Translations under genes and position numbers: made by a program
The notes under the pieces: generated by a model
Databases searched by the model: none
Seen by the model: the letters and a program-made list of their open reading frames with translations, nothing else
Told to the model about the DNA's origin: nothing
IMG/VR virus record: IMGVR_UViG_3300044710_000080
Location: 1 to 64,000 of that record
Direction: 5' to 3' (one strand)
Length of the DNA stretch: 64,000 nt
From: a virus
In this document: in pieces, positions 1 to 64,000 of the stretch
Layout of the letters: the number at the start of each line of letters is the position of its first letter
How positions within the stretch are numbered: position 1 is the first letter of the stretch

Positions 1-46
1 CCTGGGATGCCATTGGGGAACCTCCTATCGGGCCAGATGGTGCGTT

Positions 47-775
47 CTAGCGGGCGGGGGCGGCTCGGCTAGCCAAAGCCGCCGAAGCCGAGCCAGCGGG
101 CGGCGCAGGGGCGTCGGCGGCCGCCGCATCCAGCACCTTCGGGGTCGCCACCGTCGGATCGGCGATCGCCGTCTCGATCCGGGCCTTGATCGCCTCGACC
201 GCCTCCGGGGAGGTCGGATCGAGCCCGAGCTTCTTGATGGTGTCGGCGCCGTGCGCCTGGACGTAGGTGACCGCGTTGGCAAGGGCGGCCTGCTTGATGA
301 CGACTTGCCCCTTGCCGGCAAGCTGCTCGCTCGCGGCCTTGGCGCCCGCGTTCAGGCCGTTGAGGACCATCTCCTGCAGCCGGGCCCGCAAAGCGTCGTT
401 CATCTGGACGCCGGCCTTTTGCAGCAGCTTGTAGATCAGGCCGGTGAGCATGGTCGCGATGGCGCCGCCCCCGACCGTCACGACCCAGGTGAGCGCCTGG
501 CCGGCGATCGATCCGGTGTCGATGACCGGGTTCGGCGCGACGGCGAGGGCGCCGAGCGGGCCGTCATGGGCGGGAGAGGTGAATTGCGTCTCTCGCCACG
601 GCGCCTGATCGGATACCGTCGGCGAGCACTTCGGCGAATTCGGGGTTCCCGGCCCATCGACGACGCACAGATTGCTCCCGCCGATCACTGCCAGCGGCGT
701 CTGGATGTAATCGGCAGCGGCCGGCGCGCAGAGCGCAACGAGGCCAGCGGCGAGCAGGATGCGGGCGAGTTTCAT
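47..775 (-). CDS. Membrane protein of lysis cassette, LL-H-type holin-like
   Basis: N-terminal signal-like segment, one internal TM helix, helical C-terminus (ALANAVTYV...IKARIETAI) resembling LL-H holins; downstream of endolysin. Confidence 0.5.
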   Translation of the reverse strand: MKLARILLAAGLVALCAPAAADYIQTPLAVIGGSNLCVVDGPGTPNSPKCSPTVSDQAPWRETQFTSPAHDGPLGALAVAPNPVIDTGSIAGQALTWVVTVGGGAIATMLTGLIYKLLQKAGVQMNDALRARLQEMVLNGLNAGAKAASEQLAGKGQVVIKQAALANAVTYVQAHGADTIKKLGLDPTSPEAVEAIKARIETAIADPTVATPKVLDAAAADAPAPPAGSASAALASRAAPAR

Positions 776-822
776 TTTTCCGTTCCTCCTGGTTTCATTG
801 ACGCTGGATCGCCCTCAACGAT

Positions 823-1203
823 TTATCGTGGATGCGGGAGCCAGGACTGTACGCGTTCTGTCCACTCCTGGCCCCATCCCGGCCAGCAGTCCTCGTAAAT
901 CGCATGCTCGTAGGAGCGGTCGAGACAGAGGCCCCCGTGCCCATCGAACAAGTTGGGGCCGAACAAGAGAGCGATGGTGATCAGCGCCGTAGCGATCGCG
1001 ATCTTGTTCCATTGCCGCACAGCGAATGCGCAAGCGATTGCAAAGAGCACCCACACCAAGATGAAGGCCGGTACATTCAGCGTCACGGTTGGCGATGCCC
1101 CGGTTCTTGCGTCAATCAATGCGAGAAGCGCTCCAATGACGACGAGCACGAGCAGAGTCCCCGACCCCCATAGAACGATAGCAACCTTGCGTTCGATCTT
1201 CAT
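823..1203 (-). CDS. Hypothetical 3-TM membrane protein
   Basis: Three hydrophobic stretches; ATGA overlap with upstream gene. Confidence 0.55.
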   Translation of the reverse strand: MKIERKVAIVLWGSGTLLVLVVIGALLALIDARTGASPTVTLNVPAFILVWVLFAIACAFAVRQWNKIAIATALITIALLFGPNLFDGHGGLCLDRSYEHAIYEDCWPGWGQEWTERVQSWLPHPR

Positions 1204-1496
1204 GGTCCGGTCCTTCCAAGCGTAGCTACGTTTGACGATGGCGTGGGCGCGGCAGGTGCGGCCGGGATGGTAGATGACGCGATGGTGCTGATCGTCGCAT
1301 CCTTGGCCTTGGAGCCGCTGGTCGAGGCGAAGTAAAATGAAACCACCCCGCCGAAGCTCGTCCCGAGCATGCCGACCAGCACGTTGAAGAGCGCGCTATC
1401 GCCCTTGATCGGGAACACGAACCACGCGGCGATGACGGCCAGGAAGCCGATGATTATCATCATCGCGATGACGAGGCGCGTTCTGTCGGGTTCCAT
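1200..1496 (-). CDS. Putative 2-TM holin
   Basis: Two TM helices followed by VVSFYFASTSGSKAKD, a pattern common in phage holin-like proteins; lysis context. Confidence 0.6.
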   Translation of the reverse strand: MEPDRTRLVIAMMIIIGFLAVIAAWFVFPIKGDSALFNVLVGMLGTSFGGVVSFYFASTSGSKAKDATISTIASSTIPAAPAAPTPSSNVATLGRTGP

Positions 1497-1506
1497 CGGG
1501 AGATCC

Positions 1507-1833
1507 TCAGTTGCGGGTGACGGTGACCCGTACCACGCCGGCGCTGCGCATGCCTAGCGCGGTCGCGCCGGCCGGATCGAGGTCGATGATCCTCCCGGCG
1601 CGAAAGGGCCCGCGGTCGCTGATGCAAACGGTGATCGCGCGCCCGCTCGAGGTCGCGCGCACCCGCACCAATGAGCCGAAGGCGAGAGAGCGGTGCGCGG
1701 CGGTCGGGTGCCCGTGGCACGCCGCCAGATGGCGCCCGCCGTACCAGCTCGCCTTGCCGGACTCGGCGAGCGCCGGGCCGCAGGCGAGCGCGGCCAGAAT
1801 TGCAGTATAGACCGTCAACGGGCGCGAACACAT
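1507..1833 (-). CDS. rlpA: RlpA-like double-psi beta-barrel lytic transglycosylase, exported
   Basis: GKASWYG, TAAHRSLAFGS, DRGPF..GRIIDL motifs; signal peptide; no SPOR domain. Confidence 0.85.
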   Translation of the reverse strand: MCSRPLTVYTAILAALACGPALAESGKASWYGGRHLAACHGHPTAAHRSLAFGSLVRVRATSSGRAITVCISDRGPFRAGRIIDLDPAGATALGMRSAGVVRVTVTRN

Positions 1834-2099
1834 GCGCCACGCTCCGACGAATACGTTGAGTTTGCTGGGCAAACGCATCTGCCACCCTGGCCACCCCTGC
1901 AAGCGGGTTGCACTACTTCGACTTCTATCCGATCCTTTTTATCCAATTCGCGCACGCTATTCTGCAACCCGCGAATTTGCTCCTGAATTGAGGGGCCGGC
2001 CGGATTCGGACAGTTCCCCATGCAGCCCGAGGGTTGCGCCGAGGCTGGCGTTGCAAGAAACGCCAGGGCGGCACCGATGATGATCGCGGCGCGGATCAT
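1815..2099 (-). CDS. Small secreted Cys-rich protein
   Basis: Signal peptide (ASA-Q), 6 Cys, short coiled coil; ATGA overlap with endolysin stop. Confidence 0.6.
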   Translation of the reverse strand: MIRAAIIIGAALAFLATPASAQPSGCMGNCPNPAGPSIQEQIRGLQNSVRELDKKDRIEVEVVQPACRGGQGGRCVCPANSTYSSERGACVRAR

Positions 2100-2737
2100 G
2101 CGCCGAGTTCTCTCTTCCACAGACCCAACTGCCGGCGGCGCTCGGAGAGCCCGTTGAGGCCGCCGTTGAGCGCCCTAGTCTCTCCGACGAGATCGTCGGC
2201 CTTGGCGTGTTTGAGGCACCCGCAGAGAATCCAATCCGCGACCCCGCACTCAAGCGTGTGCGCCGGATCGCTGATGAGGTCCGGGTCTTCCATGATGTCG
2301 ATCTCGACGCCCTGCTCGGTCAGGAACTTTTGCAGCTTCTCGTAGCCCTCACGGCCGGTCACCTGAGAGAGCCCGCGGCCCCGATAGTTGTAGCCGTCGT
2401 CGGATGGCGGTCGCCCGTTGCCCATGCGCCCCCCGTAGGCGATGTCGAACAGGACGCGCGGATTGTGCGCGGCGCGCTGCGCCATCGCCGGGGTGAAGTG
2501 GGTCGGGAAGACCTGGAGGATGCGCCGGGCCGTGTAGTTGCCGTTCTCGACCATCTCGAGGCCCTGGCCGCACTCTTCCGAGAACTGCGCCATCGCGTGC
2601 GCGACGACGAGCGGGGTGTCGAGGCCGTACTTTGCGAACACGGCCGGTGACGATGCGACGATGCCCTCGATCAGGCCGTGGACATGCTGATTCCCGTGAG
2701 GCCACCGATGCTCCATGATCTGGACGCTGAGTTCCAT
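2096..2737 (-). CDS. Endolysin, glycoside hydrolase family 19
   Basis: AHAMAQFSEEC, YGGRMGN, DGYNYRGRGLSQVTGR, TRALNGGLNGL motifs. Confidence 0.9.
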   Translation of the reverse strand: MELSVQIMEHRWPHGNQHVHGLIEGIVASSPAVFAKYGLDTPLVVAHAMAQFSEECGQGLEMVENGNYTARRILQVFPTHFTPAMAQRAAHNPRVLFDIAYGGRMGNGRPPSDDGYNYRGRGLSQVTGREGYEKLQKFLTEQGVEIDIMEDPDLISDPAHTLECGVADWILCGCLKHAKADDLVGETRALNGGLNGLSERRRQLGLWKRELGA

Positions 2738-2984
2738 CGCGCTTCCCTCCGGTTGTGCCGAGCAATGCTCCCGCGCGGGCGCGGCGTCAAGTCAGATGTC
2801 GGCCTCGACGAGGATGCACCGCTCGAATCCCCCGACCGGCTCGCACCGGAACGTCGTCACGGGCGCGACGGTCTTGGGGAAGGGGAACCGGCCGGCGCCA
2901 GCGAGGGCGCCCAGCATCGCCGCGAGCAGGAGCGTCGTCACCGCGGCAGCCAATCCAGCCCCCACGTCTCGCATTCGTTCTAGG

Positions 2985-3443
2985 TCATTTTGTCCCGACC
3001 GGATCAAGCAACTGTTCGGCCCGGAAGATCACCAGGGGCTTGTAAGGCGCAACGTCACCGTATTGCCGTTGCGGCAAGCCGAGCTTTTCGATCTGATCCT
3101 TGATGAGCTTTATCTCGTCAATGCCAAGTTCTAGCTCCTTGGCGTCGAACACCTTAAAGCCGAGCTTCATCCGCTTGACAAAATCCTCGCCCTTCAGCCC
3201 GGCCTCGTTCTGATTGAGCGCCGTCATGGCGAGGCGCCCCAGGGTGAGACTGATCATTTCAGCGCACTGTCGGGGATCATCCTCCTTGGCGCGGCCACAT
3301 TCGCGGATCGGCTGATTGTCCTGGTCCACGATCTTTGTCGAAAAATCGATGGTGCGAAGTTCCGACGCTACGCGCTTCGGCTCTTCAGCTAGGGCGACCG
3401 AGACGAATAGGGAAAGCATAACGGCGACGATGGTGCGGATCAT
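2985..3443 (-). CDS. Hypothetical protein with signal peptide, downstream of tail fibre
   Basis: ALA-EE signal peptide; ATGA overlap with fibre stop. Confidence 0.65.
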   Translation of the reverse strand: MIRTIVAVMLSLFVSVALAEEPKRVASELRTIDFSTKIVDQDNQPIRECGRAKEDDPRQCAEMISLTLGRLAMTALNQNEAGLKGEDFVKRMKLGFKVFDAKELELGIDEIKLIKDQIEKLGLPQRQYGDVAPYKPLVIFRAEQLLDPVGTK

Positions 3444-6370
3444 TGGTTTGCTGCCTTTATCAATCGCGCGAGGTCGGCGCGGAGATTGTCATTGTCGGAC
3501 TTGAGTTCCAGGTAGCGTCGGTCCTCTACCTCAACCCGATATTGGAACGCCGCCGTGATCGTAGCCGTGTATTGCATGTAGCGGAAGCTCTGCACATCGC
3601 CGTTGGCGTCGCGGCCCACGAGCCGATCATCCACCCCAACGAAGTCATCCGCCCTGAACCCGACCTGCCGCCCTAGGCTTTCGTTGTCGTTGTAGAGGAA
3701 GGAGCCCGGTTGCGCAGACATGACCGTGAAGAACGATGCTGCAAGAGACAGGCGCTCAAAGCCGTGCTTGAACCGGGCGGCCGAAACGAGACAGCCGCCC
3801 GCGTTGGTGTCGCGCTCAAACTGTCCGGTCGATGTTACCCAACAAATCGCGGCGGCAAGCGCCGCCGTCGTGGTCGGAAGATTAGGCGCGAAGATGTTGG
3901 CGCCGACCCCCAAACTACTGATACCTGGGTCGGCGACACCCGAGCCTATCGAGACGCCACCGCTGGCATTGAACGTAGTGGATAACGCAAGCAGATTCGT
4001 ACCATTCGGCACCGTGAAGATTGTTACCTTGATGCCCTGTGAAGTGTTCGTGAAATCCTGCGTCGCATTGAAGATTATGCCAGCGTAGCTACCGGTGACG
4101 GAGCCATATTGTGATGCGCCGTAACCTTGCGCGAGGTATCCGCCCAAGTTGTCGCCTGACTTGGTCGCGGTCGGAGTAGCCGCCACCCCACGCGCTCCCG
4201 ACAGCACGAAGCTCGCGTTGACGCCGGTCCCGAAGCTCTGGAAAGTCAGGAACGATCCCGTCGCGTCGGCGGCGATGACCTGCATCTGCACGCCGGAAGC
4301 AATGGGCGGCGCGATCCCCGTGGTCGCGTTGAGGCTCACGACGATCGGACTCATCGGGTTGGTCTCGGTGCCGAAGCCAGCAAAACCACTGTTGAGGATC
4401 GTGCCGTGAACCACACCGCCGGTCGAGAAGGTCATCTTGTCGCCGCTCGGCGAGCCCGACGAAGTGGAGACCAAGGCGAGCACCGAGTTGGCAGCAGAGC
4501 CGCCGTAAAGCGTCGGCGTCGTGATTGATGTGGCAGCGAAAATGCTATCCGCGCCTAGAGCATATTTGTTCGTGAACGTGACGTTCGTGCCAGCGATGGG
4601 CGCCTTGAAATACGACCCAAAGGCATTCGTGTAGGTCGTCGCGCTCGACGCGGCGTTGGTGTTCCCGCCCCAGACGTCGTTGTAGACCGTCGCCACCGTG
4701 CCGCTCGACGACGTGTCGGTCAGCGTCGCGGCGACGTTGACGTAGCGGATGCCGTTCGTCGTCCACGCGGCGGCAGATATGTTTCCGGTGAGCCCGAAGC
4801 TCCCGCCCGAAACCGTCACCCCGCCACTCGCGAGGACTCGCATCCGCTCGATGTTGTTGGTGCCAAAGATCATCGGCGCGTTGTTGCGGGTGCCGACCAG
4901 CAGGCCGTTGCTGGCACCAACCGTCGCAACCTCTGCCCAGCCCCCTGCGGTGACGCCGAAGATCGTAGAAGTATTTGCACTTTCAATGATACCTACAACG
5001 AAGAAGTTAGCGTTGCCGCTGTTCGTGGCGAATAGTCCATCAAATCCCGCCGTGTTGTTCGTAGAGGAAGTCAAAGCGCTCACACCGCCCGATGCGATTG
5101 CGGCCTGGACCGGATAAGCCACCGATGAATTAGACGAGTTCCAAGGCGGCCCACTCTGCGGCCCCATCTGCAACAGGCCGGGGCCGGTCATCAGGATGTT
5201 GGGGGTGGAGATAAAGTTGCCGGTGATCGTCGCGCTCGGTAGGTTGAAGATGTTGGCAATCGTAAATGCACCATCAGATGCGAAAAAGTCACCCGTCGTC
5301 TGCAAACCAGACGCGCCAGAGCTGGTGCTGAGAAGCATCATCTTTTTGAAACTGCCACCGGCATTGGCAGAGCCGACACTGAAAGCCGAGTCATTGCCGG
5401 AAGCGGTAGCGGTCCCGAGATTTGCGGCTGCAAATGCGCTGCGAGAAGTCACAATGCCAGTGCCAAGAATATCGGCCTCTGAGCCTACGCCGATGAGATA
5501 TGTGGTTTCTCCGCCGCTATCAAGCACGGCGGCGCCGTATGCCCCCCACAGAGCACTTACGGCTCCTGTATCGAGTACATTGCTATAGGCGACGCCGAGG
5601 ACGCCTATTTTGTCGTTGAGCCCGGCCGGGGGTGGCGTGGTCGTATAGATGACATGGCCCGTGATCGCGGAGAGACTTTCGCCGGCAGTATTGGCGCCCC
5701 CCACCGTCAACTTCACGCGCAGGGCGGCTACCGACTTACCCCAATTACCGAAGTCGGAGAACTGGCTGCCGCCCGTCGTGGCTGAACTATACGAAGCCGT
5801 GAGCAGATTGAAGGACGTCGGACCCGTGACAGAACCGCTGGTCGGGCCGCTTTGATTGATCAGTAGACCTTGTGTGAGGCTCGCCGCAGTTGGATTGATC
5901 GTCAGCGGGCCGCCGTTGAGGATGGCTGTCGATCCAGCGACGGTCGAGCATTGCGAAGAACTCGATCCGATACCCACGGGAAAAGCACCCAGCGTCGTAC
6001 AGCCGCCAGCGGCAGCTGCCGCCTGCACGAAAGCCGTCGTCGCAAGTTGTGTCGTATTTGTACCGGGTGCAGCGGTGGGGGCGGTAGGAACCCCTGTAAA
6101 GGCTGGCGATGTGGCCAATCCAACCGTTATGATGCCACTACTCGGCGTCACCGTGATCGGCGCAGACCCAACAATGTTGCTTGGATTGACCGGCGTGTAG
6201 CCGAGAAAGTCCATTTTCCCCGCAAAACAACTCTGCCATTGCCCCGCAGTCGGGACATTGCCGTAGTAGAGGACATTGCTGCATGTCCCCTGCGCCCGCG
6301 CCTCGCCGCTCCCGAGCAGAGATGCGAACAGGAGAAGCGCGCCAGCGAGAAGATGGCGGAGATTTTTAAT
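3440..6370 (-). CDS. Tail fibre/spike with C-terminal S74-type intramolecular chaperone; probable ATT start and signal-like N-terminus
   Basis: SPAFTGVPTAPTAAPGTNTTQLATTAFV fibre motif, G/S/T-rich body, SAARFK...GFRADD chaperone plus coiled coil; frame is open 52 codons upstream of the 6214 ATG. Confidence 0.8.
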   Translation of the reverse strand: MKNLRHLLAGALLLFASLLGSGEARAQGTCSNVLYYGNVPTAGQWQSCFAGKMDFLGYTPVNPSNIVGSAPITVTPSSGIITVGLATSPAFTGVPTAPTAAPGTNTTQLATTAFVQAAAAAGGCTTLGAFPVGIGSSSSQCSTVAGSTAILNGGPLTINPTAASLTQGLLINQSGPTSGSVTGPTSFNLLTASYSSATTGGSQFSDFGNWGKSVAALRVKLTVGGANTAGESLSAITGHVIYTTTPPPAGLNDKIGVLGVAYSNVLDTGAVSALWGAYGAAVLDSGGETTYLIGVGSEADILGTGIVTSRSAFAAANLGTATASGNDSAFSVGSANAGGSFKKMMLLSTSSGASGLQTTGDFFASDGAFTIANIFNLPSATITGNFISTPNILMTGPGLLQMGPQSGPPWNSSNSSVAYPVQAAIASGGVSALTSSTNNTAGFDGLFATNSGNANFFVVGIIESANTSTIFGVTAGGWAEVATVGASNGLLVGTRNNAPMIFGTNNIERMRVLASGGVTVSGGSFGLTGNISAAAWTTNGIRYVNVAATLTDTSSSGTVATVYNDVWGGNTNAASSATTYTNAFGSYFKAPIAGTNVTFTNKYALGADSIFAATSITTPTLYGGSAANSVLALVSTSSGSPSGDKMTFSTGGVVHGTILNSGFAGFGTETNPMSPIVVSLNATTGIAPPIASGVQMQVIAADATGSFLTFQSFGTGVNASFVLSGARGVAATPTATKSGDNLGGYLAQGYGASQYGSVTGSYAGIIFNATQDFTNTSQGIKVTIFTVPNGTNLLALSTTFNASGGVSIGSGVADPGISSLGVGANIFAPNLPTTTAALAAAICWVTSTGQFERDTNAGGCLVSAARFKHGFERLSLAASFFTVMSAQPGSFLYNDNESLGRQVGFRADDFVGVDDRLVGRDANGDVQSFRYMQYTATITAAFQYRVEVEDRRYLELKSDNDNLRADLARLIKAANQ

Positions 6371-7448
6371 CGTACACCTCCTCGATCAGGATCACCCCGG
6401 CTTGGGCGTTCGTGGCACCCGCGCCGACCGTATAGGGGACCGCGACGGGATTCAAGACGTCGAACTCGACGTATTCGCTCGCGCCTCCTGCGGCGCCTGT
6501 GGTGACCTGACTGTTGTTGTAGGCCTGCGAGTTTCCGCCGGGAGCGCCTTGTCCGCTATTCGGTCCGCCACCCAACCGATTCGTGCCGCCAGGTGACATG
6601 TTGGCGGAACCGAAGTTTCCGTTGCCGCTGCATGAGAATGTTATCCCGAATGTCCCCTGTGCCCCAGCATTCCGATCGATGATAACGCCGGTTCCGTTTG
6701 ATCCTCCCGTTCCGCCTACGCCGCCGGCGCCAGCCGCACCGCCGCCTTGACCCTGACCGCCCCCGATCGCGGTCCAACCCCCGAAGATCGTCGTCCCGCC
6801 GGCGCCCCCGATGGCATTGGCGCCACCCCCACCACCCGCCATGCGGACGTGGATGCGCACTGCGCCGACCGGCGGAGTATAGGTTCCGCTCCCGCTCGTG
6901 AGTTTCGTGTAGGTCGGCTGCGCCCCACTCGATGCCGCAGTTGCCCTCCCGTAAGTATCGACCGTCACCTTCGTGCGTGTGAACGTTCCGACGTTGGCGC
7001 CGACGCCGAGTTGGAGCATGGCCAAGGCCGTCCAGTTCGCCCCGCCGGTATCGGGATTGGCCGTATTGCCGTCGATCGAGTTGAGCCAGTATTTGCCGAG
7101 CACGAAGCCGGTGCCATTGCCGCCCTGCGCGATGACCGCACCCTTCGGGTAGCCATTGATGCCCGACGCGCCGGCGAAGGTTGCGTCGAACCCGACCGGG
7201 CCACCAGCGGCCTGCCATTGGTTCCACGCCGTTATCTGATTCAGAATGCCGTTGAAGTCCTGACCGAACGGCGGAACTCCGCCAGCACCAATCTGTGTAA
7301 AATTGAGAGGAACCCAACCATCGTTCAACGATGCGGCACCGGCAGTGATGCCAATTTGAGACGCCTGCGGAATTGCGCGGATATACGCGCCCCCCGCATT
7401 TGCCGCCCACGGGATGCCGAACTTTGCTGGAATGCTGGCGACTAGCAT
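6366..7448 (-). CDS. Baseplate-attached tail fibre protein with Gly-rich C-terminal domain
   Basis: IPAKFGIPWA...GGVPPFGQDFNGILNQIT N-terminus typical of Bcep781-like fibres; follows DUF2612 gene. Confidence 0.8.
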   Translation of the reverse strand: MLVASIPAKFGIPWAANAGGAYIRAIPQASQIGITAGAASLNDGWVPLNFTQIGAGGVPPFGQDFNGILNQITAWNQWQAAGGPVGFDATFAGASGINGYPKGAVIAQGGNGTGFVLGKYWLNSIDGNTANPDTGGANWTALAMLQLGVGANVGTFTRTKVTVDTYGRATAASSGAQPTYTKLTSGSGTYTPPVGAVRIHVRMAGGGGGANAIGGAGGTTIFGGWTAIGGGQGQGGGAAGAGGVGGTGGSNGTGVIIDRNAGAQGTFGITFSCSGNGNFGSANMSPGGTNRLGGGPNSGQGAPGGNSQAYNNSQVTTGAAGGASEYVEFDVLNPVAVPYTVGAGATNAQAGVILIEEVYD

Positions 7449-7449
7449 G

Positions 7450-8112
7450 TCACGGGCTCGAGATGCTGGAGGCGACGCCCACAGGCTTCGGAAGTACGCC
7501 CGTCTGCCCAAGGATCGCCAGCTCGGTTGAGGAGAGATGGAACGCGAAAGTGTAGGTCAACGTCATGTTCTCCCCGTCGGCAACGTAGCAGTTTCCACGT
7601 CCGGGGAACAGGTTTAGCAAAAGCTGGTTGATCGCCGGGATCGAGCCGTTCGAGATGTTCGCCAGAGCCTTCGCGTAGATCAGCGTGCGGAAGGCTGAAT
7701 CGGATAGTGCGAAGTTCGACGTGATCGTCCCGCCCGAATAGAACGGCTGCGTCCCGAACGGCGTACCGCTCGGCGCCGATTCCTCAAACCCGAAATACAA
7801 GACGTTGCCCTGGACCTGGAGCACCCGCTGCACGCCGACGATGCGACCCCAGATGTCGAGGCCCACGCCCTGCGCGGTAGAAACATTCCAGATCAGATCA
7901 TAAAACTGATCGAAGTCGAAAGTTTGGTCTACGTATTGATCGAAGTTTCCGATTAGCGTTGTGAGTATTTGAGAATTGGCATACTGGCTCAACAAGGTCG
8001 ACCAGAACGAGAAAGGTATGATTGTTCCGATCGGACTGATTCCGATCTGAAAGCGTCCCACAGCATTGGGGTCTGGACCAAGAAAAAAAGGAGGACCAGG
8101 AGGACCGCTCAT
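7450..8112 (-). CDS. Baseplate wedge protein (DUF2612-like)
   Basis: SQYANS, TAQGVGLDIWGRIVGV, LPKPVGV motifs. Confidence 0.85.
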   Translation of the reverse strand: MSGPPGPPFFLGPDPNAVGRFQIGISPIGTIIPFSFWSTLLSQYANSQILTTLIGNFDQYVDQTFDFDQFYDLIWNVSTAQGVGLDIWGRIVGVQRVLQVQGNVLYFGFEESAPSGTPFGTQPFYSGGTITSNFALSDSAFRTLIYAKALANISNGSIPAINQLLLNLFPGRGNCYVADGENMTLTYTFAFHLSSTELAILGQTGVLPKPVGVASSISSP

Positions 8113-8837
8113 GACACCGTTTCTCTGCATCTTTTAAGAGCGGAGGCGCGCATCTTGGCCCGCGTTTCATCTGTATGCCGACGACCCGTTTGAGCCGCAC
8201 TCATTCGCGCGCGTGTTTCTTCTGATCGTTTAAGGCCCTTGCCGCCAGTGCCATAGGTATTACCCATATGCGCCGCGCTCATCTTCGCGCGCGTTTCGGC
8301 GCTATGTTTTTTGCCAAGATTGGCGAGGCGCACTTTTTCACGCGTTTCTGCCGATAGCGCGCGCCCAATTCGGGCCGCTCTCATCTTTGCGAGAGTTGCT
8401 TCTGAATGCTTAAATCCGGCTGGCCGTCCTCCATATCCTTTCCCTGTCATGGAGGCGCTTCTTTTCGCGATAGTTTCTGGAGATTGTTTTTTCCCTAGAT
8501 TTGCTAGACGAATCTTTTGTCTGGTTTCCTCCGACACAAACATTCCTCGATTGCCTTCTCCTCCATTGGTCCTATTCGTCAGACCGGTCGATGCCGCCCT
8601 CCAAAAAGATATACGTTCGCATTCGATTGAGAGAGCTTCAAATTCTGTCAGGCCACTGCGGACAAGCCGCACTTCGGCACACATTCCCGATGATGCAAGG
8701 GCATCAATTACTTGATTGTAGCTTCTATTTCTCTTGAACCTGTAGGCGCGATCTCCCGTTCCCTTTCCGACCCAAAAGCAGGTGTCGGTATCGGGCCGCC
8801 AATGCTCGTAGACGTAAAAATCGCGTCTCATGGTCAT
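8109..8837 (-). mobile_element. Free-standing homing endonuclease (GIY-YIG-like plus NUMOD3 repeats)
   Basis: FYVYEH...FWVGKG; repeated HSAETRAKMS units; ATGA overlaps on both sides. Confidence 0.8.
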
Positions 8838-10297
8838 GTAACCGTAACACTTATATTCGGCGCGGACACGCCTGGAATTTGATTCGCTTGTACCACCACC
8901 GATCCTGCAGTCGGCACTGCCGCTGTCATGCCGACCTGGCTGCCGATGGTCTGGGAGTTCGTGACGGTATAGGTGCCGGTTCCCCCCGCCGCCCCGGTGA
9001 GCTGGTTGACGATATTGGTTCCCGGCAGGACGCCGACGCCGGTCCCTCCCACGCTACCCGAGACGGTCTGATTCGCCGCGAGCGTGCCGGATGAAACCGC
9101 CGTGACCGTAAGCGTCGTCCCTGCGATGCTCCCCGTGAAGACCGCCGAGGCCGTATTCGGCGAACCGAGCAGGATCGACCGGACCAGCGCCCAAGAGCCT
9201 AGGGCGACCACTGGTGCGACGTAGCGGGTCGCCAGCAGGGTAGACCCTATCCGAGCCCGAGGCCCTCCGTCGGCCCCCGCTGCGGCCGCAATGATGGCAT
9301 TCTGGATCAGTTGCGCCGCGTTCGCTGGGACCTGCGCCCCACTGACGATGCTCACCGCGAACAAGATCGGCAGCGTCGCCGGCCGGTTGAAACTCACGCT
9401 GTAGGACGGCAGGGGAGGGGAATAGCCGGAGTTCGTATCCTGCACCGTCACCGTCGTATTGCCGCCCCCGTAGGAGCAGCCGGGCGCCTTGCGAGACCAG
9501 ATAGCGTTCCCCACCGCCTGGTCCGCCCCGCCAGCGGCCGAGACGTAGAGCGAGTTCGCCGGCAGCGTGACGCCGCCCGCGACGACTTGCCCGTTCGTCG
9601 CGTTCTCCGTTGCATAGGCGTCGACCACGCCGGGAACCGAGAGCACGGCGCCCAGCACCGAGGGCAGCGAGCCCGCCGAGTTCGCCGCGACCGATTGCTG
9701 CCGCCTTGTCTCGAATGCTGATTGGCTCTCCGTGTTCTGCCCGAGCACCCCGGAGATCACCGTCACCGAATCCCACCCCGGGATCGCCTGGAAGATCGAG
9801 ACGCCGTTCGAGGCCGGGACCGCCGTCGGGCCGGGCACCAGCGCCGCAAACGAGACCCCGACCGTGCCGTTGACGCCAATCGTTCCGGAGCCATTCGCCC
9901 CGTACTGATTGCCGGCTTGGTCGACGATCAGCGAGTTGACCGGAATGAAGGTGCCCGAGAGCCCGCTGCAGAGGCAGAACACCGTCGTCGGTTCCGCCGG
10001 CAAGCGGTGGAGGAAGTAGATATTACCGATCGCGTCCTGCATCCGGCCCTGCGCCGTCGCTGGGTCGGTCTGCGTCGTGTAGTAGAGGAACGTGTCGTTC
10101 ACATTGCCGACGATGGCCGCCATGCTCGAGGCAAGCTGGCCCTGGGGCGTCGTTAGCGTCGCCGAGTTGCTGGCTGAGAGATTTAGCCCACCGCCGAACG
10201 CCGCCTGCAGATCGGCGATGACGCCGGTCAGTACCGCGCTCTCGGTCGGGATGACAAACCCAGTCGGTCCGAACGTTGGTTGCGGCACATTCGTCAT
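8834..10297 (-). CDS. Baseplate J-like protein with C-terminal Thr/Gly-rich inserted domain
   Basis: [33 protein letters not shown] motifs; synteny. Confidence 0.9.
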
Positions 10298-10298
10298 T

Positions 10299-10652
10299 TC
10301 AGAAACTCGCGACCGCGGTTGCGCCCGATGCCGTAGTGATCTGTACTTGCCCTGTGACGACTCGTCCCTTGACCGACGAGATGAAGCACTGCGCGGCCGT
10401 GACTCCTGGCACAGTCAGCGCCGCCGCAACAAACTGCGCCTTGAGATACGAGAGCGGCGGCGTCTGCCCGAGGATCGTCTGGAAATAGGGGACACCCCGG
10501 GAAACATCATAAAATAATTCTCCCAGGAACGTGCGGATCGCGCTCGCCGCATCTTGGGCCAGGGCATAGGGCTCTGTTGCCACGGCGATGTTCCCGTTCA
10601 CATCGATGAGCATATCCCACTCCACGGTATCCAAAAGCAGAGTCGATGGCAT
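10299..10652 (-). CDS. Baseplate wedge initiator (gp25-like position)
   Basis: [23 protein letters not shown]; between spike and J. Confidence 0.75.
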
Positions 10653-10653
10653 C

Positions 10654-11304
10654 TCAGGTCCCCGGTATCGGCGGCCCGCTCTGGCCCGCGCCCGTCGTCA
10701 CGCCCGAATGCTTGTGGGTTTCCAAATCCACGGTCCCACTTCCCTTGATGGTGCCGGGGGAGTTGACATTCCCGCTGCTGTCGATCGTCACCCCGTTCAG
10801 GGTGATGCCGTTCGGTGCCGTGATAGTAACACCGGAACCGTTCATTTGTATGTATTGCGTCGGTGCCGACCCGCTCATCGTGCAGCCGAAGTAGGTCGCA
10901 TCGGCCAGATCGAAACGCCGACCGGAACCCGGGGGCGCCTGCGCAAGCGCGGACTTCACCGCCGATATGTCGCGGTCGCTGACGATGGCGAGCCCTTGGT
11001 CGCCGACCACGGGGTCGATGATGATCGCGTTCGCCCCACCCTGGAGCCGGAAGTAGGGGAGGCCGAATATCGTCTGGTGCTTCGTCGCGTTGCCGTTGCC
11101 GTCGACCATGTTCACAAGTGGCGTCACGTCGACAGTCCCGATCGGCGAGAGGCCGCCCGAGGTCGAGACCGCCATCACCTCGACGGGGATCGCCGTGCGT
11201 ACTTCCGCGAGCGCCTGACGGATAAGGAACCGTAGAACATTGTAACGGGAACCCGCATCGCCGGGCTGCATGAAACCGTAACCGAATGTGTTGTCTTCGG
11301 TCAC
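10654..11304 (-). CDS. Baseplate central spike (gpV/gp138-like); start uncertain
   Basis: LPYFRLQGG, DPVVGD.G, DRDIS, C-terminal HKHSGV metal-binding tip. Confidence 0.85.
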   Translation of the reverse strand: MTEDNTFGYGFMQPGDAGSRYNVLRFLIRQALAEVRTAIPVEVMAVSTSGGLSPIGTVDVTPLVNMVDGNGNATKHQTIFGLPYFRLQGGANAIIIDPVVGDQGLAIVSDRDISAVKSALAQAPPGSGRRFDLADATYFGCTMSGSAPTQYIQMNGSGVTITAPNGITLNGVTIDSSGNVNSPGTIKGSGTVDLETHKHSGVTTGAGQSGPPIPGT

Positions 11305-11404
11305 TTCGTGGGTTCCGATGTGGATTTTACCAAGTCGAACATACGACTTCCATACCACCCGAACACAAACCCGATAATTGCCGAGGTGAAAGCGACTGAT
11401 GCTA

Positions 11405-11650
11405 TTAGCATTGCGTCCTCCGAATCAATGCATCCTCTTTCTCAAGATAGTCACGAATGACGGGGACTGAGAACCTGTCCATGCAGAGCGCCATTTGGTG
11501 GATTATTTCCTTCATCCACTCCTCTTCATTGGGGGCTGCCTTGATAAAGTCCTCAGCTTTGAACTCCATGACTATTTGTTTTTTCTCGTTGAGGATTGAT
11601 ATTTTTGTCTCGACATCCTCAATATCGAAAATAAGTTTCAATGTGGTCAT
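11405..11650 (-). CDS. Hypothetical lower-GC inserted gene
   Basis: AT-richer codons; ATGA overlap with hub stop. Confidence 0.55.
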   Translation of the reverse strand: MTTLKLIFDIEDVETKISILNEKKQIVMEFKAEDFIKAAPNEEEWMKEIIHQMALCMDRFSVPVIRDYLEKEDALIRRTQC

Positions 11651-12621
11651 TGCTGCACCGGCGTCACGAAGGGTTGCGGGAACGAGGGGTTCCACGTCTC
11701 GATCGTCGTCTGCCACTTCCCACGCGGGACGAGCGTGTCGATGTCGTGGTCAATTCCGTAGATGCGCCACGTCCCGCCAGCGGGCTGACTTGGCGCATTA
11801 TTTGGATTCGGTTGTCCGGTACTATTGAGGATGCTGCTTTGCACCTGGACATCGCCCATCATGCGCAGCGTCGGATCGAAGACGGTCCGCAGTTTCAGGC
11901 CAAACTCTGTGAAGGTCGGGTAGCCGATCATCTGCCCAGCCGGCGGCGGCGCGATGATCGGAGCCGAACCGTTCCGCGCCTTGCCCTTCGGCACCAGGAT
12001 CACCGTGTTATTGTCGACCGTCCAATCGCAGCCAGCGGCCGTCGCACACGCCTGAATCTGACTCCGTGGCGAGCCGTAGAAGTACGGGCTCGAGAGTTTC
12101 GCGGAGACGCCGTTGTTCTCGAATGTGTAATTTGGCATCTGTGCGACGATGCCTTTAATGACTTGCGCGGCATCTGCGGTGCCCTTCACCGATGTAGGCG
12201 CGAGCGCCACCACGGACTGATCGCCCATCGCCTGTGCCGAGACGTGAAAGCCGACGTCGGGCATCTGTGAGAAGTCAGCCCATGCCTGGAGCACCGTGCC
12301 GATGAAGACGGTCGGAAGTCCCGCATTTGCGTCGCCGGCCTTGAGCGTGACGGTGTTCCCCGCGACGAGTTGGTAGCGGATGCCGAGCGTCGCGAGTTGA
12401 TTCATCAGCGAGAGCGTCATCCCGTAGATCGTCATCTCGAGCATGCCGAGACCTGGCGTCGCCATCTTCAGACACTTCGCTGAGATGCGCAGACCGCCCT
12501 GACCGACAGAGGTCGCCGCCTGAAGCGTGACCGAGTTAGTCCCGCTCTCGTTGAACGATTGAATCCGTCCGCCAGGCGTGAGCGTGAACTGTACCTCTAT
12601 GAGGCGCTGGACGAGGGCCAC
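11647..12621 (-). CDS. Baseplate hub protein
   Basis: IYGMTLSLMNQL, FENNGV..LSSPY, GQMIGYP; synteny. Confidence 0.8.
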   Translation of the reverse strand: MALVQRLIEVQFTLTPGGRIQSFNESGTNSVTLQAATSVGQGGLRISAKCLKMATPGLGMLEMTIYGMTLSLMNQLATLGIRYQLVAGNTVTLKAGDANAGLPTVFIGTVLQAWADFSQMPDVGFHVSAQAMGDQSVVALAPTSVKGTADAAQVIKGIVAQMPNYTFENNGVSAKLSSPYFYGSPRSQIQACATAAGCDWTVDNNTVILVPKGKARNGSAPIIAPPPAGQMIGYPTFTEFGLKLRTVFDPTLRMMGDVQVQSSILNSTGQPNPNNAPSQPAGGTWRIYGIDHDIDTLVPRGKWQTTIETWNPSFPQPFVTPVQQ

Positions 12622-12622
12622 G

Positions 12623-12961
12623 TCACGCCTCCTCCGCGAAGAGCTTCTGCGTCAGTGCGGCGAGGTCGGCAGGAAAGAGATAGGCGAGCGAATATCGCGC
12701 CCCGAGTCCCGTGTAGTACGGGTTTAACGATCCTTGATTATCGAGGAAGACCAAGTCCCCGACGAAGCCGAGATAGAGTTGCCGCACGATCAAATTGAGA
12801 TTCAAACAAATCGCGCCGGTGATGATCTGCGTCCCGGCGACGGACAAATCCAAAAACAGCCCATAAAATTTCTGATAGATCGCGATCTGACAATCCTGCC
12901 CGTTGAGTTGGACGCCGACGGTCTGCGAGGGGAGGGCCTGTACAGGCACAATGAGGGGCAT
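12623..12961 (-). CDS. Baseplate plug-like protein
   Basis: PSQT..VQLNGQ.C, YLGFVGDL.F.D.QG..P.Y.GLG.RY.L.Y; synteny. Confidence 0.75.
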   Translation of the reverse strand: MPLIVPVQALPSQTVGVQLNGQDCQIAIYQKFYGLFLDLSVAGTQIITGAICLNLNLIVRQLYLGFVGDLVFLDNQGSLNPYYTGLGARYSLAYLFPADLAALTQKLFAEEA

Positions 12962-12962
12962 G

Positions 12963-13556
12963 TCACGTCGCCCCCTGGAGTTCGGTCGTCTGCTGCGGGG
13001 TCGCCGCCTGCGGCTGGACCTGGCCGACGGCCTGCGGGTTGGAGCTCGACGGCGATTGCGTGAAGGTCTGCGTCGCGCTCACCCGTACTTGGATGAGCCA
13101 TACATCGACAACCATCAGGCCGAGCCCGCGTGCCGCCTCCCGGTGGTAATCGTAGTGCCCAACGTTGACGCTCTGGTAAATTACCTCCGGGGTGACGACG
13201 TCGTAGAGGTTCAAGTCGCCCGCAATCGCGGCAATCGAATTGAGAAGCGCCTGCCGGTTCGCAGCCGAGCCTCCCGCGGAGAACCTCACCCGCGCCTCGA
13301 AGGGCGTCTGCACCTTGTCGTAGGATTCGAACGCGCCCATCTCGACCGGGTAGTTCGAGATCGTCCATTCCTGCTTGAAGTCGAGCGCGACGACCGAGTC
13401 GGCGACAATCACCGGTACGCCGCTGAGGAAGATGCCCCACTGCGGCGCGAGCAGGCCGCCGAGCAAGGTGACGGCATCCGCCGCGAGCAGCGAGATCGTG
13501 CTCGTCGCGAAGGACGAGAGCGGGGGCACCCCAGGAACATTCGGCACATTTGCCAT
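12963..13556 (-). CDS. Distal tail/tube initiator-like protein
   Basis: ISNYPVEMGAFESYDKVQTP; directly after TMP. Confidence 0.75.
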   Translation of the reverse strand: MANVPNVPGVPPLSSFATSTISLLAADAVTLLGGLLAPQWGIFLSGVPVIVADSVVALDFKQEWTISNYPVEMGAFESYDKVQTPFEARVRFSAGGSAANRQALLNSIAAIAGDLNLYDVVTPEVIYQSVNVGHYDYHREAARGLGLMVVDVWLIQVRVSATQTFTQSPSSSNPQAVGQVQPQAATPQQTTELQGAT

Positions 13557-15037
13557 CACTGCATCCCGGTATTCGCCATCGCCGCCACCGCAGCATCACG
13601 GAACGCGCCCTGGAACGTGTCGGTTGCGACGCCGGAGAGATCGGCTGCCGTCGAGGTGACGTTGATGTTCCCGATGGTGACGGTCGAGCCTGCGCCGCCT
13701 CGAGCGCCGCCCTTGCCGATACCGGCGAACTGCGCTCCTTTCCATCCATGCCACGGTCCCCAGCCGCCAGAGGCCGCCTGATCGAGCGCGAAGTCGATCT
13801 GTTGGTGCACCGTCGAGGGGTCGCGCGCGTCGAGGCCGGTCTGCCGCGTGAAGACGTCGCCGAGCCCGGAGGTCGCCATGCCGCCACCGGCAATCCCGCC
13901 GTAGTGGAGTTGAAACGGCCCGAAGGAGGAACCGCGGTCGCCAACATAACTGTAAAGACCTTCACTGCGGGCAACAGCAAGCGCAATCTGCGGATCAATT
14001 CCTCGCGCTGTTGCGGCCTTCCTAATATACGCTTCGACCCCATGGGCGTCATAGCCGGCACCACCGGATGGCCATGAAGATGATGCCGTAGGAGTGAATC
14101 CGAAGCGACTCCCGCCGCCGCCGAACATCCAGCGCCACGCATCGCCGACCGTTGGCGTCATCAGCATGTTTCCAAAGTTCGTCGTCAGGTCTCCAACTGT
14201 TTCATTCTCACGCCGATTGAGGAATCCGGTTACGTCCCACTTCGAGAAAAACGCCGTCAAATCATCGAAAAGCTTCTGGAGTTTCGGCGATGCCCAGTCG
14301 GCCATGATGCGGCCGATGTTCCGCGCGGCTCCCTCCATCAACGCCCATGACTTCTGCATTTCCGCAGCATGTCGCGCCTGCTCCGCAGTGAGTACGCCGA
14401 TCGCTCGCGCCTGCTGCAGTCGCTCATTGAGGCCAGCCCCGCCGAGCGAGACGAGATCGAGCCCGGACCTACCGGCACCGATCATCGACATGAACTCGGC
14501 GAGCCGCGCCGGCTCCATTCCCGCCCGCCGCTCAGCGATCATTCGGAAGATTGCGTCCGGGCTCATGCCGAGCACATTGACGCCGGGAAGTAGCGACCGC
14601 AACGCGCCTATTGCTGGCGCCGGCAGGCCCATCTGAAATCGCGTCATCTCGGAGCGGAGATTCTGGAACGACTGCCTGATTTCGCCCTCGGCTGCTCCGA
14701 CCGTGCGCGCGGCGTTCTCCCACTGCGAGAGAACTTCGACCGGCATTTCAAGATAGCGTGCCGTGCGGCCGGCGGCCGAATCAACCTGCGCAAAACTGGT
14801 GAGTATCCTCTCGATGCCGAGGCCGCCGAGGAAGATCGACGCTAGTTTGAGCGCCTGCGTCTGGAGCATCTGAATGGATTCTCCGCCCCGCTTTGCCAAT
14901 GCCTCCCACTCGGTTGCGCCCTTCTGCGCCGCCTCGCGCGTCTTCGCGATCGAGGATTCGGCCTCGCGCTGGCCCGCGTGCCATTTCGTGGGGTCCAAGC
15001 CTAGTTCGACCACAAGCGCGTCGATCACGGTCGGAAT
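13556..15037 (-). CDS. Tape measure protein with C-terminal lysozyme-like domain; probable ATT start
   Basis: PTVIDALVVELGLD N-terminus, Ala-rich helices, ARSEG...SSFGPFQL; follows chaperones. Confidence 0.85.
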   Translation of the reverse strand: MPTVIDALVVELGLDPTKWHAGQREAESSIAKTREAAQKGATEWEALAKRGGESIQMLQTQALKLASIFLGGLGIERILTSFAQVDSAAGRTARYLEMPVEVLSQWENAARTVGAAEGEIRQSFQNLRSEMTRFQMGLPAPAIGALRSLLPGVNVLGMSPDAIFRMIAERRAGMEPARLAEFMSMIGAGRSGLDLVSLGGAGLNERLQQARAIGVLTAEQARHAAEMQKSWALMEGAARNIGRIMADWASPKLQKLFDDLTAFFSKWDVTGFLNRRENETVGDLTTNFGNMLMTPTVGDAWRWMFGGGGSRFGFTPTASSSWPSGGAGYDAHGVEAYIRKAATARGIDPQIALAVARSEGLYSYVGDRGSSFGPFQLHYGGIAGGGMATSGLGDVFTRQTGLDARDPSTVHQQIDFALDQAASGGWGPWHGWKGAQFAGIGKGGARGGAGSTVTIGNINVTSTAADLSGVATDTFQGAFRDAAVAAMANTGMQ

Positions 15038-15048
15038 CGTCGCCTCCC

Positions 15049-15282
15049 TCAATCCTCATCACGCTGACTCAGAAGCTTTTCATTTTGCGCATCGACCACC
15101 ACGATCTCGATCAGATCGTATAAGTCTTCCGTCGAATAGACCGTGTCGAGCTCATGCAGCGTCGCCTTCCCGGTCGAGACGATCATTCCGATTGATTGCT
15201 CGACGTTTGGGTATTCAACGAGGTCACCGTGGCCGACGCTATCTCCGCCAATTTCGAGACGACGTCGGCCGGCGTAAAACCC
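15049..15282 (-). CDS. Tail assembly chaperone, -1 frameshift extension (G-T type); absent from ORF track
   Basis: -1 frame open from slippery site to TGA at 15049, encoding LVEYPNVEQSIGMIVSTGKATLHELDTVYSTEDLYDLIEI. Confidence 0.8.
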   Translation of the reverse strand, partial: GFYAGRRRLEIGGDSVGHGDLVEYPNVEQSIGMIVSTGKATLHELDTVYSTEDLYDLIEIVVVDAQNEKLLSQRDED

Positions 15283-15698
15283 ACATGCAACACGAAAACC
15301 TCGTTTCTCAACTTGAGCCGGGTCGTGATTTCCTCAATGTCATCGCCCTCCTGGCCGAGATCGACGAGGGCGCGCGCAATTTCGGGATGCGCTTGATTCG
15401 GCATCACTTTCACACACGTCATCATCTCGTCTATCAGCGGATCCGCGTCCTCTGAGCGCATCGAGCCGAGCATCTTGATCCCGACGAAAAGAACGCCGAT
15501 CACGCCGAGGCGCATGATTTCTGGGGGAACCTCGACGCCAGCGCGACCTAGCGCGGTGAAGAACTTCACTCCCCACTTCTCCGCTGGACGCGAAGCCATC
15601 TCGGTCAAAAGAAAGCACTTACCATGATCGCGGTTGTAGTCCGGCGCTTTCTCGTCCGCGCTCCCGTCCGTGATCTGGACGATTTTCGTTTTCCGCAT
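15183..15698 (-). CDS. Tail assembly chaperone
   Basis: RDHGKCFLLTEM, DDIEEITTRLKLR.EVF.LH.GF; between tube and TMP. Confidence 0.8.
   Translation of the reverse strand: MRKTKIVQITDGSADEKAPDYNRDHGKCFLLTEMASRPAEKWGVKFFTALGRAGVEVPPEIMRLGVIGVLFVGIKMLGSMRSEDADPLIDEMMTCVKVMPNQAHPEIARALVDLGQEGDDIEEITTRLKLRNEVFVLHVGFTPADVVSKLAEIASATVTSLNTQTSSNQSE
15276..15282 (-). other. -1 programmed frameshift heptamer G GGT TTT
   Basis: X XXY YYZ pattern in the correct phase near the end of the chaperone gene. Confidence 0.8.
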
Positions 15699-15702
15699 CG
15701 CA

Positions 15703-16134
15703 TCACGCCGCCGCCGGGAGGATCGACTGCCAGGTGATGCCGAACTGCTGCGGTTGAAGCAGCCGCTTCGCGTCGGGCGTCGGCTTGTAGCGCCGCAACA
15801 CGCCTTTCGTCATCGCCCACTTCTTGCCGATCGGCTTGAGGATCGTCACCCCCTGCGCGTAGAACAAATCCTGGATTTGCTGCTGCGTCGCCCACCAAGT
15901 ATCGAAGATGAACGTCGAGGGCGAATCCGCCTGCAGCCGGAAGTTCTGCTCCACCGGCACATAGACGAAGCCGGCCGAGAGGACGCCATCGACGCCCATC
16001 ATCACCTCGGCCGATTCCAGTTCGTTCGTGGTGAAGACATCGTCCACCGCGAAGCCTTGGAGCTGCTGCGGCGAGGAGAAGAGGCCGGGGATCATGATAG
16101 TGACAATTGCGGTGGCACCCGTGATCGAGGCCAT
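15703..16134 (-). CDS. Tail tube protein
   Basis: QLQGFAVDD, MGVDG.LSAG, LQADSPS; directly after sheath. Confidence 0.85.
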   Translation of the reverse strand: MASITGATAIVTIMIPGLFSSPQQLQGFAVDDVFTTNELESAEVMMGVDGVLSAGFVYVPVEQNFRLQADSPSTFIFDTWWATQQQIQDLFYAQGVTILKPIGKKWAMTKGVLRRYKPTPDAKRLLQPQQFGITWQSILPAAA

Positions 16135-16161
16135 TTGTTTGCTCCTTTCCTATCTGTCGAC

Positions 16162-17952
16162 CTATTGCAACTCGATCGACGAAAGCTGAATGGCTTGCAC
16201 CGACTGGCCATCACAATACCAGAAGGCGACCGGGGGCGATTGTCGCGCCGCGCGGACCTGGGGTGACGCCGGAAGCGTTTGTAAATACCACCCGCGTTGC
16301 TGGAGGGTCGGCGCAACGTTCGCCCCCGCCTGGTTGTTGACATTTGCGGTCTGCGCTGCCGAGAGCGTCACGCCGGCGCGGATCGCCCCGAAGTTCACCC
16401 CCGCATTGATCGGTCCGGTGAGCGATGCCTCGATCAGAGAATTGCCCGACGGGTTGTAGGGGATCGAGCCGACGCTCACGAGCAGATTGAGCAGCGCGAG
16501 CTGGAATTGATTGTTGAGCCAGATCTGGTCGACGAAGCTGTCGATCCAGGAGAACGGCCCCGAGATCGAACCGGGCGCGAAGAAGATGAAATTCTGCGCC
16601 GCCGTGCCGACCGCCGCATAGCAGTTGTAGCCGTTCGCAACTAGATTCTGATATGCGAGTTGCGCCGTCACCCCCGCGACAAGACCGGACTGCGAACGGC
16701 CTTGGAGTGTCTGCCGCCCATTCGGCTGCTCGAAGTCGATCGAGGCGATGGCACCGCACACGAAAGCGGCGAGGTTCTGGTCGGACGGCTCGTAGACGAG
16801 CACAGTCCCCGAGTAGTTCGATCCGTTCGGCCCGACCAGATAGCCCATGCTGTTCGTCGCCGGCACCGTGGTCGTCGGGTTGATGTCGGTGTCCCAGCAG
16901 ACGAAGACGTAGCGGTTGTTCTGCCCGTTCGCCCACGCTGCGAAGGCAAGTTTTTGCGTCGCCGGCGTCACCCCGCCGTCAGGATCAAATCCGAGCATGA
17001 AAGTCGCCCAGTTCTGAGTGATCTGGACGATTGCGTTCATGAAGGCTGCCGGCGTGGCCGCCGCGGCACCCTGCGAGAGCACCGCCCCGGTGAGCGAGGT
17101 CAGCTGCAGCGCAGCCGATGCGCCAGTCCCGCCGGCAAGCGTCCCGGTTGCAAACGCCGAAGTCGAGGGCGCCCCGGTTATCCCTGAGGTGATGATGAAG
17201 GCCCCGGAGACCGAATCGTAAGTCACGACCACCGGCGTCGGCTCGAGCGTGATCGGTGACGACGACATGGTCTGGTTGACGCTGACCCCGTAGGTGCCCG
17301 TCCCGCCGGCCGTGCCGGTGATCTGCGAGAGAACCACAGTGCTCGCCGCGACCCCGGTGCCGATCACAGTCTGCCCGATGGCGATGTTGTTCCCGGAGAT
17401 GCCGGTCACCGTCATCGTCCCGCCGGTGATGGTGGCGGTCCCGGTCGCCAGGATGATCGGGTTGCCGTTGAGTCCGGTCTGGATCAGCGCCGCAGCCGCC
17501 GAGAAACTCGCCGCGCCGGAAAGGACGATCGAGGAGGCGACGCGCGCGTAGCCATCCATCGTCACCGAGAGCGAGCCGGAGAGGGCCTGCAGCTGCGCCA
17601 ACGTGAGCGCCGCGACGCTCGCCCCGCGCAAATAGGCCGCGGCCGCCGAGGTATTGTATTGGGCGAATAGGACCGAGCCGGGTTTCACCAGCGAATTGTC
17701 GAAGCCGCCGAAGTAGCCGCTGCCGAGCCCGGAGCCGCCGCCTGCGATCTGCGCCTCCTTCGAGGAAGCACCGAAGAAACTCGCCACCGAGGCCGCAGAA
17801 CCGAAGGCCTGGACCGTCGGGGTGTTCGTGCCCGAGAGCGGAACCCGCGTGCTGGTCGTCAGGATCAGCCCGATCAGGTCGAGCTCTGCCCCGCCCGCGC
17901 TGATGACGCTCGGCGTGACGTTGACAAAGGTGGAGGCCGGGATCGTGGTCAT
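16162..17952 (-). CDS. Tail sheath protein (DUF3383-like) with inserted Thr/Gly-rich domain
   Basis: TIPAS.FV.VTPSVISAGG, QNWATF, SIPYN..G, RAARQSP..FWY.DG.SVQ. Confidence 0.9.
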   Translation of the reverse strand: MTTIPASTFVNVTPSVISAGGAELDLIGLILTTSTRVPLSGTNTPTVQAFGSAASVASFFGASSKEAQIAGGGSGLGSGYFGGFDNSLVKPGSVLFAQYNTSAAAAYLRGASVAALTLAQLQALSGSLSVTMDGYARVASSIVLSGAASFSAAAALIQTGLNGNPIILATGTATITGGTMTVTGISGNNIAIGQTVIGTGVAASTVVLSQITGTAGGTGTYGVSVNQTMSSSPITLEPTPVVVTYDSVSGAFIITSGITGAPSTSAFATGTLAGGTGASAALQLTSLTGAVLSQGAAAATPAAFMNAIVQITQNWATFMLGFDPDGGVTPATQKLAFAAWANGQNNRYVFVCWDTDINPTTTVPATNSMGYLVGPNGSNYSGTVLVYEPSDQNLAAFVCGAIASIDFEQPNGRQTLQGRSQSGLVAGVTAQLAYQNLVANGYNCYAAVGTAAQNFIFFAPGSISGPFSWIDSFVDQIWLNNQFQLALLNLLVSVGSIPYNPSGNSLIEASLTGPINAGVNFGAIRAGVTLSAAQTANVNNQAGANVAPTLQQRGWYLQTLPASPQVRAARQSPPVAFWYCDGQSVQAIQLSSIELQ

Positions 17953-18029
17953 GTGATCTCCTCGGCCAAGGCTGGCCATAGGTTGCTACTTGGCTTAAGA
18001 TGCCGCTGCACTGGGGATCGAAAACTGCC

Positions 18030-18674
18030 ATGATTACTAAGACTTGCACCGATTGCGGCGCCACCAAACCACTTGATCTTTTCAGCAAGCGGAATCGATC
18101 GAAGGATGGGAAAAGATCTTACTGCAAGGACTGCGGCGCACGACAAACAAGAGACTGGGTCAGCCGGAATAAGGAGAAAAAACGCAAAGCAGACGCAGAT
18201 TACAACATTAAAAATCATGCGAAGGTCAAGGCTACAAGATTGAAGTGGCTGGAGAAACATCCAAACTACAATCGCGATTATTACATACGCAACTTCGATA
18301 AAGATCGGGAGGCGGCCATTGAGCGAGCTCGACTCTATCGGAAAGCCAATCCTGGTAAAATCAATGCATGGTCGGCTGCCCGTCATGCTCGCGAACTTCG
18401 CGCTACGCCACCGTGGGTCGACCATAAAGCGATTCAATCTTTTTACATTGAGGCAGCCCGCCTGACCCGGGAGACCGGCATCAAGCATCATGTCGACCAC
18501 ATTTATCCTCTCAAATCGAAGGTGATGTGCGGCCTGCACTGCCAATTCAACTTGCAGATTCTCACCGCGAAGGAGAACCGATCCAAGTCCAATGTGCGAT
18601 GGCCCGGTCATGGTATTTCTATCAGCGAGACATTGGCGGCGTCGGCAAATTGCAGAGGAAGCAATACTGCCTGA
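18030..18674 (+). mobile_element. HNH homing endonuclease, antisense to the late operon
   Basis: N-terminal CxxC pairs; HHVDHIYPL...CGLH...NLQILTAKENRSKSN; lower GC. Confidence 0.85.
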
Positions 18675-19345
18675 TTCGCTTGCATATGAGCTTCAACAAC
18701 CCATCTCGTTTCCCACTGCTGCTCCGCATTGATGAATGGAATCTGCTTTGGGTCGTCCGCGTGGAGTGGTGTCACGCCCACGATGGGATTTCCTCCGCCG
18801 TCGAGCGCGGCCGCGAAGGCGTCAACCCCGAACTGATCCCGGAACAAGGTCGTGATGATCTGGGCGTTGTCGGAACTGCCAGGTCCGTGCACGTCGAGCT
18901 GGAAGACGGCGTCGACCGGCTGGAGGAATGATTCGGCCCCGCACGACATGGTCTGGCTCGGCGACGTCTGGCTCGGAGCGACCAGGTACGTGCCCGTCCC
19001 GCCCGGAGTGCCGGTGAGTTGATTCGTGATCGTGGAGTTCACCGCGACCCCGGTGCCGAAGAGCGTTGCCCCGCTGCCGATGGTCCCGAGCCGCAGCGCG
19101 GAAACTGTCATCGTCGTCCCGGCGATCGAGGCCGTGAAGGCTACGTCCGCGTAGGAATCGACGTTGGTCTCGATGCGGTCGCGGCGGAGCGGCCAGAAGA
19201 CGACGAAGTCAGAAAACTGCGGCTCGGCAACCCGATTTGCCTGCCCAGCGACGATTTGACCAGCGGAAAATTGCGGGAGGGCGCTAAGGAGGAAGGCCCG
19301 AAGGGCGGTCTGCACGTTTGACGACGTCGGAGCGACCGCGGTCAT
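18608..19345 (-). CDS. Tail terminator/neck protein with inserted Thr/Gly-rich domain
   Basis: [37 protein letters not shown]; upstream of sheath. Confidence 0.8.
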
Positions 19346-19348
19346 CCC

Positions 19349-19398
19349 CGGTTCCTGCCTGCGCTGAGGTGTGCGCGCACCTTACAGGCAAGAAGCCG
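19349..19398 (-). promoter_or_regulatory. mRNA hairpin pairing with the RBS of the tail terminator gene
   Basis: UUCUUGCCUG pairs with CAGGCAGGAA (contains AGGA) plus inner AGGUG/CACCU stem, just 5' of ATG 19345. Confidence 0.5.
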
Positions 19399-19436
19399 TG
19401 CTTTACTACCGCACCAATTAGTGACAGATGGCTACG

Positions 19437-19823
19437 TTATTTGTAGATGGAGGCGCTTATCACCCCAGAGGACGAAATGATCGAGAAGTTCGAAAGCGTC
19501 CCCGCGTACCAGATGCAGAATGGCTGTCCGGCGATGGCGCCGAGCGGAATGCCGGTGGTCCCGACTGCGGCCGTCCCGTCGTCACGCCAATAAGCGGCCG
19601 CCGATGTGCAGACCCATGCGTACTTGCCGGCAGGGCATGAGGCCCCGAGCGTCGCCGCCGAGGAAGGCGAAAACTGGCAGAAGCCGACCGGGACCACGGT
19701 GATGCCGGGCGAGCCGACTTGGGCACGCGCGTCGTGAGTAGCTTCGCCGAAGAAAAAGCAAAGCATCGCCATGACCGCGACGAACCCGGGCATGAAGAAA
19801 AAGCTCCTCGTGATTCGCCTCAT
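19437..19823 (-). CDS. Phage protein with WRDDGT motif and signal-like N-terminus
   Basis: AYWRDDGTAAVGTTGIPL; hydrophobic N-terminus ending ARA-Q. Confidence 0.65.
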   Translation of the reverse strand: MRRITRSFFFMPGFVAVMAMLCFFFGEATHDARAQVGSPGITVVPVGFCQFSPSSAATLGASCPAGKYAWVCTSAAAYWRDDGTAAVGTTGIPLGAIAGQPFCIWYAGTLSNFSIISSSGVISASIYK

Positions 19824-19842
19824 CTTGATTTCCTTCTCGTTT

Positions 19843-20217
19843 TCAAGAGCCATCCTGGAGGACCGCGACGATCGAACACCAATCCGGCCACTGCTCAATG
19901 ACCCGCGCCGTAAGATACACGTTCCCGTCGGAGAGCGTCAGGAGATCGCCGCCCTTACTCGAGACCCGGATGATCGCGTCAACCTCGCCGTTGAGGTAAA
20001 TCTTGCGCATCGAGCCCTGGAGATTGAGGCCCTCGATCTGGCGCAGGTCGCGGTTCGAAAGGTCTTGGACTTGGGCGGTGACGGTCACAGGCGCCGCATA
20101 GGATGGGGTAGGGGTTCCGTCCAGCGCAATCGTCGAGCCTGTGCTAGTCCGTAGCGTCGCCGCCTGCATGGGGTTGACGGCGGAGATCGGTCCCGAAACG
20201 ATTCCGTGCAGGTTCAC
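19843..20217 (-). CDS. Head closure/head-tail joining protein
   Basis: NLHGIV...AVNP, AQVQ.L, KGGDL, EQWPDW; AAGGAGG RBS with GTG start. Confidence 0.75.
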   Translation of the reverse strand: MNLHGIVSGPISAVNPMQAATLRTSTGSTIALDGTPTPSYAAPVTVTAQVQDLSNRDLRQIEGLNLQGSMRKIYLNGEVDAIIRVSSKGGDLLTLSDGNVYLTARVIEQWPDWCSIVAVLQDGS

Positions 20218-20402
20218 GCGGCCTCCTTGCTGCAATGCAACCAATTTTCAATAGACCGCTCTGGATAGCCCGTAAGATTGGCGATGTCTGTCGTATCGAA
20301 TTTGGCCTCCCGGAACCATAGCCGCACGCGAAACGGCATATCGACCCGCGGCACGTAGAGCGGCTTGAAATTCCTGGAGACAGGAAGATGCACCCAAGCC
20401 AT
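20214..20402 (-). CDS. Small HTH-like protein
   Basis: DTTDIANLTGYPERSIENWL. Confidence 0.45.
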   Translation of the reverse strand: MAWVHLPVSRNFKPLYVPRVDMPFRVRLWFREAKFDTTDIANLTGYPERSIENWLHCSKEAA

Positions 20403-20410
20403 TGCCGCTC

Positions 20411-21928
20411 TCACTCGGCGGCGACCGGCTCCCGGTGCCGCCTGCGAATCACCGTCCGCGTCATCGCCTCGATCTCGGCGCGCCCGCGCTCCCCGAACTT
20501 CCTCCCCACCATAGCAAGATAGGACGGCTCGGTGAAGTATGCAGCGAAGGCGTTGTCCCGGAAGTCGAGGATCTCCCGCGAGGTCAAGGCGGCGGTCGGC
20601 AATGGGACGGCGTCGAAGCTGTGCTGCGAGTAACCGGACCACGTCTCCGGCAGTGGCAGGCCCTTGGCAACCGCCTCTGCGTAGAGTGGCGAGCCGGGAT
20701 AGGCCATCGCGCAATAGAAGTTCGCGAACTCGCACTGCAGCTCCTCGGCGAGGTCATAGGTCTGATTCATCGTTTCCAGCGTATCGTCCGGGAGCCCGAA
20801 GATGAAGTTCCCGATGACGTTGATCCCGGCCGCCTGGATCGCGCGCACCGTCTCGACAATGTCATCGGACTTGAGCGCCTTCTTCGCCCCGTCGCGGACG
20901 TGCTTCGATCCTGACTCGATCCCGAGTGCGAGCCAGCGGATGCCAGCGGCGCGCATCTTGGCGAGTGTGTGCGGTTTGACGGTATCGACGCGGGCATACG
21001 CCCAGATGTTGAGGTCGCGCGCGAATGTAAGCCGAGTGAGGCGCTCGCAGATTTCGCCATAGTGCCGTTCGTTGAGAACGAACATTTCATCGACGATCTT
21101 GAAAGTGCGCACGCCGTGAGTCCGGTAGAGCATTTCGACTTCGGCGCAGACCGCGAGCGGCGAGCGCATCCGATAGCGGTTCGTCTGGAACGGCGCGTTG
21201 ATGCAGCAGAATGAGCATTTGTACGGGCACCCGAGCGTCGTGTAGATCGAGGCGTAGGGCTTCCGTTTCTCTGGCTCCCCGAGCGTTTGCCAGTTGTGAG
21301 CGCGATAGCGATTGACCGGGAGCATATCCCACACGTCGCCGTGCAGTTGCGATAGGTCCTCGATCAGCGGCGCTGATGGGTTGATGATGACCTGCCCTGG
21401 CTTCGGGCCGCGCCAGACGAGGCCAGGAATATCGGCCAGATCAGATCGAGTGAGAACGTACTCATTTTCTTCATTCGATTTGAATAGATGTAGCAGTTCT
21501 TCGATCGTGACCGGCCCCTCGCCGACGCAAGTATAATCGACCGTCTCCTCGACCATCGTCCGCTCTGGCAGCGCCGAGACATGGCCGCCGATCAGGATCA
21601 CCGGGACGCGGCAAACCTGCTTGATGGCGCGGGCGACAGCGCCGGCTCCCGTCATCTGTTGCGTGCTCGCGCTCGGCTGGTGCCCATAGGCGACAATCGC
21701 GCAGAGTCGCGGCTTCCAGAGCGCGACAAGGGAACCCACGTCATGCGGGTCATCCTCGGTCGCCTCCATGTCGAGAATCTTGACCGAATAGCCCCGGTCC
21801 CGAACGTATCCCGCAATCAGGCGGCAAAAGAGCGGCGGCTCGATTGCGGTGAGGTTGCTGCCGAGCGCGCCGTAGATTTCCCGGCCAGCGCTGGGGTGGA
21901 TCAGGAGGAGGTCGAGTTTGTCGGTCAT
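20411..21928 (-). CDS. B12-binding radical SAM enzyme (class B methyltransferase-like)
   Basis: N-terminal cobalamin-binding domain (ILIGGHVSALP..VGEG), GCPYKCSFC, LGIESG, FIFGLP. Confidence 0.9.
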   Translation of the reverse strand: MTDKLDLLLIHPSAGREIYGALGSNLTAIEPPLFCRLIAGYVRDRGYSVKILDMEATEDDPHDVGSLVALWKPRLCAIVAYGHQPSASTQQMTGAGAVARAIKQVCRVPVILIGGHVSALPERTMVEETVDYTCVGEGPVTIEELLHLFKSNEENEYVLTRSDLADIPGLVWRGPKPGQVIINPSAPLIEDLSQLHGDVWDMLPVNRYRAHNWQTLGEPEKRKPYASIYTTLGCPYKCSFCCINAPFQTNRYRMRSPLAVCAEVEMLYRTHGVRTFKIVDEMFVLNERHYGEICERLTRLTFARDLNIWAYARVDTVKPHTLAKMRAAGIRWLALGIESGSKHVRDGAKKALKSDDIVETVRAIQAAGINVIGNFIFGLPDDTLETMNQTYDLAEELQCEFANFYCAMAYPGSPLYAEAVAKGLPLPETWSGYSQHSFDAVPLPTAALTSREILDFRDNAFAAYFTEPSYLAMVGRKFGERGRAEIEAMTRTVIRRRHREPVAAE

Positions 21929-22173
21929 CGGACTTCGCGCCCTTCCGCATCACGGAAAATTGCTGGGTAAGAGTCGTTGCCTTCCGGCCAGCATTCGGGA
22001 CATGGAATCTCGACGGTGGCAGCGCCTTGGGGATCGGTCGGCGCCCTATCAAAATTGGTCGTTGCTCCACAGCCTGGGCATGTCGCCTTTAACGGGATCA
22101 CGATTTCTGCCCTGCTGCGGTCAAATCCGCAGGCGCGGTCGACCATCAGTTCGATTGGGGAAAGCGTCCTCAT
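21925..22173 (-). CDS. Small Zn-ribbon protein
   Basis: CPGC and CPEC; overlaps both neighbours. Confidence 0.55.
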   Translation of the reverse strand: MRTLSPIELMVDRACGFDRSRAEIVIPLKATCPGCGATTNFDRAPTDPQGAATVEIPCPECWPEGNDSYPAIFRDAEGREVR

Positions 22174-22511
22174 GGCACCATCGCCCTCGACTCTTCCCCC
22201 GCCGCGCGCTCGACGTCGGCGTCGTCGTGGTGGGTGGAGAACTCGAAGATGACAGAGTCGCGCAGGCCAGCGAAGCGGTGCCAGGTGCCGGATTCAATAT
22301 CGACCGAGTCTCCCGGCTGCATGATATGGATAGCGCCGTTCAATTCCATGCGAACTTGGCCGGACTGGAGGTAGAACGTCTCATGCTTCACCGGGTGCCG
22401 GTGCAGGCTGCACTGGAAGCCCTTCCGCAGAACCAGCATCTTGCCGCAGTAGGACTCGTTGTTGACTATCCAGCGTTCCTCGCCCCAGACCTTTTTGACG
22501 ATCTTCAGCAT
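22170..22511 (-). CDS. Cupin, sugar isomerase-like
   Basis: KVWGEE, SLHRH..KHETFY, GTWHRF. Confidence 0.8.
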   Translation of the reverse strand: MLKIVKKVWGEERWIVNNESYCGKMLVLRKGFQCSLHRHPVKHETFYLQSGQVRMELNGAIHIMQPGDSVDIESGTWHRFAGLRDSVIFEFSTHHDDADVERAAGEESRAMVP

Positions 22512-22688
22512 CCGGGCTTCCTCAGGTCGGGCGGCCAAAGCCAGAGTGAGATGCGATGCCATGCTCGGCGCCACCATTGCGGCGGCCCTTCAGCATCGAG
22601 CGGCTCTAGTGTTCCGGTCTTGAATTTCACTGATCGCGGGTCGCCGGGAAAGTTGCCGAAATAGGCTCTCGCGGCGGCGATCTCTTCC

Positions 22689-23627
22689 TCAGACGTTCCC
22701 ATTTTGCCCTCGGGGCAGCATCCGCAGTCCGACTATAAGCTCACGGATGCCGTCGTCCAAGGAGAACTGAGGCCGCCAGCGGGTCGCCTCGATCCGGGCG
22801 TTGCTGACCACATAATTCCGCTGGTCGACATCGGCCCCGACCGGAGCATCGAGGAACGTGAATCCCGGGACGTGCACGGCGATCCGCTCGCACAGCTCGC
22901 GCTTGCTGATGTTCGCGTCGGAGAGCCCGACATTGTAGGGCTTGTCCCGCATCGCCTCGAAGTTCTCGATCCCGTAGGCGAACGCCGCCGCCGCGTCCCG
23001 GACGTGCAGGTAGTTCCGCTTGAAGTGGCTCTCGTAAAGCACGACGGCCCGGTCGGTCATCGCCCGGTGCACGAAGTCGTTCACCAAGAGGTCGAGCCGC
23101 ATCCTCGGCGACATGCCGAACAGCGTGGCCAGCCGGAAGCTGATCGCGTTGCCCCGCCCCAGCACAGCCTCCTCGGCGCGCACCTTGGTGACCCCGTAGT
23201 GGCTGATCGGGCGGAGCGGCGAGTCCTCGGTGCACTCGACTCCGGGTTCCCCGATGCCATAGCCGCTGTTCGTGATCGGGATGAGCACGCGCTGGCTGAT
23301 CGACATGCGGTCGAGCGTGTTGCGGATCGCCTCAGTGTTCGTGCTGTGGGCCCCGATGCGGTCGGCCTCGCAGAGCGGTGCGCCGACGAGCGCGGCGAGC
23401 GGAATGAACACATCAGCATTCTTGAGCAATGGCTCGACTACCCGCATGTCCCGGCAGTCACCCCGCACCACGTCGAACGCCTGGTTCGCGCAGAGTGCAT
23501 TGAGAGGCATCTGGTTCCAGAGGAAATTATCGATCACCGTGACGTGGTGCCCTTCCGAAAGCAGGACGCGGACGAGGACACTGCCCAAATATCCCGCCCC
23601 CCCGGAGCAAAGCACACGAAATCCCAT
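22689..23627 (-). CDS. NAD-dependent nucleotide-sugar epimerase/reductase (extended SDR)
   Basis: SGGAGYLGS, YGVTK, FRLATLFG.SPRMRLDLLVN. Confidence 0.9.
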   Translation of the reverse strand: MGFRVLCSGGAGYLGSVLVRVLLSEGHHVTVIDNFLWNQMPLNALCANQAFDVVRGDCRDMRVVEPLLKNADVFIPLAALVGAPLCEADRIGAHSTNTEAIRNTLDRMSISQRVLIPITNSGYGIGEPGVECTEDSPLRPISHYGVTKVRAEEAVLGRGNAISFRLATLFGMSPRMRLDLLVNDFVHRAMTDRAVVLYESHFKRNYLHVRDAAAAFAYGIENFEAMRDKPYNVGLSDANISKRELCERIAVHVPGFTFLDAPVGADVDQRNYVVSNARIEATRWRPQFSLDDGIRELIVGLRMLPRGQNGNV

Positions 23628-23863
23628 CACGGAATCTCCTTCGCGAGAATGCCGAGCAGGCTCTTCGCCAGAATCTCGGCATCCTGCCGACCCATGATGA
23701 CGGCGGTGTGGAAGATGTTCCCCTCCTCCGTCCCAAAGCCCTCGCCGAAAGTGATTCGGACAACCTCCTTCGTCGCACCGACGGTGTGGGTGTTCGTGTA
23801 GATCGGCCGCACTGCGCCCCAAGACGGACGCGACGCGACGTGGCTCCCGCCGTTCCCGTTCAT
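23627..23863 (-). CDS. Small hypothetical protein
   Basis: IYTN..V....VRITFGE; translationally coupled. Confidence 0.5.
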   Translation of the reverse strand: MNGNGGSHVASRPSWGAVRPIYTNTHTVGATKEVVRITFGEGFGTEEGNIFHTAVIMGRQDAEILAKSLLGILAKEIP

Positions 23864-24010
23864 AGACTCACCAGAACTTCACGATGAAGTGGATTATGAC
23901 CCAAGCCACGCCGACCCAGAATGAGACAAATCCGATGCAAAAACCCCAGATGATGATTACGGCAGCGAGATCCTTGGGGACCACCTTCTCGGTGAATGGG
24001 AATGCGCGCC

Positions 24011-25135
24011 TCATAGCGTCCTCCGGATTACCTCGGCCAGCCGCTTGATTAGGTCTGGCGCTGACCAGGGGGGATTCCCGCAGAACATTCCTGTGACGTG
24101 GATTAGATCGGCCTTGGGCGTGGGCTGGTTCGCCCATGGAAGCCCATAGGGAGATTTTGTAAAGCTCCCGCCAGTCGGAAGGCGGCAGTCGATCGAGGCC
24201 GCCCGGAGGGCTCCTACTAGCCGCCGGCGGGCCTCCTGGCCGGCATCCACGGTGAAGTGGAGCGAAAATGGGCTCGGGCTGCCGTTCCAGGGCGGGAAGG
24301 TGACCGGGAGGCTCGCCGCCAGTCGCCGGAACAGGGCGTCATTTTCTCGCCGTGCCTTGATGAAGCCGGGGAGCTTGCGCAGTTGCTCGCGGGCGACCGC
24401 GGCGCGGATTTCGTCGGAGCGGACGTTGAATCCGAAAATTTCAAATCGGTATTCGTCCTCGAACCGCTCCGCAGGCTGAACGTCGCGCAGCCAGCCGTGC
24501 GCTCTCAGCATCCGGCAGAGCCGATTGCATTCGTCGTCGTCGGTCAGCACCGCGCCGCCCTCGATGGCTGATACCTGATGGCTGAAGAAAAAGGATTCTG
24601 TCGCCATCAGCCCGAAGGCACCCGTCGTCTTGCCATTCGTCGAGGCCCCAAGCGATTCGCAGTCGTCGTTGAGGAAGTAGGCGTCGAGCACCCCGGCCAC
24701 CGTGTTCAGCGTCCCGAGCTGTGCCGGATTGCCGAGTATCGAGCAGCCGACCACGAGCCGGATACCGGCCGGATCCTCTAATCCGAACGGGTCGGCGTTC
24801 CAGCCGTCGTCCACATCCATCAGGACAAGATCGAGGCCGTGCTGCACGAGCGGGGCGTAAGTCGTCGCCCACGCGATCGCCGGCACCAGCGCCTTGTCCC
24901 CCCGCTTGAGCGGCTTCTCGGCGCGATGGAACAGCGCCGCCGTCGCCACGAGGTTCGCGCTCGAACCCGAGTTGACCATCACGCAATGCCGGCGGCCGTG
25001 GTAGTCCGCGAGTTCCCGCTCGAATGCCGCGACCTCGGGACCGGCGGTCAACCGCCCGGACGCGAGCACGCGCTCGATGGCCGCGCGCTCCTCGGTAGAC
25101 CACGCGGAAAATGCTGTCGGATGGTCATAGGTCAT
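24011..25135 (-). CDS. colD: PLP/PMP-dependent GDP-4-keto-6-deoxymannose 3-dehydratase (ColD-like, DegT fold)
   Basis: VNSGSSANL, W.TTY.PL.Q.GL, LGNP, DDCESLGA, SFFFSHQVSAIEGG with His at the catalytic Lys position, RAHGW.R. Confidence 0.85.
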   Translation of the reverse strand: MTYDHPTAFSAWSTEERAAIERVLASGRLTAGPEVAAFERELADYHGRRHCVMVNSGSSANLVATAALFHRAEKPLKRGDKALVPAIAWATTYAPLVQHGLDLVLMDVDDGWNADPFGLEDPAGIRLVVGCSILGNPAQLGTLNTVAGVLDAYFLNDDCESLGASTNGKTTGAFGLMATESFFFSHQVSAIEGGAVLTDDDECNRLCRMLRAHGWLRDVQPAERFEDEYRFEIFGFNVRSDEIRAAVAREQLRKLPGFIKARRENDALFRRLAASLPVTFPPWNGSPSPFSLHFTVDAGQEARRRLVGALRAASIDCRLPTGGSFTKSPYGLPWANQPTPKADLIHVTGMFCGNPPWSAPDLIKRLAEVIRRTL

Positions 25136-25663
25136 TTTGTGGCCACCCATCGCCATCGTCCGTTACGGCGCGGCTGAGCACCTCCCATCGATGGCCTATA
25201 CAAACCGGGACGCCCCTTCCGATGACGATGCCAGGCGGAAGTCGGCCACCATGTGCCGCGAACGCGGATCATGCTCATGCGAATGATTCGCTCAACAGAG
25301 TCTCGTTCGCCCGCCGACTGATATGGCGAAGAGCAACTTCGGCTCCCGTGCCGACCTTCGCATGGGGCAATTCTTCATCGGCCAGATCGGCCACGAATTG
25401 GAGCGCCTTCCGCAATCGGCTTACCTCCGCTTGGTATTTTTCCACGCGGGTAACTGCGGAATCTTTGCTGAACCGTTCGACTTCGTTCTCAGTAGTCATA
25501 GTCAAGCCCTCCGTGTCCATTTGCTTCGTCGCACTTGCGCAGCAACCAGCGCCAGAACCATCGCGGCCGGCGGTCGTTCCAGTCCATGCGCTCGGCCAAA
25601 TCCCATAACCGCTTGAAACGCGCATTACGGACGTTGTGGTCAGGTAGCGCGATTCCGTCTCGA

Positions 25664-26182
25664 TTAGGCATAGAGTTCCGTCCTCTCGATCAGCAGCGTG
25701 CTCCCCTCCCGCTGCAGCGCCTTCCCGTACTCCGGCACGATCCGGTCGGCGGAATCAAGCCGGACGACCTCGACGGTTTGCAGCATTGAGCAGAATGCTT
25801 CAGTGAAGTCCCCGAGGTGTTGCGGGCCGGGATCGAGCGGCACCGGAGTTGCGATTGCCGTTCTCACGATAACGCGCGGCCGCCACGTCGAGTATCGCGG
25901 CAGGGCGTCGAGATGCAATACGAGTTGCGACATGGCGAGCAGCAGGAAGTTGACCCGCGGATAGCACGTCACCGGGATCAGCCCCGTCAGCGACATGCCC
26001 GTCGCCATTCCGAGCTGAGCATCCTCCATGACGGGAAGCTCAAGCAGCTTCTCAGGCGCAATGCCGCGGAACGTTTTCGCCATAGCCGTGCCTTCCGTCA
26101 TGGCCTGGCCCATGAAGATCGACCTCGGCTCTTCGGCAATCATCAGCATCGCCGCCCGCAGTGCATCGAAGTAAACGCTCAT
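25664..26182 (-). CDS. ThDP-dependent enzyme, E1-beta/transketolase pyrimidine-binding domain only
   Basis: ELPVMEDAQLGMATGMSL.G..P, PGPQH; only 172 aa. Confidence 0.85.
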   Translation of the reverse strand: MSVYFDALRAAMLMIAEEPRSIFMGQAMTEGTAMAKTFRGIAPEKLLELPVMEDAQLGMATGMSLTGLIPVTCYPRVNFLLLAMSQLVLHLDALPRYSTWRPRVIVRTAIATPVPLDPGPQHLGDFTEAFCSMLQTVEVVRLDSADRIVPEYGKALQREGSTLLIERTELYA

Positions 26183-26277
26183 TCCTCGTCCTCCTCATGG
26201 GGCGCGTAGATTCCCCAGAGCACGAGCATGACGCTCCCGACCGCGAGCACCCCGACGATGGCGAGAACCCCGTACAT
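26179..26277 (-). CDS. 32-aa single-TM peptide
   Basis: MYGVLAIVGVLAVGSVMLVLWGIYAPHEEDEE; overlaps both flanking genes. Confidence 0.45.
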   Translation of the reverse strand: MYGVLAIVGVLAVGSVMLVLWGIYAPHEEDEE

Positions 26278-26879
26278 TAGAAGTCCACACGCTTGCCGGC
26301 GCCCGAATGTGGAAATGGTAAAACGTACTCATAACGCCGAGTTAAACGCGCATCCGACCCTTCGCATCCATCGTCCCAAGTCTTTCGCGTATCGGTGCAA
26401 ACGCTCAAACCGTTATCTTCGACGACGAACGTGATCGGCAGGCAATGCCCGCGCGCATAGTTCCAGCATTCGTGATAGATGCCCGTGCGACTTGTCATGT
26501 CCCCGAGAAAGGCCCAACAGCGCTCATCCTTCCCCGCTCGCTTGATCGCCCATGCGATCCCGAGCGCGATGGGCAGAACCCCGCCGACGATGGCGGATGA
26601 GATCACCCGACGCGCGGGAAAATTCAACGCAATCGAATGGCCTTTCAAAATCGCGGCCCGCAGTTCCTCTGGCGGCACGCCCTTGAGCAAACAGTGGTAG
26701 TGCGACCTCCAAGAAACTGCGCACCAGTCCTGTTCACGCACGTCGGCGAAGATGTCCAGCAAGGCCTGCTCATTGCCGCCGGCCAGATGTATGGGGGACC
26801 GGATGCGTGCCGCATTGAAGTCAGCAGCCACGGATTCCTCAAACGCGCGGAGAGATTCGACAGTGTGGTTCGTGATCAT
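26277..26879 (-). CDS. ThDP-dependent enzyme, E1-alpha-like subunit
   Basis: PIHL..GNE, WRSHYH, SAIVGG, ThDP motif variant GDM...EDN. Confidence 0.85.
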   Translation of the reverse strand: MITNHTVESLRAFEESVAADFNAARIRSPIHLAGGNEQALLDIFADVREQDWCAVSWRSHYHCLLKGVPPEELRAAILKGHSIALNFPARRVISSAIVGGVLPIALGIAWAIKRAGKDERCWAFLGDMTSRTGIYHECWNYARGHCLPITFVVEDNGLSVCTDTRKTWDDGCEGSDARLTRRYEYVLPFPHSGAGKRVDF

Positions 26880-27610
26880 TCGCCGAACACATTCCAATTG
26901 CCAAACTCTTCGATGAGGTCTGCGGAGAAGCAATCAATTTTATGATCGGACCGACCACCATCGAAAGCGGCGAGAGCATTCTTCCCGGTCGCGCGGACGC
27001 CGTTAACGGCGTGGGTCGCCTTCAACCGTCGAAGCTGAACGGCGTCCGGTTCATCCGAGTTCCCATCTCGTATGCGCGTTTCGTTCTGCCAGATGTAGGC
27101 GTTGGCAAGTTGAATCACGACGATTGCCTTAATCTGCTCGGCGCGAAGCGGCGGACGTTCCGCGAGGATCAGATCAATGTCGTGCATGATGAGTTTCAGC
27201 TCGGCGCGGTAGTCATCGCGGTGCTCATCGATGAAAATTTCCTTCTGGAGCACGATGGTGAGGCGGTCGACGAGGTCGCTCAATGTCGGCAAATACTTGC
27301 GCTCGTTACCTGGAAACATCGGGCGCGCCAGAAGGGAACCGAATCCCCATTTGCCGGATGCGTAGGCTTCCCGCGTCTCGGGATCGAACTTGACGCCTTG
27401 GGCTTCCAGCGCCTCAAGAATGAGCTTCTGATGCGCGGGAGAATTTTGCGGCACGTAGGTTCCCCCGTCCGCGCACCGTATCGGGCCGGGCGCCCCACCT
27501 CGTTCGTGCTCGTCGAATCGGAGGCCGCAGCGGGCGCAGATCGGGACCATACTGGAGGGGGAGAGGGGGATGTCGGGGCCGTGGTCGTCGCGGCCGTGCT
27601 GGTCGGTCAT
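26876..27610 (-). CDS. Hypothetical protein with helical C-terminal domain, coupled to E1-alpha
   Basis: YLPTLSDLVDRLTIV..KE...N.YIW.NE..IR; ATGA overlap. Confidence 0.65.
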   Translation of the reverse strand: MTDQHGRDDHGPDIPLSPSSMVPICARCGLRFDEHERGGAPGPIRCADGGTYVPQNSPAHQKLILEALEAQGVKFDPETREAYASGKWGFGSLLARPMFPGNERKYLPTLSDLVDRLTIVLQKEIFIDEHRDDYRAELKLIMHDIDLILAERPPLRAEQIKAIVVIQLANAYIWQNETRIRDGNSDEPDAVQLRRLKATHAVNGVRATGKNALAAFDGGRSDHKIDCFSADLIEEFGNWNVFGE

Positions 27611-27612
27611 GT

Positions 27613-27843
27613 TTATCGCCGTTTCCTTGCGGGCACTTCTTCCGCTGGAGGCTTCACAAGAAGTTGGCGAGCATGCTCACTGAGCGGCTTCAAGTCGGGC
27701 CGGACCTTCATCAGCGCGCTTATGAGTTCGTCGATTTCTTCGCGCGTACAGATTGATCCGCCAAGCACCACAGCGGGGCCGACAGATGTTTCCCCACCTG
27801 GATGCACAAGATTTACCATTTGGGTATGGATGATGTAAGGCAT
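27613..27843 (-). CDS. Hypothetical protein
   Basis: GGAG RBS; first ORF after promoter at 27880. Confidence 0.5.
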   Translation of the reverse strand: MPYIIHTQMVNLVHPGGETSVGPAVVLGGSICTREEIDELISALMKVRPDLKPLSEHARQLLVKPPAEEVPARKRR

Positions 27844-27879
27844 AATGAATCTCCCGGCCGGTTCAGGTTGCCCAATCCG

Positions 27880-27907
27880 ACTATAGGGAAAATTGTCCCG
27901 GTGTCTA
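27880..27907 (-). promoter_or_regulatory. Sigma70-like promoter with operator in spacer
   Basis: TAGACA-16-TATAGT; spacer contains GGGACAATTTTCCC. Confidence 0.7.
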
Positions 27908-28237
27908 GTGGGTAGTGACCGTAGCGGCCTCGGGCTTGACGCCCATACGGTTTTTCTGGGCGGCCTCAACGGCGAGGGCGCGGACGCGGCCGAGCGTGGC
28001 CTCGAAACCGGATTCGGCCCATCCCGGCTTCTGGCGCATGTCGTCCACGATTTCGGCGAAGATGAGCGCGTCGGGCGGGCGCAGGGCGAGCGACCTTCCA
28101 GCGATGCTCTGGTAGACCCTCCATCCGGTGCCGTGGTCGTAGTGGATGCCGACCTGCAACGCCGACCCCGGCGGGGCGGTCGAGATGTGCAGGAGCCAGC
28201 CCTTGATCTGGAGGAGGCGCTTGCGCTTGCCGCTCAT
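27905..28237 (-). CDS. Hypothetical protein
   Basis: High-GC3 ORF abutting neighbours. Confidence 0.5.
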   Translation of the reverse strand: MSGKRKRLLQIKGWLLHISTAPPGSALQVGIHYDHGTGWRVYQSIAGRSLALRPPDALIFAEIVDDMRQKPGWAESGFEATLGRVRALAVEAAQKNRMGVKPEAATVTTH

Positions 28238-28573
28238 TCAGGTCAGGCCTTCGATCTTCCCGTTCGTGACGTGGAAGTGCGCGTTGCATCCGCCGGTGAG
28301 TTGGACCGAACTTGAGCCAGCAACCAGCGTCAGGTCGTCGATCCCGGTCCCGGTCAGGTTCCAGCGCCCCGGTTGCGGCGACACGTCCTGCGGGACTGAG
28401 GGCGACCAGCAAATGACCGAATGCACGCCGATCCCATCTGGATGCCCGAGAAAGCACTTCGGGCAAAGGAACATCACGCCGTCCGCACCCGCAATCACGT
28501 CGCCCACATCTTGAAATGTGTGATGGCTTTCCAGTTTGAGGAACTTCGCCTCTAGCTCGCGGAGTGTCGTCAT
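28238..28573 (-). CDS. Cys/His metal-binding protein (DUF6527-like)
   Basis: FLCPKC..H...W...DLTL..S......C.AHF.V.NG.I. Confidence 0.65.
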   Translation of the reverse strand: MTTLRELEAKFLKLESHHTFQDVGDVIAGADGVMFLCPKCFLGHPDGIGVHSVICWSPSVPQDVSPQPGRWNLTGTGIDDLTLVAGSSSVQLTGGCNAHFHVTNGKIEGLT

Positions 28574-29508
28574 GCCGCCACCGCCTTCTTCACCCGCGCC
28601 GGGTCGAGCACCCCGATATGGTCCAGCGCCCGCCCGACGCAGACCTCGGGCGGGAACTTCGCCTTGAACTTCTCGAATTGCGAGGCCCACACCCCGCGCC
28701 AGGCCGCCCGCACCAGCAGGCATTGGCTGTAGAAGCCCTCGATCGTGTCGGAGAATCGCACAACTTCATCCCATGGCTTCGACAGCAAATGCGGCTCCGC
28801 GACCACCGGGCGCCCAAGGCAGAGCGCCGTGTTACATCGGGACGACGATACAAGGCCCATCGATTCGAACTTCCTCACCTGGATGATGACCTTCGCCCGC
28901 CGCATCGTCTCGTCGCGTTCCTGCTGCGTCGCGAAGTCGACCACCAGCCGCACCGCCTTCTCCGTCCCCACCCGCTTCGCCAGCCGCTTCAAGATCGAGT
29001 GCCGCCGCGGTGTGAGCGACCCGTAGAACCCGAACTCGTAGTCCGGCTCCTTGTCGGTGATGCGCACCAGCGTCGGCGCATACCCGAGCTCGATCGGCGC
29101 CGCCGGCGCGAATTGCCCGTACCACTTCGTCACATGCTCGCCTGGCACCAGATGCAGGATCCCCTCGCAATACTTCGCCGCATCCGGGAACCGCTCCTGC
29201 CGGTAGACCATCTCCCGCTGCGTGCCCTGGTTGAAGCCCCGTTCGCTCGGCTCCTCCGTCGCCAGGATGATCCAGCGCGCGCCTTGCTGCGCCGCATTCG
29301 CTACCAGATTAACGCTGTCCTTCGTGAAGCCTTCGACAATGACGTTGATGCCATCGGCCCCGCTGACAAGTTTGGTATTTGAGGCATCCCATACTGCTTT
29401 GTGGCCCAAGGCATTGATTTGATGGCCGAAAATTGCAATTACGTCCTCAAGAGAACGCTGTCCTACTTCACTGTGGTTACCTAAAAAAAAGCAAAATTGT
29501 TGGCCCAT
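28570..29508 (-). CDS. Putative GT-B glycosyltransferase
   Basis: FGFYGSLTPRR, RDETMRRAKVIIQV, SSSRC..AL..G.PVVAE. Confidence 0.7.
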   Translation of the reverse strand: MGQQFCFFLGNHSEVGQRSLEDVIAIFGHQINALGHKAVWDASNTKLVSGADGINVIVEGFTKDSVNLVANAAQQGARWIILATEEPSERGFNQGTQREMVYRQERFPDAAKYCEGILHLVPGEHVTKWYGQFAPAAPIELGYAPTLVRITDKEPDYEFGFYGSLTPRRHSILKRLAKRVGTEKAVRLVVDFATQQERDETMRRAKVIIQVRKFESMGLVSSSRCNTALCLGRPVVAEPHLLSKPWDEVVRFSDTIEGFYSQCLLVRAAWRGVWASQFEKFKAKFPPEVCVGRALDHIGVLDPARVKKAVAA

Positions 29509-29951
29509 TATTTCACCTCGAAAGCAATAGCATTGATGGTTTCTGAGGTGTGAATCCATGGCTTGTCAAACCCTTTGCGGGCTATCGTCGATGCCTTCAA
29601 CGGTGGGCTCGTGATCGTCGCCACTGATTCGCGAAGCTCGCCGCTGATCTGCTCACCGACCATGGCCATTGCGGGCTTGGCGTCGAAGTCGGTTTGTTTG
29701 AGAGCGGCGGCGACGGCCTCGCCCCACTTCGGGGATTTGGCGGCGATCATGTTGCGAAAGGCGGGCCTGGGCGGCTGGCCGCGCGAGGGCACGCCGTACT
29801 CGGTGAGAGCGGCGCGGAGGGGAATCGACATGCCGTCTGAGCCCGTGGCTCCTTCGAGCCATCCGACCCGGAGGTTTGCGGGCGTGGTGATGTGCTGCGC
29901 GAGCTCGTTCAGCTTTTGCCGCAATTTCTCTCCCCCGCTGATGGTCGCCAT
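29508..29951 (-). CDS. Neck/tail completion protein (HK97 gp10-like)
   Basis: VGWLEGAT, EYG, PPRP.FR, PPL..STIARKGFDKP. Confidence 0.8.
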   Translation of the reverse strand: MATISGGEKLRQKLNELAQHITTPANLRVGWLEGATGSDGMSIPLRAALTEYGVPSRGQPPRPAFRNMIAAKSPKWGEAVAAALKQTDFDAKPAMAMVGEQISGELRESVATITSPPLKASTIARKGFDKPWIHTSETINAIAFEVK

Positions 29952-30386
29952 TTTCAAAACCCCTGGATACCGAGCAAGTGTAGCAGACCGCAGAGGAAGG
30001 CGATGTAGAGAACTTGCCCGAAGGTGAGGTCGAAGAGGAAGATGGCGTCGCTCATCGGGGCATCCGTCCGGCTTTTCTTCCCCGCGTGCCGGACAACGCG
30101 GTTACAAACCTGCGGCGTGAGACAAGTCCAAGGACGCACGGCATCGCTAGATGCTCTCCGCAGGACCGGAAGCTAATTGCGCCTCCACCATAGCCTGATG
30201 CCAGGGCGCAAGTCATGATAGGGGCAGTGGGGTTCATCCTCCAAGACCTCAAACTGTTGGCGCCAGAACTCCATCGCCGCGCGCACGAAAGATACCCGAT
30301 AAAGAACCGATCGATTACGCGACCGCGCCATGCGCCTTGTGATAATCTTGTGTGTTGCCGCCAAATTTATCATCCGAATGACTCGC

Positions 30387-31565
30387 TCATCGCAGCCACG
30401 GCAGCGCCCCTTCCGCCTCCTCCAGAGTCTCGTATCGGACAATGCCCGGCCGGTTGCGGTGCGATGGCGTTGCGAGGTCGAGCGAGCCGAGCCGGTGCGG
30501 CACCACGTAGACCCCGCCATCGTAGGAGACAAGGTTCATTGAGCCGACGGTGGCGAGGAGTTGGGGATTCGTCGGGGGCGCGAAGATGGCCCCTCCCGGC
30601 TTCTCCGTCGGGAGGGGCGCGGTTTTATCGTCGGACCCCTGAGGGCTCGTTCGTAGTCCTCCATGCTGCACCACCTCGCTTCCCTGCTGGAGGCCAATTC
30701 GCTCGAAGACTGAGGTCCAGAACGGCCGCGCGGCGTGCCGCTCGAGCATCTTGCCCCGCATCCGCTCCGCCATTTCGCGGTCGGCGTCGCCACGGGAAGG
30801 GGCGGCCCGGATGATCTGCTCTGCGTGGTCGTCGGAGCCATACTCGAGGAAATCGACCCCGGGCTCGAACCACGTCCGCGCCGGCGAGTCACTCGGCTCG
30901 AGCAGGCAGGCCCCGGCGAGCGAGGCCTCGACGAACCGGCCTTTGACGTGCCGCTTCTGGCCGGTGCCGGTCCGAGCGTCGTTGATGACGATCCGGCAAC
31001 CCGAATAGAAGGCGCAGACCTCCGGGTAGGAAACCCATGCCCCCGGGTTGAGCCATACGAGGCCGCTAGATGCGAGTCGCTGCAGGATGGGGGTCCTAGC
31101 ACCCCCACCCCCGCAAAAACCCGCCAGCGTGCCCCGCTGGGGCCAGGGGAGGGGGTTAAACATGCCGGGATCGACCGGGGTGAGCGCCACAAGGCCGAAA
31201 CGGGCGATCGGGTTCTCCCGGGATCCGTCGATTGCGACCTGGAGGCGGAACGCCCCGGCGCGATCGTATTCCTCGAGGAGCGGCCACCAGGGCGGGTCGG
31301 CGGCGTCGGAGCAGATGTGCACCATCGGCGCCACCCCGTTCGCCCGCCAGAGGGCGTCCGTCGTCGGGATCGGGCACCCGTCCTGGTGCGGCATGCAGGC
31401 GCCGATGTAGACGATGACATCCGGGCGGTGCTGCTCGGCGATAGCGCCAACATCGGCGCCGAAGACGTCATACCGGACGACCGCAGTATCGGGGACAACC
31501 GCCGTGAACGAGCGGACGAGTTTTTCAGTGTCGGGCGTTCTTGTAGTGAGGCAAAGGCCCTTCAT
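30387..31565 (-). CDS. GT-B glycosyltransferase (CgeB-like)
   Basis: CRIVIN...HVKGRFVEASLAGACLLE...WFEPGVDFLEY. Confidence 0.8.
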   Translation of the reverse strand: MKGLCLTTRTPDTEKLVRSFTAVVPDTAVVRYDVFGADVGAIAEQHRPDVIVYIGACMPHQDGCPIPTTDALWRANGVAPMVHICSDAADPPWWPLLEEYDRAGAFRLQVAIDGSRENPIARFGLVALTPVDPGMFNPLPWPQRGTLAGFCGGGGARTPILQRLASSGLVWLNPGAWVSYPEVCAFYSGCRIVINDARTGTGQKRHVKGRFVEASLAGACLLEPSDSPARTWFEPGVDFLEYGSDDHAEQIIRAAPSRGDADREMAERMRGKMLERHAARPFWTSVFERIGLQQGSEVVQHGGLRTSPQGSDDKTAPLPTEKPGGAIFAPPTNPQLLATVGSMNLVSYDGGVYVVPHRLGSLDLATPSHRNRPGIVRYETLEEAEGALPWLR

Positions 31566-31737
31566 GATTTTGCTGCTCGTGTGCGAAGGATGATGTTCAA
31601 TCCTTCATCTGAGCACGCACGTTCCGTGAGATCGTTGTAAAGTACCGCCGCCTCATACTGCGATTTGCAGACGACGGTGAAGTGAACCTCACTCAAAATC
31701 ATCGAAATCCGTCCAGCCTGAAATGAGAATGGTTCGC

Positions 31738-32007
31738 TCATGCCGTCACCTTTATTGCGGGTGGAGGTGGACGAGGCCGAGACCGCAGCGACCGATCTAC
31801 CCAGAGACGCCCCGGTTCTAAGATCAGGAAACCGGGTATAGGCCGAGCCGTAGGCCCTCTCACTTCGCTGAGACGACATTCGCGCATGAGCCCTTTCCGG
31901 ACCAATGCTTCCCCCGTCTGCCAATTGTCAGGCCAACGGTCAATCCACCCCCGCGGTTCGCGAGCAGCGAAATGCAGCATCTCGCGTTGAGGTGCGCTCA
32001 ACCGCAT
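31738..32007 (-). CDS. Small winged-helix-like protein
   Basis: LSAPQREML...TGEALVRKGL...ILEPGR. Confidence 0.4.
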   Translation of the reverse strand: MRLSAPQREMLHFAAREPRGWIDRWPDNWQTGEALVRKGLMRECRLSEVRGPTARPIPGFLILEPGRLWVDRSLRSRPRPPPPAIKVTA

Positions 32008-32549
32008 AGCTCTGCAAACCGTTTGAATGGCACGCCGCCGGGTTCGCGATATTCAGCCCACGGCCAGCGGCGCAGTATCGATTCGTCCTGAGCTCTGAGT
32101 ATCGCGGTACGCTCGCCGTCCGGAGCGAGTGCGAAAATCCACCGATCCTTGACGCTCTCCTGCTGGCCCTCAGACCATGCGCCGTTGCCAGTAGGCGGTG
32201 GACGAAGGCGATGCCAAGTCGGCGCCCACCACCAATTGCAGGCCCGGTAAAGCGTCCCGGTATGGCCTACCGATGGGTCCGAATAGCTGACGATGGTCGT
32301 CGCATCCGGCCGGATGGCGCGCAACGCGCGCACGAACGCCGCCCATTGTCGGCTGCCGTCGTTGCGGATTCCGCGGATAAGGCACCAGCGCACCAGCTCG
32401 AGCCAGTGGCCGGGAAGCCGACGCGCAGTCGGCGATGCAATCACGATGGCGCCGAACTCGTCCCTCCACGCAACACCGCGATCAACTGCGCCGAGATAGT
32501 GGTTCTCGGCGAGCAGTCCAGCGATTGATCGGCAAGAAGTCCAAGTCAT
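31998..32549 (-). CDS. mom: Mom-like (GNAT-fold) DNA modification protein
   Basis: HYLG, ELVRW, IVSYSDPSVGHTGTLYRACNW. Confidence 0.75.
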   Translation of the reverse strand: MTWTSCRSIAGLLAENHYLGAVDRGVAWRDEFGAIVIASPTARRLPGHWLELVRWCLIRGIRNDGSRQWAAFVRALRAIRPDATTIVSYSDPSVGHTGTLYRACNWWWAPTWHRLRPPPTGNGAWSEGQQESVKDRWIFALAPDGERTAILRAQDESILRRWPWAEYREPGGVPFKRFAELCG

Positions 32550-33571
32550 GCCAGCACCTTCATCCCGATCCGCTCCAGCACCTTACCCCAGAACGCGGAG
32601 GGGGAGTGGCGCTCGATGACCTTGCGGCGGAGCGAGAGCGCCATTTTCTGCGCCTCTTCTGGATTCCCTTCAAGCCATTCCAAGCCGCGTCGAATATCGG
32701 AGATTCCTTGATCCGGCCCTTGATAGCAGCGGTAATCTTTGCCCATCTCAAACCACTGACAAGTGGGCGACATTTCATTCTCGAAGAGCACCGCCCCCGC
32801 GAGCGCCGTCTCTATCACCCGCGCCTTGACGTGCATCCGGTCCCCGCTCCCGGTCGCGGCGTGGTTCCAGACGCAACGGCAGGAAGAGAGGAAATCGCGA
32901 TAGCCGGCTTGGCTCGGGTCGGTGTGGTCGCGGTCGCTGATCGTCAGCAGGCCGGCGCCGAGGAGCGAACGGATCGCCGGCGTGCGCGGGTGCAGATAGC
33001 CGCCCGGGGGCGGGTCGCCGAGCTGGTAACTGCCGCGGAAGCCGAGCCGCACCGGCCGCTCCGCCCACGGCCGCGGCGGATCCGGAAACCCGGCGGGGTC
33101 GATCGGGCAGAGCCCCGTCATGCCGAACTCGCCAATCGGCCCATCCCTCACGCCGTCGATGTTGACCTGGAGCGCGAAGCAGCCCGCATCCTGATAGCGC
33201 CGCAGCTGCGGCCACCAGTCGGCCTCCGACCCATCGCAGCACAGGTGCACGAACGGGTGCCGTCGGCCTATCTCGCGGAGCACATCGACATTCGGCATCA
33301 GCGCCCCGCCAGCATCGCAGCAGCCGATCATGAGCACCCAATCCGGCCCCTGCGAATCCACAAGGGCCGGGAGGCGCTCGAAATAGCGATGGTCGGGCAG
33401 AACCTCGATCCCCTCTGCGGAGAATTGCCGCCGGTGCTGCTCGTAATCCCCCGCGTTGTGCACGTTCATGAGGTCATAGACGATGGGCTTGACCTCGTGC
33501 CCGAGGCCGCGCAACGGCTCGTAGATCGGCGGGCAGCTGGTGGAGAATGTCCGGAGGACCGTTACGCGCAT
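32546..33571 (-). CDS. GT-B glycosyltransferase, paralogue of 30387-31565
   Basis: Shared VH.C.D...WWP.L..Y..AG.F.LQV.IDG and HVK.R..E..LAGA.L.E. Confidence 0.8.
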   Translation of the reverse strand: MRVTVLRTFSTSCPPIYEPLRGLGHEVKPIVYDLMNVHNAGDYEQHRRQFSAEGIEVLPDHRYFERLPALVDSQGPDWVLMIGCCDAGGALMPNVDVLREIGRRHPFVHLCCDGSEADWWPQLRRYQDAGCFALQVNIDGVRDGPIGEFGMTGLCPIDPAGFPDPPRPWAERPVRLGFRGSYQLGDPPPGGYLHPRTPAIRSLLGAGLLTISDRDHTDPSQAGYRDFLSSCRCVWNHAATGSGDRMHVKARVIETALAGAVLFENEMSPTCQWFEMGKDYRCYQGPDQGISDIRRGLEWLEGNPEEAQKMALSLRRKVIERHSPSAFWGKVLERIGMKVLA

Positions 33572-33840
33572 CAGCCTGTCCCCGCCCGTTCATGTTCGGG
33601 CGCGCCTTGCTCGCCGCCCCACGTTGGACGCACGCCGGTTTCCTGTTCGATGATGTCGCCGACGGCATCGCGCATTATGTCCATAAACGCTTGCTTGCGA
33701 ACCGGATGATCGCGCACGAACGCCATCGCGATCGATCCGAGCCAAAGCGCCCCCTCCATAGTATCTGGCATCGCGTAGTAGGCGTTCCAGTTGTTGCCCT
33801 CTACGCGCAACGAAAGACGACCAATCTGCTGTTTTTTCAT
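33571..33840 (-). CDS. Hypothetical phage protein
   Basis: GRLSLRVEG..WNAYYA; coupled to neighbours. Confidence 0.6.
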   Translation of the reverse strand: MKKQQIGRLSLRVEGNNWNAYYAMPDTMEGALWLGSIAMAFVRDHPVRKQAFMDIMRDAVGDIIEQETGVRPTWGGEQGAPEHERAGTG

Positions 33841-34613
33841 TGCGGCTTCCCCTTCCAGATCGTCCGCGCCCCGGCCGGCAGCATGTCGAGCGGGACATCA
33901 ACGTTGAACCCGCGCAGACTCGTCACGTCATAGCCCGCCCCGTACCGATTCGCCCACCGGGAGAGGAAGAGGGCCATGTCGGCCGCCGTCGTATGGGCTT
34001 CCCCAATCCAGTCAGCACCGCCGCTCAATACTGGCATCTTCCGAGCGTCGTCGGCCAGTACCCGCACCAGCGGCTCGCGCGACCACTCACACCGCCCGCC
34101 CGCGCTCCATACCCGCATCCCGAGATCGCAGTCCGCGAAGCCGACCCGATAGTCCCCAGTGAGCCAGAGGCCACGCGCAGCGTCGCGTCGGCGCATCAGC
34201 GGGAAGTAGGGATAGTAGTTGCCGAAGACGGTCCCGATTCGCAGCGTAAAGGCTTGGCGCAGCCCGAGGCAGAATGGCGATGGCGGGCCGCCTCGGTCTG
34301 CAAACGCGAACTCCCGCGCGAGAAAATTGTCGAGCGCAATCTCATCCCATCCCGGCACGAACTCGTGGTCGTCGACCCAGGCGAGGACGAAGTCACCAGT
34401 CGTCTTTCGCAGCGCAGCCTCATGCGCGGCATTAGCGCCTTCCGAGTCGCCCTCCTTTATCCAGACGACGCGGACGCGCCGGTCGAACTTGAGTGCCGGC
34501 TCGTAAGGGGAAACGACGATGATCTCGACATTGTCGTGCACCGTCGCTCGGATATTGTCGAGCGCGCGCTCCAGCGCGGGCGGGTGCAGGGAAGGGAGGG
34601 TGATCGAGATCAT
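33837..34613 (-). CDS. GT-A (family 2-like) glycosyltransferase
   Basis: ISITLPS, EIIVV, G.NAA, GDFVLAWVDD, FADCDLGMR. Confidence 0.85.
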   Translation of the reverse strand: MISITLPSLHPPALERALDNIRATVHDNVEIIVVSPYEPALKFDRRVRVVWIKEGDSEGANAAHEAALRKTTGDFVLAWVDDHEFVPGWDEIALDNFLAREFAFADRGGPPSPFCLGLRQAFTLRIGTVFGNYYPYFPLMRRRDAARGLWLTGDYRVGFADCDLGMRVWSAGGRCEWSREPLVRVLADDARKMPVLSGGADWIGEAHTTAADMALFLSRWANRYGAGYDVTSLRGFNVDVPLDMLPAGARTIWKGKPQ

Positions 34614-34616
34614 CGC

Positions 34617-34760
34617 TCAGCCCAGCGTCGGAGGTCCGGGCAGAATGCCTATTTCTTCGAGCCATATGGTGAAGGCCAAAAGGCCAAAGCTGCAGAGCAA
34701 TATGCTACCCACGAATAGAATGGAGAACAGCAGCGGATGGGCATCTTGAAAGCAGATCAT
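34617..34760 (-). CDS. Small membrane protein
   Basis: AGGAGG RBS; single hydrophobic helix; first ORF after promoter. Confidence 0.5.
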   Translation of the reverse strand: MICFQDAHPLLFSILFVGSILLCSFGLLAFTIWLEEIGILPGPPTLG

Positions 34761-34784
34761 GAGATTTAACCTCCTGATCCGCCG

Positions 34785-34813
34785 ATCATAAGGGAAAATC
34801 GTCCCCGTGTCTA
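34785..34813 (-). promoter_or_regulatory. Sigma70-like promoter with operator in spacer
   Basis: TAGACA-17-TATGAT; spacer contains GGGACGATTTTCCC. Confidence 0.75.
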
Positions 34814-35272
34814 GTAGCCCGGCCAACTCCCGCCAGGCCATGCCCCCCGCCAGCCGGCACCGCCCCAACCACGGCGGGGCGGGAGGTATCGAAACGTCCT
34901 GTAGACCTTCGTCAAAGCCCAGAACGATGCACCATACTGCGTTTGAATCCAGAACGCCTCGGTATCCGTGATCTGGCTGGAATACTCGGCGCTGACATGG
35001 ACCGAGCCTTCGGCGGCATCGCTGATGCGGCCGACGAGCCCTGGTGCGGGTTGGCCGGTCGATGTCGGCGCGAATATCTTCGCGAAGTGCGCGGTCGCGA
35101 AATAGAGCGCCTGCTGGGCAAGCGCCGTGCTGGTGACCGGGCCGGTCCCGTCGTTCTTGAAGAAGTTGGTCGCCATCCCGAAGTAGAGCAGGACTTGCGG
35201 CGACGTCAGATAGGCGAACTCAGGGAAGGCCGCTTGCCACGCGACGGGGTCGAAGTTGATGATGACGCCCAT
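34811..35272 (-). CDS. Head-tail adaptor (DUF4054-like)
   Basis: FPEF, TAH.A, VGRISDAAEGSV.VS, QTQYGASFW. Confidence 0.85.
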   Translation of the reverse strand: MGVIINFDPVAWQAAFPEFAYLTSPQVLLYFGMATNFFKNDGTGPVTSTALAQQALYFATAHFAKIFAPTSTGQPAPGLVGRISDAAEGSVHVSAEYSSQITDTEAFWIQTQYGASFWALTKVYRTFRYLPPRRGWGGAGWRGAWPGGSWPGY

Positions 35273-35285
35273 GCGGAAAGTTCCG

Positions 35286-36065
35286 CTAATTCATGGCATT
35301 TATTTCAAACAGATTCATGGAGATGTCGCCCGGGAGCGTCCCAGGATTTCCTGTAACGCAGATGATGATCGGCGCGCTCTCCGTCGCCGTGAGCGCCGTG
35401 GGTGCCAACAGAGGCGACACCGATCCCGCGACCTGCGCCTGCTGGTGGATGCCCATCTGGGTATTGGATCCAGCGATACCGTATTTGAAAATTTCGGCCT
35501 GAACGGACCACCCGCTCCCGTTCGTAAGCACGCTCCCCGTATCGGCGACGAGCGTGCCCCCGTTGACGACCTGACCGATGACGGCCGCAACCGGGTTGAA
35601 GATGATCTTGACGCGCTTGCTGTTCGTATTGCCGCCGAACGAACCCTGACAGGTGATGCATACACCACGGCCGGCGATGTCGAACGAGTTGCCGGGGATC
35701 GTATAGACGCCGAGCACGTAGTCGTTGCCACTGCCGCCGCAGGTCACACCCGCGCTGATCGAACGAAAGATATTCCCTTCGGCCGCAATCTGGGTGCCAC
35801 CACTGCCAAACCCCGTGGCTTCATTGGGGGGGCCGTTGCCGCCGTTGGCGAAATCCGCGCCGACATACTGCCATGAGGCCGCGCCGGTCGCGGCAGAACG
35901 GCAAAGCCAAGTCCGCAGCGCGCCGGCGGCCGTGTTGATCCACATCGAACCGGGCTGGTAGCCCTGCGTGTTGTCGTTCGTCAGCCCGGGATCGGTGATG
36001 GCCGACCCGTTGTGCACGAACGGACCAACGGCACCGCCAACGAGGCGGTCGAGGGTCGAGGGCAT
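35286..36065 (-). CDS. Putative virion surface/decoration protein
   Basis: DP..TNDNTQGY.PGS.WIN motif; G/S/T-rich; within head module. Confidence 0.6.
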   Translation of the reverse strand: MPSTLDRLVGGAVGPFVHNGSAITDPGLTNDNTQGYQPGSMWINTAAGALRTWLCRSAATGAASWQYVGADFANGGNGPPNEATGFGSGGTQIAAEGNIFRSISAGVTCGGSGNDYVLGVYTIPGNSFDIAGRGVCITCQGSFGGNTNSKRVKIIFNPVAAVIGQVVNGGTLVADTGSVLTNGSGWSVQAEIFKYGIAGSNTQMGIHQQAQVAGSVSPLLAPTALTATESAPIIICVTGNPGTLPGDISMNLFEINAMN

Positions 36066-36094
36066 GGGCGTCTCCTGCTTCTCGGCGCGTCAGA

Positions 36095-36598
36095 TCAGGC
36101 GGCCGTGCCTTCCTTCTGGATCGAGAGCCCCGGCGCGCGCGGCACCCGGTCGTCGCTCGCCACCATGCGCGGCGAACCGTCGGCGCTGCGCACCGTCTTC
36201 ATGCTCATGTCGAGCGGCTCGAGCCCGGACTTGACCTTCGCGTGCTCCTTCGCCGCCGCCTGCGCCCGCTCGGGCGATTCATAGGCGAACAGCAGCTTGT
36301 TCTTGAGCAGATGCGAGTCCGCGTTCTGCTCCTTCCACAGCTTCCAGTCCTCGATCGGAACGTTCGGCGTCAGCGCGTAGCCGGCGACGACGAGGCACTT
36401 TGGCTCCTCGCCGAACACCTTCTGCGGGCCGTAGATTTCGATGACCTTGCCGGGGATCGGGTCCGCGCGCTTCTCGGTGCGCAGGCCGCCGCCGAGAACA
36501 GGGACCGTGACTTCCCTCGTCTCAAACAGCCGGAGCGTCAGGCCCGGGGGGTGCTTGCACGCCACCGTCACCGTCTTTGCGCTCTTGTCGTCCGCCAT
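36095..36598 (-). CDS. Conserved protein downstream of major capsid gene
   Basis: VTVACK.P.GL, GYALT.NV...W..W, SGLEPL. Confidence 0.7.
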   Translation of the reverse strand: MADDKSAKTVTVACKHPPGLTLRLFETREVTVPVLGGGLRTEKRADPIPGKVIEIYGPQKVFGEEPKCLVVAGYALTPNVPIEDWKLWKEQNADSHLLKNKLLFAYESPERAQAAAKEHAKVKSGLEPLDMSMKTVRSADGSPRMVASDDRVPRAPGLSIQKEGTAA

Positions 36599-36760
36599 CG
36601 GGAGCTCCTTTTGCTCGTTCCTTGCTGCCCAACCAGTCGATGACCTTCGCGTGCCACCGCTGCGGCAGACCGCCCGACACCATCAGCGTGCGGACCTGAT
36701 TCTCGCCCAACTCCTCGAGCCGGGCGACGACATCGACCTCTTGCGTGGCGACGAGCGGCA

Positions 36761-37864
36761 TCAGATCCCGATCATCGACGAGATACAGACCGGCATACGG
36801 ACGACCGCACCGAATGTTCCCCCAGTTTGCTTCTGTCTAAAGGCGGACATCGCACGAATGATGGGATGCGCGCGCATGCGCTCGTTGAAGGCGCAGTAGC
36901 CGGTGTCCTGGCCTTCGAGCGTGCGCGCGATCAGCTGCGCGAAGTTGCCGCCTGCAACGCCTTGCGGGTTCGTCGAGGAAAGCACGCCGTACTGGATCGC
37001 GCTCTCGACGGTGAGCCCGGGGAAGTTCTTCTTCAGCAAGTCGGAGACGTTGACGTTGAAGGAGTTCGTCGCGGTCAGCGCGCCCTCGGAGATCGGCGAG
37101 AGTGCGAGCACCATCTTCGTCTCGCGATCGACAAGGCCCGCCGTCTGGTTGACCAGCTGCAGGAACATCGCCTCGATGTCGAGGAAGATTTCGTTCGCGG
37201 TCGCATTGACCGCGGTGCCGACCGTCCAGGCCGTGCCGCCGGCCGCCTTCGTACCGGGGGTCAGGGAGGCCGTGAGCGACGGATCGTTGAGCAGGCCGTA
37301 GTTCTGCAGCCCCTTCACCCCGAACGCATAGGTGAGGTTCTGGAACTTGTTCATCACGGTCGCGGCGGCCTTGTCGACCTCCGAGACCCAGTTGATGCGG
37401 CCGAGGCCGGCGCGCTCGAGTTGGAGCTCGCCGTACTCCTTGACCACCTGGTAGAGGTAGGCTTGGCGCTGGGGCCAGTTCATGTTCACGCCAGCGACGC
37501 CGTTCTCGTTCCAGTCGCCGTAGGACGAGACCTCGCCGGTGTGCTCGACAGTCGGGAACATCACGGTCTGGTCGAGCCAAGTCCCCTTGCGGACCTCGCC
37601 GTAGATTTCCGCGATCTTGTTCGGCGCGAACAGGATCTCGTAAACCGCCGGGTCGATCAGAGTCGTCAGGAACGCCGGGATGCCGGCATTCGGCGACGTA
37701 GTCAGCGTCGGCTGCGCGTCCAGCGCGAGGGTGTAGTCCCTGCGGAACGGTTCGGGCACATAGCCGAACGGTTCCGCGCCATCGACGAAGCTGATCCCTG
37801 CCTCGAAGTAACCGGCCCTGTCGGCATGCCAGGCCGCCCGAGCTTCCTGCAGCGTTCCGTACAT
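36761..37864 (-). CDS. Major capsid protein
   Basis: NAGIPAFLTT.IDP, GEVSSYGD, YGLLNDP, QKQTGGTFGAV; synteny. Confidence 0.9.
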   Translation of the reverse strand: MYGTLQEARAAWHADRAGYFEAGISFVDGAEPFGYVPEPFRRDYTLALDAQPTLTTSPNAGIPAFLTTLIDPAVYEILFAPNKIAEIYGEVRKGTWLDQTVMFPTVEHTGEVSSYGDWNENGVAGVNMNWPQRQAYLYQVVKEYGELQLERAGLGRINWVSEVDKAAATVMNKFQNLTYAFGVKGLQNYGLLNDPSLTASLTPGTKAAGGTAWTVGTAVNATANEIFLDIEAMFLQLVNQTAGLVDRETKMVLALSPISEGALTATNSFNVNVSDLLKKNFPGLTVESAIQYGVLSSTNPQGVAGGNFAQLIARTLEGQDTGYCAFNERMRAHPIIRAMSAFRQKQTGGTFGAVVRMPVCISSMIGI

Positions 37865-37909
37865 TTTCGGTGCTCCTATGGGTCCTGGTGGCCTCTACCC
37901 TGCCGCGCC

Positions 37910-38851
37910 CTAGCCGAGCGCGACCGCGCTGATCTTCACGAGCTCACCCGCGAGCCCCTCCGACATGGCGATCCACTTCGTCTCGACGTTGAGGTTCGAG
38001 CCGATCGGGGAGGACGACATATTCTGCGCGGGCGTGACGATGTAGGTGCCGGTGCTCCCGGCTCCCGTGCCCAAGGCGACAATCTGCGTGTTCGCCGCGA
38101 CCCCCGAGCCGGTGACGACGTCTCCGACCCCGAAGCCGGCGGTCGTGATCGCCGTGACGTTGAGCAGGCCCCAGGTCTCGGTCAGCAGCGCCGAGGCGAC
38201 GGTCTGCTCGCCGAAATTCAGCAGGTACGTCCCGGTGCCGCCGATCGAGCCGGTGAGTTGCGAGACGATGGCCGTGTTCGTGATGACGCCGGTGCCGCCA
38301 GTGATGAGGCCGCCGATGACCAGCGTGCCCGTCGCGACGTTCGTCACCGTCATGACGTTGCCAGTGATCGAGGCGTTGAAGGTCGCCGTCGTCGAGGCGA
38401 TCGTCCCGGTGCCGAGCGCGCCGCCGATGGGCGAACCGGTCGCCGCGAAGTTCGCCGCCCCGTTCGAGAAGGCCGCATAGGCCTTCTGCCCGATGAGCGC
38501 CGTGGTCGTGCCCTCGTTCTTGACCCAAAAGTCGCCGGTCGAGAACAGCGTGATCGGGAACCCCTGCGGAACCAGCATCGAGGATTCCGCGAGATAGGTC
38601 GTGATGAGCGCCTGCTGCTCGCGGTGCACGAAGCCGGTGACCGGCCCGGTGCCGGTGTTGCTCACGCTCGTCGGCGCGCCGACATCATCGAGCGGTGCGA
38701 CCGCCCAGGCGAAGCGCCCGACCGTGACGCCATTCGGCCCCGCGACGAGGCCGCCCGCGCCGGCGAGAACCGAGTTGCGGGGATTGGAACTGGCGAAATC
38801 GCCCGCCACTGCTACGGCAGGCTGGACCCCGACCTGCGTTTGAAACGGCAT
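37910..38851 (-). CDS. Head decoration/cement protein with two Thr/Gly-rich inserted domains
   Basis: AVAGDFAS.NP, GFVHREQQALIT, GDFWV, ETKW; between protease and capsid. Confidence 0.8.
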   Translation of the reverse strand: MPFQTQVGVQPAVAVAGDFASSNPRNSVLAGAGGLVAGPNGVTVGRFAWAVAPLDDVGAPTSVSNTGTGPVTGFVHREQQALITTYLAESSMLVPQGFPITLFSTGDFWVKNEGTTTALIGQKAYAAFSNGAANFAATGSPIGGALGTGTIASTTATFNASITGNVMTVTNVATGTLVIGGLITGGTGVITNTAIVSQLTGSIGGTGTYLLNFGEQTVASALLTETWGLLNVTAITTAGFGVGDVVTGSGVAANTQIVALGTGAGSTGTYIVTPAQNMSSSPIGSNLNVETKWIAMSEGLAGELVKISAVALG

Positions 38852-38888
38852 GGTGTGCTCTCCTTGCGGGTGTGGGGGCGATTCTCGG

Positions 38889-40484
38889 TCAGGCGTGCCG
38901 GATGCGCGCCGCGTTCGGGTGGCGCTTGGCGAAGTCGTTCACCGCAGCCGTATCGACGGCGATCGTCTGTTCCGCGCCGCGGCGGTTCGGCTTCGGCGCG
39001 ATGTCGAACATCGCCTCGTAGGCGGCTGCCGGGACCTTCGCGAGCACATCGTCCTTCACGCCGAGCATCCCCAGGGCGGTCTTGAAGACTTCGGGGGCGC
39101 TGTCGTGCGCAATCGCCAGCTTGCCGAAGAACGGCTCGACCTTGATCTCGGCGGCGCGGACCTCGCGCATCTGCTGCATGGTCGCCTTGCGGGTGTCTTC
39201 CGAGTTCTTGCGCAGCGCGGCATCCATCGCGGTTTTCGTGACCATGTTCTTGTCCTGCGCTCCGCCGGTGTTCGGTTTGCTTTTGAACGGTGGGGGCTCG
39301 TCCTTACCGGCCGTGCGCTCTTTCTCGAGCCGCGCGGCCTTCTCTTCTTCGGTCTCCTCGGACTCTTCCTCGTCCTTGCCGGCGGCCGGATGCATCAGCT
39401 TCACGGCCTCCTCGATCGAGGCGTCGTCCATGCCCTTGCCCTTGAGGAACTCGCGCATCGGCCCTTCGTCGACCGTCGGCTGCTCCTCTTCGGGCTCTTC
39501 GTCCTTCTCGACGAACTCCTTGCCGACCTTCTCGGGAATACCGAGCGTCGAGCTGCCATGCGCTGCGGCTTCCATCGCCTTGTGCTGCGGCTCGGAGACC
39601 GACTCGTCCCCCTGCTCGCCGCCCATGTCCTCGAGCGCGTCGAGCATGTCGACGACGTGGCCGATCTTGGCGTCCTTCGCGAGCGGGACCTTCTTGGGAT
39701 CCTTGAGGAAGGCCAGAATCTTCGGCTTCTCGTCTTTGAAGTTCTTGCGCGTCAGGTCCTTGAACAGCGGCAGGATGTCGATCTTCGCATCCTTGGCGAG
39801 GACCGGACCGAGCGCATGCGCGGTGAGTTGCAGAGCGCGGGCGGCAAAGCGGGTTGCGGGCATCTTCAGGTTCTCCTTCGAGTCGCCGACCACGACGTCC
39901 GGGCCGGCCCTGCCTTCCTCAACTACTGCAGCGTGATTCACGACGATATCGCGCATCACTCCGTCATACGGCTCGCCCTCGTAATCGCCCGGCGTCATAT
40001 CCGCGCGATAGTGGTAGCCCATCGAGATTTCTTTCTGCTCGCCGGAATCGATCGCCTCGATGGCGACCCCACTCCAGACGACCAGGCTGTTGTCGAGATA
40101 CGGCGCGTTGAAGATGCCGTCGGTGCCCGTCGAGCCGATGACGAACTTCTTGACCTTGGCGTCGTAGTCTGGCGCCGTGACGGGGACGTGCTCGCTGAGC
40201 ACAGGCTGATTGTTCGATGTCGCCGCTGCTTTGGCGAGTTCCTGCGGATCGCGCAGCAGCTGATAGACCTTCTTCGGATCGAGCCCGAGCTTCTCCCAAT
40301 CCGGAATCTCCTCCCCGACGTAGGGACAGATATTCGCCTTGCTGATGTGGGTGATTGCGACGTGGAGCCGACCGTCCTTGTCGATAGTGCGGGCCGAACC
40401 CCGGTCCAGCGCGATGACGTTGGCGGCCACTCGTGACCGGCCGGCCGCCTCGTCCATCGCTAGATTGTTCCACGGGATTGGCAA
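38889..40484 (-). CDS. DUF2213 prohead protease/scaffold
   Basis: DGRLHV..ISKANICPY.G.EI, EISMGY, NHAAVVEEGRAG; acidic scaffold tail. Confidence 0.9.
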   Translation of the reverse strand: MPIPWNNLAMDEAAGRSRVAANVIALDRGSARTIDKDGRLHVAITHISKANICPYVGEEIPDWEKLGLDPKKVYQLLRDPQELAKAAATSNNQPVLSEHVPVTAPDYDAKVKKFVIGSTGTDGIFNAPYLDNSLVVWSGVAIEAIDSGEQKEISMGYHYRADMTPGDYEGEPYDGVMRDIVVNHAAVVEEGRAGPDVVVGDSKENLKMPATRFAARALQLTAHALGPVLAKDAKIDILPLFKDLTRKNFKDEKPKILAFLKDPKKVPLAKDAKIGHVVDMLDALEDMGGEQGDESVSEPQHKAMEAAAHGSSTLGIPEKVGKEFVEKDEEPEEEQPTVDEGPMREFLKGKGMDDASIEEAVKLMHPAAGKDEEESEETEEEKAARLEKERTAGKDEPPPFKSKPNTGGAQDKNMVTKTAMDAALRKNSEDTRKATMQQMREVRAAEIKVEPFFGKLAIAHDSAPEVFKTALGMLGVKDDVLAKVPAAAYEAMFDIAPKPNRRGAEQTIAVDTAAVNDFAKRHPNAARIRHA

Positions 40485-40535
40485 CTCGCCACTTCCTAGG
40501 TCGGAAGTGCGGAACCTACATGCATCTAGTGGGCT

Positions 40536-40564
40536 TTGACTACGGGACTAACTAGTGCTAGATG
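40536..40564 (+). promoter_or_regulatory. Sigma70-like promoter of plus-strand two-gene insert
   Basis: TTGACT-17-TAGATG followed by AAGGAG RBS. Confidence 0.5.
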
Positions 40565-40592
40565 GTGCGGCACTCCAAGGAGACCCCCGATA

Positions 40593-40940
40593 ATGGATGA
40601 TGTTGCATATCGAGCAAAGTTGATCGCGTCAGGCGTCATCCCGGATCGGCTTGAAGAACTCTCTGGTCACCAATTGGATTGCGTCGGCAACATTGTCGAT
40701 GTTTATCGGACGACGATGCGCAAGCAAAATCCGGCGCGGTTCGAGATTCTTCAAGCCGCAGCCTTCATCGACTCCGTCGCGAATCGTGAGCCTTGGTATT
40801 ACCGCAGTGCTCTCAGGCAAGGACCGGCGGTGAAAGATTGGGATCGGTGGGAGTGGGGCACCGCCCGCGGCAATCGGAATCTATCTCTAATGATTGGATG
40901 TCTCGGTGTAGTGCTGATCTTGATTGGCATCTGCTCATGA
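40593..40940 (+). CDS. Hypothetical protein with C-terminal TM helix
   Basis: AAGGAG RBS; hydrophobic C-terminus. Confidence 0.55.
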   Translation: MDDVAYRAKLIASGVIPDRLEELSGHQLDCVGNIVDVYRTTMRKQNPARFEILQAAAFIDSVANREPWYYRSALRQGPAVKDWDRWEWGTARGNRNLSLMIGCLGVVLILIGICS

Positions 40941-41092
40941 AAACCCGCACCACCATCTACCTCCCGCCCTCCCTCAAGAAACTCATCGAGGACAGCGCGG
41001 ACGAAAAGGGCCAGACGCTCTCCATGTGGATCGAGCGAGCATGCCGCGCCGCACTCACGCCGGCGGAAGAGAAACAAGCGCAGCCCGTTTGA
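40937..41092 (+). CDS. Ribbon-helix-helix DNA-binding protein
   Basis: RTTIYLPPSLKKLIEDSADEKGQTLSMWIERAC. Confidence 0.75.
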   Translation: MKTRTTIYLPPSLKKLIEDSADEKGQTLSMWIERACRAALTPAEEKQAQPV

Positions 41093-41236
41093 GCCGCGCC
41101 CGGTCGGCCTCGGCGCGCCAGCATTTGCCGCAGAGATCGTGATCCGGCTTCGGGGAGCGAACCCGATACCGCCCGCGCTTGGAGCGCACAGCGCGCACCG
41201 GCCGTCCACATTGCGAGCATGCGCAGCAGCGGCGCT

Positions 41237-42244
41237 TTAGGCCCGCAGTCCTGGGATGATCGAGCGGCTCACGCATCGGCAGTTTATCGCCTGTCCGGGG
41301 TAGAGGAATCTCTTCTCTGCTGGGTCGTACCAGCCGGTCGCAATGTCATAGGGCTTCCCGCTATTGGCAACATGCGTCGGCCGCGGCTCCTTCCCTCCCC
41401 CGGAATGTTGCCAGATGGCTTGAGTGATTCCTAACTCCTTTTGCCGTGCAGCCGTCATTGTCGCGGTCGCGAGATTATTTTGTGAACGAGCAATGAGTGC
41501 TGCCCGCCGCTTCGTCACCCCGAATTGATCCTGCAACTCTTTCGATAGCGCACCGAGGTCGCGGCCGGCCTGAACTGAGCGTAACACCGCGCCCTGAACC
41601 TGCGTGAGGTATTGGGCCGGAATCGAACGGATGAGTTCAACCTGCTGCTGGATCGTGGCGTCGAGGACATCGCGCATCGCTGGCGTTAATTGAAATTTGA
41701 CCGAGAATCCGGCATCCTGCAGGATCGCCCGCAGGTTCGCGTCCGACCGATCCTTCATGGCGGTTGCGAAGTATTCCGCCAGCCGAGGGGCGGCGGCGTT
41801 AAAGTTCGCCTGCCAGCGCGCGGCGACCCGCTCCATCGCAACCTTGAGCCCAGTCGCTGGGGTGACGAGATAGGCCATTGCCGCGTGGCCAGCCTCGGTG
41901 AGTTCGTAATTTAGCGCGCCCGAGGCCTGGCGCCGCAGGATGACGAACCCTTCCCGCTCCAAGTTGTCCAGGATGGCCTTTGCCGGGCTTGCGGGGTGCC
42001 TGGGTGCGGTTTGGCGCCCCTCTGCTACCCGCATGAGGTATTCGATTTCGGCCTCTGTAGGTTCGTAGGGGAGGTCGTCACGGGCGAGGACGGGAGGGTC
42101 GCGCCGCCACGCCGCGGTCGCCCAGTAGCAGAACGATTCATGCATCCGCGCGATGAGGCCCGTGAGTTTCCCCCGCATCAACGCCTCGAGCCCCGCGTTA
42201 GCGTGGACGGGGCGGAGCGATTTCTGTTTCGGGAGACGAGCCAT
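41237..42244 (-). CDS. Minor head protein (MuF-like) with winged-helix-like insertion
   Basis: RA.LIAR.Q, W.HS.GG..PR.TH, PGQAINCRC. Confidence 0.85.
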   Translation of the reverse strand: MARLPKQKSLRPVHANAGLEALMRGKLTGLIARMHESFCYWATAAWRRDPPVLARDDLPYEPTEAEIEYLMRVAEGRQTAPRHPASPAKAILDNLEREGFVILRRQASGALNYELTEAGHAAMAYLVTPATGLKVAMERVAARWQANFNAAAPRLAEYFATAMKDRSDANLRAILQDAGFSVKFQLTPAMRDVLDATIQQQVELIRSIPAQYLTQVQGAVLRSVQAGRDLGALSKELQDQFGVTKRRAALIARSQNNLATATMTAARQKELGITQAIWQHSGGGKEPRPTHVANSGKPYDIATGWYDPAEKRFLYPGQAINCRCVSRSIIPGLRA

Positions 42245-42260
42245 TAGGCAACCGACTGGT

Positions 42261-42869
42261 TTACAACTGCACCACAATTGAAATCAGCAAATCTCGGAAC
42301 TCGACCGGAGTCCGCAAGCGCTGATTCTTGGAGAGACGTTGGCAGGCGCCCGTCTTGATCGCCCGCGCTCGTTCCTCCTTAGAGTGGAATCCATCCTCTA
42401 ATCTTACAAAATCTCCCGGCGCCGGCCCCCAATGCAATTCGGGAGGATCGATGCCGCAAGCATAGAGCCATGTCGCCTTGCGAGCTCGATGCCCATACCA
42501 TCCCTGCTCGACGCAGCATGTCCAACCTGGCGCGAGCAAGCCGGCCGGCACCCATCCGCCTCCACGGGGCGGCGCATTGATTCCAAAATGCCGCCAAGCG
42601 TGGCTACCTTCCGGGTGTTCCAGAATGCCGCCCCATGCCCTCACGGCCGCGAATGCTGCAGCAAAACAGCCGTCATCGTCCCCCAGCTTGAGACGCGGGA
42701 ATGTCAATGGCGAGCCTCCCCAATAGCGGCCCCATCGTTCGCATGGCGGGTGCGCAACCACGGGATGATGCCCGGCATAGGTCCGCGCGTCTCGGTCTTT
42801 CCCCCACGGGTCAACGTTTGCCAGACCGAAGTAGGGACCATCCTTTTCGACAAAGAGCGCGGCGATCAT
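42261..42869 (-). CDS. Divergent C5-cytosine methyltransferase-like protein
   Basis: VAHPPC, LEHP, GH.ARKATWLY. Confidence 0.55.
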   Translation of the reverse strand: MIAALFVEKDGPYFGLANVDPWGKDRDARTYAGHHPVVAHPPCERWGRYWGGSPLTFPRLKLGDDDGCFAAAFAAVRAWGGILEHPEGSHAWRHFGINAPPRGGGWVPAGLLAPGWTCCVEQGWYGHRARKATWLYACGIDPPELHWGPAPGDFVRLEDGFHSKEERARAIKTGACQRLSKNQRLRTPVEFRDLLISIVVQL

Positions 42870-45229
42870 CGTTGTAAACCGACTGTTAACGACGCCTGTA
42901 GACGGACACGGTGCCATTTGGGTGTGGCACATATTTGCTTTCGATCTTGCCGTCTGACACAAGGTTCTCCAATGCGTGCCGAACGGACGTAGATCCCCAG
43001 CAATTCATTCTGCTCCATATGCACCGCGCAGTTTCCCACTGACGGTTCACAGCAGAGAAGGTATCGTCTCGCACGGTCATTGTATATGGAGGGTTAGCGA
43101 TTCACAATTCTCACGGGGCGATGGGATCGAGCCGCGTCCGCTAGAATGCGCTGCCATTTCTTTGGCCGATGAGGCCCCGCCGCGCCGACATTCGGCTGTG
43201 GGTCATTGCGCGTGCCCTTCATAGTCGCGTGAGCGCGCTGTTTTCCGGGGCGATTGCCCTCGATGAATTTCGGAATTCTAGATGGGAACCCCATATCACA
43301 TTCTCCCGTTCGTTGCTAACTTGGAGTTACCGACATTCGTCATTCCACATCGCCTCGTCCGAGGCGGCGATCAATTGGTTGAATGTCAGTCCTCTCGACC
43401 TCCCCGTTTTATCGGCACGCCCATTTGCGAAGCCATGTCGATAGCTTTCGGAGCGATTCGCGGACGGCTCTGGTGTGTCAAGATCAAAACCGTCCATGTA
43501 CCCTTGGACCATTTCGTCATTGGCTGGCCGTCCGAATGGCATGATGACCTCGTTGCTAATCTTGGATTACCGATTCCTGTTTTCCCAAAACCTATCAAGC
43601 CATAGGGGGCCGTCTGGTTCATAGCGGAGCGGTTGATCCTGCATCCTCTTCCAAGTTTCGTTAGCCCACCTGACGATCTTTCCTTGTCTGCGGACCCATG
43701 ACTCGCTGCGCACTATTCGTTGTGCCAATTCTGCGAGACTAAGACGCTTGACGATTTCAGTATTTTCGTCAGACATAAAAGTCACCCCGTTGCTAATTGC
43801 CCATTTCCACTCAGAATCCTTCCTTGCGGAAGTGGCAAACTGCGCAGCGCCCCTCAGTCGTTTCAGTCACTCCACCACAGTTCTGGCATCCAGTAAACTT
43901 CCGCTTTGGCAGACGTTCCTTAGCAATCCTCCTAGCGAGTTTTTCCAGAATTTCTTTCATGTTCATGCCGGTAATCGCTTACTTGCGCGGCCTAAGCCAG
44001 TTGGGGATTTCACTCATCTGATTGCTCCGCTGTATCCTGCTCATTTGCCGCGGCCGCCCGGCGCTAGAAACGAAGGCATTGGCATTGCCGCCATCATCGC
44101 CGTGATGTGCTTCGCCAACGGTTCCTGCGCATCAATGTAGACGCGACGGATCAACGACGATAGTTCCGCATGGAAAGTTGCCTTGTCGTAATCGTCAGGA
44201 GGAGCCCAACGCTTGAAGAATGCCTCCGTCATGGCCTCGAAGATCATTTGATCCTTGGCCTCTTTTACCTTACCCATCATCGCGAGTTGAGTTGCCGTGT
44301 TCACTTTTAGCCTCCCGTGGTTATGTTGTCATTTACGATGTGCGCGGTTCTGCTGTCAGAAGAACGGCCATCAAACGGTAGGTTCCAATGAGGTCCAGAT
44401 ATTTCATGCCGGCGGCCATGGCCTCATATGGAGCATCCCGCTCAAGCTGCTCGGCTACGCCGCCAACGCAGGACCATGCATCTTCTGGATCGGTGAGCCC
44501 CATCTGTCGGCAATGATCCAATGCGGCGGTGCGCCTATAAAGGGGAATCGGCTTCCCCATCGCGTCGAAGCCGTCGCCCGAACCAACCTTGGTCAGTCGC
44601 CTTGGCTTTTTCTGTCCAAGAAATTCGGCCATGTTCACTTCCCCTGCGTGGCTAAGCTGTCGTTACCGACTAAGGCCTCTTTGATTTCTCGCCAATGTGG
44701 CCACGTACGACCTATGCAACTCTTTCCTTGGCAGTGGTCGCAGTCGCATCCCTTCCGATATTCCCATCTGTAGCCCGGTCGTTTCTTCGGCGGCCTATGT
44801 GGGTTAACCATTGTTTACACCGAGCACTCAGCGGAACCGGGCCAATGTCTTATGGCTCAAGGCGGTCGGGATTTGGAACAGGCACGGCCACCCCGACACT
44901 TTGCCCCGTGCGTCTACCTCCGGTTCCGCTCAGTGCTCCGTTGTAAAAGGGCCATGTACGACGCTCGCGCTTCGATCATGCGCCCCGCGCGTGAGGCGGG
45001 CCACGTTGTTCGGGCCACGCAAGCGGCTGTGCCCGTTTCCTCGCCATAGGTCCGCAACCAGAATGCCCGGTGAGCCTCCAAAGCCATGGCCTCGATCAGT
45101 TCCTCGCTTGGCGCCCCTGCCGCCTCGGCGGCGTACTCAAGTGCCTTTTCGTAGTTCCATCTGCCGTTCGACATTCCTAAACGGGCATCATGAAACATGG
45201 CATGCCTATCCGGTTTTCACCCATAGCCG

Positions 45230-45580
45230 CTACATCTTGGTCCCGTAGCCGATTTCGGCGGACTTCGCGTTGAACACTTCGACGGCAGCATCGGCGACGC
45301 TAAACCCATGCGCTTGGCAAAGAAGATCAAGGTACACGAACACGTCGCCAAGTTCCTTGCGAAGCTTCGCTTGAAGCTGTTCGGGGCTTTCTTTGTTGCC
45401 TGGGATGCCATCGCGGATGCGATTGAGCTTTTTCGCGACGTTTGCGGCCTCGCCCAACTCGCCCATGACGGCGACGAACCAGTCCGACGTGCTCCAATCG
45501 GCAAGCTTGTGGTTGAAGCCGAGCGGGCTTTCGCAGCGGTCCCGATTGGCTTGGCTGAACTGTCCGAACGTCATGGGCAT
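45230..45580 (-). CDS. MazG-like nucleotide pyrophosphohydrolase
   Basis: GELGEAANVAKK...ELGDV..YL.LL. Confidence 0.8.
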   Translation of the reverse strand: MPMTFGQFSQANRDRCESPLGFNHKLADWSTSDWFVAVMGELGEAANVAKKLNRIRDGIPGNKESPEQLQAKLRKELGDVFVYLDLLCQAHGFSVADAAVEVFNAKSAEIGYGTKM

Positions 45581-46134
45581 CGTCTACTCCTAGTCGCTGT
45601 GGGCGTTAACCGGATAGGCATGAAACATGGAATACAGAGGGTGGCCCTGCGGCGGCCATCTTTTCTCGTCGTGAAAATCAAAATGCGGCAGCCATGCCCC
45701 TGCCGGCTCGGAAGCTGACAGGGGCGGGGTTTTATCGAGTGTCCCGAAGGAATGTTGCATCACCTCACTTTCTGCCGGCGCCGCGGGAGGCCGCAGGGCG
45801 CGGATGGCGGCGGCGATACGGCTTGACGCGCCGACTTGGCCCGCGAGAATGTGCGTGCCAACTTCGTCGTCTTGTGCAGACGCCTCACAGGCCGCGCGTT
45901 CTTCGTCGGCCACCTGTGCCACCGCCTCGATCCCCGCCGCGAAGCCCTGCTGCCACTGGATAGTGCGGCCAATTTCGGCAGCGACAGCTTCACCCGCTGG
46001 TGTCAAGGGCAGCGTTGTTGCCCCGGCGGCCTGCGCTGCGGCGAGCGCGGCGCGCAGAGCCTTGTCAACGCTCGGATTGGCGTACCAGGACTCGTTGTAA
46101 GCCTTGCGTGCCAATTCAAATTGCGCGTCCGTGA

Positions 46135-46782
46135 TCATGACTGCACCTTGGGCAGAGTAGACGTGAGCAGCACTAATTCCGACACGCCTTCCTGATAATG
46201 GAAAATCTTAGAGACCGCCCGCCAACGATGGCCATCCCATTGTTGCAATACGTTTTCGACCCAACGGGTTTCGCCAACATAGGGCTTCATGGCTGCACCT
46301 TGGGGAACAGGGCGAGCCACAAACGCCGCATCCACGGATAGCACCGACACCGCTTCTGACCGTAATATCGACAGGCGAGGTTACGACAAATGTGTGGTTC
46401 GCTCATGGCTGCACCTTGGGGAACTTGGCGATGACGGCGCGAGCCTGTTCAAAGCGCCGGCAGTTTTTGTCGGTGCATGGCGGCCGTTCTGGATGATCGT
46501 CCATGACGCATGTCGGGACGCCGGGGCCGTGGTCTGATTGGCAAATGGCCCGCGCCACCTCTTCCTCCGTCGGCCGGGCGCGGAGGCGGGCGATCTCGGC
46601 GGCCAACGTATTGACTGCCTTCACGGTGTCGTCAGCGTCCACGGTCCCGTCGTCGATTTCCTTGCCGTCCACGTCGCCGACGAATTGCTCAAGCGCGTCG
46701 AGGCTGGCCTTGACGTTTACGGGGAGCGTGCTCCAATCCGAGAAGGTTGTCATGGGTGCACCTTGGGGAACAAGGCGATGAC
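46135..46782. repeat. Four copies of TCATG(G/A)(C/G)TGCACCTTGGG at consecutive gene junctions
   Basis: Copies start at 46135, 46287, 46403, 46750. Confidence 0.85.
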
Positions 46783-46929
46783 GCGTTGCGCCACTCCTGA
46801 CTTGTATGAAGCTACCCGACATGCGCCTTTGATTACACTCTGTGGATGTTGGCAACCCAGCGGGCAGCAGATCGCCCTCGCCACCTCTTCCTCCGTCGGG
46901 CGGGCGCGGAGACGGGCGATCTCGGCGGC
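46553..46929. repeat. 51-bp direct repeat (46553-46603, 46879-46929)
   Basis: 2 mismatches; encodes AAEIARLRARPTEEEVA in both ORFs. Confidence 0.85.
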
Positions 46930-47100
46930 TGACTCGGTACGATCAGCTTCGATGGCATCTGCGATAGCTTCCGCAACGACGACCTGCTGGCTGACCAGCA
47001 TACCCTTGTGTCGGACATTCGATGTCCAGGCAAATTTATTTACAATCTCGGTGGCGATCAATTCGGGAGATTTCATCGTATCCTCGATGGTCATCAGGTA

Positions 47101-47877
47101 TTACCGACTCGCGAAAAGGCCGAGTGCGCCATTTTGCGCCGCGTACCAGTTCCGCATGTACCGCGACCGATACGCGATGGTGCATGACGGCTCGCCATTG
47201 GCTTGACGCTCTCGCCGAGCTGCAAAGTCCCACGCTTGACTGTCGATAGAGAAGATGCGTGGGTGGCCGGCGAGGGCCGAGATTGCTGATCCCTTCACGC
47301 CGAATAGGTGTAGACGAACGTGCGGCGGGAGTTCCTTTTCAAGCTGGGTGATCACGCGAAGGATTCCGGCCGGGCCGGTTAGCGCACGGCGGCAGACCGA
47401 GCCGACGCCAACGAGCGCCGGGAGGTCGGGGATCATATCGGCACAGCGCAGATAGTCGTCGGGAAACCAGCCCTGAAGCACAGGCATGGGCGGCGGAACG
47501 CCAAGATCATCCGCGACCTGCCGCGCCCAATCAAGTTTGAACGCTGTCCGCGTGACACGCTCTAAGACCTCCGCGCGGTTGCCGGCGATCTCAGGTTCGC
47601 AACAGTAATCCGGCGCAGCCCACCATGTCGGACGCATCCGGCCGGCAAGGCGCACATAGTCGCCCAAGGTCCAGCGGTAGCCCCAGTAGCGGAACATCGC
47701 GACAAACCCGGCGCTATCGAGCGCCACATCAGCGTCACCAAAAACCGCCCCGTTTGGCAGGCCAAACCGGCCGCCGCGCCAAAAAGCATTCGCACTCACC
47801 AGGATCGGCGCACCCAATTCCTTCGCGACCGCAGAGAAGCGGCGGAAGGAGGATGGAATGCCGAGGCGAATCAACAC
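47101..47877 (-). CDS. dpdA: TGT-fold DpdA-like deazaguanine DNA transglycosylase
   Basis: LDSAGF, DYCCEP, PVLQG, GVGSVCRR, HLFGVK, S.DS.AW. Confidence 0.75.
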   Translation of the reverse strand: MLIRLGIPSSFRRFSAVAKELGAPILVSANAFWRGGRFGLPNGAVFGDADVALDSAGFVAMFRYWGYRWTLGDYVRLAGRMRPTWWAAPDYCCEPEIAGNRAEVLERVTRTAFKLDWARQVADDLGVPPPMPVLQGWFPDDYLRCADMIPDLPALVGVGSVCRRALTGPAGILRVITQLEKELPPHVRLHLFGVKGSAISALAGHPRIFSIDSQAWDFAARRERQANGEPSCTIAYRSRYMRNWYAAQNGALGLFASR

Positions 47878-47880
47878 AGG

Positions 47881-48105
47881 CTACCAGCCTATGTAGGTGC
47901 GGACGTTCGCCGCGTTCGGCGGCGAAACTATGTGCGCAGCCTCAAGATAACCCATGATCCGCATGGCATGGCTGTACGGGATTTGCATCTTCCGTTGAAG
48001 ATAGGAAGTTGAGGGTTTTTCCTTCACGAAGGCGGTTGCGGCTGCAATCTCAGCCTCGGTCAGGTCGGCGCCAGCATAGATTTCGTCGCGGCCTGGAAGT
48101 GACAT
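47881..48105 (-). CDS. Stand-alone FtsK gamma-like domain
   Basis: STSYLQRKMQIPYSHAMRIMGYLEAAHIVSP; GGAGG RBS. Confidence 0.75.
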   Translation of the reverse strand: MSLPGRDEIYAGADLTEAEIAAATAFVKEKPSTSYLQRKMQIPYSHAMRIMGYLEAAHIVSPPNAANVRTYIGW

Positions 48106-48192
48106 GCCTCGCCTCCACGTCGTTGATTTACGCGGGTGGTATCTCGACACATGGAAAAATTCGATGGCCATTCGTTGTACACTCACCGTTAA

Positions 48193-48221
48193 CGCTTAAG
48201 GGAAAATCGTCCCCGCGTCAA
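48193..48221 (-). promoter_or_regulatory. Sigma70-like promoter with operator in spacer
   Basis: TTGACG-17-TAAGCG; spacer contains GGGACGATTTTCCC. Confidence 0.65.
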
Positions 48222-49933
48222 GCTTCCCCGCCGGCCTCCTTCTCGGGATCGCCTTCCTTGCCAGCCTGCGGCTGCGGCCGCCCGCCCACAGGCTCAAGGC
48301 CCTCTTCTTCCTCCTCGAGCAGTTCGGGCACGTCCTCGACATCAATGCCGCTGTACGGAGTATCCGGATCATTCGCGATCCGCTTACGAACCTCGATCGG
48401 GTGCAGGACCCCCGAATCAATCAGCGCGACATCGGTCTCGGTTTCAGCCTTCCGCGTCTCCGCCTCACTCTTCTCGTCGAGTGACCACAGCGGTTCGAAC
48501 GCGAACGTCAGGTCCGGGTCAACCTTGCCGAATACGGAAAGCTGCGAGAACCGGAAGATCGTGGTCAATGACGGCCGGAAGAACTTCTCCTGGTAGGCGA
48601 GAATGTGGTCGTAGAAAATTCGAATCTCTGGTTCTGCGGTGGCGTTCAATCCATGTGGCGATATGCCCAACAGCTTGACGAGCGGGATGCGGGATACCGC
48701 GGCCATATGCTCCTGTGCCTGGGCTTGGAGGTTGTCGAGCGTGCCGAGCGGGACAGCCACATTCCAGAACTCCTCGCCGGCGCCCTCCGCTCCTTGCTGG
48801 AGGAGCATGAGGCCCTGATTGTCGCGAAACTTGTTGAATAATTCGACCCGCTTGAAAAGTTCGTCCCCATCGCCCTGCAGGCTCGTTTGCAAATCGGTCT
48901 TCACCCCAACTGTCGAGAAGTTGTTGATGAGGTCGTTCACGTTCGCCACGGTGCGCAGCCAGCGATTTACGTACGGCATCGCCATCTGCACCATCGACAG
49001 GCCGCCGAAGGCATAGGCTGGCTTGAGCAGATCCGGCACGGGCCGCCCGACTAGCGTGAGCAGCCGCGTCGCGTGCATCGGCCGCGCCATCACAAACCAC
49101 TCTCGCGGCTTGTACCAATCGGGCGCGATCGGATTCGAGGAGTTATAGTTCGTCGGGTAGGCCCAGACCGGCTCGACATTCACAAGCCGCCGAATCGGAG
49201 TTTCAGGCGAAACCTTCGCCGTGCTGGTCCGGTCGGCCCCATTGCCAATTGGCTTGACCAGCTCCTCCCGGTCCTCCCAGGTGTTCTCGTCACCGGTCTC
49301 GATGTAGATGTGCGAGCGGCCGAACTCACCGTCGTGGATGGCCGAAAGCTGGAAGACGTCGCGAGTCCCGAGATTCTCCATGAACTCGGTCACCGCTTTG
49401 ACCTCGTCCTCCTTACCTTTGTCATCGCTCTTGCTCTGGACCTTGATCCACTTCCGGGTCATCTCCTCGGCGATCGTCTCGACGATCACGCGGTATTCCG
49501 CCCGTTGCATCAGCTCGGCGAGGAATGTGTAACCGAGGAAGTGCATCCCCTGGCCGAAGGCGCCGGAGTGGAAGCCGAACGCGCCTGGCCCGAACGAGAA
49601 CGGGTCAGCCGTGATGATGGTCTGGTCCTGCGCCCCGGCCCACGCATTGAGCTTCGTCAGGGCGGCGTCCTGGCCGATCTGGAGGCCCTTCGCGGGAACC
49701 GCCGCATCCGGGAAGTCGGGGAACGTGAAGGGGCTGACATGCGGCAGGCGGGAGGCTCGAGCAGCCGCCGCAGCGAGCCCCTGTCGGGGGAAACTCAGCT
49801 TGAGCGCATTACCAGCCGGCTTCGCCTCGACTGCTGGCTTGCCTTCCGCTGAAGGCACAACCGTCAAATGGCTTGGCTTTTCTCCCGTGCGGAACCGAGA
49901 GGACCGTCGATCGCCGCCATGGCCATTCGCCAT
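48218..49933 (-). CDS. Portal protein (DUF1073-like)
   Basis: FLGY..LAEL.QR.EYR, H.TRL, RIPLVKLLGISP.GLNAT, F.PLW; follows TerL. Confidence 0.9.
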   Translation of the reverse strand: MANGHGGDRRSSRFRTGEKPSHLTVVPSAEGKPAVEAKPAGNALKLSFPRQGLAAAAARASRLPHVSPFTFPDFPDAAVPAKGLQIGQDAALTKLNAWAGAQDQTIITADPFSFGPGAFGFHSGAFGQGMHFLGYTFLAELMQRAEYRVIVETIAEEMTRKWIKVQSKSDDKGKEDEVKAVTEFMENLGTRDVFQLSAIHDGEFGRSHIYIETGDENTWEDREELVKPIGNGADRTSTAKVSPETPIRRLVNVEPVWAYPTNYNSSNPIAPDWYKPREWFVMARPMHATRLLTLVGRPVPDLLKPAYAFGGLSMVQMAMPYVNRWLRTVANVNDLINNFSTVGVKTDLQTSLQGDGDELFKRVELFNKFRDNQGLMLLQQGAEGAGEEFWNVAVPLGTLDNLQAQAQEHMAAVSRIPLVKLLGISPHGLNATAEPEIRIFYDHILAYQEKFFRPSLTTIFRFSQLSVFGKVDPDLTFAFEPLWSLDEKSEAETRKAETETDVALIDSGVLHPIEVRKRIANDPDTPYSGIDVEDVPELLEEEEEGLEPVGGRPQPQAGKEGDPEKEAGGEA

Positions 49934-49942
49934 CGAGTCGTC

Positions 49943-49986
49943 CTTGATCTTGAAATTCAAGTTTCAAGGGTACGCTTGAACTTGAA
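49943..49986. repeat. Six CTTGA(A/T) hexamers in both orientations upstream of portal start
   Basis: CTTGAT CTTGAA A TTCAAG T TTCAAG GGTACG CTTGAA CTTGAA. Confidence 0.75.
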
Positions 49987-49992
49987 CCGCCG

Positions 49993-51243
49993 TCAATGCC
50001 GCGCCCGCACCATCGCCCCGGCCCGGCGCAGGACGGTGTCCGAGATTACAAGCGGCTGGCGGGCGTGGCCCTTATGGAGATGGGCCAGCGCGAGTGCGCA
50101 GACGCAGTCGTCGTGGAACCCGTCTGGGGCGCTGTAGGACACTCCGCTCCCGCGCCGATATTGGTATTCGAACTGCTCGAGCTCGGCAACGATCGGCCCA
50201 TCCGGATAGGTCGTACCGCCGCTCTGGATCACCACGGCGAGATTCTCCATGAGCTTCTGCTTCGAGGCCAGGGTGAACCCGTAGCCCTGGTAGTTCGGCC
50301 GCCCCTTCTGCAGCAGCTCGACGATTGGATCGCCGACGCCCGTCGAGTCGACCAGCGCCGGCGTGGTGCCGACCGCTTGGCGGATCCGGTTCATCGTATC
50401 GTCCCACGGCAGCTGGAACCGTAGGAACCGGCAGACATAGCCGGCAACGTCGAGCCCGATCAGCACCGTCCAGTCAACATGCTTGGCAAGGTCGATGCCC
50501 CAGACCACCGGCGGCTTGGCCGAGAGCGCGTGCACGCACCGCCGGATCGCCTCAAGGCCGAACGGGTTGCCCTCGTCGTCGGACGGCTCGGCGAGGTAGA
50601 GCTCACGGAAGACCCGGTCCGGGAGCATCCGGCGGGCATCGTCGATTTCCTCCTGCTCGAGCACCCCGGCCGCTACCGCGTCCGCCGCCACGATCTTGTG
50701 GTAACCCATCGCCGGGTCACCGGCCTGGGCCCGGCGGGCGAGCATGTACGCCCACGAGCGCCTGCCTTTGACATTTCCGATGATCCGAATCGGCCCCCTA
50801 GTTGCAGTAAGGGTCGATCGAACGGCGTGCCACGCATCTTCTTTTGTGCGGCTGGCCTCATCCATCACAGCGGCATAGACATCCTCTCCGAACAAACTAT
50901 CTGGCTTGTCCGCACTCTTGAACCAGATCACAGTTCCGTTCAAAAGCGTGAGGGTTTTCAAACTCATATGAGGTGCGCACATTCCGCGCGGGAATGCGCG
51001 CAGAGAACGCCGAAAGGCAATATCCGCTTGGCCGCTCACAGGAGCGACCCACCAGTAATTCTGCCCTTCCAGACCCGCGAGAGCCTGTTCGATCAGCCAC
51101 GCGATACTTCCTGAGGTCTTGCCGCTCTTAGTTGAAGCTTCAATAATTGAATATCGATGCGCGTCAAAGATGGCCGCGCGTTGTTTTGGATAAAGGTAGG
51201 GGCGCTCGTATTCGAGCACATGTTCTTCGATGGCGCCGGTCAT
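49993..51243 (-). CDS. terL: Terminase large subunit
   Basis: Walker A STKSGKT, Walker B AVMDEA, nuclease GIDLAK..D and HDDCV. Confidence 0.9.
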   Translation of the reverse strand: MTGAIEEHVLEYERPYLYPKQRAAIFDAHRYSIIEASTKSGKTSGSIAWLIEQALAGLEGQNYWWVAPVSGQADIAFRRSLRAFPRGMCAPHMSLKTLTLLNGTVIWFKSADKPDSLFGEDVYAAVMDEASRTKEDAWHAVRSTLTATRGPIRIIGNVKGRRSWAYMLARRAQAGDPAMGYHKIVAADAVAAGVLEQEEIDDARRMLPDRVFRELYLAEPSDDEGNPFGLEAIRRCVHALSAKPPVVWGIDLAKHVDWTVLIGLDVAGYVCRFLRFQLPWDDTMNRIRQAVGTTPALVDSTGVGDPIVELLQKGRPNYQGYGFTLASKQKLMENLAVVIQSGGTTYPDGPIVAELEQFEYQYRRGSGVSYSAPDGFHDDCVCALALAHLHKGHARQPLVISDTVLRRAGAMVRARH

Positions 51244-51911
51244 CGCCCAGCCGCCCAGCGAGCAGCCTGAGACACGCTCATCTGCGCCTTCGTTTCCGCC
51301 GAATGCCGCTTTCCTAAGTTTGCGAGCCGGAGCTTTTGCCTAGTTTCATCCGATACGGGAATGCCTGCTCGATTGGCCGACATCTTCGCGCGGGCCTCTG
51401 CAGTATGCCGTTTGCCAAGGCGTGAGGCCGCCATTTTGCGGCAAGCTTCTTCGGATAATGATCGTCCAAGAAGTGCGTCCCTGATCTTCGCGCGCGTCTC
51501 TTGAGACGGAGATGTTCCAAGCATTCGCTCGCGCATAGCCTGCCGTTGCTCTGCGCTGAGTTTTTTGCCTTTATTGCCGCGAGAGATTTTTAGGCGCGTC
51601 TCGGCCGAATGAGTGCCCGCCAAGCCCCCGGCACGAAGATTGTATCCCGCAGGCGCGGCGGTTCCCAAAAGCTCGATGAATGCTATCTCGGCCGCGTCCA
51701 AGGAGGCTCGATCTGCCGCCTCATATAGGACCGAGAACTCGAATGCATCGACGCCATACTTCTTGAGCGCGGCCGCCAATGCTTTGCATCGAGATCGCTC
51801 TAGCCGCGTTCGATGCTGGCTAAATCGCTGCTCGGCATTCTGGGTAGTCTGCCCGACGTAGCCCTTTCCGTTGACCCGGTTGCGAGCCAGATAGACGACG
51901 CCATAGGCCAC
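51240..51911 (-). mobile_element. GIY-YIG/NUMOD3 homing endonuclease
   Basis: GVVY...NGKGYVGQT, GYN, HSAETRLKIS repeats. Confidence 0.85.
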
Positions 51912-51913
51912 AG

Positions 51914-52444
51914 TCAGACCTCTCCGCTATCGGATTCGGCTGAAGGCTCAATCGGCTGGACTTCGATGACCCGGGGAGGCGTGGCACCGTTGCCCTCGAT
52001 CATCCCTCGTCCCCCATCGAAAACCTTGAGCGTGAACTTCTTTACGCGCTCGCCAGGCTGCTGCTCGGGCGCAGGCGCCACGACAATGGCCCGGAACTTC
52101 GGGCTCTGGAAATCCGCCGCCTTGTATTCGATCTGCGAGGCTTTGAGCATCACCTCGGCGTAAAGACTCATCCAATCCTTGAGGTCGTTCCAGGCCGACG
52201 CCGGCGCGCTTTCCGCAATGGCCGCCCGCTGGAACCGCGCCACAATGCCCTTGACGATGCCGAGCAGTTCCTTGGCTTCGGGAATCAGGGCGGCGAGCTC
52301 GTCTTTTGCGAGGGGGGAGAACTCAGCGTGGCGGGCGCGCTCCTTGAGTTCCTCGAGCGCCTTGCGCTCACGCTCGATCGTCAGTTTGTTGCGTCGGCCC
52401 AGAGGTCGACCACCAGCGTGCTTTTTTCGTTCAATTTCGGCCAT
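51914..52444 (-). CDS. Terminase small subunit (putative)
   Basis: GGRPLGRRNK N-terminus; position upstream of TerL. Confidence 0.65.
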   Translation of the reverse strand: MAEIERKKHAGGRPLGRRNKLTIERERKALEELKERARHAEFSPLAKDELAALIPEAKELLGIVKGIVARFQRAAIAESAPASAWNDLKDWMSLYAEVMLKASQIEYKAADFQSPKFRAIVVAPAPEQQPGERVKKFTLKVFDGGRGMIEGNGATPPRVIEVQPIEPSAESDSGEV

Positions 52445-52454
52445 TTCTAGTTTT

Positions 52455-52850
52455 CTATCCGAAAACTGAGTTTTTTGCTACCTTCGTCGCGGCCTGTTGC
52501 AATACCGCCGACCGATGCAAGCGCAATCCGTCGCGGATGGCCTCGATCGCCACTTCTTCGGGCGCCGCGCGACCTCGCAAGGCGAGCAAGCGAACCTCGG
52601 CATCGAGATCGGGAGGAAGATCGAGCATTATCCGGCCGACAGGTTCGACGATGGTGAGTGAGCGGGCTTGGCCTTTGAGGCGAACGACGTGTCCGCGCTC
52701 TTCCAAGGCGCAAACCATTCTGAACACTGTGCTTCTAGACCGGACTTTGAGTTTGCGCGCGATTTCATCGAACGAAGGTGCAACGCCATTTTGGGCAACA
52801 TAGTACCGGACAAAGTCGAGGCAAAGCCGTTGGCCTGTAGTCAAAGCCAT
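52455..52850 (-). CDS. LexA-type winged-helix regulator without peptidase domain
   Basis: LTTGQ...G.APSFDEIA....S.S.V...V.ALEERG. Confidence 0.8.
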   Translation of the reverse strand: MALTTGQRLCLDFVRYYVAQNGVAPSFDEIARKLKVRSRSTVFRMVCALEERGHVVRLKGQARSLTIVEPVGRIMLDLPPDLDAEVRLLALRGRAAPEEVAIEAIRDGLRLHRSAVLQQAATKVAKNSVFG

Positions 52851-52912
52851 GGGCTCGGGCCGGGAGAGCGGATACAGGCGGCGACGATGATGCGCGTATG
52901 TCATGGACGCTT

Positions 52913-52941
52913 ATCCTATCGGGAAAATTCTCCCCGCGCTA
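52913..52941 (-). promoter_or_regulatory. Promoter with operator in spacer (weak -35)
   Basis: TAGCGC-17-TAGGAT; GGGAGAATTTTCCC. Confidence 0.55.
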
Positions 52942-52996
52942 GTGGACAAGGGCGCATGGGTATGGTGAAGTCGCCTGTGGACAAGTGGAGTATGGC

Positions 52997-53371
52997 ATGA
53001 TTTCCTCCGCGCAGCGCGACGTGCTGATCGACCACCTCGACGGGCCGTGCGCGGTGGTGCTGCCGGGGACGGGAATCGCGCGGGGCGACGCGGCGGTCGC
53101 GATCGGGCGGCGCTGGCAGACGACTTCCCGGCTCCTGATGGCGGGATACCTGCGGGGCGACCCGGGCGGGGCGGCGCGGCCGCGGCGCACGGTGATGACC
53201 TTCGCCGGCCGCGCGGTGCTCGCCCAGGCGCTCGCCGCGATGGCGGAGATCCTGGTCGCCGCGGGGTACGGGCTGGAACCGCCGGCGGGATGGCCAGAGG
53301 TCGAGCTTAAGCCTTCCTTAACCCTCCCCCGGCTATCCTTCCGGGGCCATGAAGACGCGCCCTCCACATAG
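52997..53371 (+). CDS. Hypothetical winged-helix-like protein
   Basis: GGAG RBS; LLMAGYL...MTFAGR. Confidence 0.5.
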   Translation: MISSAQRDVLIDHLDGPCAVVLPGTGIARGDAAVAIGRRWQTTSRLLMAGYLRGDPGGAARPRRTVMTFAGRAVLAQALAAMAEILVAAGYGLEPPAGWPEVELKPSLTLPRLSFRGHEDAPST

Positions 53372-53482
53372 GATTCCGTGCGGCTGCTGGACGGATTGCC
53401 GGGCGATTTGCGCCGACCATGCGCCGGACTGTGGCAGGAAAGTCGCACCCCGCACAATCTTCGTGATACCCGAAGATTCCTC

Positions 53483-53511
53483 TTGCATTTGGGGACGATT
53501 TTCCCTACTTT
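53483..53511 (+). promoter_or_regulatory. Sigma70-like promoter with operator in spacer
   Basis: TTGCAT-17-TACTTT; GGGACGATTTTCCC. Confidence 0.7.
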
Positions 53512-53595
53512 CGATCCTGCGCCCGGCTGGTTTCCGTTCGGGCTCAAGTGCGCAAACAAAAAGTTGTCTGAGGCGCGCGCGAAAAGAGACGCAAC

Positions 53596-53820
53596 ATGAC
53601 CGCGATCATTGGCCGCCGCATCGCCCCTGAACTGATCATCATCAACGGAGAACCGTGCACCAAAACGATCGCCCGCAAAGCTGCAACATGCGTCACGTCG
53701 CGTAAACCGATCAAGCCCGGTGATTTGGTCTATCGGCCGCTCGGAAATTCGAGCACGCGCTCGGCTCGATACTTAGCTTCGGAAATCGAGGCTATCGAAA
53801 CGCAGGGAGCCAATCCATGA
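53596..53820 (+). CDS. Hypothetical protein
   Basis: ARKAATC...IKPGD.VY; first ORF after promoter. Confidence 0.55.
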   Translation: MTAIIGRRIAPELIIINGEPCTKTIARKAATCVTSRKPIKPGDLVYRPLGNSSTRSARYLASEIEAIETQGANP

Positions 53821-54000
53821 CCCTCGCCTATCCCCTGCTCGGACCAGCCATCCCGTCCGCATCGAGTTCGCGACCGAGGAGTTCTTCTCGACCGACCTCA
53901 AGCGACTCCGGGTCGAGGAGAACGCCATCGTCGGCCGGACGTACTTCCTGAAACGCGGCCGCATCGTCGCGGTCGCAATCCCAACCGAAGGAGAACGAGC

Positions 54001-54645
54001 ATGAGCCTGATCCCCTACGCCGGTTCGCCCGCACTGAATGCGGCCAAGGCGGACGACTTGACCATCCCGGATTACCTCAAGCGCAGCCCGGACGACCCGC
54101 CTTCCGCAATCAAGGCGCCTGCGAAGCCGGCCGAGGCGACCACCACCAAGGCTCTCCAGGACGAGGCCAAGACCGCCAAGTCGCGCGGCCGGATCGCCAA
54201 GATGAAGGCGAAGCAGAACGGCGAACTCGCGAAGATGCCCCTCACCGGGAAGGCCGCGCTCGAGGCCATCAACGCGGCAGACCCGAAGCCGGGCAAGCTC
54301 CCCGTCCCGCCCCCGAGCGCCAAGCAGGACCGCGCCAAGGCGAAGGACAAGCCGAAACCGGCGCCGAAGGACAAGCCAGCGGGCCAGCGCAAGCCACCGG
54401 CTGCGAAAAAGGCGGCGAAAGCACCCAAGGCGCCCAAATCGGCAAACCGCACCAGCGAGCCCCGCTCGGGCTCCAAGACGGCAATGGCCGCCGACCTCAT
54501 CCGCCGCTCGGGCGGTTGCACCACGGCCGACATCCTTAAGGCGACCGGCTGGCCGGCGGTGTCGGTCCCGGCGATCGCCCGCGCGTCGGGCATCAAGCTC
54601 GCGAAGGAAAAGGACGGGTCGGTGACCCGCTACCGGGCGGAGTGA
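54001..54645 (+). CDS. Lys/Ala/Pro-rich protein with DUF3489-like C-terminus and FtsZ-tail-like N-terminal peptide
   Basis: GSK...LIRR..G.T...I..ATGW; DDLTIPDYLKR; AAGGAG RBS. Confidence 0.7.
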   Translation: MSLIPYAGSPALNAAKADDLTIPDYLKRSPDDPPSAIKAPAKPAEATTTKALQDEAKTAKSRGRIAKMKAKQNGELAKMPLTGKAALEAINAADPKPGKLPVPPPSAKQDRAKAKDKPKPAPKDKPAGQRKPPAAKKAAKAPKAPKSANRTSEPRSGSKTAMAADLIRRSGGCTTADILKATGWPAVSVPAIARASGIKLAKEKDGSVTRYRAE

Positions 54646-55305
54646 TGGGCAACAAGGGCACGTTCGATCTACCTCGCACGCCGAGCCAATCCACGCGCGG
54701 CGCCCGCAATGCCTATCGGGCGATATGGGGCCGGGATTGGCCCCATGACGACGATTACTTGCGTATCCTCGCAAATGAGGTCGACCAGAAAAACCCGCAA
54801 GGCAGCGGCAAGCGGTGCGACCACCTGCTGATGCGGATGCGCGAGAATCACGTCTTCGAAGAGAGCGCCTGATGAGCACCGGACGACGAATCAGCCGCAA
54901 GGGCCGCGCGCCCAAGACGACCCTGCAGTCCTTGCGGTATTCCTACGCGGTGGCGAACCGGCAAGCCTCCGACCTGATCCGGGCATTCCGCGACAATCCG
55001 ATGGCCCTGCTCGACCTGCAGGGTGAGATCGAGCGCGGAGCCGACCGCGCGAACGCTATCGCCATGCGCGCCAACAGCAAGGCGAACCGGAGTTGAGGAT
55101 GGGCCGCGGCGAATCCATTCTCGCTTTCGTGCGGCACCGTCTCGACGAAGGGACGGCGTCGCCCGAGGCGATCTGGCGGGAGGCGCAAGCCGCGTTCCCG
55201 CACCGTTGCGTGTCCTGGGGCTACGTCGCGCAAATCCGCCTGGACTGGATCGACGCCAATATCGCTCGGCAGCGGCTCGCCGAACTGGACGCCGACCACC
55301 GTTAG
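54645..55305 (+). other. Three small coupled hypothetical ORFs
   Basis: 54645-54872, 54872-55096, 55099-55305; abutting stops and starts. Confidence 0.5.
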
Positions 55306-56720
55306 GCTTTTGCCGGGGCAGAGGGCGCCGTACGCGGCGCCCTTTTTCGTGGGGCCTTCGGTGCCCCTGGCGCCCAGCCAGGGCCGCCTTGCGCCACGCG
55401 CTCGCGGACGGCCGCGAACCCATCGGCGAAGGAGCCCGCCGCATCGGCCTGCCCGTCGTACCGGGCGGTCTGGACCTCGGCGAAGGTCTGGCCGGTCGCC
55501 TCAAGGATCGGGGTCTTGCCGGTGAGCTTGGCCCAGCGCTCGACCGCGACGTCGCAATAGATCGGGTCGATTTCGATTGTCAGTGCCCGCCGCTTCGTCA
55601 TCTCGGCGGCGATGATCGTGGTCCCGCTGCCGACGAAGGGATCATACACGGCCTCGCCCGGCCGGGAGTTGTTCAGGATCGGGCACTTCATGCACTCGAT
55701 AGGCTTTTGGGTGCCGTGGCCGGTCTCGCTTTTGGCGTGCTCAATTTCCCAAGCCGTGTCTTGATCGCGCGCACCGGACCAGTGCGCTGTCTTGCCTTTG
55801 CGGACGGCGTACCAGCAGGGCTCGTGCCGATAATGGTAGTTCCCGCGCCCGATGACGTGACGCGGCTTAACCCAAATGATTTGCTGACGAATCTCGAAGC
55901 CTGCAGCCTCAAGCGCGCCGCCGGTTTCGAGCTGCCTGGAGCCCGGCGGGCTCCAGGCATAGACGACATCACCCGGGAACAGCGCCCATGCGGCCGACCA
56001 ATCGGCCTGATCGTCATTCTGCACCCGCCCTACGGCGCGATCGCCGTAGGGTTTCCCGTTCGCGCGGTCGGCGCGATTGCGCCAGTCCGGATCGTAATCC
56101 ACGCCGTACGGCGGATCGGTCACCATCAGGTGCGGCTTCGCGCCCGCAAGGCACGCCGCTACGTCAGATTTGGACGTAGCATCGCCGCACAGAATCCGGT
56201 GGTCGCCGCAGACCCACAGGTCGCCCCGCCGCGTCACCGGATTGACCGGCGGCTCCGGGGCGACCTCGGCCTCGGGATCTGGCTCCGTCGCCATGAATTG
56301 GACGAGATGGTACTCATCGAATCCGAGCAGCGGCATGTCGTAGCCGAGATGGGCGAGTTCGGTGAGTTCGGTTTTCAGGAGCGGGGCACTCCAGTCTGAA
56401 AGTAAACTTAGGGAGTTGTCTTTTAGGCGAACGCTTTTCTTCTTCAATTCGGTCCAGCCGCGCGCAACGCAAACCGGATATTTGGCAAATCCATTCTTGA
56501 GCGCAGCAAGCCGGCGGCCATGGCCGTAAATGATGACGCCAGCCTCGTCGACCAGGATCGGCGCCGTGACGCCCTCGTCCAGCATCGACCGCGCTATGAG
56601 GTCAACTTGTTCGGGAGGGTGAAGGCGCGGATTGTTTTCGTACGGCACAATCCGCTTGATCGGCCACAGCTCGACCTTTGACGCAGGCCACGAAGCCTCA
56701 ATCCCGTTTCGCTTCGCCAT
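55302..56720 (-). CDS. ParB-N domain plus N6-A/N4-C DNA methyltransferase
   Basis: NPR.H, PILVD...GHGR; TDPPY; H.TQKP; DPFVGSGTT. Confidence 0.9.
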   Translation of the reverse strand: MAKRNGIEASWPASKVELWPIKRIVPYENNPRLHPPEQVDLIARSMLDEGVTAPILVDEAGVIIYGHGRRLAALKNGFAKYPVCVARGWTELKKKSVRLKDNSLSLLSDWSAPLLKTELTELAHLGYDMPLLGFDEYHLVQFMATEPDPEAEVAPEPPVNPVTRRGDLWVCGDHRILCGDATSKSDVAACLAGAKPHLMVTDPPYGVDYDPDWRNRADRANGKPYGDRAVGRVQNDDQADWSAAWALFPGDVVYAWSPPGSRQLETGGALEAAGFEIRQQIIWVKPRHVIGRGNYHYRHEPCWYAVRKGKTAHWSGARDQDTAWEIEHAKSETGHGTQKPIECMKCPILNNSRPGEAVYDPFVGSGTTIIAAEMTKRRALTIEIDPIYCDVAVERWAKLTGKTPILEATGQTFAEVQTARYDGQADAAGSFADGFAAVRERVAQGGPGWAPGAPKAPRKRAPRTAPSAPAKA

Positions 56721-57223
56721 CACGCCTCCTTCGGCCAGGCCACGCAGACGATGATTCGCGGCGGCTCGCGTTCAACCCATTCGACGCGCTGAAACTTCAC
56801 GGGCTCGCGAACGCCGGGGACGAATACCTCAACGCCCGCGACGGCCCCATATTGCCCACGCACGTCCTTGCGCGGCTCGTAGGCCAACACAGCATCCCAC
56901 GTTTCGCCCGAGATCGAGCGGTACCGGCAGGCGTCACCGCGACTCGCCACGGGCGCGCTCCTCGAGCTGGCGGACGACATAGGCAAGCGAGGCGGCGAGG
57001 CGGCCATTGTCTTCGATGGTCCGCAGATTCGCCCCACCCAGCGGGAGAGTCGGCGAGGGCGCCGCCGTAGGATTTCGGACGGTCTGAGCATCCTGGACGG
57101 CTTTTTCCTGCGCAATGCCGAGGCACGCGAAACAATCGAGCGAGCCTCGATGCAACCCCGCAGGAAATTCATCCCGCGATTTGACGCGGCCACAACTCTG
57201 GCATCGTCTTGTCAGATACGCCG

Positions 57224-57574
57224 TCACAGCGTCGTCTCCTGCTCGGGCCGCGCCGCAGGCGGGGCGAAGTCGTAAGATCCGTCTGTGACTGTAGCGCGCG
57301 TCTTCAAAATATCGACATGGGTTCTCAAAAGGCATCTCCAACAAGCACAATCCGCCGGATGCTGATCGATGACGATGTCGAGAACCTCATGTTGCTCCAT
57401 GCCGTTCGCGCGCAGGCATATCGCAATTTCCTGAAATGCCAGTTTGTCGTAGCGATAGAAATACCTGAGCACGCGAACATGATCAAACGCGGCTTCCGGC
57501 CCATGCACCAGAATAGCAATCAGCACTCGCTCGATCCGCACGCGCCGCTTGCGTTCGTCACGCATGGGTTTCAT
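57224..57574 (-). CDS. Hypothetical protein
   Basis: Coupled to helicase; HP.DC.C..C. Confidence 0.45.
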   Translation of the reverse strand: MKPMRDERKRRVRIERVLIAILVHGPEAAFDHVRVLRYFYRYDKLAFQEIAICLRANGMEQHEVLDIVIDQHPADCACWRCLLRTHVDILKTRATVTDGSYDFAPPAARPEQETTL

Positions 57575-59057
57575 TTGCTTTCTTGCTCTTGTGCCATGCG
57601 ATGTTGCGGGAGCGTATCCACGAGATTGTAGGCGCCGACATCATCTCAGCTGGCGCGACGTGCTCAAAATCGCGTGGTGGCCAATTGCCGAACTTTTCTT
57701 TGAACTTAAAGGCCGCCCATCCCGGCTTGTATCCGTGCTCCGCAGAATATGCTTTCAGTTCAGCAAAGAACTGCAAGCGCTGCATGGGCGACCAATCTTC
57801 GGGACGGCGCCGCTTGCCGTTCAGCTTGTGGCCGCCAGTCACCTCGACGAGCTCGCCATCCTGCTCATAAACGTTGCTCACCGGCTCTGGCTTGAACCCG
57901 CAATTTGGGCAGATGCGAACGCCAGCCGGTTTCAGAAAAGCGCATTTTTTGCATTCTTTCGGCAACCGAACGCGCGGCTTTGCCTTGCGCTGCGGCTTGC
58001 CGTCATCGAGGTGTTCATGGTGAACATCGGTCACGAACCCGATCCGTTGCGTCGTATCGGAATGGTCGAGGATCAGCGCGGCATCCTTGCCGACCGCTGT
58101 TCGCAGAGCGCGCCCGACAATCTGCACGTAAAGCATTTCTGATTTCGTCGGCCGTGCCATGATGAGGCATCGGACATCCCAATCGATCCCCGTCGTTAAG
58201 GTCTGAATGTTTGAAACGATCTGATAGTCCCCGTTGTGGAATTTTCGTTTGATGTCGCGGCGCTCGTCGGCTGGCGTCTCCGCATCCTGATAGCCGCAGG
58301 TAATTCCGGCTTGCTGGAATCTTTCCTGAATTGACTTCGCATGCGCCTTGTCCACTCCGAAGCAAAGCGTTTTGTCCTTGCCCCACTTCTCCTGCCAGGT
58401 CCGCACGATGTCGGCCGTAAGCGTTCCGCCTTGCATGGCCTCGCTCAACTCGCCTTCGTGATAATCGCCAGCAACCGTACGAACCGCCGATAGGTCGGGA
58501 TGCCCCGTCGCAAAGACTCGGAATGGCGACAAGTATCCGCGCTTAATCAGGTCGTCAGTCGTCGCCGCAACCAACAAGCTCTCGAAATACTTGCCGAGCC
58601 CGCGCGTCCAGGGAGTAGCCGATAGCCCAATGAACGGGATTGCTTTCCACGCCTCATCAGCCAGCCATCGCTTGTGTGTTTCGTGTAGTCGGTGGCATTC
58701 GTCGAAGATTACCGTCTTCGCTTCCGGCCATGCGCCGCGGGATTGGATAGTCTGGATGCTGCAGACCTGAACCGGGCGCGACCAGTCAGTTCGTTCGTGA
58801 TTCGCCTGGATCACCCCTACGTCCCGGATTTCCTCATCCCAGAAGCTTTCGAGCGTCTGGTCGATCAGGCTGATTGCCGGAACCACGAACGCCGTTCGGT
58901 TCCCCTTCCGCATCGCGCCATCCACAATCGCAGCGGCGATCTTCGTCTTTCCAGATCCGGTCGCCGCTTGCACCACCATCCGTTTCACCCCGGCTTTAAC
59001 CGTCGCCCGGATGTTGTCCATCGCCTCGACTTGGTACGGACGCAACTCGCTCAGCAT
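57558..59057 (-). CDS. SF2 helicase (RadD/YejH-like) with Zn finger
   Basis: ATGSGKT, DECH, SATP, QIVGRALR, CxxC-CxxC. Confidence 0.9.
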   Translation of the reverse strand: MLSELRPYQVEAMDNIRATVKAGVKRMVVQAATGSGKTKIAAAIVDGAMRKGNRTAFVVPAISLIDQTLESFWDEEIRDVGVIQANHERTDWSRPVQVCSIQTIQSRGAWPEAKTVIFDECHRLHETHKRWLADEAWKAIPFIGLSATPWTRGLGKYFESLLVAATTDDLIKRGYLSPFRVFATGHPDLSAVRTVAGDYHEGELSEAMQGGTLTADIVRTWQEKWGKDKTLCFGVDKAHAKSIQERFQQAGITCGYQDAETPADERRDIKRKFHNGDYQIVSNIQTLTTGIDWDVRCLIMARPTKSEMLYVQIVGRALRTAVGKDAALILDHSDTTQRIGFVTDVHHEHLDDGKPQRKAKPRVRLPKECKKCAFLKPAGVRICPNCGFKPEPVSNVYEQDGELVEVTGGHKLNGKRRRPEDWSPMQRLQFFAELKAYSAEHGYKPGWAAFKFKEKFGNWPPRDFEHVAPAEMMSAPTISWIRSRNIAWHKSKKANETHA

Positions 59058-59076
59058 GACCGCCCTCCCGTCCTAG

Positions 59077-59536
59077 TCACAGTACTACCTCTCCTCTTTC
59101 CCTTGTTTCCTTCCTGGAAGCCCATCGGACTATCCTACCCTCTCCCCTAACAGACACAGTCACACGCGCGTGTGTGTGCTTTAGCTCAGCAATTGCTAAA
59201 CTAATGCTCAGCATTTGCATGTCCGTTGCTGCGCCTTTGCATGGCGTTTGCTCGGCGTTTGCTGGATATGTCGGCGGCTTTTGCAAGCTCAGCCTCAATT
59301 CTGGAATGCTTCCAGTCGGCATCAAAAAAGGCTGCCACTACGGCCCTATTCGATTTCCATTGAGGAGGTGTCATGCAGGCTATTCGGGCGAGCGGCTCGT
59401 CATCGAGCGGCAGGCCGCCCGTCGTCCAATAGTGCATGATTAGAAGAAGATATGCGCCGTGTTGAGCTGCGCTCAAATGGGCCGTGTCCGCCCTATAATC
59501 GGCGACGTATAACGGCATCCATGGGCGGGTCGACAT
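59077..59536 (-). CDS. DUF1376/YdaU-like replication protein; stop at 59201, possibly frameshifted
   Basis: WMPLYVADY.ADT.HLS..QHGAYLLL; +1 frame continues with linker-like AIAELKHTHARVTVSV. Confidence 0.7.
59161..59263. repeat. Palindromes and short direct repeats, possible replication origin
   Basis: CACACGCGCGTGTG, AGCAATTGCT, 2x GCTCAGCA, 2x TTTGCATG, 2x GGCGTTTGCT. Confidence 0.5.
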
Positions 59537-59542
59537 TGATCC

Positions 59543-59610
59543 CCTCGGTGCAGTCGAGGCCACCGACCAGGCGGACCGTCAGACTGCACCTGACGGCCCG
59601 CGCTGGCGGT
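59543..59610 (-). promoter_or_regulatory. Structured 5' leader: two hairpins with complementary 7-nt loops
   Basis: Loops at 59548-59554 and 59583-59589 are reverse complements; small stem contains the GAGG RBS. Confidence 0.65.
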
Positions 59611-59645
59611 AATGGCAGGGAGCTACCCCGCGCGGCAACGTAACT

Positions 59646-59674
59646 ATACTATCGGCGCGTTAGTTCCAATGCAA
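59646..59674 (-). promoter_or_regulatory. Sigma70-like promoter of replication operon
   Basis: TTGCAT-17-TAGTAT. Confidence 0.65.
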
Positions 59675-59738
59675 GCCTAAGCCGGATTCGGGGACGGGTT
59701 CCAGCCGCTACGGGTTGATTGCCGAGGAGGCGAAGGCG

Positions 59739-60446
59739 CTAGAGCTTGGGCGTCCAGCCGGGGCCGCCCGCCGCAACCCGCTCCCGTACCGCAGCATAGG
59801 CATCGTTGAATGAGCCTTCCGTGTCGGCGGTGGGGTCATAGGGCGCGCTGAACTTTCCGACTTGGTCGCCTCTGACCGTCCAGCCGGCGCGCTCGGCTCG
59901 ACCGAACAGCTCGAGGCGTGGTCCGGCGACCAGCCGCTCGATCCGGTCATGCACGCAGTCCGGCTTGCGGGAGTGCTCGCGTCGCGGCTCGATGACGCCC
60001 ATGCGGACGTCGCGGTGCAGCCGCTTCGGCTTGCCGCGCGTGGCGAGGAGGCACGGCTCCGTGTTCGCACGGGTCCAGTAACCCATGCCGCAGAGCGCAT
60101 CGGCATCGTCGCGGAACATGTCGATCTGGCTGGCATGCGCCTTCATCCAATCGAAGCCACAGGTCTTGTACTCAAAGCCCCATGCCTCGATCACGCGCAG
60201 CGCGTCGAGCAGCAGCGGCCATGAAATCCAAAGGAAGAGCGCGCAATCATCAGCCGCGACGGAAGCGACCGGAAGTGCGCAGATTTCCTCAATCGTCATC
60301 GTCTTGTAGTGCACGGCGGACGAGGTGCTTGTGCCAGACGAATTTCGTTTTTTGATGGCCGTCGCCTTGTTCCAGGTGCGGAAGCGCCACGGCGGATCTG
60401 CCAGAATGCAGGCGAAGTGCCGTGCCGGAAGGCTATCAAGCAGCAT
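59739..60446 (-). CDS. MT-A70 family adenine methyltransferase
   Basis: ILADPPW, LFLW, WGFEY, GMGYWTR.NTE, HSRKP, ELFGR. Confidence 0.9.
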   Translation of the reverse strand: MLLDSLPARHFACILADPPWRFRTWNKATAIKKRNSSGTSTSSAVHYKTMTIEEICALPVASVAADDCALFLWISWPLLLDALRVIEAWGFEYKTCGFDWMKAHASQIDMFRDDADALCGMGYWTRANTEPCLLATRGKPKRLHRDVRMGVIEPRREHSRKPDCVHDRIERLVAGPRLELFGRAERAGWTVRGDQVGKFSAPYDPTADTEGSFNDAYAAVRERVAAGGPGWTPKL

Positions 60447-61023
60447 CGAACGCCCCCACTGCCTTGACCTCGATCCGCATCATCGGCTCCTCGCCGTACC
60501 GCTTCTCGATTGTCGCCCGGACGACCTGAGAATCGTTGTGGAAAACTATCTCGGCCAGCCCATCCAACGCGGATTTTCCTAGGTTGTCGAGGTCGGGGCG
60601 CCCTGTCGGCCGCACCACGCCGGCGAGCGCCGCATCCCGCTTTTTCCCGCTCCAGGACGCCGGCACGCCCATCACGGCCACGATCGCGACCTCGAGCGGG
60701 CCGTCAAGCGGGGGCCGGGCTCCCATCGCCATCTTGCCGGCGATCGCCAGGGCGCGCTCGTATGCCCTGGTTTCCTGGGGGGTATAGACGGCGATGAACT
60801 GCTGCCCGCCGCGGCCGGTAGCGATCCTGGAGCGGGGACGGCCCTTTCCTCGAGGTTCCCCGGGCAGCACGACGACGATGGTTTGCCCGGAATCTCCCGT
60901 GCTCCGGGCCGGCACGTAAGGGCGACCGGGAGAGGGGGGTAAGTCCTTCCGGTCGCTGGAGACCACCTTGCCGCCCCGCTTAGCCTGGTGGGCGGCCAGA
61001 TCCGCCTCAGTCCAGCGCGTCAC
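60436..61023 (-). CDS. rusA: RusA Holliday junction resolvase
   Basis: P.GKGRPR, PDLDN..K...DGL....NDSQVV. Confidence 0.9.
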   Translation of the reverse strand: MTRWTEADLAAHQAKRGGKVVSSDRKDLPPSPGRPYVPARSTGDSGQTIVVVLPGEPRGKGRPRSRIATGRGGQQFIAVYTPQETRAYERALAIAGKMAMGARPPLDGPLEVAIVAVMGVPASWSGKKRDAALAGVVRPTGRPDLDNLGKSALDGLAEIVFHNDSQVVRATIEKRYGEEPMMRIEVKAVGAFDAA

Positions 61024-61425
61024 TCCGCGGCGACCGACGTCGGCTTCGGGAAGGCGGCCACAGTGCCCTTGGGGCGGTCACTGGCTTCGCCATCCTCGTC
61101 CTCGCCACCCTTCTCGCCCTCGAAATTCATGGGCTGTACGGCCTCCGCACGGCCCTGCAGGCCGGAAATGTCGAGGTAGTGGTCGAAGGTGTCGAGGTAA
61201 TGCCGCAGTTCCTCGGGTTCCATCCGGTCGAGCGCGACCATCTGCCGGAATACCTTCTTGTGCAGATGGTGCTTTTCGGCCGCAGTCTTGATCGCATCCG
61301 CCAGAGCGGACGTAATCTCCTTCGCGTCGGCCTTGGCCGTCCGCGCTTGTCCCATCAGGGACTTGAGTCTGTTTTGGGAAATCGAGAGAATCGTTTCGGC
61401 CGGTTTCGCCCTTCTTCTTCGCCAC
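61020..61425 (-). CDS. GapR-like DNA-binding protein, apparent frameshift near 61410
   Basis: GAGGAGG-GTG start is out of frame by one base with RLKSLM...KVFRQMVAL.RME...Y body. Confidence 0.5.
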
Positions 61426-61917
61426 GTTCGTCCTCCTCGGTTGCCTCAATGGAAATCGTGCGCCGCCTCATCGTCGACCCGGATCGCGTCGAGCATCGAC
61501 TTCACCAGAATGCCGGGCGGCGCGCCGGTCGCGCGCACCAGCTCGGCGAGCCACGCCCGCAGCGGCCCGTCGATCGGCACCGGCAGGTAGTCCTCGTCTT
61601 CGAAGTCGAGCGGGATGCCCATGGCGCGGGGGAGTAATAGATTCGCGGAATCTGCGGAAGCGGGTAGGATGGTTGTCCCCATCAGTTTACCCCTGGAACA
61701 TCTGCCGGTTCGACGATAAAGGCCGGCCCTTTCTGCGGGCATTCGATCCAGCCGCCGAAGAGGCCGTCCCCGTAGGACTTATCGACACTGCACCATCGCA
61801 ACTCGCCTTGGCGGTCGCGCCCCCAAGAAACCCGCTTGAGCGTAAATCCATCCCAGCAGGACGCGATGATCCAGCGCCCATCTTTCGGTGCCGTTTCCCA
61901 TGGCTCCCAGCGCATCG

Positions 61918-62187
61918 TCATTCCTGCGGGTTCCGCCCCATGAAGACCGGCCGCGTCGCCGGCCACCGAGCATCTTCCGGCCACTTAGCCCGGATTGAGG
62001 CAAGCATGGTTTCGAGCTTGTCGGCGCCGATCGACGGCCAGTCGTCCCGCTTCGGGCTTTTCAGGTCCCGGAAGAATGTCGCGTTGCCGTAAAATTCCTT
62101 GCTCGCCTGGGTCAGGCTCTTGCCGGTCGCGTGGCAGTAGGCCGCGACGATGGCGAGGAGGTTTTCGCGGATGATGCGAGCGCTCAT
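61918..62187 (-). CDS. Cro-like HTH regulator (putative)
   Basis: SLTQASKEFYGNATFFRDLK, WPEDARWP; near divergent promoters; operator-like site abuts ATG. Confidence 0.55.
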   Translation of the reverse strand: MSARIIRENLLAIVAAYCHATGKSLTQASKEFYGNATFFRDLKSPKRDDWPSIGADKLETMLASIRAKWPEDARWPATRPVFMGRNPQE

Positions 62188-62489
62188 AGAAAATCGTCCC
62201 GCAGTTCCATCATACCATCGGGCTTGATGACCGCGACGGCATTGTCCCATCTCGGCGCGGCTTCTGTCATGAACCGGGCATCCTTTTCGCGCAGGACATA
62301 GACATCCTCGCCCTGCTCGCGGGCCAAGCGCGCCAGTTCGGAAGCATCTGCGGTAAGGTCAAGATCGCCGAACCAGATTTTGCCCTTTGACCGGATGAGG
62401 ACATTGGCATTGAAAACGCAGATATGCCCCTTCGGGGCTGTCTTGGAACTCGAAATCATCCGACCGGGACTGGTAAAGTCAATTGGCAT
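62184..62489 (-). CDS. Hypothetical phage protein
   Basis: GGAGG RBS; FNAN, KIWFGDLDLT. Confidence 0.65.
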   Translation of the reverse strand: MPIDFTSPGRMISSSKTAPKGHICVFNANVLIRSKGKIWFGDLDLTADASELARLAREQGEDVYVLREKDARFMTEAAPRWDNAVAVIKPDGMMELRDDFL

Positions 62490-62580
62490 GACGCACCTCC
62501 GCTTGGGGATTTGTATCCCTCTCGGCCCTTCGCGTCTAGCCCTTGGGGTGGCCGTCAACAGAATAGCAGGCGGTGGGGCC

Positions 62581-62609
62581 TAGACAGCGGGACGATTTTC
62601 CCCTAGTCT
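62581..62609 (+). promoter_or_regulatory. Rightward promoter with operator in spacer
   Basis: TAGACA-17-TAGTCT; GGGACGATTTTCCC. Confidence 0.7.
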
Positions 62610-62706
62610 CGATCCTGCGTCGGAGCCGAACAGGGCCGCACGAATCCCTTCTGGCTCCTCCGCCGCGCCCGCCCTCCCGGCGAGCCCGAACCGAAAGGAG
62701 CCGAGA

Positions 62707-63192
62707 ATGCCCCTCCCCGAAGGATACCTGCCCCGCGAGGGCGACGTGCTGGTCCTGCACGGGACCGTGAAATTCGACTATGACCCCGGCGAAGAAAAGG
62801 TCTGGATCAGGCTGATGGATCATTGGGAGGACGACCGTATTCCGATCTCCTCCGTCGTTGGCGTTCACTGCCGAAAATGGGAGCAGGGCGAGCAGGTCCG
62901 GCATCGCAACGTCGAGCACTGCTTCGGCGAGATCGTCGCGACGTGCGACGACATGGTGTGGGTCAAGCTCGCCGCAGACTCCAAGCGCGGGAAGAAGTTC
63001 AGCGCCGGCCAGCTCGCGACCTTCCATTGCAACGAGCTAGAACCGGACGAGCAGGCCGAAATCCTCGCCGACGCGCGCCGCGAGAAGCGCGAGATGGAAC
63101 TGGGCGGACTGCTCGCCGAGCCGCCGACTCAGACCGAGTCGGTAGCCGAATTGCGCGAGGAAGCCGCACGGGCGATGGGAGACGACGAATGA
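62707..63192 (+). CDS. Hypothetical protein
   Basis: AAGGAG RBS; high GC3. Confidence 0.65.
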   Translation: MPLPEGYLPREGDVLVLHGTVKFDYDPGEEKVWIRLMDHWEDDRIPISSVVGVHCRKWEQGEQVRHRNVEHCFGEIVATCDDMVWVKLAADSKRGKKFSAGQLATFHCNELEPDEQAEILADARREKREMELGGLLAEPPTQTESVAELREEAARAMGDDE

Positions 63193-64000
63193 CCGACGCC
63201 CAGAACCCCCGCGCGGTCATCGGCGACAACGTCAGTCTGGACCACGGCGCCCAAGTCGCGGCCGCCCTCGCCCGCGACTACGCCGCCACCGCCCAGGCCG
63301 TCACCGCCGCACTCGACAAGGCCCGCGACCTCCCTACGAAAGTCGAATCCGAGGGGGACGCGCTGGCCGTCGGGGCGGTCATCAAGGAGCTGCGCGACCT
63401 CGACAAGCGGGTCGAAGGCCTGCGCATCTCGGAAAAGGCGCCCTACCTCGCCGCAGAGACGGCCGTGGATGGCTTTTTCTTCGGGTTGAGAGAGAAACTA
63501 GCCCGGCGGCAGAAAACCGCACGGCCGGGCGCCCTGGACGTTCTACAGGCCCGCGTGGACGCCTTCCTCGAGCGGCGGCGCGTCGAGGAAGAGGCCCGCC
63601 GGCGACGGGAAGCCGAGGAAGCCGCCAGAATCGCACGCGAGGCCCAGGAGAGGGCAGCGGCGGAGGCGCGGGCGGCAGAGGAGGCGGAGCGTGCCGCCGC
63701 CCGCGCCCGCAACCCGGAGCGGATCGAGGAGAAGAACGCGGCTGCGCAGGAGGCGAACCGGGCGGCCGACGCCGCCCAGGCCGAGGCGGCGCTCGCCACC
63801 GACCGCGCCCAGGAGGCCCACATTGCCACCTTGGCGAAGCCGGCCGATATGGTCCGGACCAGGGGCGACGGCGTGCTGCTGACCTCCGCGCGCGAGCCCT
63901 TCGCCGTCGTGGTCGACCGCGCCCTCCTCGACAAGGCGGCGCTCTGGCCCTTTTTTACGGACGCCGAAATCGAGAAGGCGCTCCGGGGTTGGGCGAAGTC
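63189..64000 (+). CDS. Coiled-coil phage protein, truncated by window end
   Basis: MTDAQNPRAVIGDN...; E/A/R-rich; open to end of window. Confidence 0.7.
   Translation, partial: MTDAQNPRAVIGDNVSLDHGAQVAAALARDYAATAQAVTAALDKARDLPTKVESEGDALAVGAVIKELRDLDKRVEGLRISEKAPYLAAETAVDGFFFGLREKLARRQKTARPGALDVLQARVDAFLERRRVEEEARRRREAEEAARIAREAQERAAAEARAAEEAERAAARARNPERIEEKNAAAQEANRAADAAQAEAALATDRAQEAHIATLAKPADMVRTRGDGVLLTSAREPFAVVVDRALLDKAALWPFFTDAEIEKALRGWAK

What the first reader, a model, noticed from the sequence alone, without database searches (positions are those of the whole stretch)
8939..38380. The same ~65-aa Thr/Ser/Gly domain is grafted into four unrelated virion proteins (5 copies)
Seen: approximate consensus F..SI.G..(M/L)TV.....G.(L/I)..G..(V/I).G.GV...T.I..QLTG..GGTGTY.V...QT. 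It occurs in baseplate J (~8939-9142, [12 protein letters not shown]), sheath (~17248-17448, QITGTAGGTGTY), tail terminator (~18944-19138, [12 protein letters not shown]) and cement twice (~38192-38380 QLTGSIGGTGTY; ~38003-38167 ALGTGAGSTGTY). Each copy interrupts or extends an otherwise recognisable protein. Sheath and cement are high-copy, so the domain would tile head and tail. Inference: a portable surface module, plausibly the O-glycan acceptor for the co-encoded GTs, or else an adhesion domain.
Basis: partly seen in the sequence, partly recalled or inferred. Interest (0 to 1): 0.88.

Follow-up and report, generated by a model that had tools for sequence, protein, structure and literature searches.

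The report
Uncharged beta-barrel module decorating phage virion proteins
A small, almost uncharged Thr/Ser/Gly-rich beta-barrel domain, missing from the Pfam and NCBIfam copies searched, is inserted into four outward-facing virion proteins of this phage and its uncultured relatives, but it shows no link to the phage's sugar genes.

Summary
Five copies of a ~65-aa domain sit in baseplate J, sheath, tail terminator and cement (two copies). Leave-one-out HMMs recover each copy at E 6e-10 to 8e-17, against background of 0.1 or worse. Alignment to Burkholderia phage PE067 orthologues shows each copy as a clean insertion.

The domain folds alone as a beta-barrel (AF2 pLDDT 96.8). The nearest solved fold is the Arthrobacter phage Bridgette gp7 capsid decoration protein (Z 6.9). 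It matches no Pfam or NCBIfam model, yet 6,304 protein-cluster representatives carry it. These include tail fibres, tailspikes, RHS and autotransporter proteins, with arrays of up to 26 matched stretches.

In related uncultured phages the same four proteins carry 1-3 copies. Major capsid, tube, tape measure, protease and portal proteins never do. Cultured relatives lack it.

None of 19 near-complete domain-bearing genomes, and 1 of 38 records overall, encodes a GT1 or GT2 glycosyltransferase. The sugar cluster occurs only in a small sub-lineage, and the domain's composition is the same with or without it.

Best reading: a promiscuous virion-surface decoration or adhesion module, playing the role known for phage Ig-like domains. 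Function is inferred, not shown.

The parts
8834..10297 (-). Baseplate J-like wedge protein (487 aa), the carrier of one domain copy
   Evidence: PF04865 at E 8e-9 and phrog_6 at E 2.5e-43. It is 50% identical to the PE067 baseplate J protein, which is 75 aa shorter.
8912..9145 (-). Domain copy 1 (residues ~385-462), inserted just before the conserved C-terminal strand of baseplate J
   Evidence: HMM E 4e-28; leave-one-out i-E 3e-13; motif [12 protein letters not shown].
16162..17979 (-). DUF3383-type contractile tail sheath (605 aa), the carrier of one domain copy
   Evidence: PF11863 at E 1.3e-108 in two stretches. It is 58% identical to the PE067 sheath and homologous to the E217 gp31 and gp32 sheaths in the PDB.
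17233..17448 (-). Domain copy 2 (residues ~178-249), inserted in the part that aligns with the peripheral 'flexible domain' of the Pa193 sheath
   Evidence: HMM E 6.5e-31. It appears as a clean 76-aa gap in PE067. The insertion site maps to about residues 150-183 of the solved sheath, inside the flexible domain 91-210 described in PMC11456595.
18608..19345 (-). Neck/tail terminator protein (245 aa), the carrier of one domain copy
   Evidence: PF23961 at E 3.8e-17 in two stretches, and NF047498. It is 46% identical to the PE067 orthologue, which is 64 aa shorter.
18941..19144 (-). Domain copy 3 (residues ~68-135), the copy that was folded
   Evidence: HMM E 4.5e-31. AF2 with a 37-sequence alignment gives pLDDT 96.8 and an all-beta fold.
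37910..38851 (-). Capsid cement / minor head protein (313 aa), the carrier of two tandem copies
   Evidence: PF23982 at E 1.1e-27, PF22758 at E 2.9e-13 and phrog_2122. The PE067 orthologue has only 158 aa.
38180..38389 (-). Domain copy 4 (first cement copy)
   Evidence: HMM E 5e-28; motif QLTGSIGGTGTY. Its best match elsewhere is the first copy of other phages' cement proteins.
37985..38182 (-). Domain copy 5 (second cement copy, the most divergent)
   Evidence: HMM E 6e-28; leave-one-out i-E 6e-10; motif ALGTGAGSTGTY. Its best match elsewhere is the second copy of other phages' cement proteins.
20411..34613 (-). Context only: a sugar-biosynthesis and glycosyltransferase cluster lying between the head and tail modules. 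No evidence links it to the domain.
   Evidence: Pfam assignments:
- B12-binding radical SAM enzyme, 20411-21928
- cupin, 22170-22577
- NAD epimerase/dehydratase, 22689-23822
- DegT aminotransferase, 24011-25156
- Transket_pyr, 25664-26182, and E1_dh, 26277-26933
- CgeB-like GTs (PF13524), 30387-31565 and 32546-33571
- Mom-family protein, 31998-32549
- weak GT2 match, 33837-34613

Homologous clusters were found in only 5-6 viral contigs.

Best explanation
The five copies belong to one autonomous domain family of about 65 residues. It folds as a six-stranded beta-barrel.

Shown here:
- The family's composition is extreme: Thr 21%, Gly 17%, Ser 12%, and only 3% charged residues.
- In this phage lineage the domain was inserted long ago into loops or near-terminal positions of the cement protein, sheath, neck terminator and baseplate wedge. 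The insertions have been inherited vertically, with copy number drifting between 1 and 3 per protein.
- The domain's presence does not depend on phage-encoded glycosyltransferases.

Inferred:
- All four carriers face outward, so head, tail, neck and baseplate would be tiled with it. If stoichiometries resemble phage E217, that means hundreds to more than a thousand copies per virion.
- It most likely works as a non-catalytic surface decoration. Like the Ig-like, FN3 and BACON domains of other phages, it would give weak, multivalent, reversible contacts with polysaccharide on the host envelope or the surrounding matrix, and so raise the chance of productive adsorption.
For: The domain is real and autonomous.
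- Leave-one-out HMMs recover every copy.
- AF2 of the isolated domain gives pLDDT 96.8.
- 6,304 representative proteins match at E<=1e-3 and 1,963 at E<=1e-10. Some carry arrays of up to 26 matched stretches.

The copies are insertions.
- The PE067 orthologues lack exactly these segments.
- 105 cultured-phage records match only the N-terminal core of the cement protein; none reaches the domain part.

The domain sits only on the outside.
- Among 79 viral loci it is carried by sheath (47 of 56 orthologues), terminator (40/52), cement (33/37), baseplate J (20/25) and a neck protein (14/51).
- It is never carried by major capsid protein (0/40), tube (0/50), tape measure (0/41), protease/scaffold (0/36) or portal (0/15).
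- The sheath insertion maps into the peripheral flexible domain of the solved Pa193 sheath.
- E217 cement trimers form surface protrusions on the capsid.

The grafts are old.
- Each window copy best matches the same carrier and the same position in other phages.

Elsewhere the domain keeps surface or adhesin company.
- It occurs in tail fibres with Collar and DUF7359 domains, a pectate-lyase tailspike, RHS proteins and an autotransporter passenger region.
- BFVD shows the same domain (TM about 0.9, 38-49% identity) in a side tail fibre, a gpJ-like tip protein, a P22 gp10-like protein, an HK97-type capsid protein and Indivirus collagen-repeat proteins.

Fold.
- The nearest solved fold is the Bridgette gp7 capsid decoration protein: Foldseek TM 0.70, VIA Z 6.9, 25% identity. 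Its role as a decoration protein is stated in bioRxiv 10.1101/2022.09.09.507160.
Against: - No ligand or binding site has been identified.
- The domain has almost no aromatic residues: Trp 0.1%, Phe 1.7%, and one invariant Tyr. From the strand pattern I infer that this Tyr faces the core. Classical carbohydrate-binding modules use aromatic platforms.
- Six copies at the neck terminator is an odd place for an adhesin.
- Long tandem arrays in giant bacterial proteins fit a passive spacer as well as a binder.
- All fold matches are below Z 8, which may reflect only a common barrel arrangement.
- Surface exposure is inferred from homologous structures and from which proteins carry the domain. No model of these proteins themselves was obtained: the full-length single-sequence fold failed at pLDDT 30.
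- The loci were chosen because they contain the domain, so the carrier fractions are inflated. Only the contrast between protein classes is safe.
Confidence: 0.45

Rival explanations
1. Glycan acceptor. In this phage and the few relatives that carry the sugar cluster, the Thr/Ser-coated barrels are the sites where the phage-encoded glycosyltransferases attach an unusual branched amino sugar. Head and tail would then be covered with glycan.
For: - The window encodes a 14-kb sugar-synthesis and GT cluster on the same strand as the late structural genes, lying between head and tail genes.
- Homologues of its GT occur in 6 viral contigs. 3 of the 5 tested carry the domain, with the cluster again between head and tail genes.
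- The barrels are 33% Ser+Thr, are placed in outward-facing virion proteins, and would be present in high copy.
- Virion glycosylation by phage-encoded GTs is known in mycobacteriophages Che8 and Rita (PMC11256854).
Against: - None of 19 near-complete domain-bearing genomes, and 1 of 38 records overall, carries a GT of PF13524, PF00535, PF00534 or PF13692.
- The domain predates the cluster and is far more widespread: homologues of the cluster were found in only about 5 of the fetched loci.
- Composition and the Gly-rich loop variant do not differ between GT-plus and GT-minus phages.
- GT-plus records do not have more copies.
- The GT-plus contigs share gene order with the window, so their co-occurrence with the domain is not independent evidence.
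- The GTs match no characterised protein glycosyltransferase.
- The cluster could equally act on the host envelope or on another target.
Confidence: 0.17
2. Structural brace or inert hydrophilic coat. The barrels bind no ligand. They either contact neighbouring subunits to stiffen the capsid and the extended sheath, or form an uncharged, hydroxyl-rich layer that limits non-specific sticking, proteolysis or recognition.
For: - Two carriers, cement and terminator, are themselves stabilising proteins.
- The nearest solved fold, Bridgette gp7, is a capsid-bound decoration dimer.
- The domain has only 3% charged residues and almost no aromatics, which is unusual for a binding module.
- Tandem arrays in giant proteins resemble spacer or stalk domains.
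Against: - Copy number varies freely (1-3) at the same site among close relatives, and cultured relatives build the same virion without the domain. It is therefore not needed for assembly or stability.
- It also occurs in tail fibres and tailspikes, where bracing is unlikely.
Confidence: 0.25
3. Compositional artefact. The similarity is only low-complexity Thr/Ser/Gly-rich sequence common in phage structural proteins, not a homologous folded domain.
For: - The composition is strongly biased.
- BLAST with low-complexity filtering finds nothing in cultured phages.
Against: - Conservation is position-specific: five invariant residues in the 37-sequence alignment and an alternating hydrophobic pattern.
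- Length is fixed at about 65 aa with sharp boundaries.
- The AF2 barrel is confident, at pLDDT 96.8.
- BFVD models superpose at TM about 0.9.
- Leave-one-out E-values reach 8e-17, against a background of 0.1 or worse.
Confidence: 0.01

Closest known systems
Ig-like, FN3 and BACON accessory domains on phage structural proteins (Fraser et al. 2006, 'Ig-like domains on bacteriophages: a tale of promiscuity and deceit'; T4 Hoc; lambda gpV C-terminus; crAssphage BACON). The Fraser reference is cited from my own knowledge; BACON repeats are described in PMC6949934.
   Same: - A small, autonomous, non-essential domain added promiscuously to many different virion proteins: capsid decoration, tail, baseplate and fibres.
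- Copy number is variable, and close relatives can lack it.
- It is shared with bacterial surface proteins.
- The proposed role is weak adhesion to surface carbohydrate.
   Different: - The fold is a closed beta-barrel of the EF-Tu domain II type, not an Ig beta-sandwich.
- There is no Pfam Ig, FN3 or BACON match.
- The composition is extreme: 50% Thr+Gly+Ser and 3% charged residues.
- It is usually inserted inside the carrier rather than appended.
- One genome decorates four or five different proteins at once.
Arthrobacter phage Bridgette gp7 capsid decoration protein (PDB 8ECI)
   Same: - It is the best structural match: Foldseek TM 0.70 with probability 1.00, VIA Z 6.9, rmsd 2.2 A over 63 residues, 21-25% identity.
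- It sits on the outside of a capsid.
   Different: - gp7 is a stand-alone 124-aa protein that binds as dimers around pentons.
- No sequence-level relationship is detectable: the profile search of the PDB gave a best E of 0.6, to an unrelated chain.
- Z below 8 may be a common barrel arrangement only.
Mycobacteriophage virion glycosylation (Che8, Rita and others; Freeman et al. 2023, cited through PMC11256854)
   Same: - The phage encodes glycosyltransferases alongside abundant, Ser/Thr-rich surface elements on head and tail proteins.
   Different: - From my own knowledge, the acceptors there are extensions of the major capsid and tail tube subunits. Here the capsid and tube orthologues never carry the domain (0/40 and 0/50).
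- The domain occurs overwhelmingly in phages without GTs.
- No glycan evidence exists here.
Beta-barrel insertion domains of phage tailspikes and tail proteins (endosialidase endoNF and phi92, phi92 colanidase gp150, Acinetobacter phage Solidus gp83, Mystique tail tube insertion)
   Same: They are small barrels inserted in virion surface proteins, with weak structural similarity at Z 5.2-5.8.
   Different: - The scores are low, with Foldseek E above 1.
- There is no sequence similarity.
- Function cannot be transferred from these matches.

Membership tests
Carrier families: Baseplate_J (PF04865), DUF3383 sheath (PF11863), neck terminator (PF23961), XM1 gp53 / E217 gp24 cement (PF23982, PF22758) | A Pfam match above the gathering score for each carrier protein | tested here: met
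   Scores were 35.6, 364.5, 62.8, 97.3 and 50.6 bits, all above the curated cut-offs. The sheath and terminator matches are split in two by the insertion.
Any described protein domain family (Pfam-A 2025, NCBIfam 20.0) | The domain itself matches a curated model | tested here: not met
   - No Pfam family reached E<=0.01 for any of the five copies. The best was REJ at E 0.09 in one copy.
- Arrays of the domain in P0005, P0007, P0011, P0016, P0024, P0028 and P0030 gave no Pfam match at all.
- NCBIfam gave none.
- Only PHROG 21413 (function unknown) and PHROG 38233 ('tail fiber protein') contain it as an internal segment.
Phage Ig-like decoration domains (Big_2, I-set, FN3) | Immunoglobulin-type beta-sandwich fold or a sequence match | tested here: not met
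   The AF2 model is a closed barrel. Its best matches are Bridgette gp7 and translation-factor domain II, not Ig folds. There is no Pfam Ig-family hit.
Phage Ig-like decoration domains (Big_2, I-set, FN3) | Promiscuous, dispensable addition to diverse virion structural proteins | tested here: met
   - At least five carrier classes occur in this lineage, with 1-3 copies each.
- Other carriers appear in BFVD.
- Cultured orthologues lack the domain.
Phage Ig-like decoration domains (Big_2, I-set, FN3) | Weak binding to cell-surface or matrix carbohydrate | not testable with these tools
   This needs binding assays with purified domain or with virions.
Virion glycosylation acceptor (mycobacteriophage type) | Co-occurrence of the acceptor element with phage-encoded glycosyltransferases | tested here: not met
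   - PF13524: 0 of 38 records. PF00535: 0 of 38.
- PF00534: 1 of 38, below the cut-off. PF13692: 1 of 24. Both hits are in the same incomplete record.
- 0 of 19 genomes at least 90% complete.
- The positive control on the window's own genome gave 2 hits.
Virion glycosylation acceptor (mycobacteriophage type) | Covalent glycan on Ser/Thr of the element in virions | not testable with these tools
   This needs mass spectrometry of virions or of co-expressed protein.
Bridgette gp7-like capsid decoration protein | Shared fold well above background | tested here: inconclusive
   It is the top hit in both searches (TM 0.70; Z 6.9, rmsd 2.2 A, 63 residues aligned). However, it ties with unrelated barrels at Z 6.4-6.9, and Z below 8 is common by chance.
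Bridgette gp7-like capsid decoration protein | Detectable sequence homology | tested here: not met
   The profile of the five copies against all PDB sequences gave only one hit, at E 0.6, to an unrelated chain.
Translation-factor domain II / F1-ATPase N-terminal beta-barrel fold | Six-stranded closed barrel that superposes on the model | tested here: inconclusive
   There are many matches at Z 5.6-6.6 over 67-69 residues but only 6-16% identity. This shows a similar fold class, with no evidence of common descent or function.

The most novel reading that the evidence does not exclude
In the sub-lineage that acquired the sugar cluster (this phage plus about five metagenomic relatives), the hydroxyl-coated barrels serve as folded scaffolds for O-linked attachment of a branched, methylated amino sugar. 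More than a thousand glycans would then be displayed over head, sheath, neck and baseplate.

To my knowledge, that would be the first virion glycosylation system in a myovirus related to phages of Gram-negative hosts, and the first with a dedicated folded acceptor domain.
Probability: 0.15. Interest if true: 0.85.

Novelty: new variant of a known kind. Interest (0 to 1): 0.5.

Why it matters
Accessory decoration domains on phage particles are known, but almost all described cases are Ig-like, FN3 or BACON folds.

- Here a different domain family fills that role. It is absent from the Pfam and NCBIfam copies searched, yet very large, at about 6,300 clusters at 50% identity.
- It marks a clade of 60-75-kb phages known only from metagenomes, in which four or five virion proteins are decorated at once. 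It also links phage virions to bacterial RHS, autotransporter and giant surface proteins.
- Defining the family would improve annotation of thousands of 'hypothetical' tail fibre, sheath and cement proteins.
- It offers a compact, self-folding, loop-insertable, nearly charge-free display scaffold.
- Negative result: phage-encoded sugar clusters should not be assumed to target the most Ser/Thr-rich surface element.

Tried and rejected
- Single-sequence AF2 of the whole terminator protein failed (pLDDT 30).
- tblastn of one domain copy against 50,697 cultured phage records found nothing. BLAST's low-complexity filter probably masks this composition, so I do not read this as absence. The cement-protein search and an HMM scan of two cultured relatives are the better evidence that cultured relatives lack the domain.
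With a single protein it returned only four bacterial loci: Rhizobium, Pseudooceanicola, an alphaproteobacterial MAG and Terriglobus. The taxonomic range in cellular genomes is therefore poorly sampled.
- The ESM Atlas was unavailable for the query.
- I considered that DUF7359 might be the same domain under a Pfam name. The DUF7359 match listed for P0010 (residues 594-648) lies outside all eight domain stretches in that protein, so I rejected this.
- I looked for a feature of the Gly-rich loop specific to GT-encoding phages, comparing the 'Q-L-T-G' and 'G-T-G' variants. There is none: the window's variant is the commonest in GT-less phages.
- I looked for homology of the window's GTs to characterised protein glycosyltransferases in the PDB and NCBIfam. 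There is none.
- The earlier-findings index returned only another first-stage note on this same stretch, about signal peptides. It has no bearing here.
- I did not send a complex-prediction job, because the report makes no claim that particular proteins bind each other.

Full report
**What the window is.** The window is the first 64 kb of a 75,025-bp IMG/VR virus record with direct terminal repeats, rated 100% complete.
- Genes run on the minus strand. The order is terminase, portal, head morphogenesis, protease/scaffold, cement, major capsid, small connector genes, a roughly 14-kb sugar cluster, neck genes, terminator, sheath, tube, tape measure and baseplate.
- The structural module is of the E217 / XM1 / Burkholderia PE067 type, with a DUF3383 sheath and a beta-tulip cement protein.

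**Checking the observation.**
- An HMM of the five copies, run over all six frames, finds those five places and nothing else in the window or the whole genome.
- Leaving each copy out in turn, the other four recover it at i-E 6e-10 to 8e-17. The best unrelated ORF scores 0.1 or worse.
- PHROG 21413 independently matches the same segment in all four proteins.
- The copies are 34-52% identical in protein and 48-58% in DNA, so they are old.
- Against Burkholderia phage PE067 orthologues (37-58% identical), each copy is a clean insertion. It lies mid-protein in sheath and terminator, and just before the last conserved strand in baseplate J and cement, which has two copies.

**What the domain is.** With a 37-sequence alignment the isolated domain folds as an all-beta structure at pLDDT 96.8.
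- Foldseek and VIA-align both rank the capsid decoration protein gp7 of Arthrobacter phage Bridgette (8ECI) first: TM 0.70; Z 6.9, rmsd 2.2 A, 63 residues, 21-25% identity.
- Next come the domain II barrels of translation GTPases (Z about 6.5) and, more weakly, barrel insertions of several phage tail proteins and tailspikes. All are below Z 8, so only the fold class is secure. Bridgette gp7 binds as dimers around the pentons.
- No Pfam or NCBIfam model matches the domain, and no PDB sequence matches its profile.
- The family is nevertheless very large: 6,304 representatives of 50%-identity clusters at E<=1e-3 and 1,963 at E<=1e-10, with up to 26 matched stretches in a single protein.
- Identifiable partners are Collar and DUF7359 tail fibres, a pectate-lyase-type tailspike, a DUF3383 sheath with four tandem copies at the same site, RHS proteins and an autotransporter passenger region.
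- In BFVD the same domain (TM about 0.9, 38-49% identity) sits in a side tail fibre, a gpJ-like tip protein, a P22 gp10-like protein, an HK97-type capsid protein, an auto-chaperone fibre and Indivirus collagen-repeat proteins.
- Across 677 distinct instances the composition is Thr 21%, Gly 17%, Ser 12%, Val 10% and Ala 10%, with only 3% Asp+Glu+Lys+Arg. The Gly-x-x-Gly-Gly-x-Gly-Thr-Tyr turn is near-invariant.
- The strand pattern puts Val, Ile, Leu and the Tyr inside, and rows of Thr and Ser outside (the inside/outside assignment is inferred).

**The lineage-wide pattern.** At least 403 stretches in IMG/VR encode the domain.
- In 38 records of 30 kb or more, it occurs typically 5-12 times, in several different ORFs.
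- Most of these records share the window's structural genes. Sorting domain-bearing ORFs by their core homology gives these counts:

| Carries the domain | Orthologues with it | Copies |
|---|---|---|
| Sheath | 47 of 56 | 1-3 |
| Terminator | 40 of 52 | 1-2 |
| Cement | 33 of 37 | 1-3 |
| Baseplate J | 20 of 25 | 1-3 |
| Neck protein (orthologue of 19843-20244; no copy in the window) | 14 of 51 | 1-2 |

| Never carries it | Orthologues with it |
|---|---|
| Major capsid | 0 of 40 |
| Tube | 0 of 50 |
| Tape measure | 0 of 41 |
| Protease/scaffold | 0 of 36 |
| Portal | 0 of 15 |

- These loci were chosen for having the domain, so the carrier fractions are inflated. The contrast between outward-facing and internal or covered proteins is not affected by that.
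- Each window copy is most similar to the copy at the same position of the same carrier in other phages, so the grafts are old and vertically inherited.
- The sheath insertion maps to residues of the solved Pa193 sheath that lie in its peripheral 'flexible domain', 91-210. E217 cement trimers protrude from the capsid.
- Cultured relatives lack the domain. These are roughly 44-kb Burkholderia, Acinetobacter, Aeromonas, Ralstonia and Pseudomonas phages. The decorated branch is so far known only from metagenomes.

**The glycosyltransferase hypothesis.** The window does hold a striking cluster between head and tail genes.
- Its genes are a B12-radical-SAM enzyme, a cupin, an NAD epimerase/dehydratase, a DegT aminotransferase, a split thiamine-diphosphate enzyme, two CgeB-like GTs, a Mom-family protein and a weak GT2 match.
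That is what I find.

| GT family | Records with a match |
|---|---|
| PF13524 | 0 of 38 |
| PF00535 | 0 of 38 |
| PF00534 | 1 of 38, below cut-off |
| PF13692 | 1 of 24 |

- The PF00534 and PF13692 matches are in the same incomplete record. None of the 19 genomes at least 90% complete has any of the four families. The search does detect the window's own two GTs.
- In most relatives, cement and terminator lie 3.5-5 kb apart, as in PE067, leaving no room for such a cluster.
- In the reverse direction, homologues of the window's GT occur in six viral contigs, and three of five tested carry the domain. These contigs share the terminator and sheath genes and have the cluster in the same place, so they are one sub-lineage, not independent evidence.
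- Loop variants and composition do not differ between GT-plus and GT-minus phages.
- The domain therefore did not evolve as, and does not generally serve as, the acceptor for phage GTs. It remains a reasonable candidate acceptor in this one sub-lineage, if the cluster glycosylates virions at all. I put that at about 15-17%.

**How it most likely works.**
- Shown: it is a self-folding barrel, inserted in outward-facing virion proteins, dispensable for assembly, variable in copy number, and shared with fibres, spikes and bacterial surface proteins.
- Inferred: it is a surface decoration giving weak multivalent contacts with envelope or matrix polysaccharide, the role proposed for phage Ig-like domains.
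- Against this stand the lack of aromatic residues and the neck location.
- A passive brace or an uncharged hydrophilic coat is therefore a serious rival, at about 25%.

**Verdict.** The 'portable surface module' reading is supported, and the glycan-acceptor link is not. The thing itself is a new domain family playing a known kind of role. It is of moderate interest, mainly for its size, its odd chemistry and the all-over decoration of an uncultured phage clade.

Noticed in passing
window 20411-34613 (- strand): A cluster of about 14 kb for making and transferring an unusual sugar is wedged between the head and tail modules, in the late operon. It encodes a B12-radical-SAM enzyme, a cupin, an epimerase/dehydratase, a DegT aminotransferase, a split TPP enzyme (E1_dh plus Transket_pyr), two CgeB-like GTs and a weak GT2 match. 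Homologous clusters lie at the same position in a few viral contigs (L009, L085, L086, L088; one is a complete 118-kb DTR genome). Its target is unknown: virion, host envelope or DNA.
   Followed up: partly
window 31998-32549 (- strand): A Mom-family protein (PF25680, E 3.5e-12) sits between the two CgeB-like glycosyltransferases. Mom of phage Mu modifies DNA adenine. Here it may instead acylate the amino sugar, or it may hint that the cluster acts on DNA.
   Followed up: no
window 19843-20244 (- strand) and loci L001-L079: The orthologue of this 133-aa neck protein carries one or two copies of the domain in 14 of 51 related phages, but none in the window. It is a fifth carrier class and shows ongoing gain or loss.
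   Followed up: partly
(genome sizes): Cultured relatives with the same structural module are about 44 kb and lack the domain. The uncultured domain-bearing relatives are mostly 60-75 kb with 5-12 copies, and several are listed as proviruses.
   Followed up: partly
window 55302-56723 (- strand): A 473-aa ORF combines ParB-like nuclease/partition matches at the N-terminus with DNA methyltransferase matches at the C-terminus (phrog_498, E 8e-121).
   Followed up: no
window 8109-8837 (- strand): The 242-aa ORF just downstream of baseplate J matches PHROG 314, labelled 'homing endonuclease'. At this position relatives have a DUF2612-type baseplate or fibre protein, so the label may be a misnomer, or an endonuclease may have been inserted here.
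   Followed up: no
BFVD hits A0A1V0SCQ2 and A0A1V0SDM6: Collagen-triple-helix-repeat proteins of the giant virus Indivirus ILV1 contain a barrel 32-33% identical to the phage domain (TM 0.77-0.87). The family therefore reaches eukaryote-infecting giant viruses.
   Followed up: no

Follow-up and report, generated by a model that had tools for sequence, protein, structure and literature searches.

Why should a tailed phage carry a sugar pathway and four glycosyltransferases (GTs) among the genes that complete its head, and what would these enzymes modify? The question was raised by a stretch of 64,000 nucleotides, here called the window (IMG/VR record IMGVR_UViG_3300044710_000080, positions 1 to 64,000), from the 75-kb genome of an uncultured tailed phage. 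The phage is a myovirus and its relatives are prophages of Rhizobiales-type Alphaproteobacteria.

Two inserts in the head-completion module

The adaptor, neck and head-closure genes were identified by PHROG matches (Table 1). They lie on the minus strand, as do the inserts, with gaps of 4854 bases between adaptor and neck and of 9264 bases between neck and head closure. The three genes are contiguous in the cultured relatives Klebsiella RCIP0114 and Pseudomonas Orimi01 as well as in Mesorhizobium and Methylobacterium prophages, and they are also uninterrupted in most of 80 IMG/VR relatives. Therefore, the gaps are real inserts, which confirms the first-pass annotation with its two co-oriented inserts of about 4.9 and 9.3 kb. 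Profile, PDB and fold matches likewise bore out the contents it had listed, namely, one GT-A and three GT-B enzymes, a ColD-like enzyme, ThDP alpha and beta subunits, an SDR, a cupin and a B12 radical SAM enzyme. Two strong promoter-like sites heading the inserts are an addition to that account, and three small ORFs for single-TM peptides within the inserts had been overlooked.

The stop codon of the neck gene overlaps the start of the adjacent GT-B gene (TAATG), termed core GT in the following. This overlap and the GTGA overlap at head closure tie the island into the head-completion operon. The two inserts may represent a single phage glycosylation system. It would comprise two transcription units, each of which has a sigma-70-like promoter of its own and is joined through start/stop overlaps to the neck and head-closure genes.

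Table 1. Features of the head module and its inserts, ordered by position in the window.
Feature	Position	Strand	Basis or remark
Head closure protein	19843..20244	-	phrog_1912, 1.4e-35
62-aa ORF	20214..20402	-	stop overlaps probable GTG start of head closure (GTGA)
B12-binding radical SAM enzyme	20411..21928	-	PF02310 and PF04055; CPYKCSFC motif
Cupin, candidate sugar epimerase or isomerase	22170..22577	-	PF07883, 47.8 bits
SDR, probable GDP-sugar C4-dehydrogenase	22689..23630	-	PF01370; PDB 6vo6
ColD-type PLP/PMP sugar 3-dehydratase	24011..25156	-	ColD 2gms, 1.6e-67, full length
ThDP enzyme, short E1-beta-like (Pyr domain) subunit	25664..26182	-	PF02779, 34.6 bits
ThDP enzyme, short E1-alpha-like subunit	26277..26879	-	PF00676, 59 bits; TIGR03182, 1.1e-23
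Conserved 244-aa protein accompanying ThDP pair	26876..27610	-	no family match
Promoter-like site, TAGACA-16-TATAGT	27880..27907	-	GGGACAATTTTCCC in spacer; heads sugar operon
Two genes, 111 and 110 aa	27905..28573	-	GC3 0.67 and 0.89; weak DUF6527 match only
Core GT-B glycosyltransferase	28570..29508	-	recognised by fold only
Neck / tail-completion protein	29508..29957	-	phrog_222, 2e-32
61-aa ORF	29954..30139	-	one hydrophobic segment
GT-B glycosyltransferase, PF13524 family	30387..31565	-	PF13524, 46.4 bits
Mom-like (GNAT-related) protein	31998..32549	-	PF25680, 46.8 bits
GT-B glycosyltransferase, PF13524 family, paralog of 30387..31565	32546..33571	-	PF13524, 34.6 bits
89-aa protein	33571..33840	-	no family match; coding-like GC3
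GT-A (GT2-like) glycosyltransferase	33837..34613	-	PF00535, 22.7 bits (cut-off 23.3)
47-aa single-TM peptide ORF (putative)	34617..34760	-	GGAGG site upstream
Promoter-like site, TAGACA-17-TATGAT	34785..34813	-	GGGACGATTTTCCC in spacer; heads insert 1; 10/12 consensus matches
Head-tail adaptor	34811..35272	-	phrog_302, 3.9e-23
Accessory 259-aa phage-only protein, outside island	35286..36065	-	third insertion in head module
DpdA gene	47101-47877		DNA-modifying enzyme; overlooked by first-pass annotation

Sugar pathway and transferases

The SDR matched PDB 6vo6 (1.1e-101, 304 residues aligned), which we take to be the Campylobacter GDP-heptose C4-dehydrogenase Cj1427. The catalytic His188 of ColD is aligned to a His in the 3-dehydratase, and the best NCBIfam match of the radical SAM enzyme was HpnJ (2e-46). 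Homologs of the 244-aa protein with 52-61% identity adjoin the ThDP alpha gene in seven related loci, while a counterpart of the cupin was not found in related loci. Genes with best NCBIfam matches to HddA and HddC occur in two related phage loci. An HddA-like kinase accompanied the radical SAM enzyme, SDR, dehydratase and ThDP pair in all six alphaproteobacterial operons examined, and an HddC-like transferase in five of them; in these operons the radical SAM enzyme is 49-61% and the SDR 59-64% identical to that of the phage. Bacterial orthologs of the radical SAM enzyme with 57-62% identity were also recorded. Because of the match to 6VO6 and these HddA/HddC-like genes, the substrate is probably GDP-heptose rather than a 6-deoxyhexose.

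We infer the following order of steps. A host sugar-nucleotide would be remodelled into a rare branched deoxy-sugar: the SDR would oxidise C4, the ColD-type enzyme would remove the C3 hydroxyl, the minimal ThDP alpha/beta pair would transfer a two-carbon unit of pyruvate to C4 and the B12 radical SAM enzyme would methylate or rearrange the product. The first two steps would be the same as in the capsular heptose modification of Campylobacter jejuni, where Cj1427 and then the PLP C3-dehydratase of HS:5 act on GDP-heptose (PMC10680097). The likeness comprises the SDR, the dehydratase with its catalytic His and the accompanying HddA/HddC-like genes. However, the Campylobacter pathway goes on via epimerases and C4-reductases to plain or 3-deoxy capsule heptoses (PMC10680097), whereas in the phage the ThDP pair and the radical SAM enzyme would follow, encoded in a neck operon. 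ThDP enzymes that take a C2 unit from pyruvate and attach it to C4 of an NDP-4-keto-deoxysugar are described for yersiniose (YerE), paulomycose (Plm8/Plm9) and eurekanate (AviB1/AviB2), and those of the Plm and Avi pathways form E1 alpha/beta-like pairs as in this phage (PMC4802897). At about 200 and 172 aa, the phage subunits are much shorter, and the transketolase C-terminal domain is missing from them. The substrate also differs, being probably GDP-linked and heptose-derived, and the known branched-sugar pathways deliver their product to an antibiotic aglycone or O-antigen.

None of the four GTs contains a hydrophobic segment, in line with the lack of TM helices noted earlier. The core GT has no Pfam domain and no PDB sequence match, but its AF2 model (pLDDT 93.6, pTM 0.90) superposed on 5zes (Z 19.5, rmsd 3.8, 276 residues aligned), T4 AGT (Z 17.9, rmsd 3.8, 285 aligned) and SdgB (Z 17.1). 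Its best BFVD matches were giant-virus GTs including mimivirus L138, a likeness of fold only with 9-16% identity. Giant viruses (mimivirus fibrils, chloroviruses) glycosylate themselves and encode rare-sugar pathways along with GTs as seen here (PMC9614988), but with eukaryotic hosts and different sugars. The GT-B at 30387..31565 was modelled by AF2 with a pLDDT of 86.8 and resembles 9v0l (Z 20.4, rmsd 3.2, 271 residues aligned) and T4 AGT 1y8z (Z 19.8, rmsd 3.6, 284 aligned); it carries a disordered linker and a small beta domain at residues 335-392. Its paralog has a homolog with 55% identity in one related locus, L004. The ESM Atlas model of the GT-A gave TM values of 0.70-0.76 to ten PF00535 clusters, and homologs with 41-44% identity occur in L004 and two further loci. 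Thus, the three ORFs modelled have GT folds, and the enzyme families and folds support the proposal of a coherent, phage-encoded route to an unusual sugar along with four soluble transferases. The core GT would attach the sugar to the acceptor, and the GT-A and the two PF13524 enzymes of the first unit could extend or vary the glycan. The GT-B fold neighbours at tied Z scores include DNA, protein, lipid and small-molecule GTs.

Conservation in phages and bacteria

The core GT belongs to a family of more than 532 homologs. It adjoins head-completion genes in 24 of the 32 loci carrying it and directly follows the neck gene in 17. In seven loci it is the sole recognised sugar-related gene, packed between neck and head closure, and in a distant myovirus it lies upstream of the sheath gene. 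In five related loci, island genes alternate with adaptor, neck and head closure in varying order. The linkage of cluster and head-completion genes, for which a search of related genomes had been suggested, hence recurs in rearranged form in many related phages and one distant myovirus, and this conserved synteny is established.

A pattern scan of 185,579 species genomes yielded no relative of the core GT, and one of 401 Alphaproteobacteria had a distant one (24-27% identity); judging by these genomes, the family is almost confined to phages. The sugar pathway is present in 17 of the 401. Its bacterial orthologs adjoin GT2 genes, a methyltransferase and an ABC-transporter ATPase; judging by these neighbours, the sugar resembles a cell-surface glycan component. 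Five of the 401 genomes encode distant relatives of the phage GT families, and four of these five are among the 17 pathway carriers (chance about 1.6e-5, ignoring relatedness).

These bacterial loci and this co-occurrence would fit a remodelling of the host envelope, in which soluble GTs add the rare sugar to lipid-linked intermediates of O-antigen, capsule or LPS core on the inner side of the membrane and the export machinery of the host does the remainder. The altered surface could, for example, block superinfection or the loss of progeny on debris. Lipid-linked acceptors are often used by GT4-like enzymes that themselves have no TM helices, and the GT4-like fold neighbours PimA, PglA, TarM and WbnH act at membranes; the promoters of the inserts and their three small TM peptides also agree with this explanation. 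Nevertheless, it is unlikely. No tyrosine integrase was found in the genome, and none of the ORFs in the 75 kb has more than three hydrophobic segments, hence there is no candidate for Wzx, Wzy or GtrB, which extends to the whole genome the earlier statement that flippase, polymerase and GtrAB are missing. Moreover, the core GT is translationally coupled to the neck gene, stands without other recognised sugar genes in the seven loci mentioned and has a family nearly absent from bacterial genomes.

Candidate acceptors

As a whole, the data are best explained by an island that glycosylates the phage's own virion, for which we estimate a probability of roughly 45%. The acceptor would be one or more virion proteins made concurrently in the cytoplasm; a virion protein as target is a tentative assignment at slightly less than even odds and, if true, means a glycan coat on the particle. 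The TAATG and GTGA junctions, the interleaving with adaptor, neck and head closure and the recurrent position of the core GT argue for it. However, the gene for the DNA-modifying DpdA likewise lies within the head module, flanked by the portal gene and a MuF-like gene, behind a promoter-like site of the same type, so position alone proves little about a virion-directed function. The Mom-like gene in insert 1, the bacterial loci of cell-surface glycan type, the three TM peptides and the mixed acceptor types of the fold neighbours also count against a virion acceptor. A repeated 65-aa virion domain showed no tie to the cluster.

Virion glycosylation of mycobacteriophages was reportedly described by Freeman et al. 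2023. In Cluster O Corndog-type and other mycobacteriophages, tandem soluble phage GTs modify virion proteins in the cytoplasm, and a glycan coat on capsid and tail is the idea common to them and this phage (PMC11600133, PMC12582341). Those phages are siphoviruses of Actinobacteria and are not reported to carry a pathway for tailoring sugar-nucleotides. In contrast, the phage studied here is a myovirus with other GT families and a predicted modification.

Glycosylation of a modified base of the phage DNA, late and before packaging, is modelled on T4 AGT/BGT and the GT gene clusters of Pyle et al., and we regard it as improbable. The GT-Bs are compact and soluble as in T4 and in 5hmC/5hoC clusters, which can include sugar-nucleotide genes (10.1101/2023.12.21.572611; PMC13326640). 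The top fold neighbours, which are tied, include T4 alpha-glucosyltransferase, and insert 1 and the head module contain the Mom-like gene and DpdA, respectively. DNA-glycosylating clusters may sit among structural genes (bioRxiv 10.1101/2023.12.21.572611), and group-transfer hypermodification takes place late, before packaging (PMC13326640). However, enzymes making the acceptor hydroxyl were found neither here nor in related complete genomes. The phage genome yielded no thymidylate-synthase homolog, C5-methylase or Tet/JBP (the latter searched without positive control), in agreement with the base hydroxymethylase reported missing before. Among the complete core-GT genomes, thymidylate-synthase homologs were present in none of four and Tet/JBP in none of seven, with C5-methylases in a single genome. 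DpdA was absent from three complete cluster-carrying genomes in a search whose positive control worked. These results support the view that the phage lacks the known routes to an acceptor hydroxyl on DNA bases, and Pyle et al. consider an action on DNA less likely for GT contigs that lack ThyS or 5mYOX. No homolog of the Mom-like protein was found in L004, L005, L007 or other related loci; by this comparison, its gene is not a conserved member of the island.

A virion acceptor has finally to be weighed against a small molecule or host protein, with the head-completion junctions being no more than permissive sites where accessory cassettes land. Among the best fold neighbours are a tetrahydrobiopterin glucosyltransferase, BshA and SenB, and DpdA was inserted at a different junction between structural genes. 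Random landing leaves unexplained that the core GT keeps its position across proteins of 44-88% identity and again in a second lineage of myoviruses; this is the least probable of the explanations considered. The same junctions do hold further accessory genes, namely, the Mom-like gene here and homologs of the 259-aa protein, which lie within the sugar cluster in one related locus (L005) and between neck and head closure in two others. This protein has no Pfam or PHROG match; it falls into phage-only Atlas clusters with weak fibre-like leads to DUF5907/Mtd_N.

Insertions in the head-completion module

The adaptor, neck and head-closure genes of the phage are separated by gaps of 4854 and 9264 bases. 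Klebsiella phage RCIP0114 and Pseudomonas phage Orimi01 have five small genes in an unbroken row within approx. 2.2 kb between capsid and sheath, and the row is likewise unbroken in most of 80 neck-centred IMG/VR loci and in Rhizobiales prophages. Thus, the gaps are insertions, as the first-pass annotation had assumed. The first insert carries the glycosyltransferase (GT) unit and the second the sugar unit. Both are tightly joined to the structural genes. The neck stop codon overlaps the start of the core GT (TAATG), while a 62-aa ORF after the radical SAM (rSAM) gene runs into the presumed GTG start codon of head closure (GTGA overlap). Three small putative ORFs of 47–61 aa with one hydrophobic segment each also lie in the inserts. 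The positions of all features are compiled in the table.

Positions of the features in the window
Feature	Position	Strand	Assignment
Baseplate wedge	8834-10297	-	PHROG match; 65-aa domain
Tail sheath	16162-17979	-	PHROG match; 65-aa domain
Tail terminator	18608-19345	-	PHROG match; 65-aa domain
Head closure	19843-20244	-	PHROG 1912
rSAM	20411-21928	-	Pfam
Cupin	22170-22577	-	Pfam
SDR	22689-23630	-	Pfam
Small ORF	~23868-24011	-	putative
Dehydratase	24011-25156	-	Pfam; DegT family
ThDP beta	25664-26182	-	PF02779
ThDP alpha	26277-26879	-	PF00676
Core GT	28570-29508	-	GT-B fold (model)
Neck	29508-29957	-	PHROG 222
Small ORF	29954-30139	-	putative
Longer PF13524 GT-B	30387-31565	-	PF13524; model
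Mom-like	31998-32549	-	Pfam
Shorter PF13524 GT-B	32546-33571	-	PF13524
GT-A	33837-34613	-	GT-A fold (model)
Small ORF	34617-34760	-	putative
Adaptor	34811-35272	-	PHROG 302
Gly/Ser/Thr-rich protein	35286-36065	-	weak fibre-like leads
Cement protein	37910-38851	-	PHROG match; 65-aa domain (twice)
Low-G+C segment	42960-45200		short ORFs only
MazG-like ORF	45230-45580	-	weak
DpdA family	47101-47877	-	PF23859, 4e-21
Homing-endonuclease-like gene	51240-51911	-	GIY-YIG + NUMOD3
Dyad copies	27886, 34792, 48200, 52921	minus-strand sense
Dyad copies	53492, 62589	plus-strand sense

The virus record is complete with 75,025 bp, of which the window is the initial 64 kb. The first and last 127 bp of the record (1-127 and 74899-75025) are identical, as is usual when assembly uses a k-mer of 127. 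This repeat may be an assembler overlap and perhaps not a physical terminal repeat, and the genome was therefore probably assembled as a circle. Genes from ~2 to 52 kb, structural and packaging genes among them, lie on the minus strand. PHROG and Pfam matches to a major head protein, cement protein, head protease, MuF-like protein and portal as well as tail sheath, terminator, tape measure and baseplate wedge identify a myovirus. Its capsid protein is 38–48% identical to those of cultured Aeromonas, Klebsiella, Pseudomonas and Acinetobacter phages and 57–60% identical to those of prophages in Mesorhizobium and Methylobacterium genomes. Given the latter values, the host is probably a Rhizobiales-type alphaproteobacterium. 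No tyrosine integrase was found in the phage genome. The homing-endonuclease-like gene is located between the gene in the small-terminase position and the large-terminase-like gene. The segment that separates the MuF-like gene from the DpdA cassette has a G+C content of 0.55–0.57 versus ~0.62.

The island was also found in other viral contigs with protein identities of 45–67%, interleaved with adaptor, neck and head closure in varied orders (loci L004, L005, L007/L021, L058 and L071). A search of related genomes for linkage to head-completion genes, as recommended by the first-pass annotation, thus showed that the linkage recurs in rearranged form. In the complete 73-kb genome with locus L071, the order is neck, core GT, a 244-aa protein without assignment, ThDP alpha, ThDP beta, dehydratase, SDR, rSAM and head closure. 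This minimal island contains neither a PF13524 nor a GT2 gene.

The core GT belongs to a family with more than 532 members (58–88% identity) that has no Pfam domain and no name. It stands beside recognisable head-completion genes in 24 of 32 viral loci and directly after the neck gene in 17. Seven loci have no other recognised sugar-related gene, and there it is closely flanked by neck and head closure. In the distant lineage L122, whose structural proteins showed no similarity to those of the window at the threshold used, the core GT again lies between capsid-side genes and sheath. A pattern scan of 185,579 species genomes returned no relatives, a metagenome scan returned fragments only, and one out of 401 Alphaproteobacteria had a distant relative (24–27% identity). 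As in phage virion glycosylation, the GTs are encoded here with virion genes.

Glycosyltransferases and the predicted sugar pathway

All enzymes previously named for the island are present, the sugar enzymes, two PF13524 GTs and the Mom-like protein by Pfam and the core GT and GT-A by fold. Failure of the GT-like ORFs to model as GT folds had been named as a refutation and was not seen for the three that were modelled. The AF2 model of the core GT (pLDDT 93.6, pTM 0.90) has a compact GT4-like GT-B fold and superimposes on 5zes with Z 19.5 and rmsd 3.8 over 276 residues (VIA-align); Pfam and PDB sequence searches gave no match. The longer PF13524 protein was predicted with the same fold (pLDDT 86.8; Z 20.4, rmsd 3.2, 271 residues aligned to 9v0l), and both models show the GT-B topology of two Rossmann-like domains. 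The shorter PF13524 protein was assigned to GT-B from its Pfam match alone. Homology in sequence between the core GT and the PF13524 GTs was rejected (hhalign E 0.16), and they therefore have the fold alone in common. R212/K213 and E238/H240 of the core GT are invariant across 40 homologs, which is compatible with a predicted active enzyme.

The GT-A protein scored 22.7 bits for PF00535, slightly below the cut-off of 23.3, and contains a DDH motif. Its ESM Atlas model matched ten clusters, all bearing PF00535, with TM 0.70–0.76. Fold and family profile thus both point to a predicted GT-A enzyme. None of the GTs had a match in the PDB by sequence, and the cultured-phage collection gave neither a DNA match nor a GT-protein match. 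The absence of TM helices from the GTs, noted before, held up in a hydropathy scan, which detected no hydrophobic segment in any of them. Residues 296–392 of the longer PF13524 protein make up a disordered linker and a small beta domain of three strands. This extension is shared by the three closest relatives alone, and other family members comprise ~300 aa.

The best solved relative of the DegT-family dehydratase is ColD (2gms, 1.6e-67), which it matches over its full length (residues 8–377). The catalytic His188 of ColD aligns with a His of the phage protein at the position of the Schiff-base Lys in aminotransferases (SHQVSAIEGG versus SHHIATMEGG in ColD); the entry of the H188N mutant, 3b8x, deviates at that column. 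By this His-for-Lys exchange and the full-length similarity, the enzyme is a ColD-type 3-dehydratase. The SDR matched PDB entries 6vo6/6vo8 with 1.1e-101 and 343 bits over 304 residues, and its classification as a generic epimerase was set aside on this match. The name of entry 6vo6 is generic; we take it to be Cj1427, a GDP-heptose C4-dehydrogenase. The Cj1427 step followed by a PLP-dependent C3-dehydratase leads to GDP-3-deoxy-4-keto-heptose (PMC10680097).

The ThDP genes adjoin the dehydratase in all loci and their products contain the GDM...EDNG ThDP motif. They appear to encode the two PP/Pyr subunits of an E1 alpha/beta-like enzyme beside a 4-keto-sugar pathway. In the paulomycose and eurekanate pathways, such pairs put a pyruvate-derived two-carbon chain on C4 of 4-keto-deoxysugars (PMC4802897). 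By analogy, the phage pair would transfer a C2 unit from pyruvate to C4.

Putative genes for GDP-heptose synthesis accompany the pathway in bacterial operons and in two related phage loci (L006 and L008). The latter encode a GHMP kinase and nucleotidyltransferases with best NCBIfam matches to HddA and HddC, below the curated cut-offs, and to RfaE domain II. The phage's own genome contains no HddA/HddC homologs, and the phage would depend on host GDP-sugar. Taking the dehydratase, the SDR match, the Cj1427 and ThDP precedents and the HddA/HddC-like neighbours together, the product is most likely a 3-deoxy, C4-branched heptose derivative that the B12 rSAM modifies further. The order of steps, GDP-heptose as substrate and the role of the rSAM are deduced by us. 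A 3,6-dideoxyhexose is probably not formed, since a 4,6-dehydratase is absent.

Of the 401 Alphaproteobacteria sampled, 17 have a close ortholog of the rSAM. It is accompanied in each of the six operons examined (L141-L146, from genomes G397, G102, G215, G157, G175 and G088) by the SDR (59–64% identity), the dehydratase, an HddA-like kinase and a ThDP alpha/beta pair of full length, and in five of them also by an HddC-like transferase. GT2 genes, a methyltransferase or an ABC-transporter ATPase flank the operons, which appear to encode an uncharacterised heptose-derived branched-sugar pathway. To our knowledge, the five-enzyme core of C4-dehydrogenase, 3-dehydratase, minimal ThDP pair and B12 rSAM with HddA/HddC is a bacterial pathway not yet characterised. 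About 4% of the Alphaproteobacteria sampled have it, and its predicted product is a new branched sugar of higher carbon number, whatever the target.

Distant relatives of either phage GT family occur in five genomes, four of which belong to the 17 pathway carriers (chance estimate 1.6e-5, ignoring relatedness). Thus, the phage GT families appear to go with the heptose-derived sugar. The neighbours of the cellular GT relatives in G157 were uninformative. A link to flagellin glycosylation was rejected: one operon is near fliF, but the cellular GT relatives and the flagellin genes lie on different contigs.

Acceptor of the sugar

We give a probability of roughly 0.4 to the reading that a phage-specific GT-B became fixed at the neck/head-closure junction in a lineage of myoviruses with Rhizobiales-type hosts, that some members add a captured GDP-heptose pathway and that the virion acquires a coat of a rare surface-type sugar while still in the cytoplasm. 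The captured bacterial pathway would convert GDP-heptose to a 3-deoxy, C4-branched, radical-SAM-modified higher sugar, and the coat would possibly mimic, or mask against, host surface glycans. A virion protein is favoured as acceptor, tentatively and at somewhat less than an even chance, by the overlaps that couple the island translationally to the neck and head-closure genes, by the conserved location of a family of transferases that is almost restricted to phages, and by the precedent of virion glycosylation in mycobacteriophages (PMC11600133) together with the absence of membrane machinery.

Position within the head module is no proof of a virion-directed role in this genome, since the DpdA-family DNA transglycosylase gene lies between the portal and MuF-like genes and shares the promoter type. 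The dyad GGGA-N6-TCCC occurs eight times (1.7 expected), and in six of them the sequence is GGGAC(A/G)ATTTTCCC or close to it. Flanks were read for the copies at the two inserts (27886 and 34792), and each of these sits within the spacer of a good -35/-10 pair. Dyad copies stand at the head of units such as terS-terL-portal, DpdA, the sugar unit and the GT unit.

DpdA is followed by the weak MazG-like ORF, and the ORFs scanned included no QueC/D/E genes. Judged from its genes, the phage probably puts 7-deazaguanine from host preQ0 into its own DNA. DNA as the target of glycosylation or hypermodification is rather improbable. T4 alpha-glucosyltransferase is among the fold neighbours at tied Z, and a Mom-like gene in insert 1 and DpdA also point to DNA, but the Mom-like gene is not a conserved island member and DpdA was discarded as island partner, being absent from the three complete island genomes G003-G005 while the positive control worked. 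PF00303, PF12851 and PF00145 (thymidylate-synthase homolog, Tet/JBP and C5-methylase) were not found in the phage genome; the lack of a base hydroxymethylase, first noticed in the window, thus extends for PF00303 to the whole record. PF00303 was not found in G003-G006 either, nor PF12851 in seven complete core-GT genomes (the PF12851 searches lacked a positive control), and C5-methylases were limited to G006 among the core-GT genomes searched.

Remodelling of host envelope glycans is unlikely as well, though slightly less so than DNA as target. It would agree with the GT2, methyltransferase and ABC-transporter ATPase genes flanking the bacterial operons, with a strong promoter-like site for each insert and with the three small TM peptides. 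Against the Gtr or Wzx/Wzy type, the hydropathy scan of the 75-kb genome detected no coding-like ORF with more than three hydrophobic segments, and hence no candidate for a polytopic membrane GT, flippase or polymerase, in agreement with the initial observation of no flippase, polymerase or GtrAB in the window. Some other acceptor has only a small chance. One defining feature each of the known DNA-glycosylation and Gtr/Wzx/Wzy seroconversion systems was looked for and not found, which places the island outside both.

The working model of a coated virion is closest to mycobacteriophage virion glycosylation; the likeness to giant-virus self-glycosylation is one of concept. The chemistry is closest to the Campylobacter heptose pathway combined with a paulomycose- or yersiniose-type C2 branching step. 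Glycosylation of mycobacteriophage virions weakens the neutralising-antibody response. We know of no virion glycosylation documented for phages of Gram-negative bacteria or with a phage-borne rare-sugar pathway. If true, the coat would be the first case of self-encoded sugar synthesis and virion glycosylation in Gram-negative phages. Should the particle be the target, this large family of over 500 phage-specific transferases, with its defined gene position, would matter for the stability and adsorption of phages and for their recognition by the immune system.

Candidate acceptor proteins

A Ser/Thr/Gly-rich domain of ~65 aa (...GTxxTVTxxxxGxxxxGxxVxGxGVxxxTxIxxxxTGxxGGTGTYxV...), which is in no Pfam family, occurs in five copies in cement protein (twice), sheath, tail terminator and baseplate wedge. 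It was found in 48 of the 80 neck-centred relatives, only six of which carry any island gene, and in Mesorhizobium and Methylobacterium prophages that have no GT at all. Being so widespread without the GT, it was ruled out as a dedicated acceptor. Among 30 near-complete genomes, six had GT and domain, none the GT without the domain, ten the domain only and 14 neither (nominal p 0.013). The domain-free genomes form a separate clade of 44–60 kb (mostly 46–49 kb), mainly proviruses, and the co-occurrence is thus not independent evidence. The domain may be one acceptor among others; no result connects it with the island.

One additional protein, 259 aa long, rich in Gly/Ser/Thr and found in phages only, is encoded between the capsid-proximal gene and the adaptor. 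Its homologs are located at the neck/head-closure junction in other phages and, in L005, within the sugar cluster. The protein is a possible fibre of the neck or head and as such a candidate acceptor.

Follow-up and report, generated by a model that had tools for sequence, protein, structure and literature searches.

A phage gene cassette for a predicted branched 3-deoxy sugar

Gene content of the minus-strand operon

The analyzed window comprises positions 1 to 64,000 of the complete, 75,025-bp record of an uncultured phage (IMGVR_UViG_3300044710_000080). Among its head and neck genes lies a minus-strand operon (20411-27610) with an intact set of predicted sugar-tailoring enzymes. The DegT-family ORF at 24011-25156 (-) encodes 381 aa (PF01041, E=6.2e-56). 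Its motif SFFFSHQ starts at residue 188, and His193 is encoded by CAT at 24578-24580. In a HMMER alignment to the structures of Escherichia coli ColD (2gms, E=1.6e-67, residues 8-377 against 4-389, about 38% identity), Ser192-His193 aligns with the Ser-His pair of the wild-type enzyme, with His193 at the catalytic His188 of ColD, where the Schiff-base Lys is replaced. This is the position changed in the mutant entries 3b8x, 2r0t and 3gr9. Structures of the Fe-S enzyme E1/RfbH score only E=1e-30, the RfbH model reaches 174 bits against a cut-off of 423, and the four-Cys [2Fe-2S] motif that separates E1/RfbH and SpnQ (which need a reductase) from ColD is not conserved, as only Cys166 is conserved across 18 homologues. 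We therefore assign this protein, from sequence, to the ColD-type, PLP/PMP-dependent, Fe-S-free sugar 3-dehydratases.

Two minimal subunits of a ThDP enzyme are encoded by neighboring genes. E1-alpha (26277-26879 (-); gene call P0001; 200 aa; PF00676, E=3.8e-16) consists of a ThDP-binding PP domain only. It aligns with residues 50-208 of human E1-alpha, and its GDM...EDN cofactor motif aligns with GDG...ENN of the human protein. A structural model (pLDDT 88.5) gave PDH/BCKDH E1-alpha as the best Foldseek matches, with TM 0.7-0.8 by query and about 0.41 by target, so that only about 40% of a real E1-alpha is covered. The family has 92 clusters at E<=1e-30, nearly all of 195-255 aa. E1-beta (25664-26182 (-); 172 aa; phrog_34187) matches PF02779 only, that is, a Pyr domain. 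An alignment showed that all mini forms stop where the bacterial full-length E1-beta starts its Transketolase_C domain, which binds E2, while the PVxE glutamate, invariant in the alignment, and the QH motif are conserved.

The extended SDR at 22689-23627 (-), with its start ATG at 23627-23625, carries the motifs GGAGYLGS and YGVTK. Its only close characterized relative is PDB 6VO6/6VO8 (E=2e-101, 342 bits, residues 3-304 against 4-305, about 51% identity over 302 residues), whereas the next PDB hit scores E=1.5e-22. Based on the depositor's molecule name, we take 6VO6 to be Cj1427, the GDP-heptose C4-dehydrogenase of Campylobacter jejuni. The SDR is furthermore 63-66% identical to Azospirillum plasmid genes, 62% identical to a gene of Trinickia caryophylli, and 53% identical to an S. 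magneticus gene in a cluster with the L-2-hydroxyglutarate oxidase LhgO.

The last enzyme of the cassette is a class B (B12-binding) radical SAM (rSAM) protein (20411-21928 (-), 505 aa), with an N-terminal B12-binding domain (PF02310, E=3.4e-13) and a radical SAM core (PF04055, E=1.3e-16) containing the motif CPYKCSFC. The best NCBIfam hits were HpnJ, the hopanoid cyclitol-forming radical SAM (2.2e-46), and BchE (9.5e-38), both far below their cut-offs; with 158.7 bits against 577.6, the protein is a relative but not a member of HpnJ. It is 39% identical (E=1.6e-94) to the cassette rSAM of T. caryophylli, where the next hit in that genome scores E=3.7e-25, and 42% identical to the cassette rSAM of S. 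magneticus.

Several smaller genes accompany these enzymes. An 82-aa four-Cys protein (21925-22173 (-); CPGCG...CPEC), zinc-ribbon or rubredoxin-like, overlaps the cupin and rSAM genes by 4 nt at its ends. It gave only weak YnfU-type zinc-binding hits and was not found in the related loci, and we infer that it may be an electron donor for the rSAM. The small metal-type cupin (22170-22577 (-), 135 aa) is PMI/lyxose-isomerase-like (Cupin_2, 1.2e-12; Lyx_isomer, 4.4e-08; MannoseP_isomer, 4.4e-05; phrog_7851, 2.4e-29) and is 46% identical to a cupin in the heptose/LPS island of cyanophage S-SM2. It is present in only a few related loci and may act, as an accessory gene, either as a precursor aldose-ketose isomerase or as a sugar epimerase. 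Two short ORFs were read directly from the sequence: a 78-aa ORF (23627-23863 (-)), whose stop overlaps the SDR start (TGATG), and a 48-aa ORF with one hydrophobic helix (23868-24014 (-)), whose ATG overlaps the stop of the ColD-like gene (ATGA). A 244-aa protein (26876-27610 (-)) had no Pfam hit, but its C-terminal 140 aa are co-conserved with the cassette (46-61% identity in the related loci L003, L004, L005, L015 and L020) and have a DUF6165/DUF4254-like helical fold according to structural neighbors in a protein atlas.

Beyond the operon lies a block of glycosyltransferases. A glycosyltransferase-like protein (28570-29559 (-), 329 aa), whose atlas neighbors include PF13524 clusters, is conserved next to the cassette and the Neck1 gene, with homologues of 54-67% identity in L003, L004 and L020 and a second, 40% copy in L003. 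It is followed by two PF13524 glycosyltransferases (30387-31565 (-), 392 aa, 5.2e-12; 32546-33571 (-), 341 aa, 2.2e-08) and a GT2-like protein (33837-34613 (-), 258 aa) with a weak PF00535 hit (E=1.1e-04, 22.7 bits, just under the 23.3-bit cut-off).

Family searches of the complete record found no 2-oxoacid_dh, lipoyl domain or Pyr_redox_2, no NTP_transferase or NTP_transf_3, no SIS_2 and no GHMP kinase, and the only GDP_Man_Dehyd match was a weak 46-bit hit on the cassette SDR. The preliminary description had reported a His in place of the aminotransferase Lys, minimal E1 genes without E2/E3 partners, and no Gmd or nucleotidyltransferase in the window. These observations are confirmed, and the absences hold for the whole phage.

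Conservation in phages and bacteria

E1-beta is adjacent to the mini E1-alpha in all 12 distinct viral loci. The Cj1427-like SDR and the rSAM are each present in 8 of 12 and a DegT protein in 9 of 12, and the full set also occurs in 5 bacterial-bin loci. In 18 of 18 related loci from phages and bacteria, the partner DegT protein carries His. The complete close-relative phages G002 and G005 likewise lack a Gmd-like gene and an NTP_transferase. Two larger phages (loci L010 and L015), however, carry a Gmd-like gene (320-354 bits, below the 415-bit cut-off) within about 2 kb of their DegT-His gene, directly adjacent in L015, so that a 3,6-dideoxy route exists in some relatives.

Bacterial versions of the cassette carry GDP-heptose genes and an L-2-hydroxyglutarate oxidase rather than Gmd. 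The S. magneticus plasmid cluster contains rSAM, kinase, E1a, E1b, DegT-His, SDR, NTase, LhgO and SIS, and the Trinickia loci contain rSAM, a GHMP kinase, a GFS-like gene, a split transketolase, DegT-His, NTase, SDR, Wzm and Wzt. No 4,6-dehydratase is present in the cassettes of Trinickia, A. thermophilum or S. magneticus. T. caryophylli is the producer of caryose (4,8-cyclo-3,9-dideoxy-nonose), and the core sits in one of its O-antigen loci (locus B), an uncharacterized candidate caryan/caryose locus. A separate locus A of this species, with RfbH and a YerE-like protein of TPP_enzyme_N/M/C architecture, fits its other sugar, caryophyllose. In comparison with the phage, locus B adds the GHMP kinase, an NTP-transferase, the GFS-like epimerase/reductase and Wzm/Wzt, and its ThDP enzyme, likewise of the transketolase superfamily, is a full-length split transketolase rather than a mini-E1.

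We found no publication describing this cassette, but its parts resemble several characterized pathways. In C. jejuni, Cj1427 makes GDP-D-glycero-4-keto-heptose with alpha-ketoglutarate, and together with the ColD-like, His-type, PLP/glutamate-dependent C3-dehydratase of serotype HS:5 it gives GDP-D-glycero-3-deoxy-4-keto-heptose in vitro (PMC10680097). There, the two enzymes come from different serotypes and were combined artificially, the natural pathways end with an epimerase and a C4-reductase, and neither a ThDP enzyme nor a radical SAM is involved, while in the phage the two predicted enzymes are natural operon partners that would feed a C-C bond-forming step. Compared with the colitose pathway of E. 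coli, the ColD-like protein has no ColC partner and its likely substrate keeps O6 and may be a heptose, although the canonical ColD substrate is GDP-4-keto-6-deoxy-D-mannose (PMC8987622); the operon context argues for a 6-hydroxy 4-keto GDP-sugar. In the yersiniose pathway (E1/E3, then YerE and YerF), a 3-deoxy-4-keto sugar likewise receives a pyruvate-derived C2 unit at C4 from a ThDP enzyme (PMC9306805). YerE, however, is a single-chain flavoenzyme of the acetolactate-synthase type with TPP_enzyme_N, M and C domains, acting on a CDP-sugar and is thus analogous, not homologous, to the phage pair, in which only E1_dh and Transket_pyr domains were found; the phage also lacks a YerF-like reductase, and its dehydratase is not of the Fe-S E1 type. 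AviB1/AviB2 (avilamycin) and Pau11/Pau12 (paulomycin) are PDH-like, split E1 pairs without E2 or E3, encoded in sugar clusters, that install C4 acetyl branches (PMC4753412; PMC4425429). Pau11 and Pau12 have 325 and 345 aa, whereas the phage subunits lack the C-terminal half of alpha and the Transketolase_C domain of beta, and the actinomycete enzymes are proposed to act on an already attached TDP-derived sugar.

Proposed pathway and alternative readings

We posit that the operon most likely turns a GDP-manno-configured sugar from the host pool into an undescribed 3-deoxy, carbon-branched sugar, possibly the ring-closed, nine-carbon caryose, whose biosynthesis has not been described. In this view, the Cj1427-like SDR would first oxidize C4, with alpha-ketoglutarate re-oxidizing its bound NADH. 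The ColD-type enzyme would then remove the 3-OH through PMP chemistry, consuming glutamate and releasing alpha-ketoglutarate that can feed the first step. The E1-alpha/E1-beta pair would decarboxylate a 2-oxo acid, most simply pyruvate, and add the acyl-anion equivalent to the C4 ketone, yielding a 4-C-acetyl tertiary alcohol by YerE/AviB-type chemistry. Finally, the rSAM would remodel this intermediate, either by joining C7 to the acetyl carbonyl to give a caryose-type cyclopentane or by C-methylation, and the adjacent glycosyltransferases would transfer the sugar, with the late-operon position suggesting virion proteins as the target.

What our analysis shows directly is the family identity of each enzyme, the catalytic His, the truncated ThDP architecture, the conserved gene association and the absence of precursor genes, whereas all substrates and activities, including the use of alpha-ketoglutarate by the SDR, the order of the ThDP and rSAM steps, the 2-oxo acid donor, the final structure and the acceptor are inferred. 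The ThDP subunit type differs between loci (E1-type or split transketolase), which leaves the donor unit uncertain, and since the phage has no second reductase and no GFS-like gene, its end product may differ from the bacterial one. Overall, we consider this pathway more likely than not, with moderate confidence.

The interpretation in the preliminary description is thereby supported only in part. It had proposed that GDP-4-keto-6-deoxymannose from the host undergoes 3-deoxygenation, C4 branching by the ThDP pair, SDR reduction and possibly radical SAM methylation, yielding a branched-chain 3,6-dideoxyhexose. 3-Deoxygenation followed by ThDP-dependent branching at C4 is well supported and remains the best reading, as the conserved operon partner of the dehydratase is a ThDP enzyme that cannot belong to a dehydrogenase complex. 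The SDR as a final ketoreductase and the dependence on host GDP-4-keto-6-deoxymannose are not supported. Given the similarity of the SDR to the C4-dehydrogenase, the cassette probably makes its own 4-keto group, needs no Gmd and keeps O6, and the product is more likely a 3-deoxy, probably heptose-based, branched sugar than a 3,6-dideoxyhexose. Methylation by the rSAM is only one option, and ring closure fits at least as well.

The Gmd-fed route to a yersiniose-type sugar of the manno series, in which the SDR would reduce the side-chain ketone, draws some support from the 6-deoxy substrate of ColD, from the YerF-type reduction that yersiniose needs after branching, and from the Gmd-like genes at L010 and L015. 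We nevertheless regard it as unlikely, since a Gmd-fed pathway would not need this SDR, yet it is a core member of the cassette, and since no 4,6-dehydratase was found in this phage, in G002 and G005 or in the bacterial cassettes named above. The LhgO gene in the S. magneticus cluster furthermore fits a cycle from alpha-ketoglutarate to L-2-hydroxyglutarate, although this is only indirect evidence for the ping-pong use of alpha-ketoglutarate, giving L-2-hydroxyglutarate, that marks Cj1427-type enzymes.

Equally doubtful is the possibility that the same core chemistry serves a base hypermodification of phage DNA, or the host envelope to block superinfection, rather than virion proteins. A Mom-family gene lies inside the glycosyltransferase block (PF25680, 3.5e-12), a DpdA-like gene was reported at 47101-47877 in a preliminary reading of the sequence alone, and the bacterial homologues of the cassette serve O-antigens. 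The island is, however, located between the major head, Neck1 and tail sheath genes on the same strand, a position conserved in L004 and L020 that fits late expression with virion assembly, and no Wzm/Wzt, flippase or lipid-carrier transferase was seen in the phage island.

That the ThDP pair is an auxiliary metabolic gene for central carbon metabolism (pyruvate or acetoin handling), unrelated to the sugar genes and leaving these to make only a simple 3-deoxy or colitose-like sugar, is very unlikely despite best family hits to PDH E1-alpha and E1-beta, given the lack of E2, E3 and lipoyl domains in the genome, the truncation of both subunits, the overlapping gene ends within the sugar operon, and the conserved linkage to the SDR, DegT-His and rSAM in phages and bacteria.

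Genomic context and the sugar cassette

The phage genome is a complete IMG/VR virus record of 75,025 bp with direct terminal repeats, of which the window is the first 64 kb, and PHROG hits show a contractile-tailed phage. The tail sheath (16162-17979), a head protein (19843-20244), Neck1/tail completion (29508-29957), a virion structural protein (DUF4054; 34811-35272) and the major head protein (36761-37864) are all encoded on the minus strand. The cassette lies inside a 14-kb sugar and glycosyltransferase island that is embedded in this late operon. A megablast search of the island against 50,697 GenBank phages found nothing. Among cultured phages, only the cyanophages S-SM2 and P-TIM68 have a homologue, a fused E1ab of 36-39% identity, and none has a close Cj1427-like SDR, the best match being 31% identical.

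The DegT-family ORF (24011-25156) contains the motif SFFFSHQ with His193, encoded by CAT at 24578-24580. It aligns over its full length with E. coli ColD (2gms, E=1.6e-67; about 38% identity by our count), and His193 lies on the catalytic histidine, the residue altered in the mutant entries 3b8x, 2r0t and 3gr9. E1-alpha (26277-26879, 200 aa) and E1-beta (25664-26182, 172 aa) carry only the PP and Pyr domains. Family searches of the whole genome found no E2, lipoyl domain, E3, NTP-transferase, SIS isomerase, GHMP kinase or true Gmd. The preliminary description had noted the histidine, the minimal E1 genes without E2/E3 partner and the lack of Gmd and nucleotidyltransferase; these observations are confirmed and extend to the whole phage.

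Sequence-based assignment of the cassette enzymes

The DegT protein is ColD-type and not E1/RfbH-type, as ColD scores 1e-67 against 1e-30 for E1, and the RfbH model reaches 174 of the 423 bits required. Only one cysteine is conserved among 18 homologues, so there is no [2Fe-2S] site and no reductase is needed (background in PMC8987622). Deoxygenation of the E1/E3 (RfbH) type was rejected because there is neither a Cys motif nor a reductase.

The SDR (22689-23627) changes the reading of the cassette most. Its only close solved relative is 6VO6/6VO8 (E=2e-101, about 51% identity over 302 residues), which we take to be Cj1427, the GDP-heptose C4-dehydrogenase, while the next hit is at E=1.5e-22. 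The NADH bound by Cj1427 is re-oxidised by alpha-ketoglutarate, giving L-2-hydroxyglutarate, and Cj1427 together with a ColD-like C3-dehydratase converts GDP-heptose to GDP-D-glycero-3-deoxy-4-keto-heptose in vitro (PMC10680097). The same paper reports a mass value of 616.08 for this compound, against an expected 616.07.

The E1 pair is a stripped-down ThDP enzyme. The GDM...EDN motif aligns with GDG...ENN of human E1-alpha, the Pyr-domain glutamate (PVxE) is invariant, and all mini E1-beta proteins end exactly where the bacterial full-length E1-beta proteins begin their Transketolase_C domain. The predicted structure of E1-alpha (pLDDT 88.5) matches PDH/BCKDH E1-alpha, but covers only about 40% of those proteins. 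The family has 92 clusters (at 50% identity) scoring E<=1e-30, nearly all of 195-255 aa; for comparison, Pau11 and Pau12 are 325 and 345 aa.

The radical SAM enzyme has a B12-binding domain and a CxxxCxxC core, and its best NCBIfam hits are HpnJ and BchE, both far below their cut-offs. HpnJ is implicated in the formation of five-membered carbocycles (PMC9092360). BchE is likewise implicated in forming such rings. An 82-aa four-Cys protein (21925-22173, minus strand) with CPGCG...CPEC motifs is rubredoxin- or zinc-ribbon-like, its ends overlap the cupin and B12-radical SAM genes by 4 nt, and it could be a dedicated electron donor for the radical SAM enzyme.

The remaining accessory genes are a metal-type PMI-like cupin, two small ORFs, a DUF6165-like protein and four glycosyltransferase-like genes. 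The two unannotated ORFs fill the ColD-SDR gap on the minus strand: one (23868-24014) encodes a 48-aa hydrophobic peptide and its ATG overlaps the ColD stop (ATGA), whereas the other (23627-23863) is a 78-aa ORF whose stop overlaps the SDR start (TGATG). The cupin was also considered as an RmlC-type epimerase, but there is no PF00908 hit and metal-binding His residues are present. In cyanophage S-SM2 (locus L021, 21919-22296), the gene annotated as 'putative nucleotidyltransferase' (SSM2_211) is a small cupin 46% identical to that of the phage. It sits among heptose-pathway genes, so the annotation is probably a carry-over from the cupin domain of bifunctional ManC. A fosfomycin- or phosphonate-like set (ThDP decarboxylase, dehydrogenase, B12-rSAM, cupin) was rejected, as there is no PEP mutase, the ThDP enzyme is E1/TK-type rather than Ppd-type, and the SDR and DegT proteins are clearly GDP-sugar enzymes.

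Distribution of the cassette in phages and bacteria

A scan for the mini E1-alpha found 18 IMG/VR loci, which represent 12 distinct sequences. E1-beta is adjacent in all 12, the Cj1427-like SDR and the rSAM are each present in 8, and a DegT protein in 9. Five loci binned to bacteria (Verrucomicrobiota, SAR116, Pelagibacteraceae, Gammaproteobacteria) hold all five genes. In every one of 18 DegT partners the catalytic position is His. The complete close relatives G002 and G005 resemble this phage in having no Gmd-like gene and no NTP-transferase, while in another phage (L010) a GHMP kinase, an RmlC-like epimerase and a Gmd-like gene accompany the module.

Cultured bacteria carry the same module with full-length ThDP subunits. 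The Azospirillum thermophilum plasmid has E1a, E1b, DegT-His (47% identity) and the SDR (65%). Plasmid pDMC1 of Solidesulfovibrio magneticus (locus L103, 19676-44599) has rSAM (42%), NUDIX, kinase, E1a, E1b, a GFS-like gene, DegT-His, the SDR (53%) and an NTase, accompanied by L-2-hydroxyglutarate oxidase, a SIS isomerase and a PMT-type lipid-carrier-dependent glycosyltransferase. The oxidase is what a Cj1427-type cycle would need, suggesting alpha-KG recycling, the SIS, kinase and NTase genes point to GDP-heptose, and the PMT-type enzyme suggests protein O-glycosylation. In some bacteria (Azospirillum sp. B510 pAB510f, locus L102, and loci L115-L120) the ThDP partner of the Cj1427-like SDR is a split transketolase rather than an E1 pair, an exchange within the same superfamily at the same pathway position.

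Proposed pathway and a possible link to caryose

A DegT-His dehydratase needs a 4-keto substrate, and neither the phage cassette nor the Trinickia, Azospirillum or S. magneticus cassettes contain a 4,6-dehydratase. The SDR is therefore best read as the enzyme that creates the ketone, without removing O6. We posit a sequence of C4 oxidation, C3 deoxygenation, ThDP-mediated addition of a C2 unit to C4, radical SAM remodelling and glycosyl transfer, in which glutamate-derived alpha-ketoglutarate from the deoxygenation can serve as the oxidant for the first step. While the homologies, the catalytic histidine and the conserved gene linkage were established by our analysis, the activity of every cassette member is inferred from sequence, as is a suitable GDP-sugar pool in the host, and the branching step rests on analogy and conserved linkage. 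YerE acts on just such a 3-deoxy-4-keto sugar (PMC9306805), and E1-type pairs install C4 acetyl branches in avilamycin and paulomycin. The interpretation given in the preliminary description is thus only partly supported: its ColD and ThDP logic holds, but a 3,6-dideoxy product, the supply of the substrate by host Gmd and a reduction by the SDR are not supported.

We further examined whether the cassette could produce a caryose-type sugar. Of 396 sampled Burkholderiaceae genomes, 7 have the SDR at 57-62% identity, and exact-sequence look-up identified Trinickia caryophylli, Trinickia sp., Trinickia acidisoli and a Polynucleobacter among them. In T. caryophylli the operon contains B12-rSAM, GHMP kinase, a GFS-like gene, a split transketolase, DegT-His, NTP-transferase, the SDR, Wzm, Wzt with its C-terminal domain, and a large glycosyltransferase. 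The best match of the phage rSAM in that genome is the rSAM of this operon (39% identity, E=1.6e-94, against 3.7e-25 for the next). T. caryophylli makes two homopolymers, of caryose and of caryophyllose (PMC9092360), and its genome has a second O-polysaccharide locus (L125, G176:C1:1359200-1379199) with an NTP-transferase, a 4,6-dehydratase, a true RfbH (754 bits), Wzm/Wzt and a YerE-like ThDP enzyme. This second locus matches the published scheme for caryophyllose-type sugars (PMC9306805) and is a good candidate for the caryophyllose/caryophyllan locus.

By elimination and by chemistry, the heptose-type locus fits caryose. Seven carbons plus two give nine, the 3-deoxy position would come from the dehydratase, the C4-C8 bond from the ThDP step and the C9 methyl from pyruvate, whereas the C7-C8 bond would be a radical closure. 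In this view, GDP-heptose would be oxidised at C4, deoxygenated at C3 and acetylated at C4 by the mini ThDP enzyme, the B12-radical SAM enzyme would join C7 to the acetyl carbonyl to make the cyclopentane ring, and the phage glycosyltransferases would place this carbocyclic sugar on its own virion. This evidence is circumstantial, and the phage lacks the GFS-like gene and uses an E1-type ThDP enzyme; we therefore regard the caryose-type reading for the phage as tentative. Full-text literature searches found no paper describing the pathway, and a 2022 review states that the origin of caryose is unknown (PMC9092360). The finding makes this long-open question directly testable: the enzyme set would account for each feature of that molecule, including its quaternary C4 and five-membered carbocycle, and the caryose producer carries the cassette in an O-antigen locus. 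The 200 + 172 aa E1 pair is in turn predicted to be a natural minimal ThDP carboligase that should form a chiral tertiary alcohol, a reaction sought in biocatalysis (PMC12247030).

The cassette predicts a sugar class not yet described for any virus, and probably a new glycan decoration on phage particles, although virion glycosylation is inferred only from gene position. Such decoration bears on phage-host recognition and on immune recognition of therapeutic phages. A Mom-family protein (31998-32549, minus strand; PF25680, E=3.5e-12) sits inside the glycosyltransferase block, between two GT genes. A segment of about 60 residues matching phrog_21413/phrog_38233 recurs on the minus strand in the tail sheath (16162-17979; residues 179-244), a 245-aa protein (18608-19345; residues 66-174) and the minor head protein (37910-38851; residues 230-289). 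It looks like a shared surface domain on three virion proteins and could be a glycan acceptor or binder.
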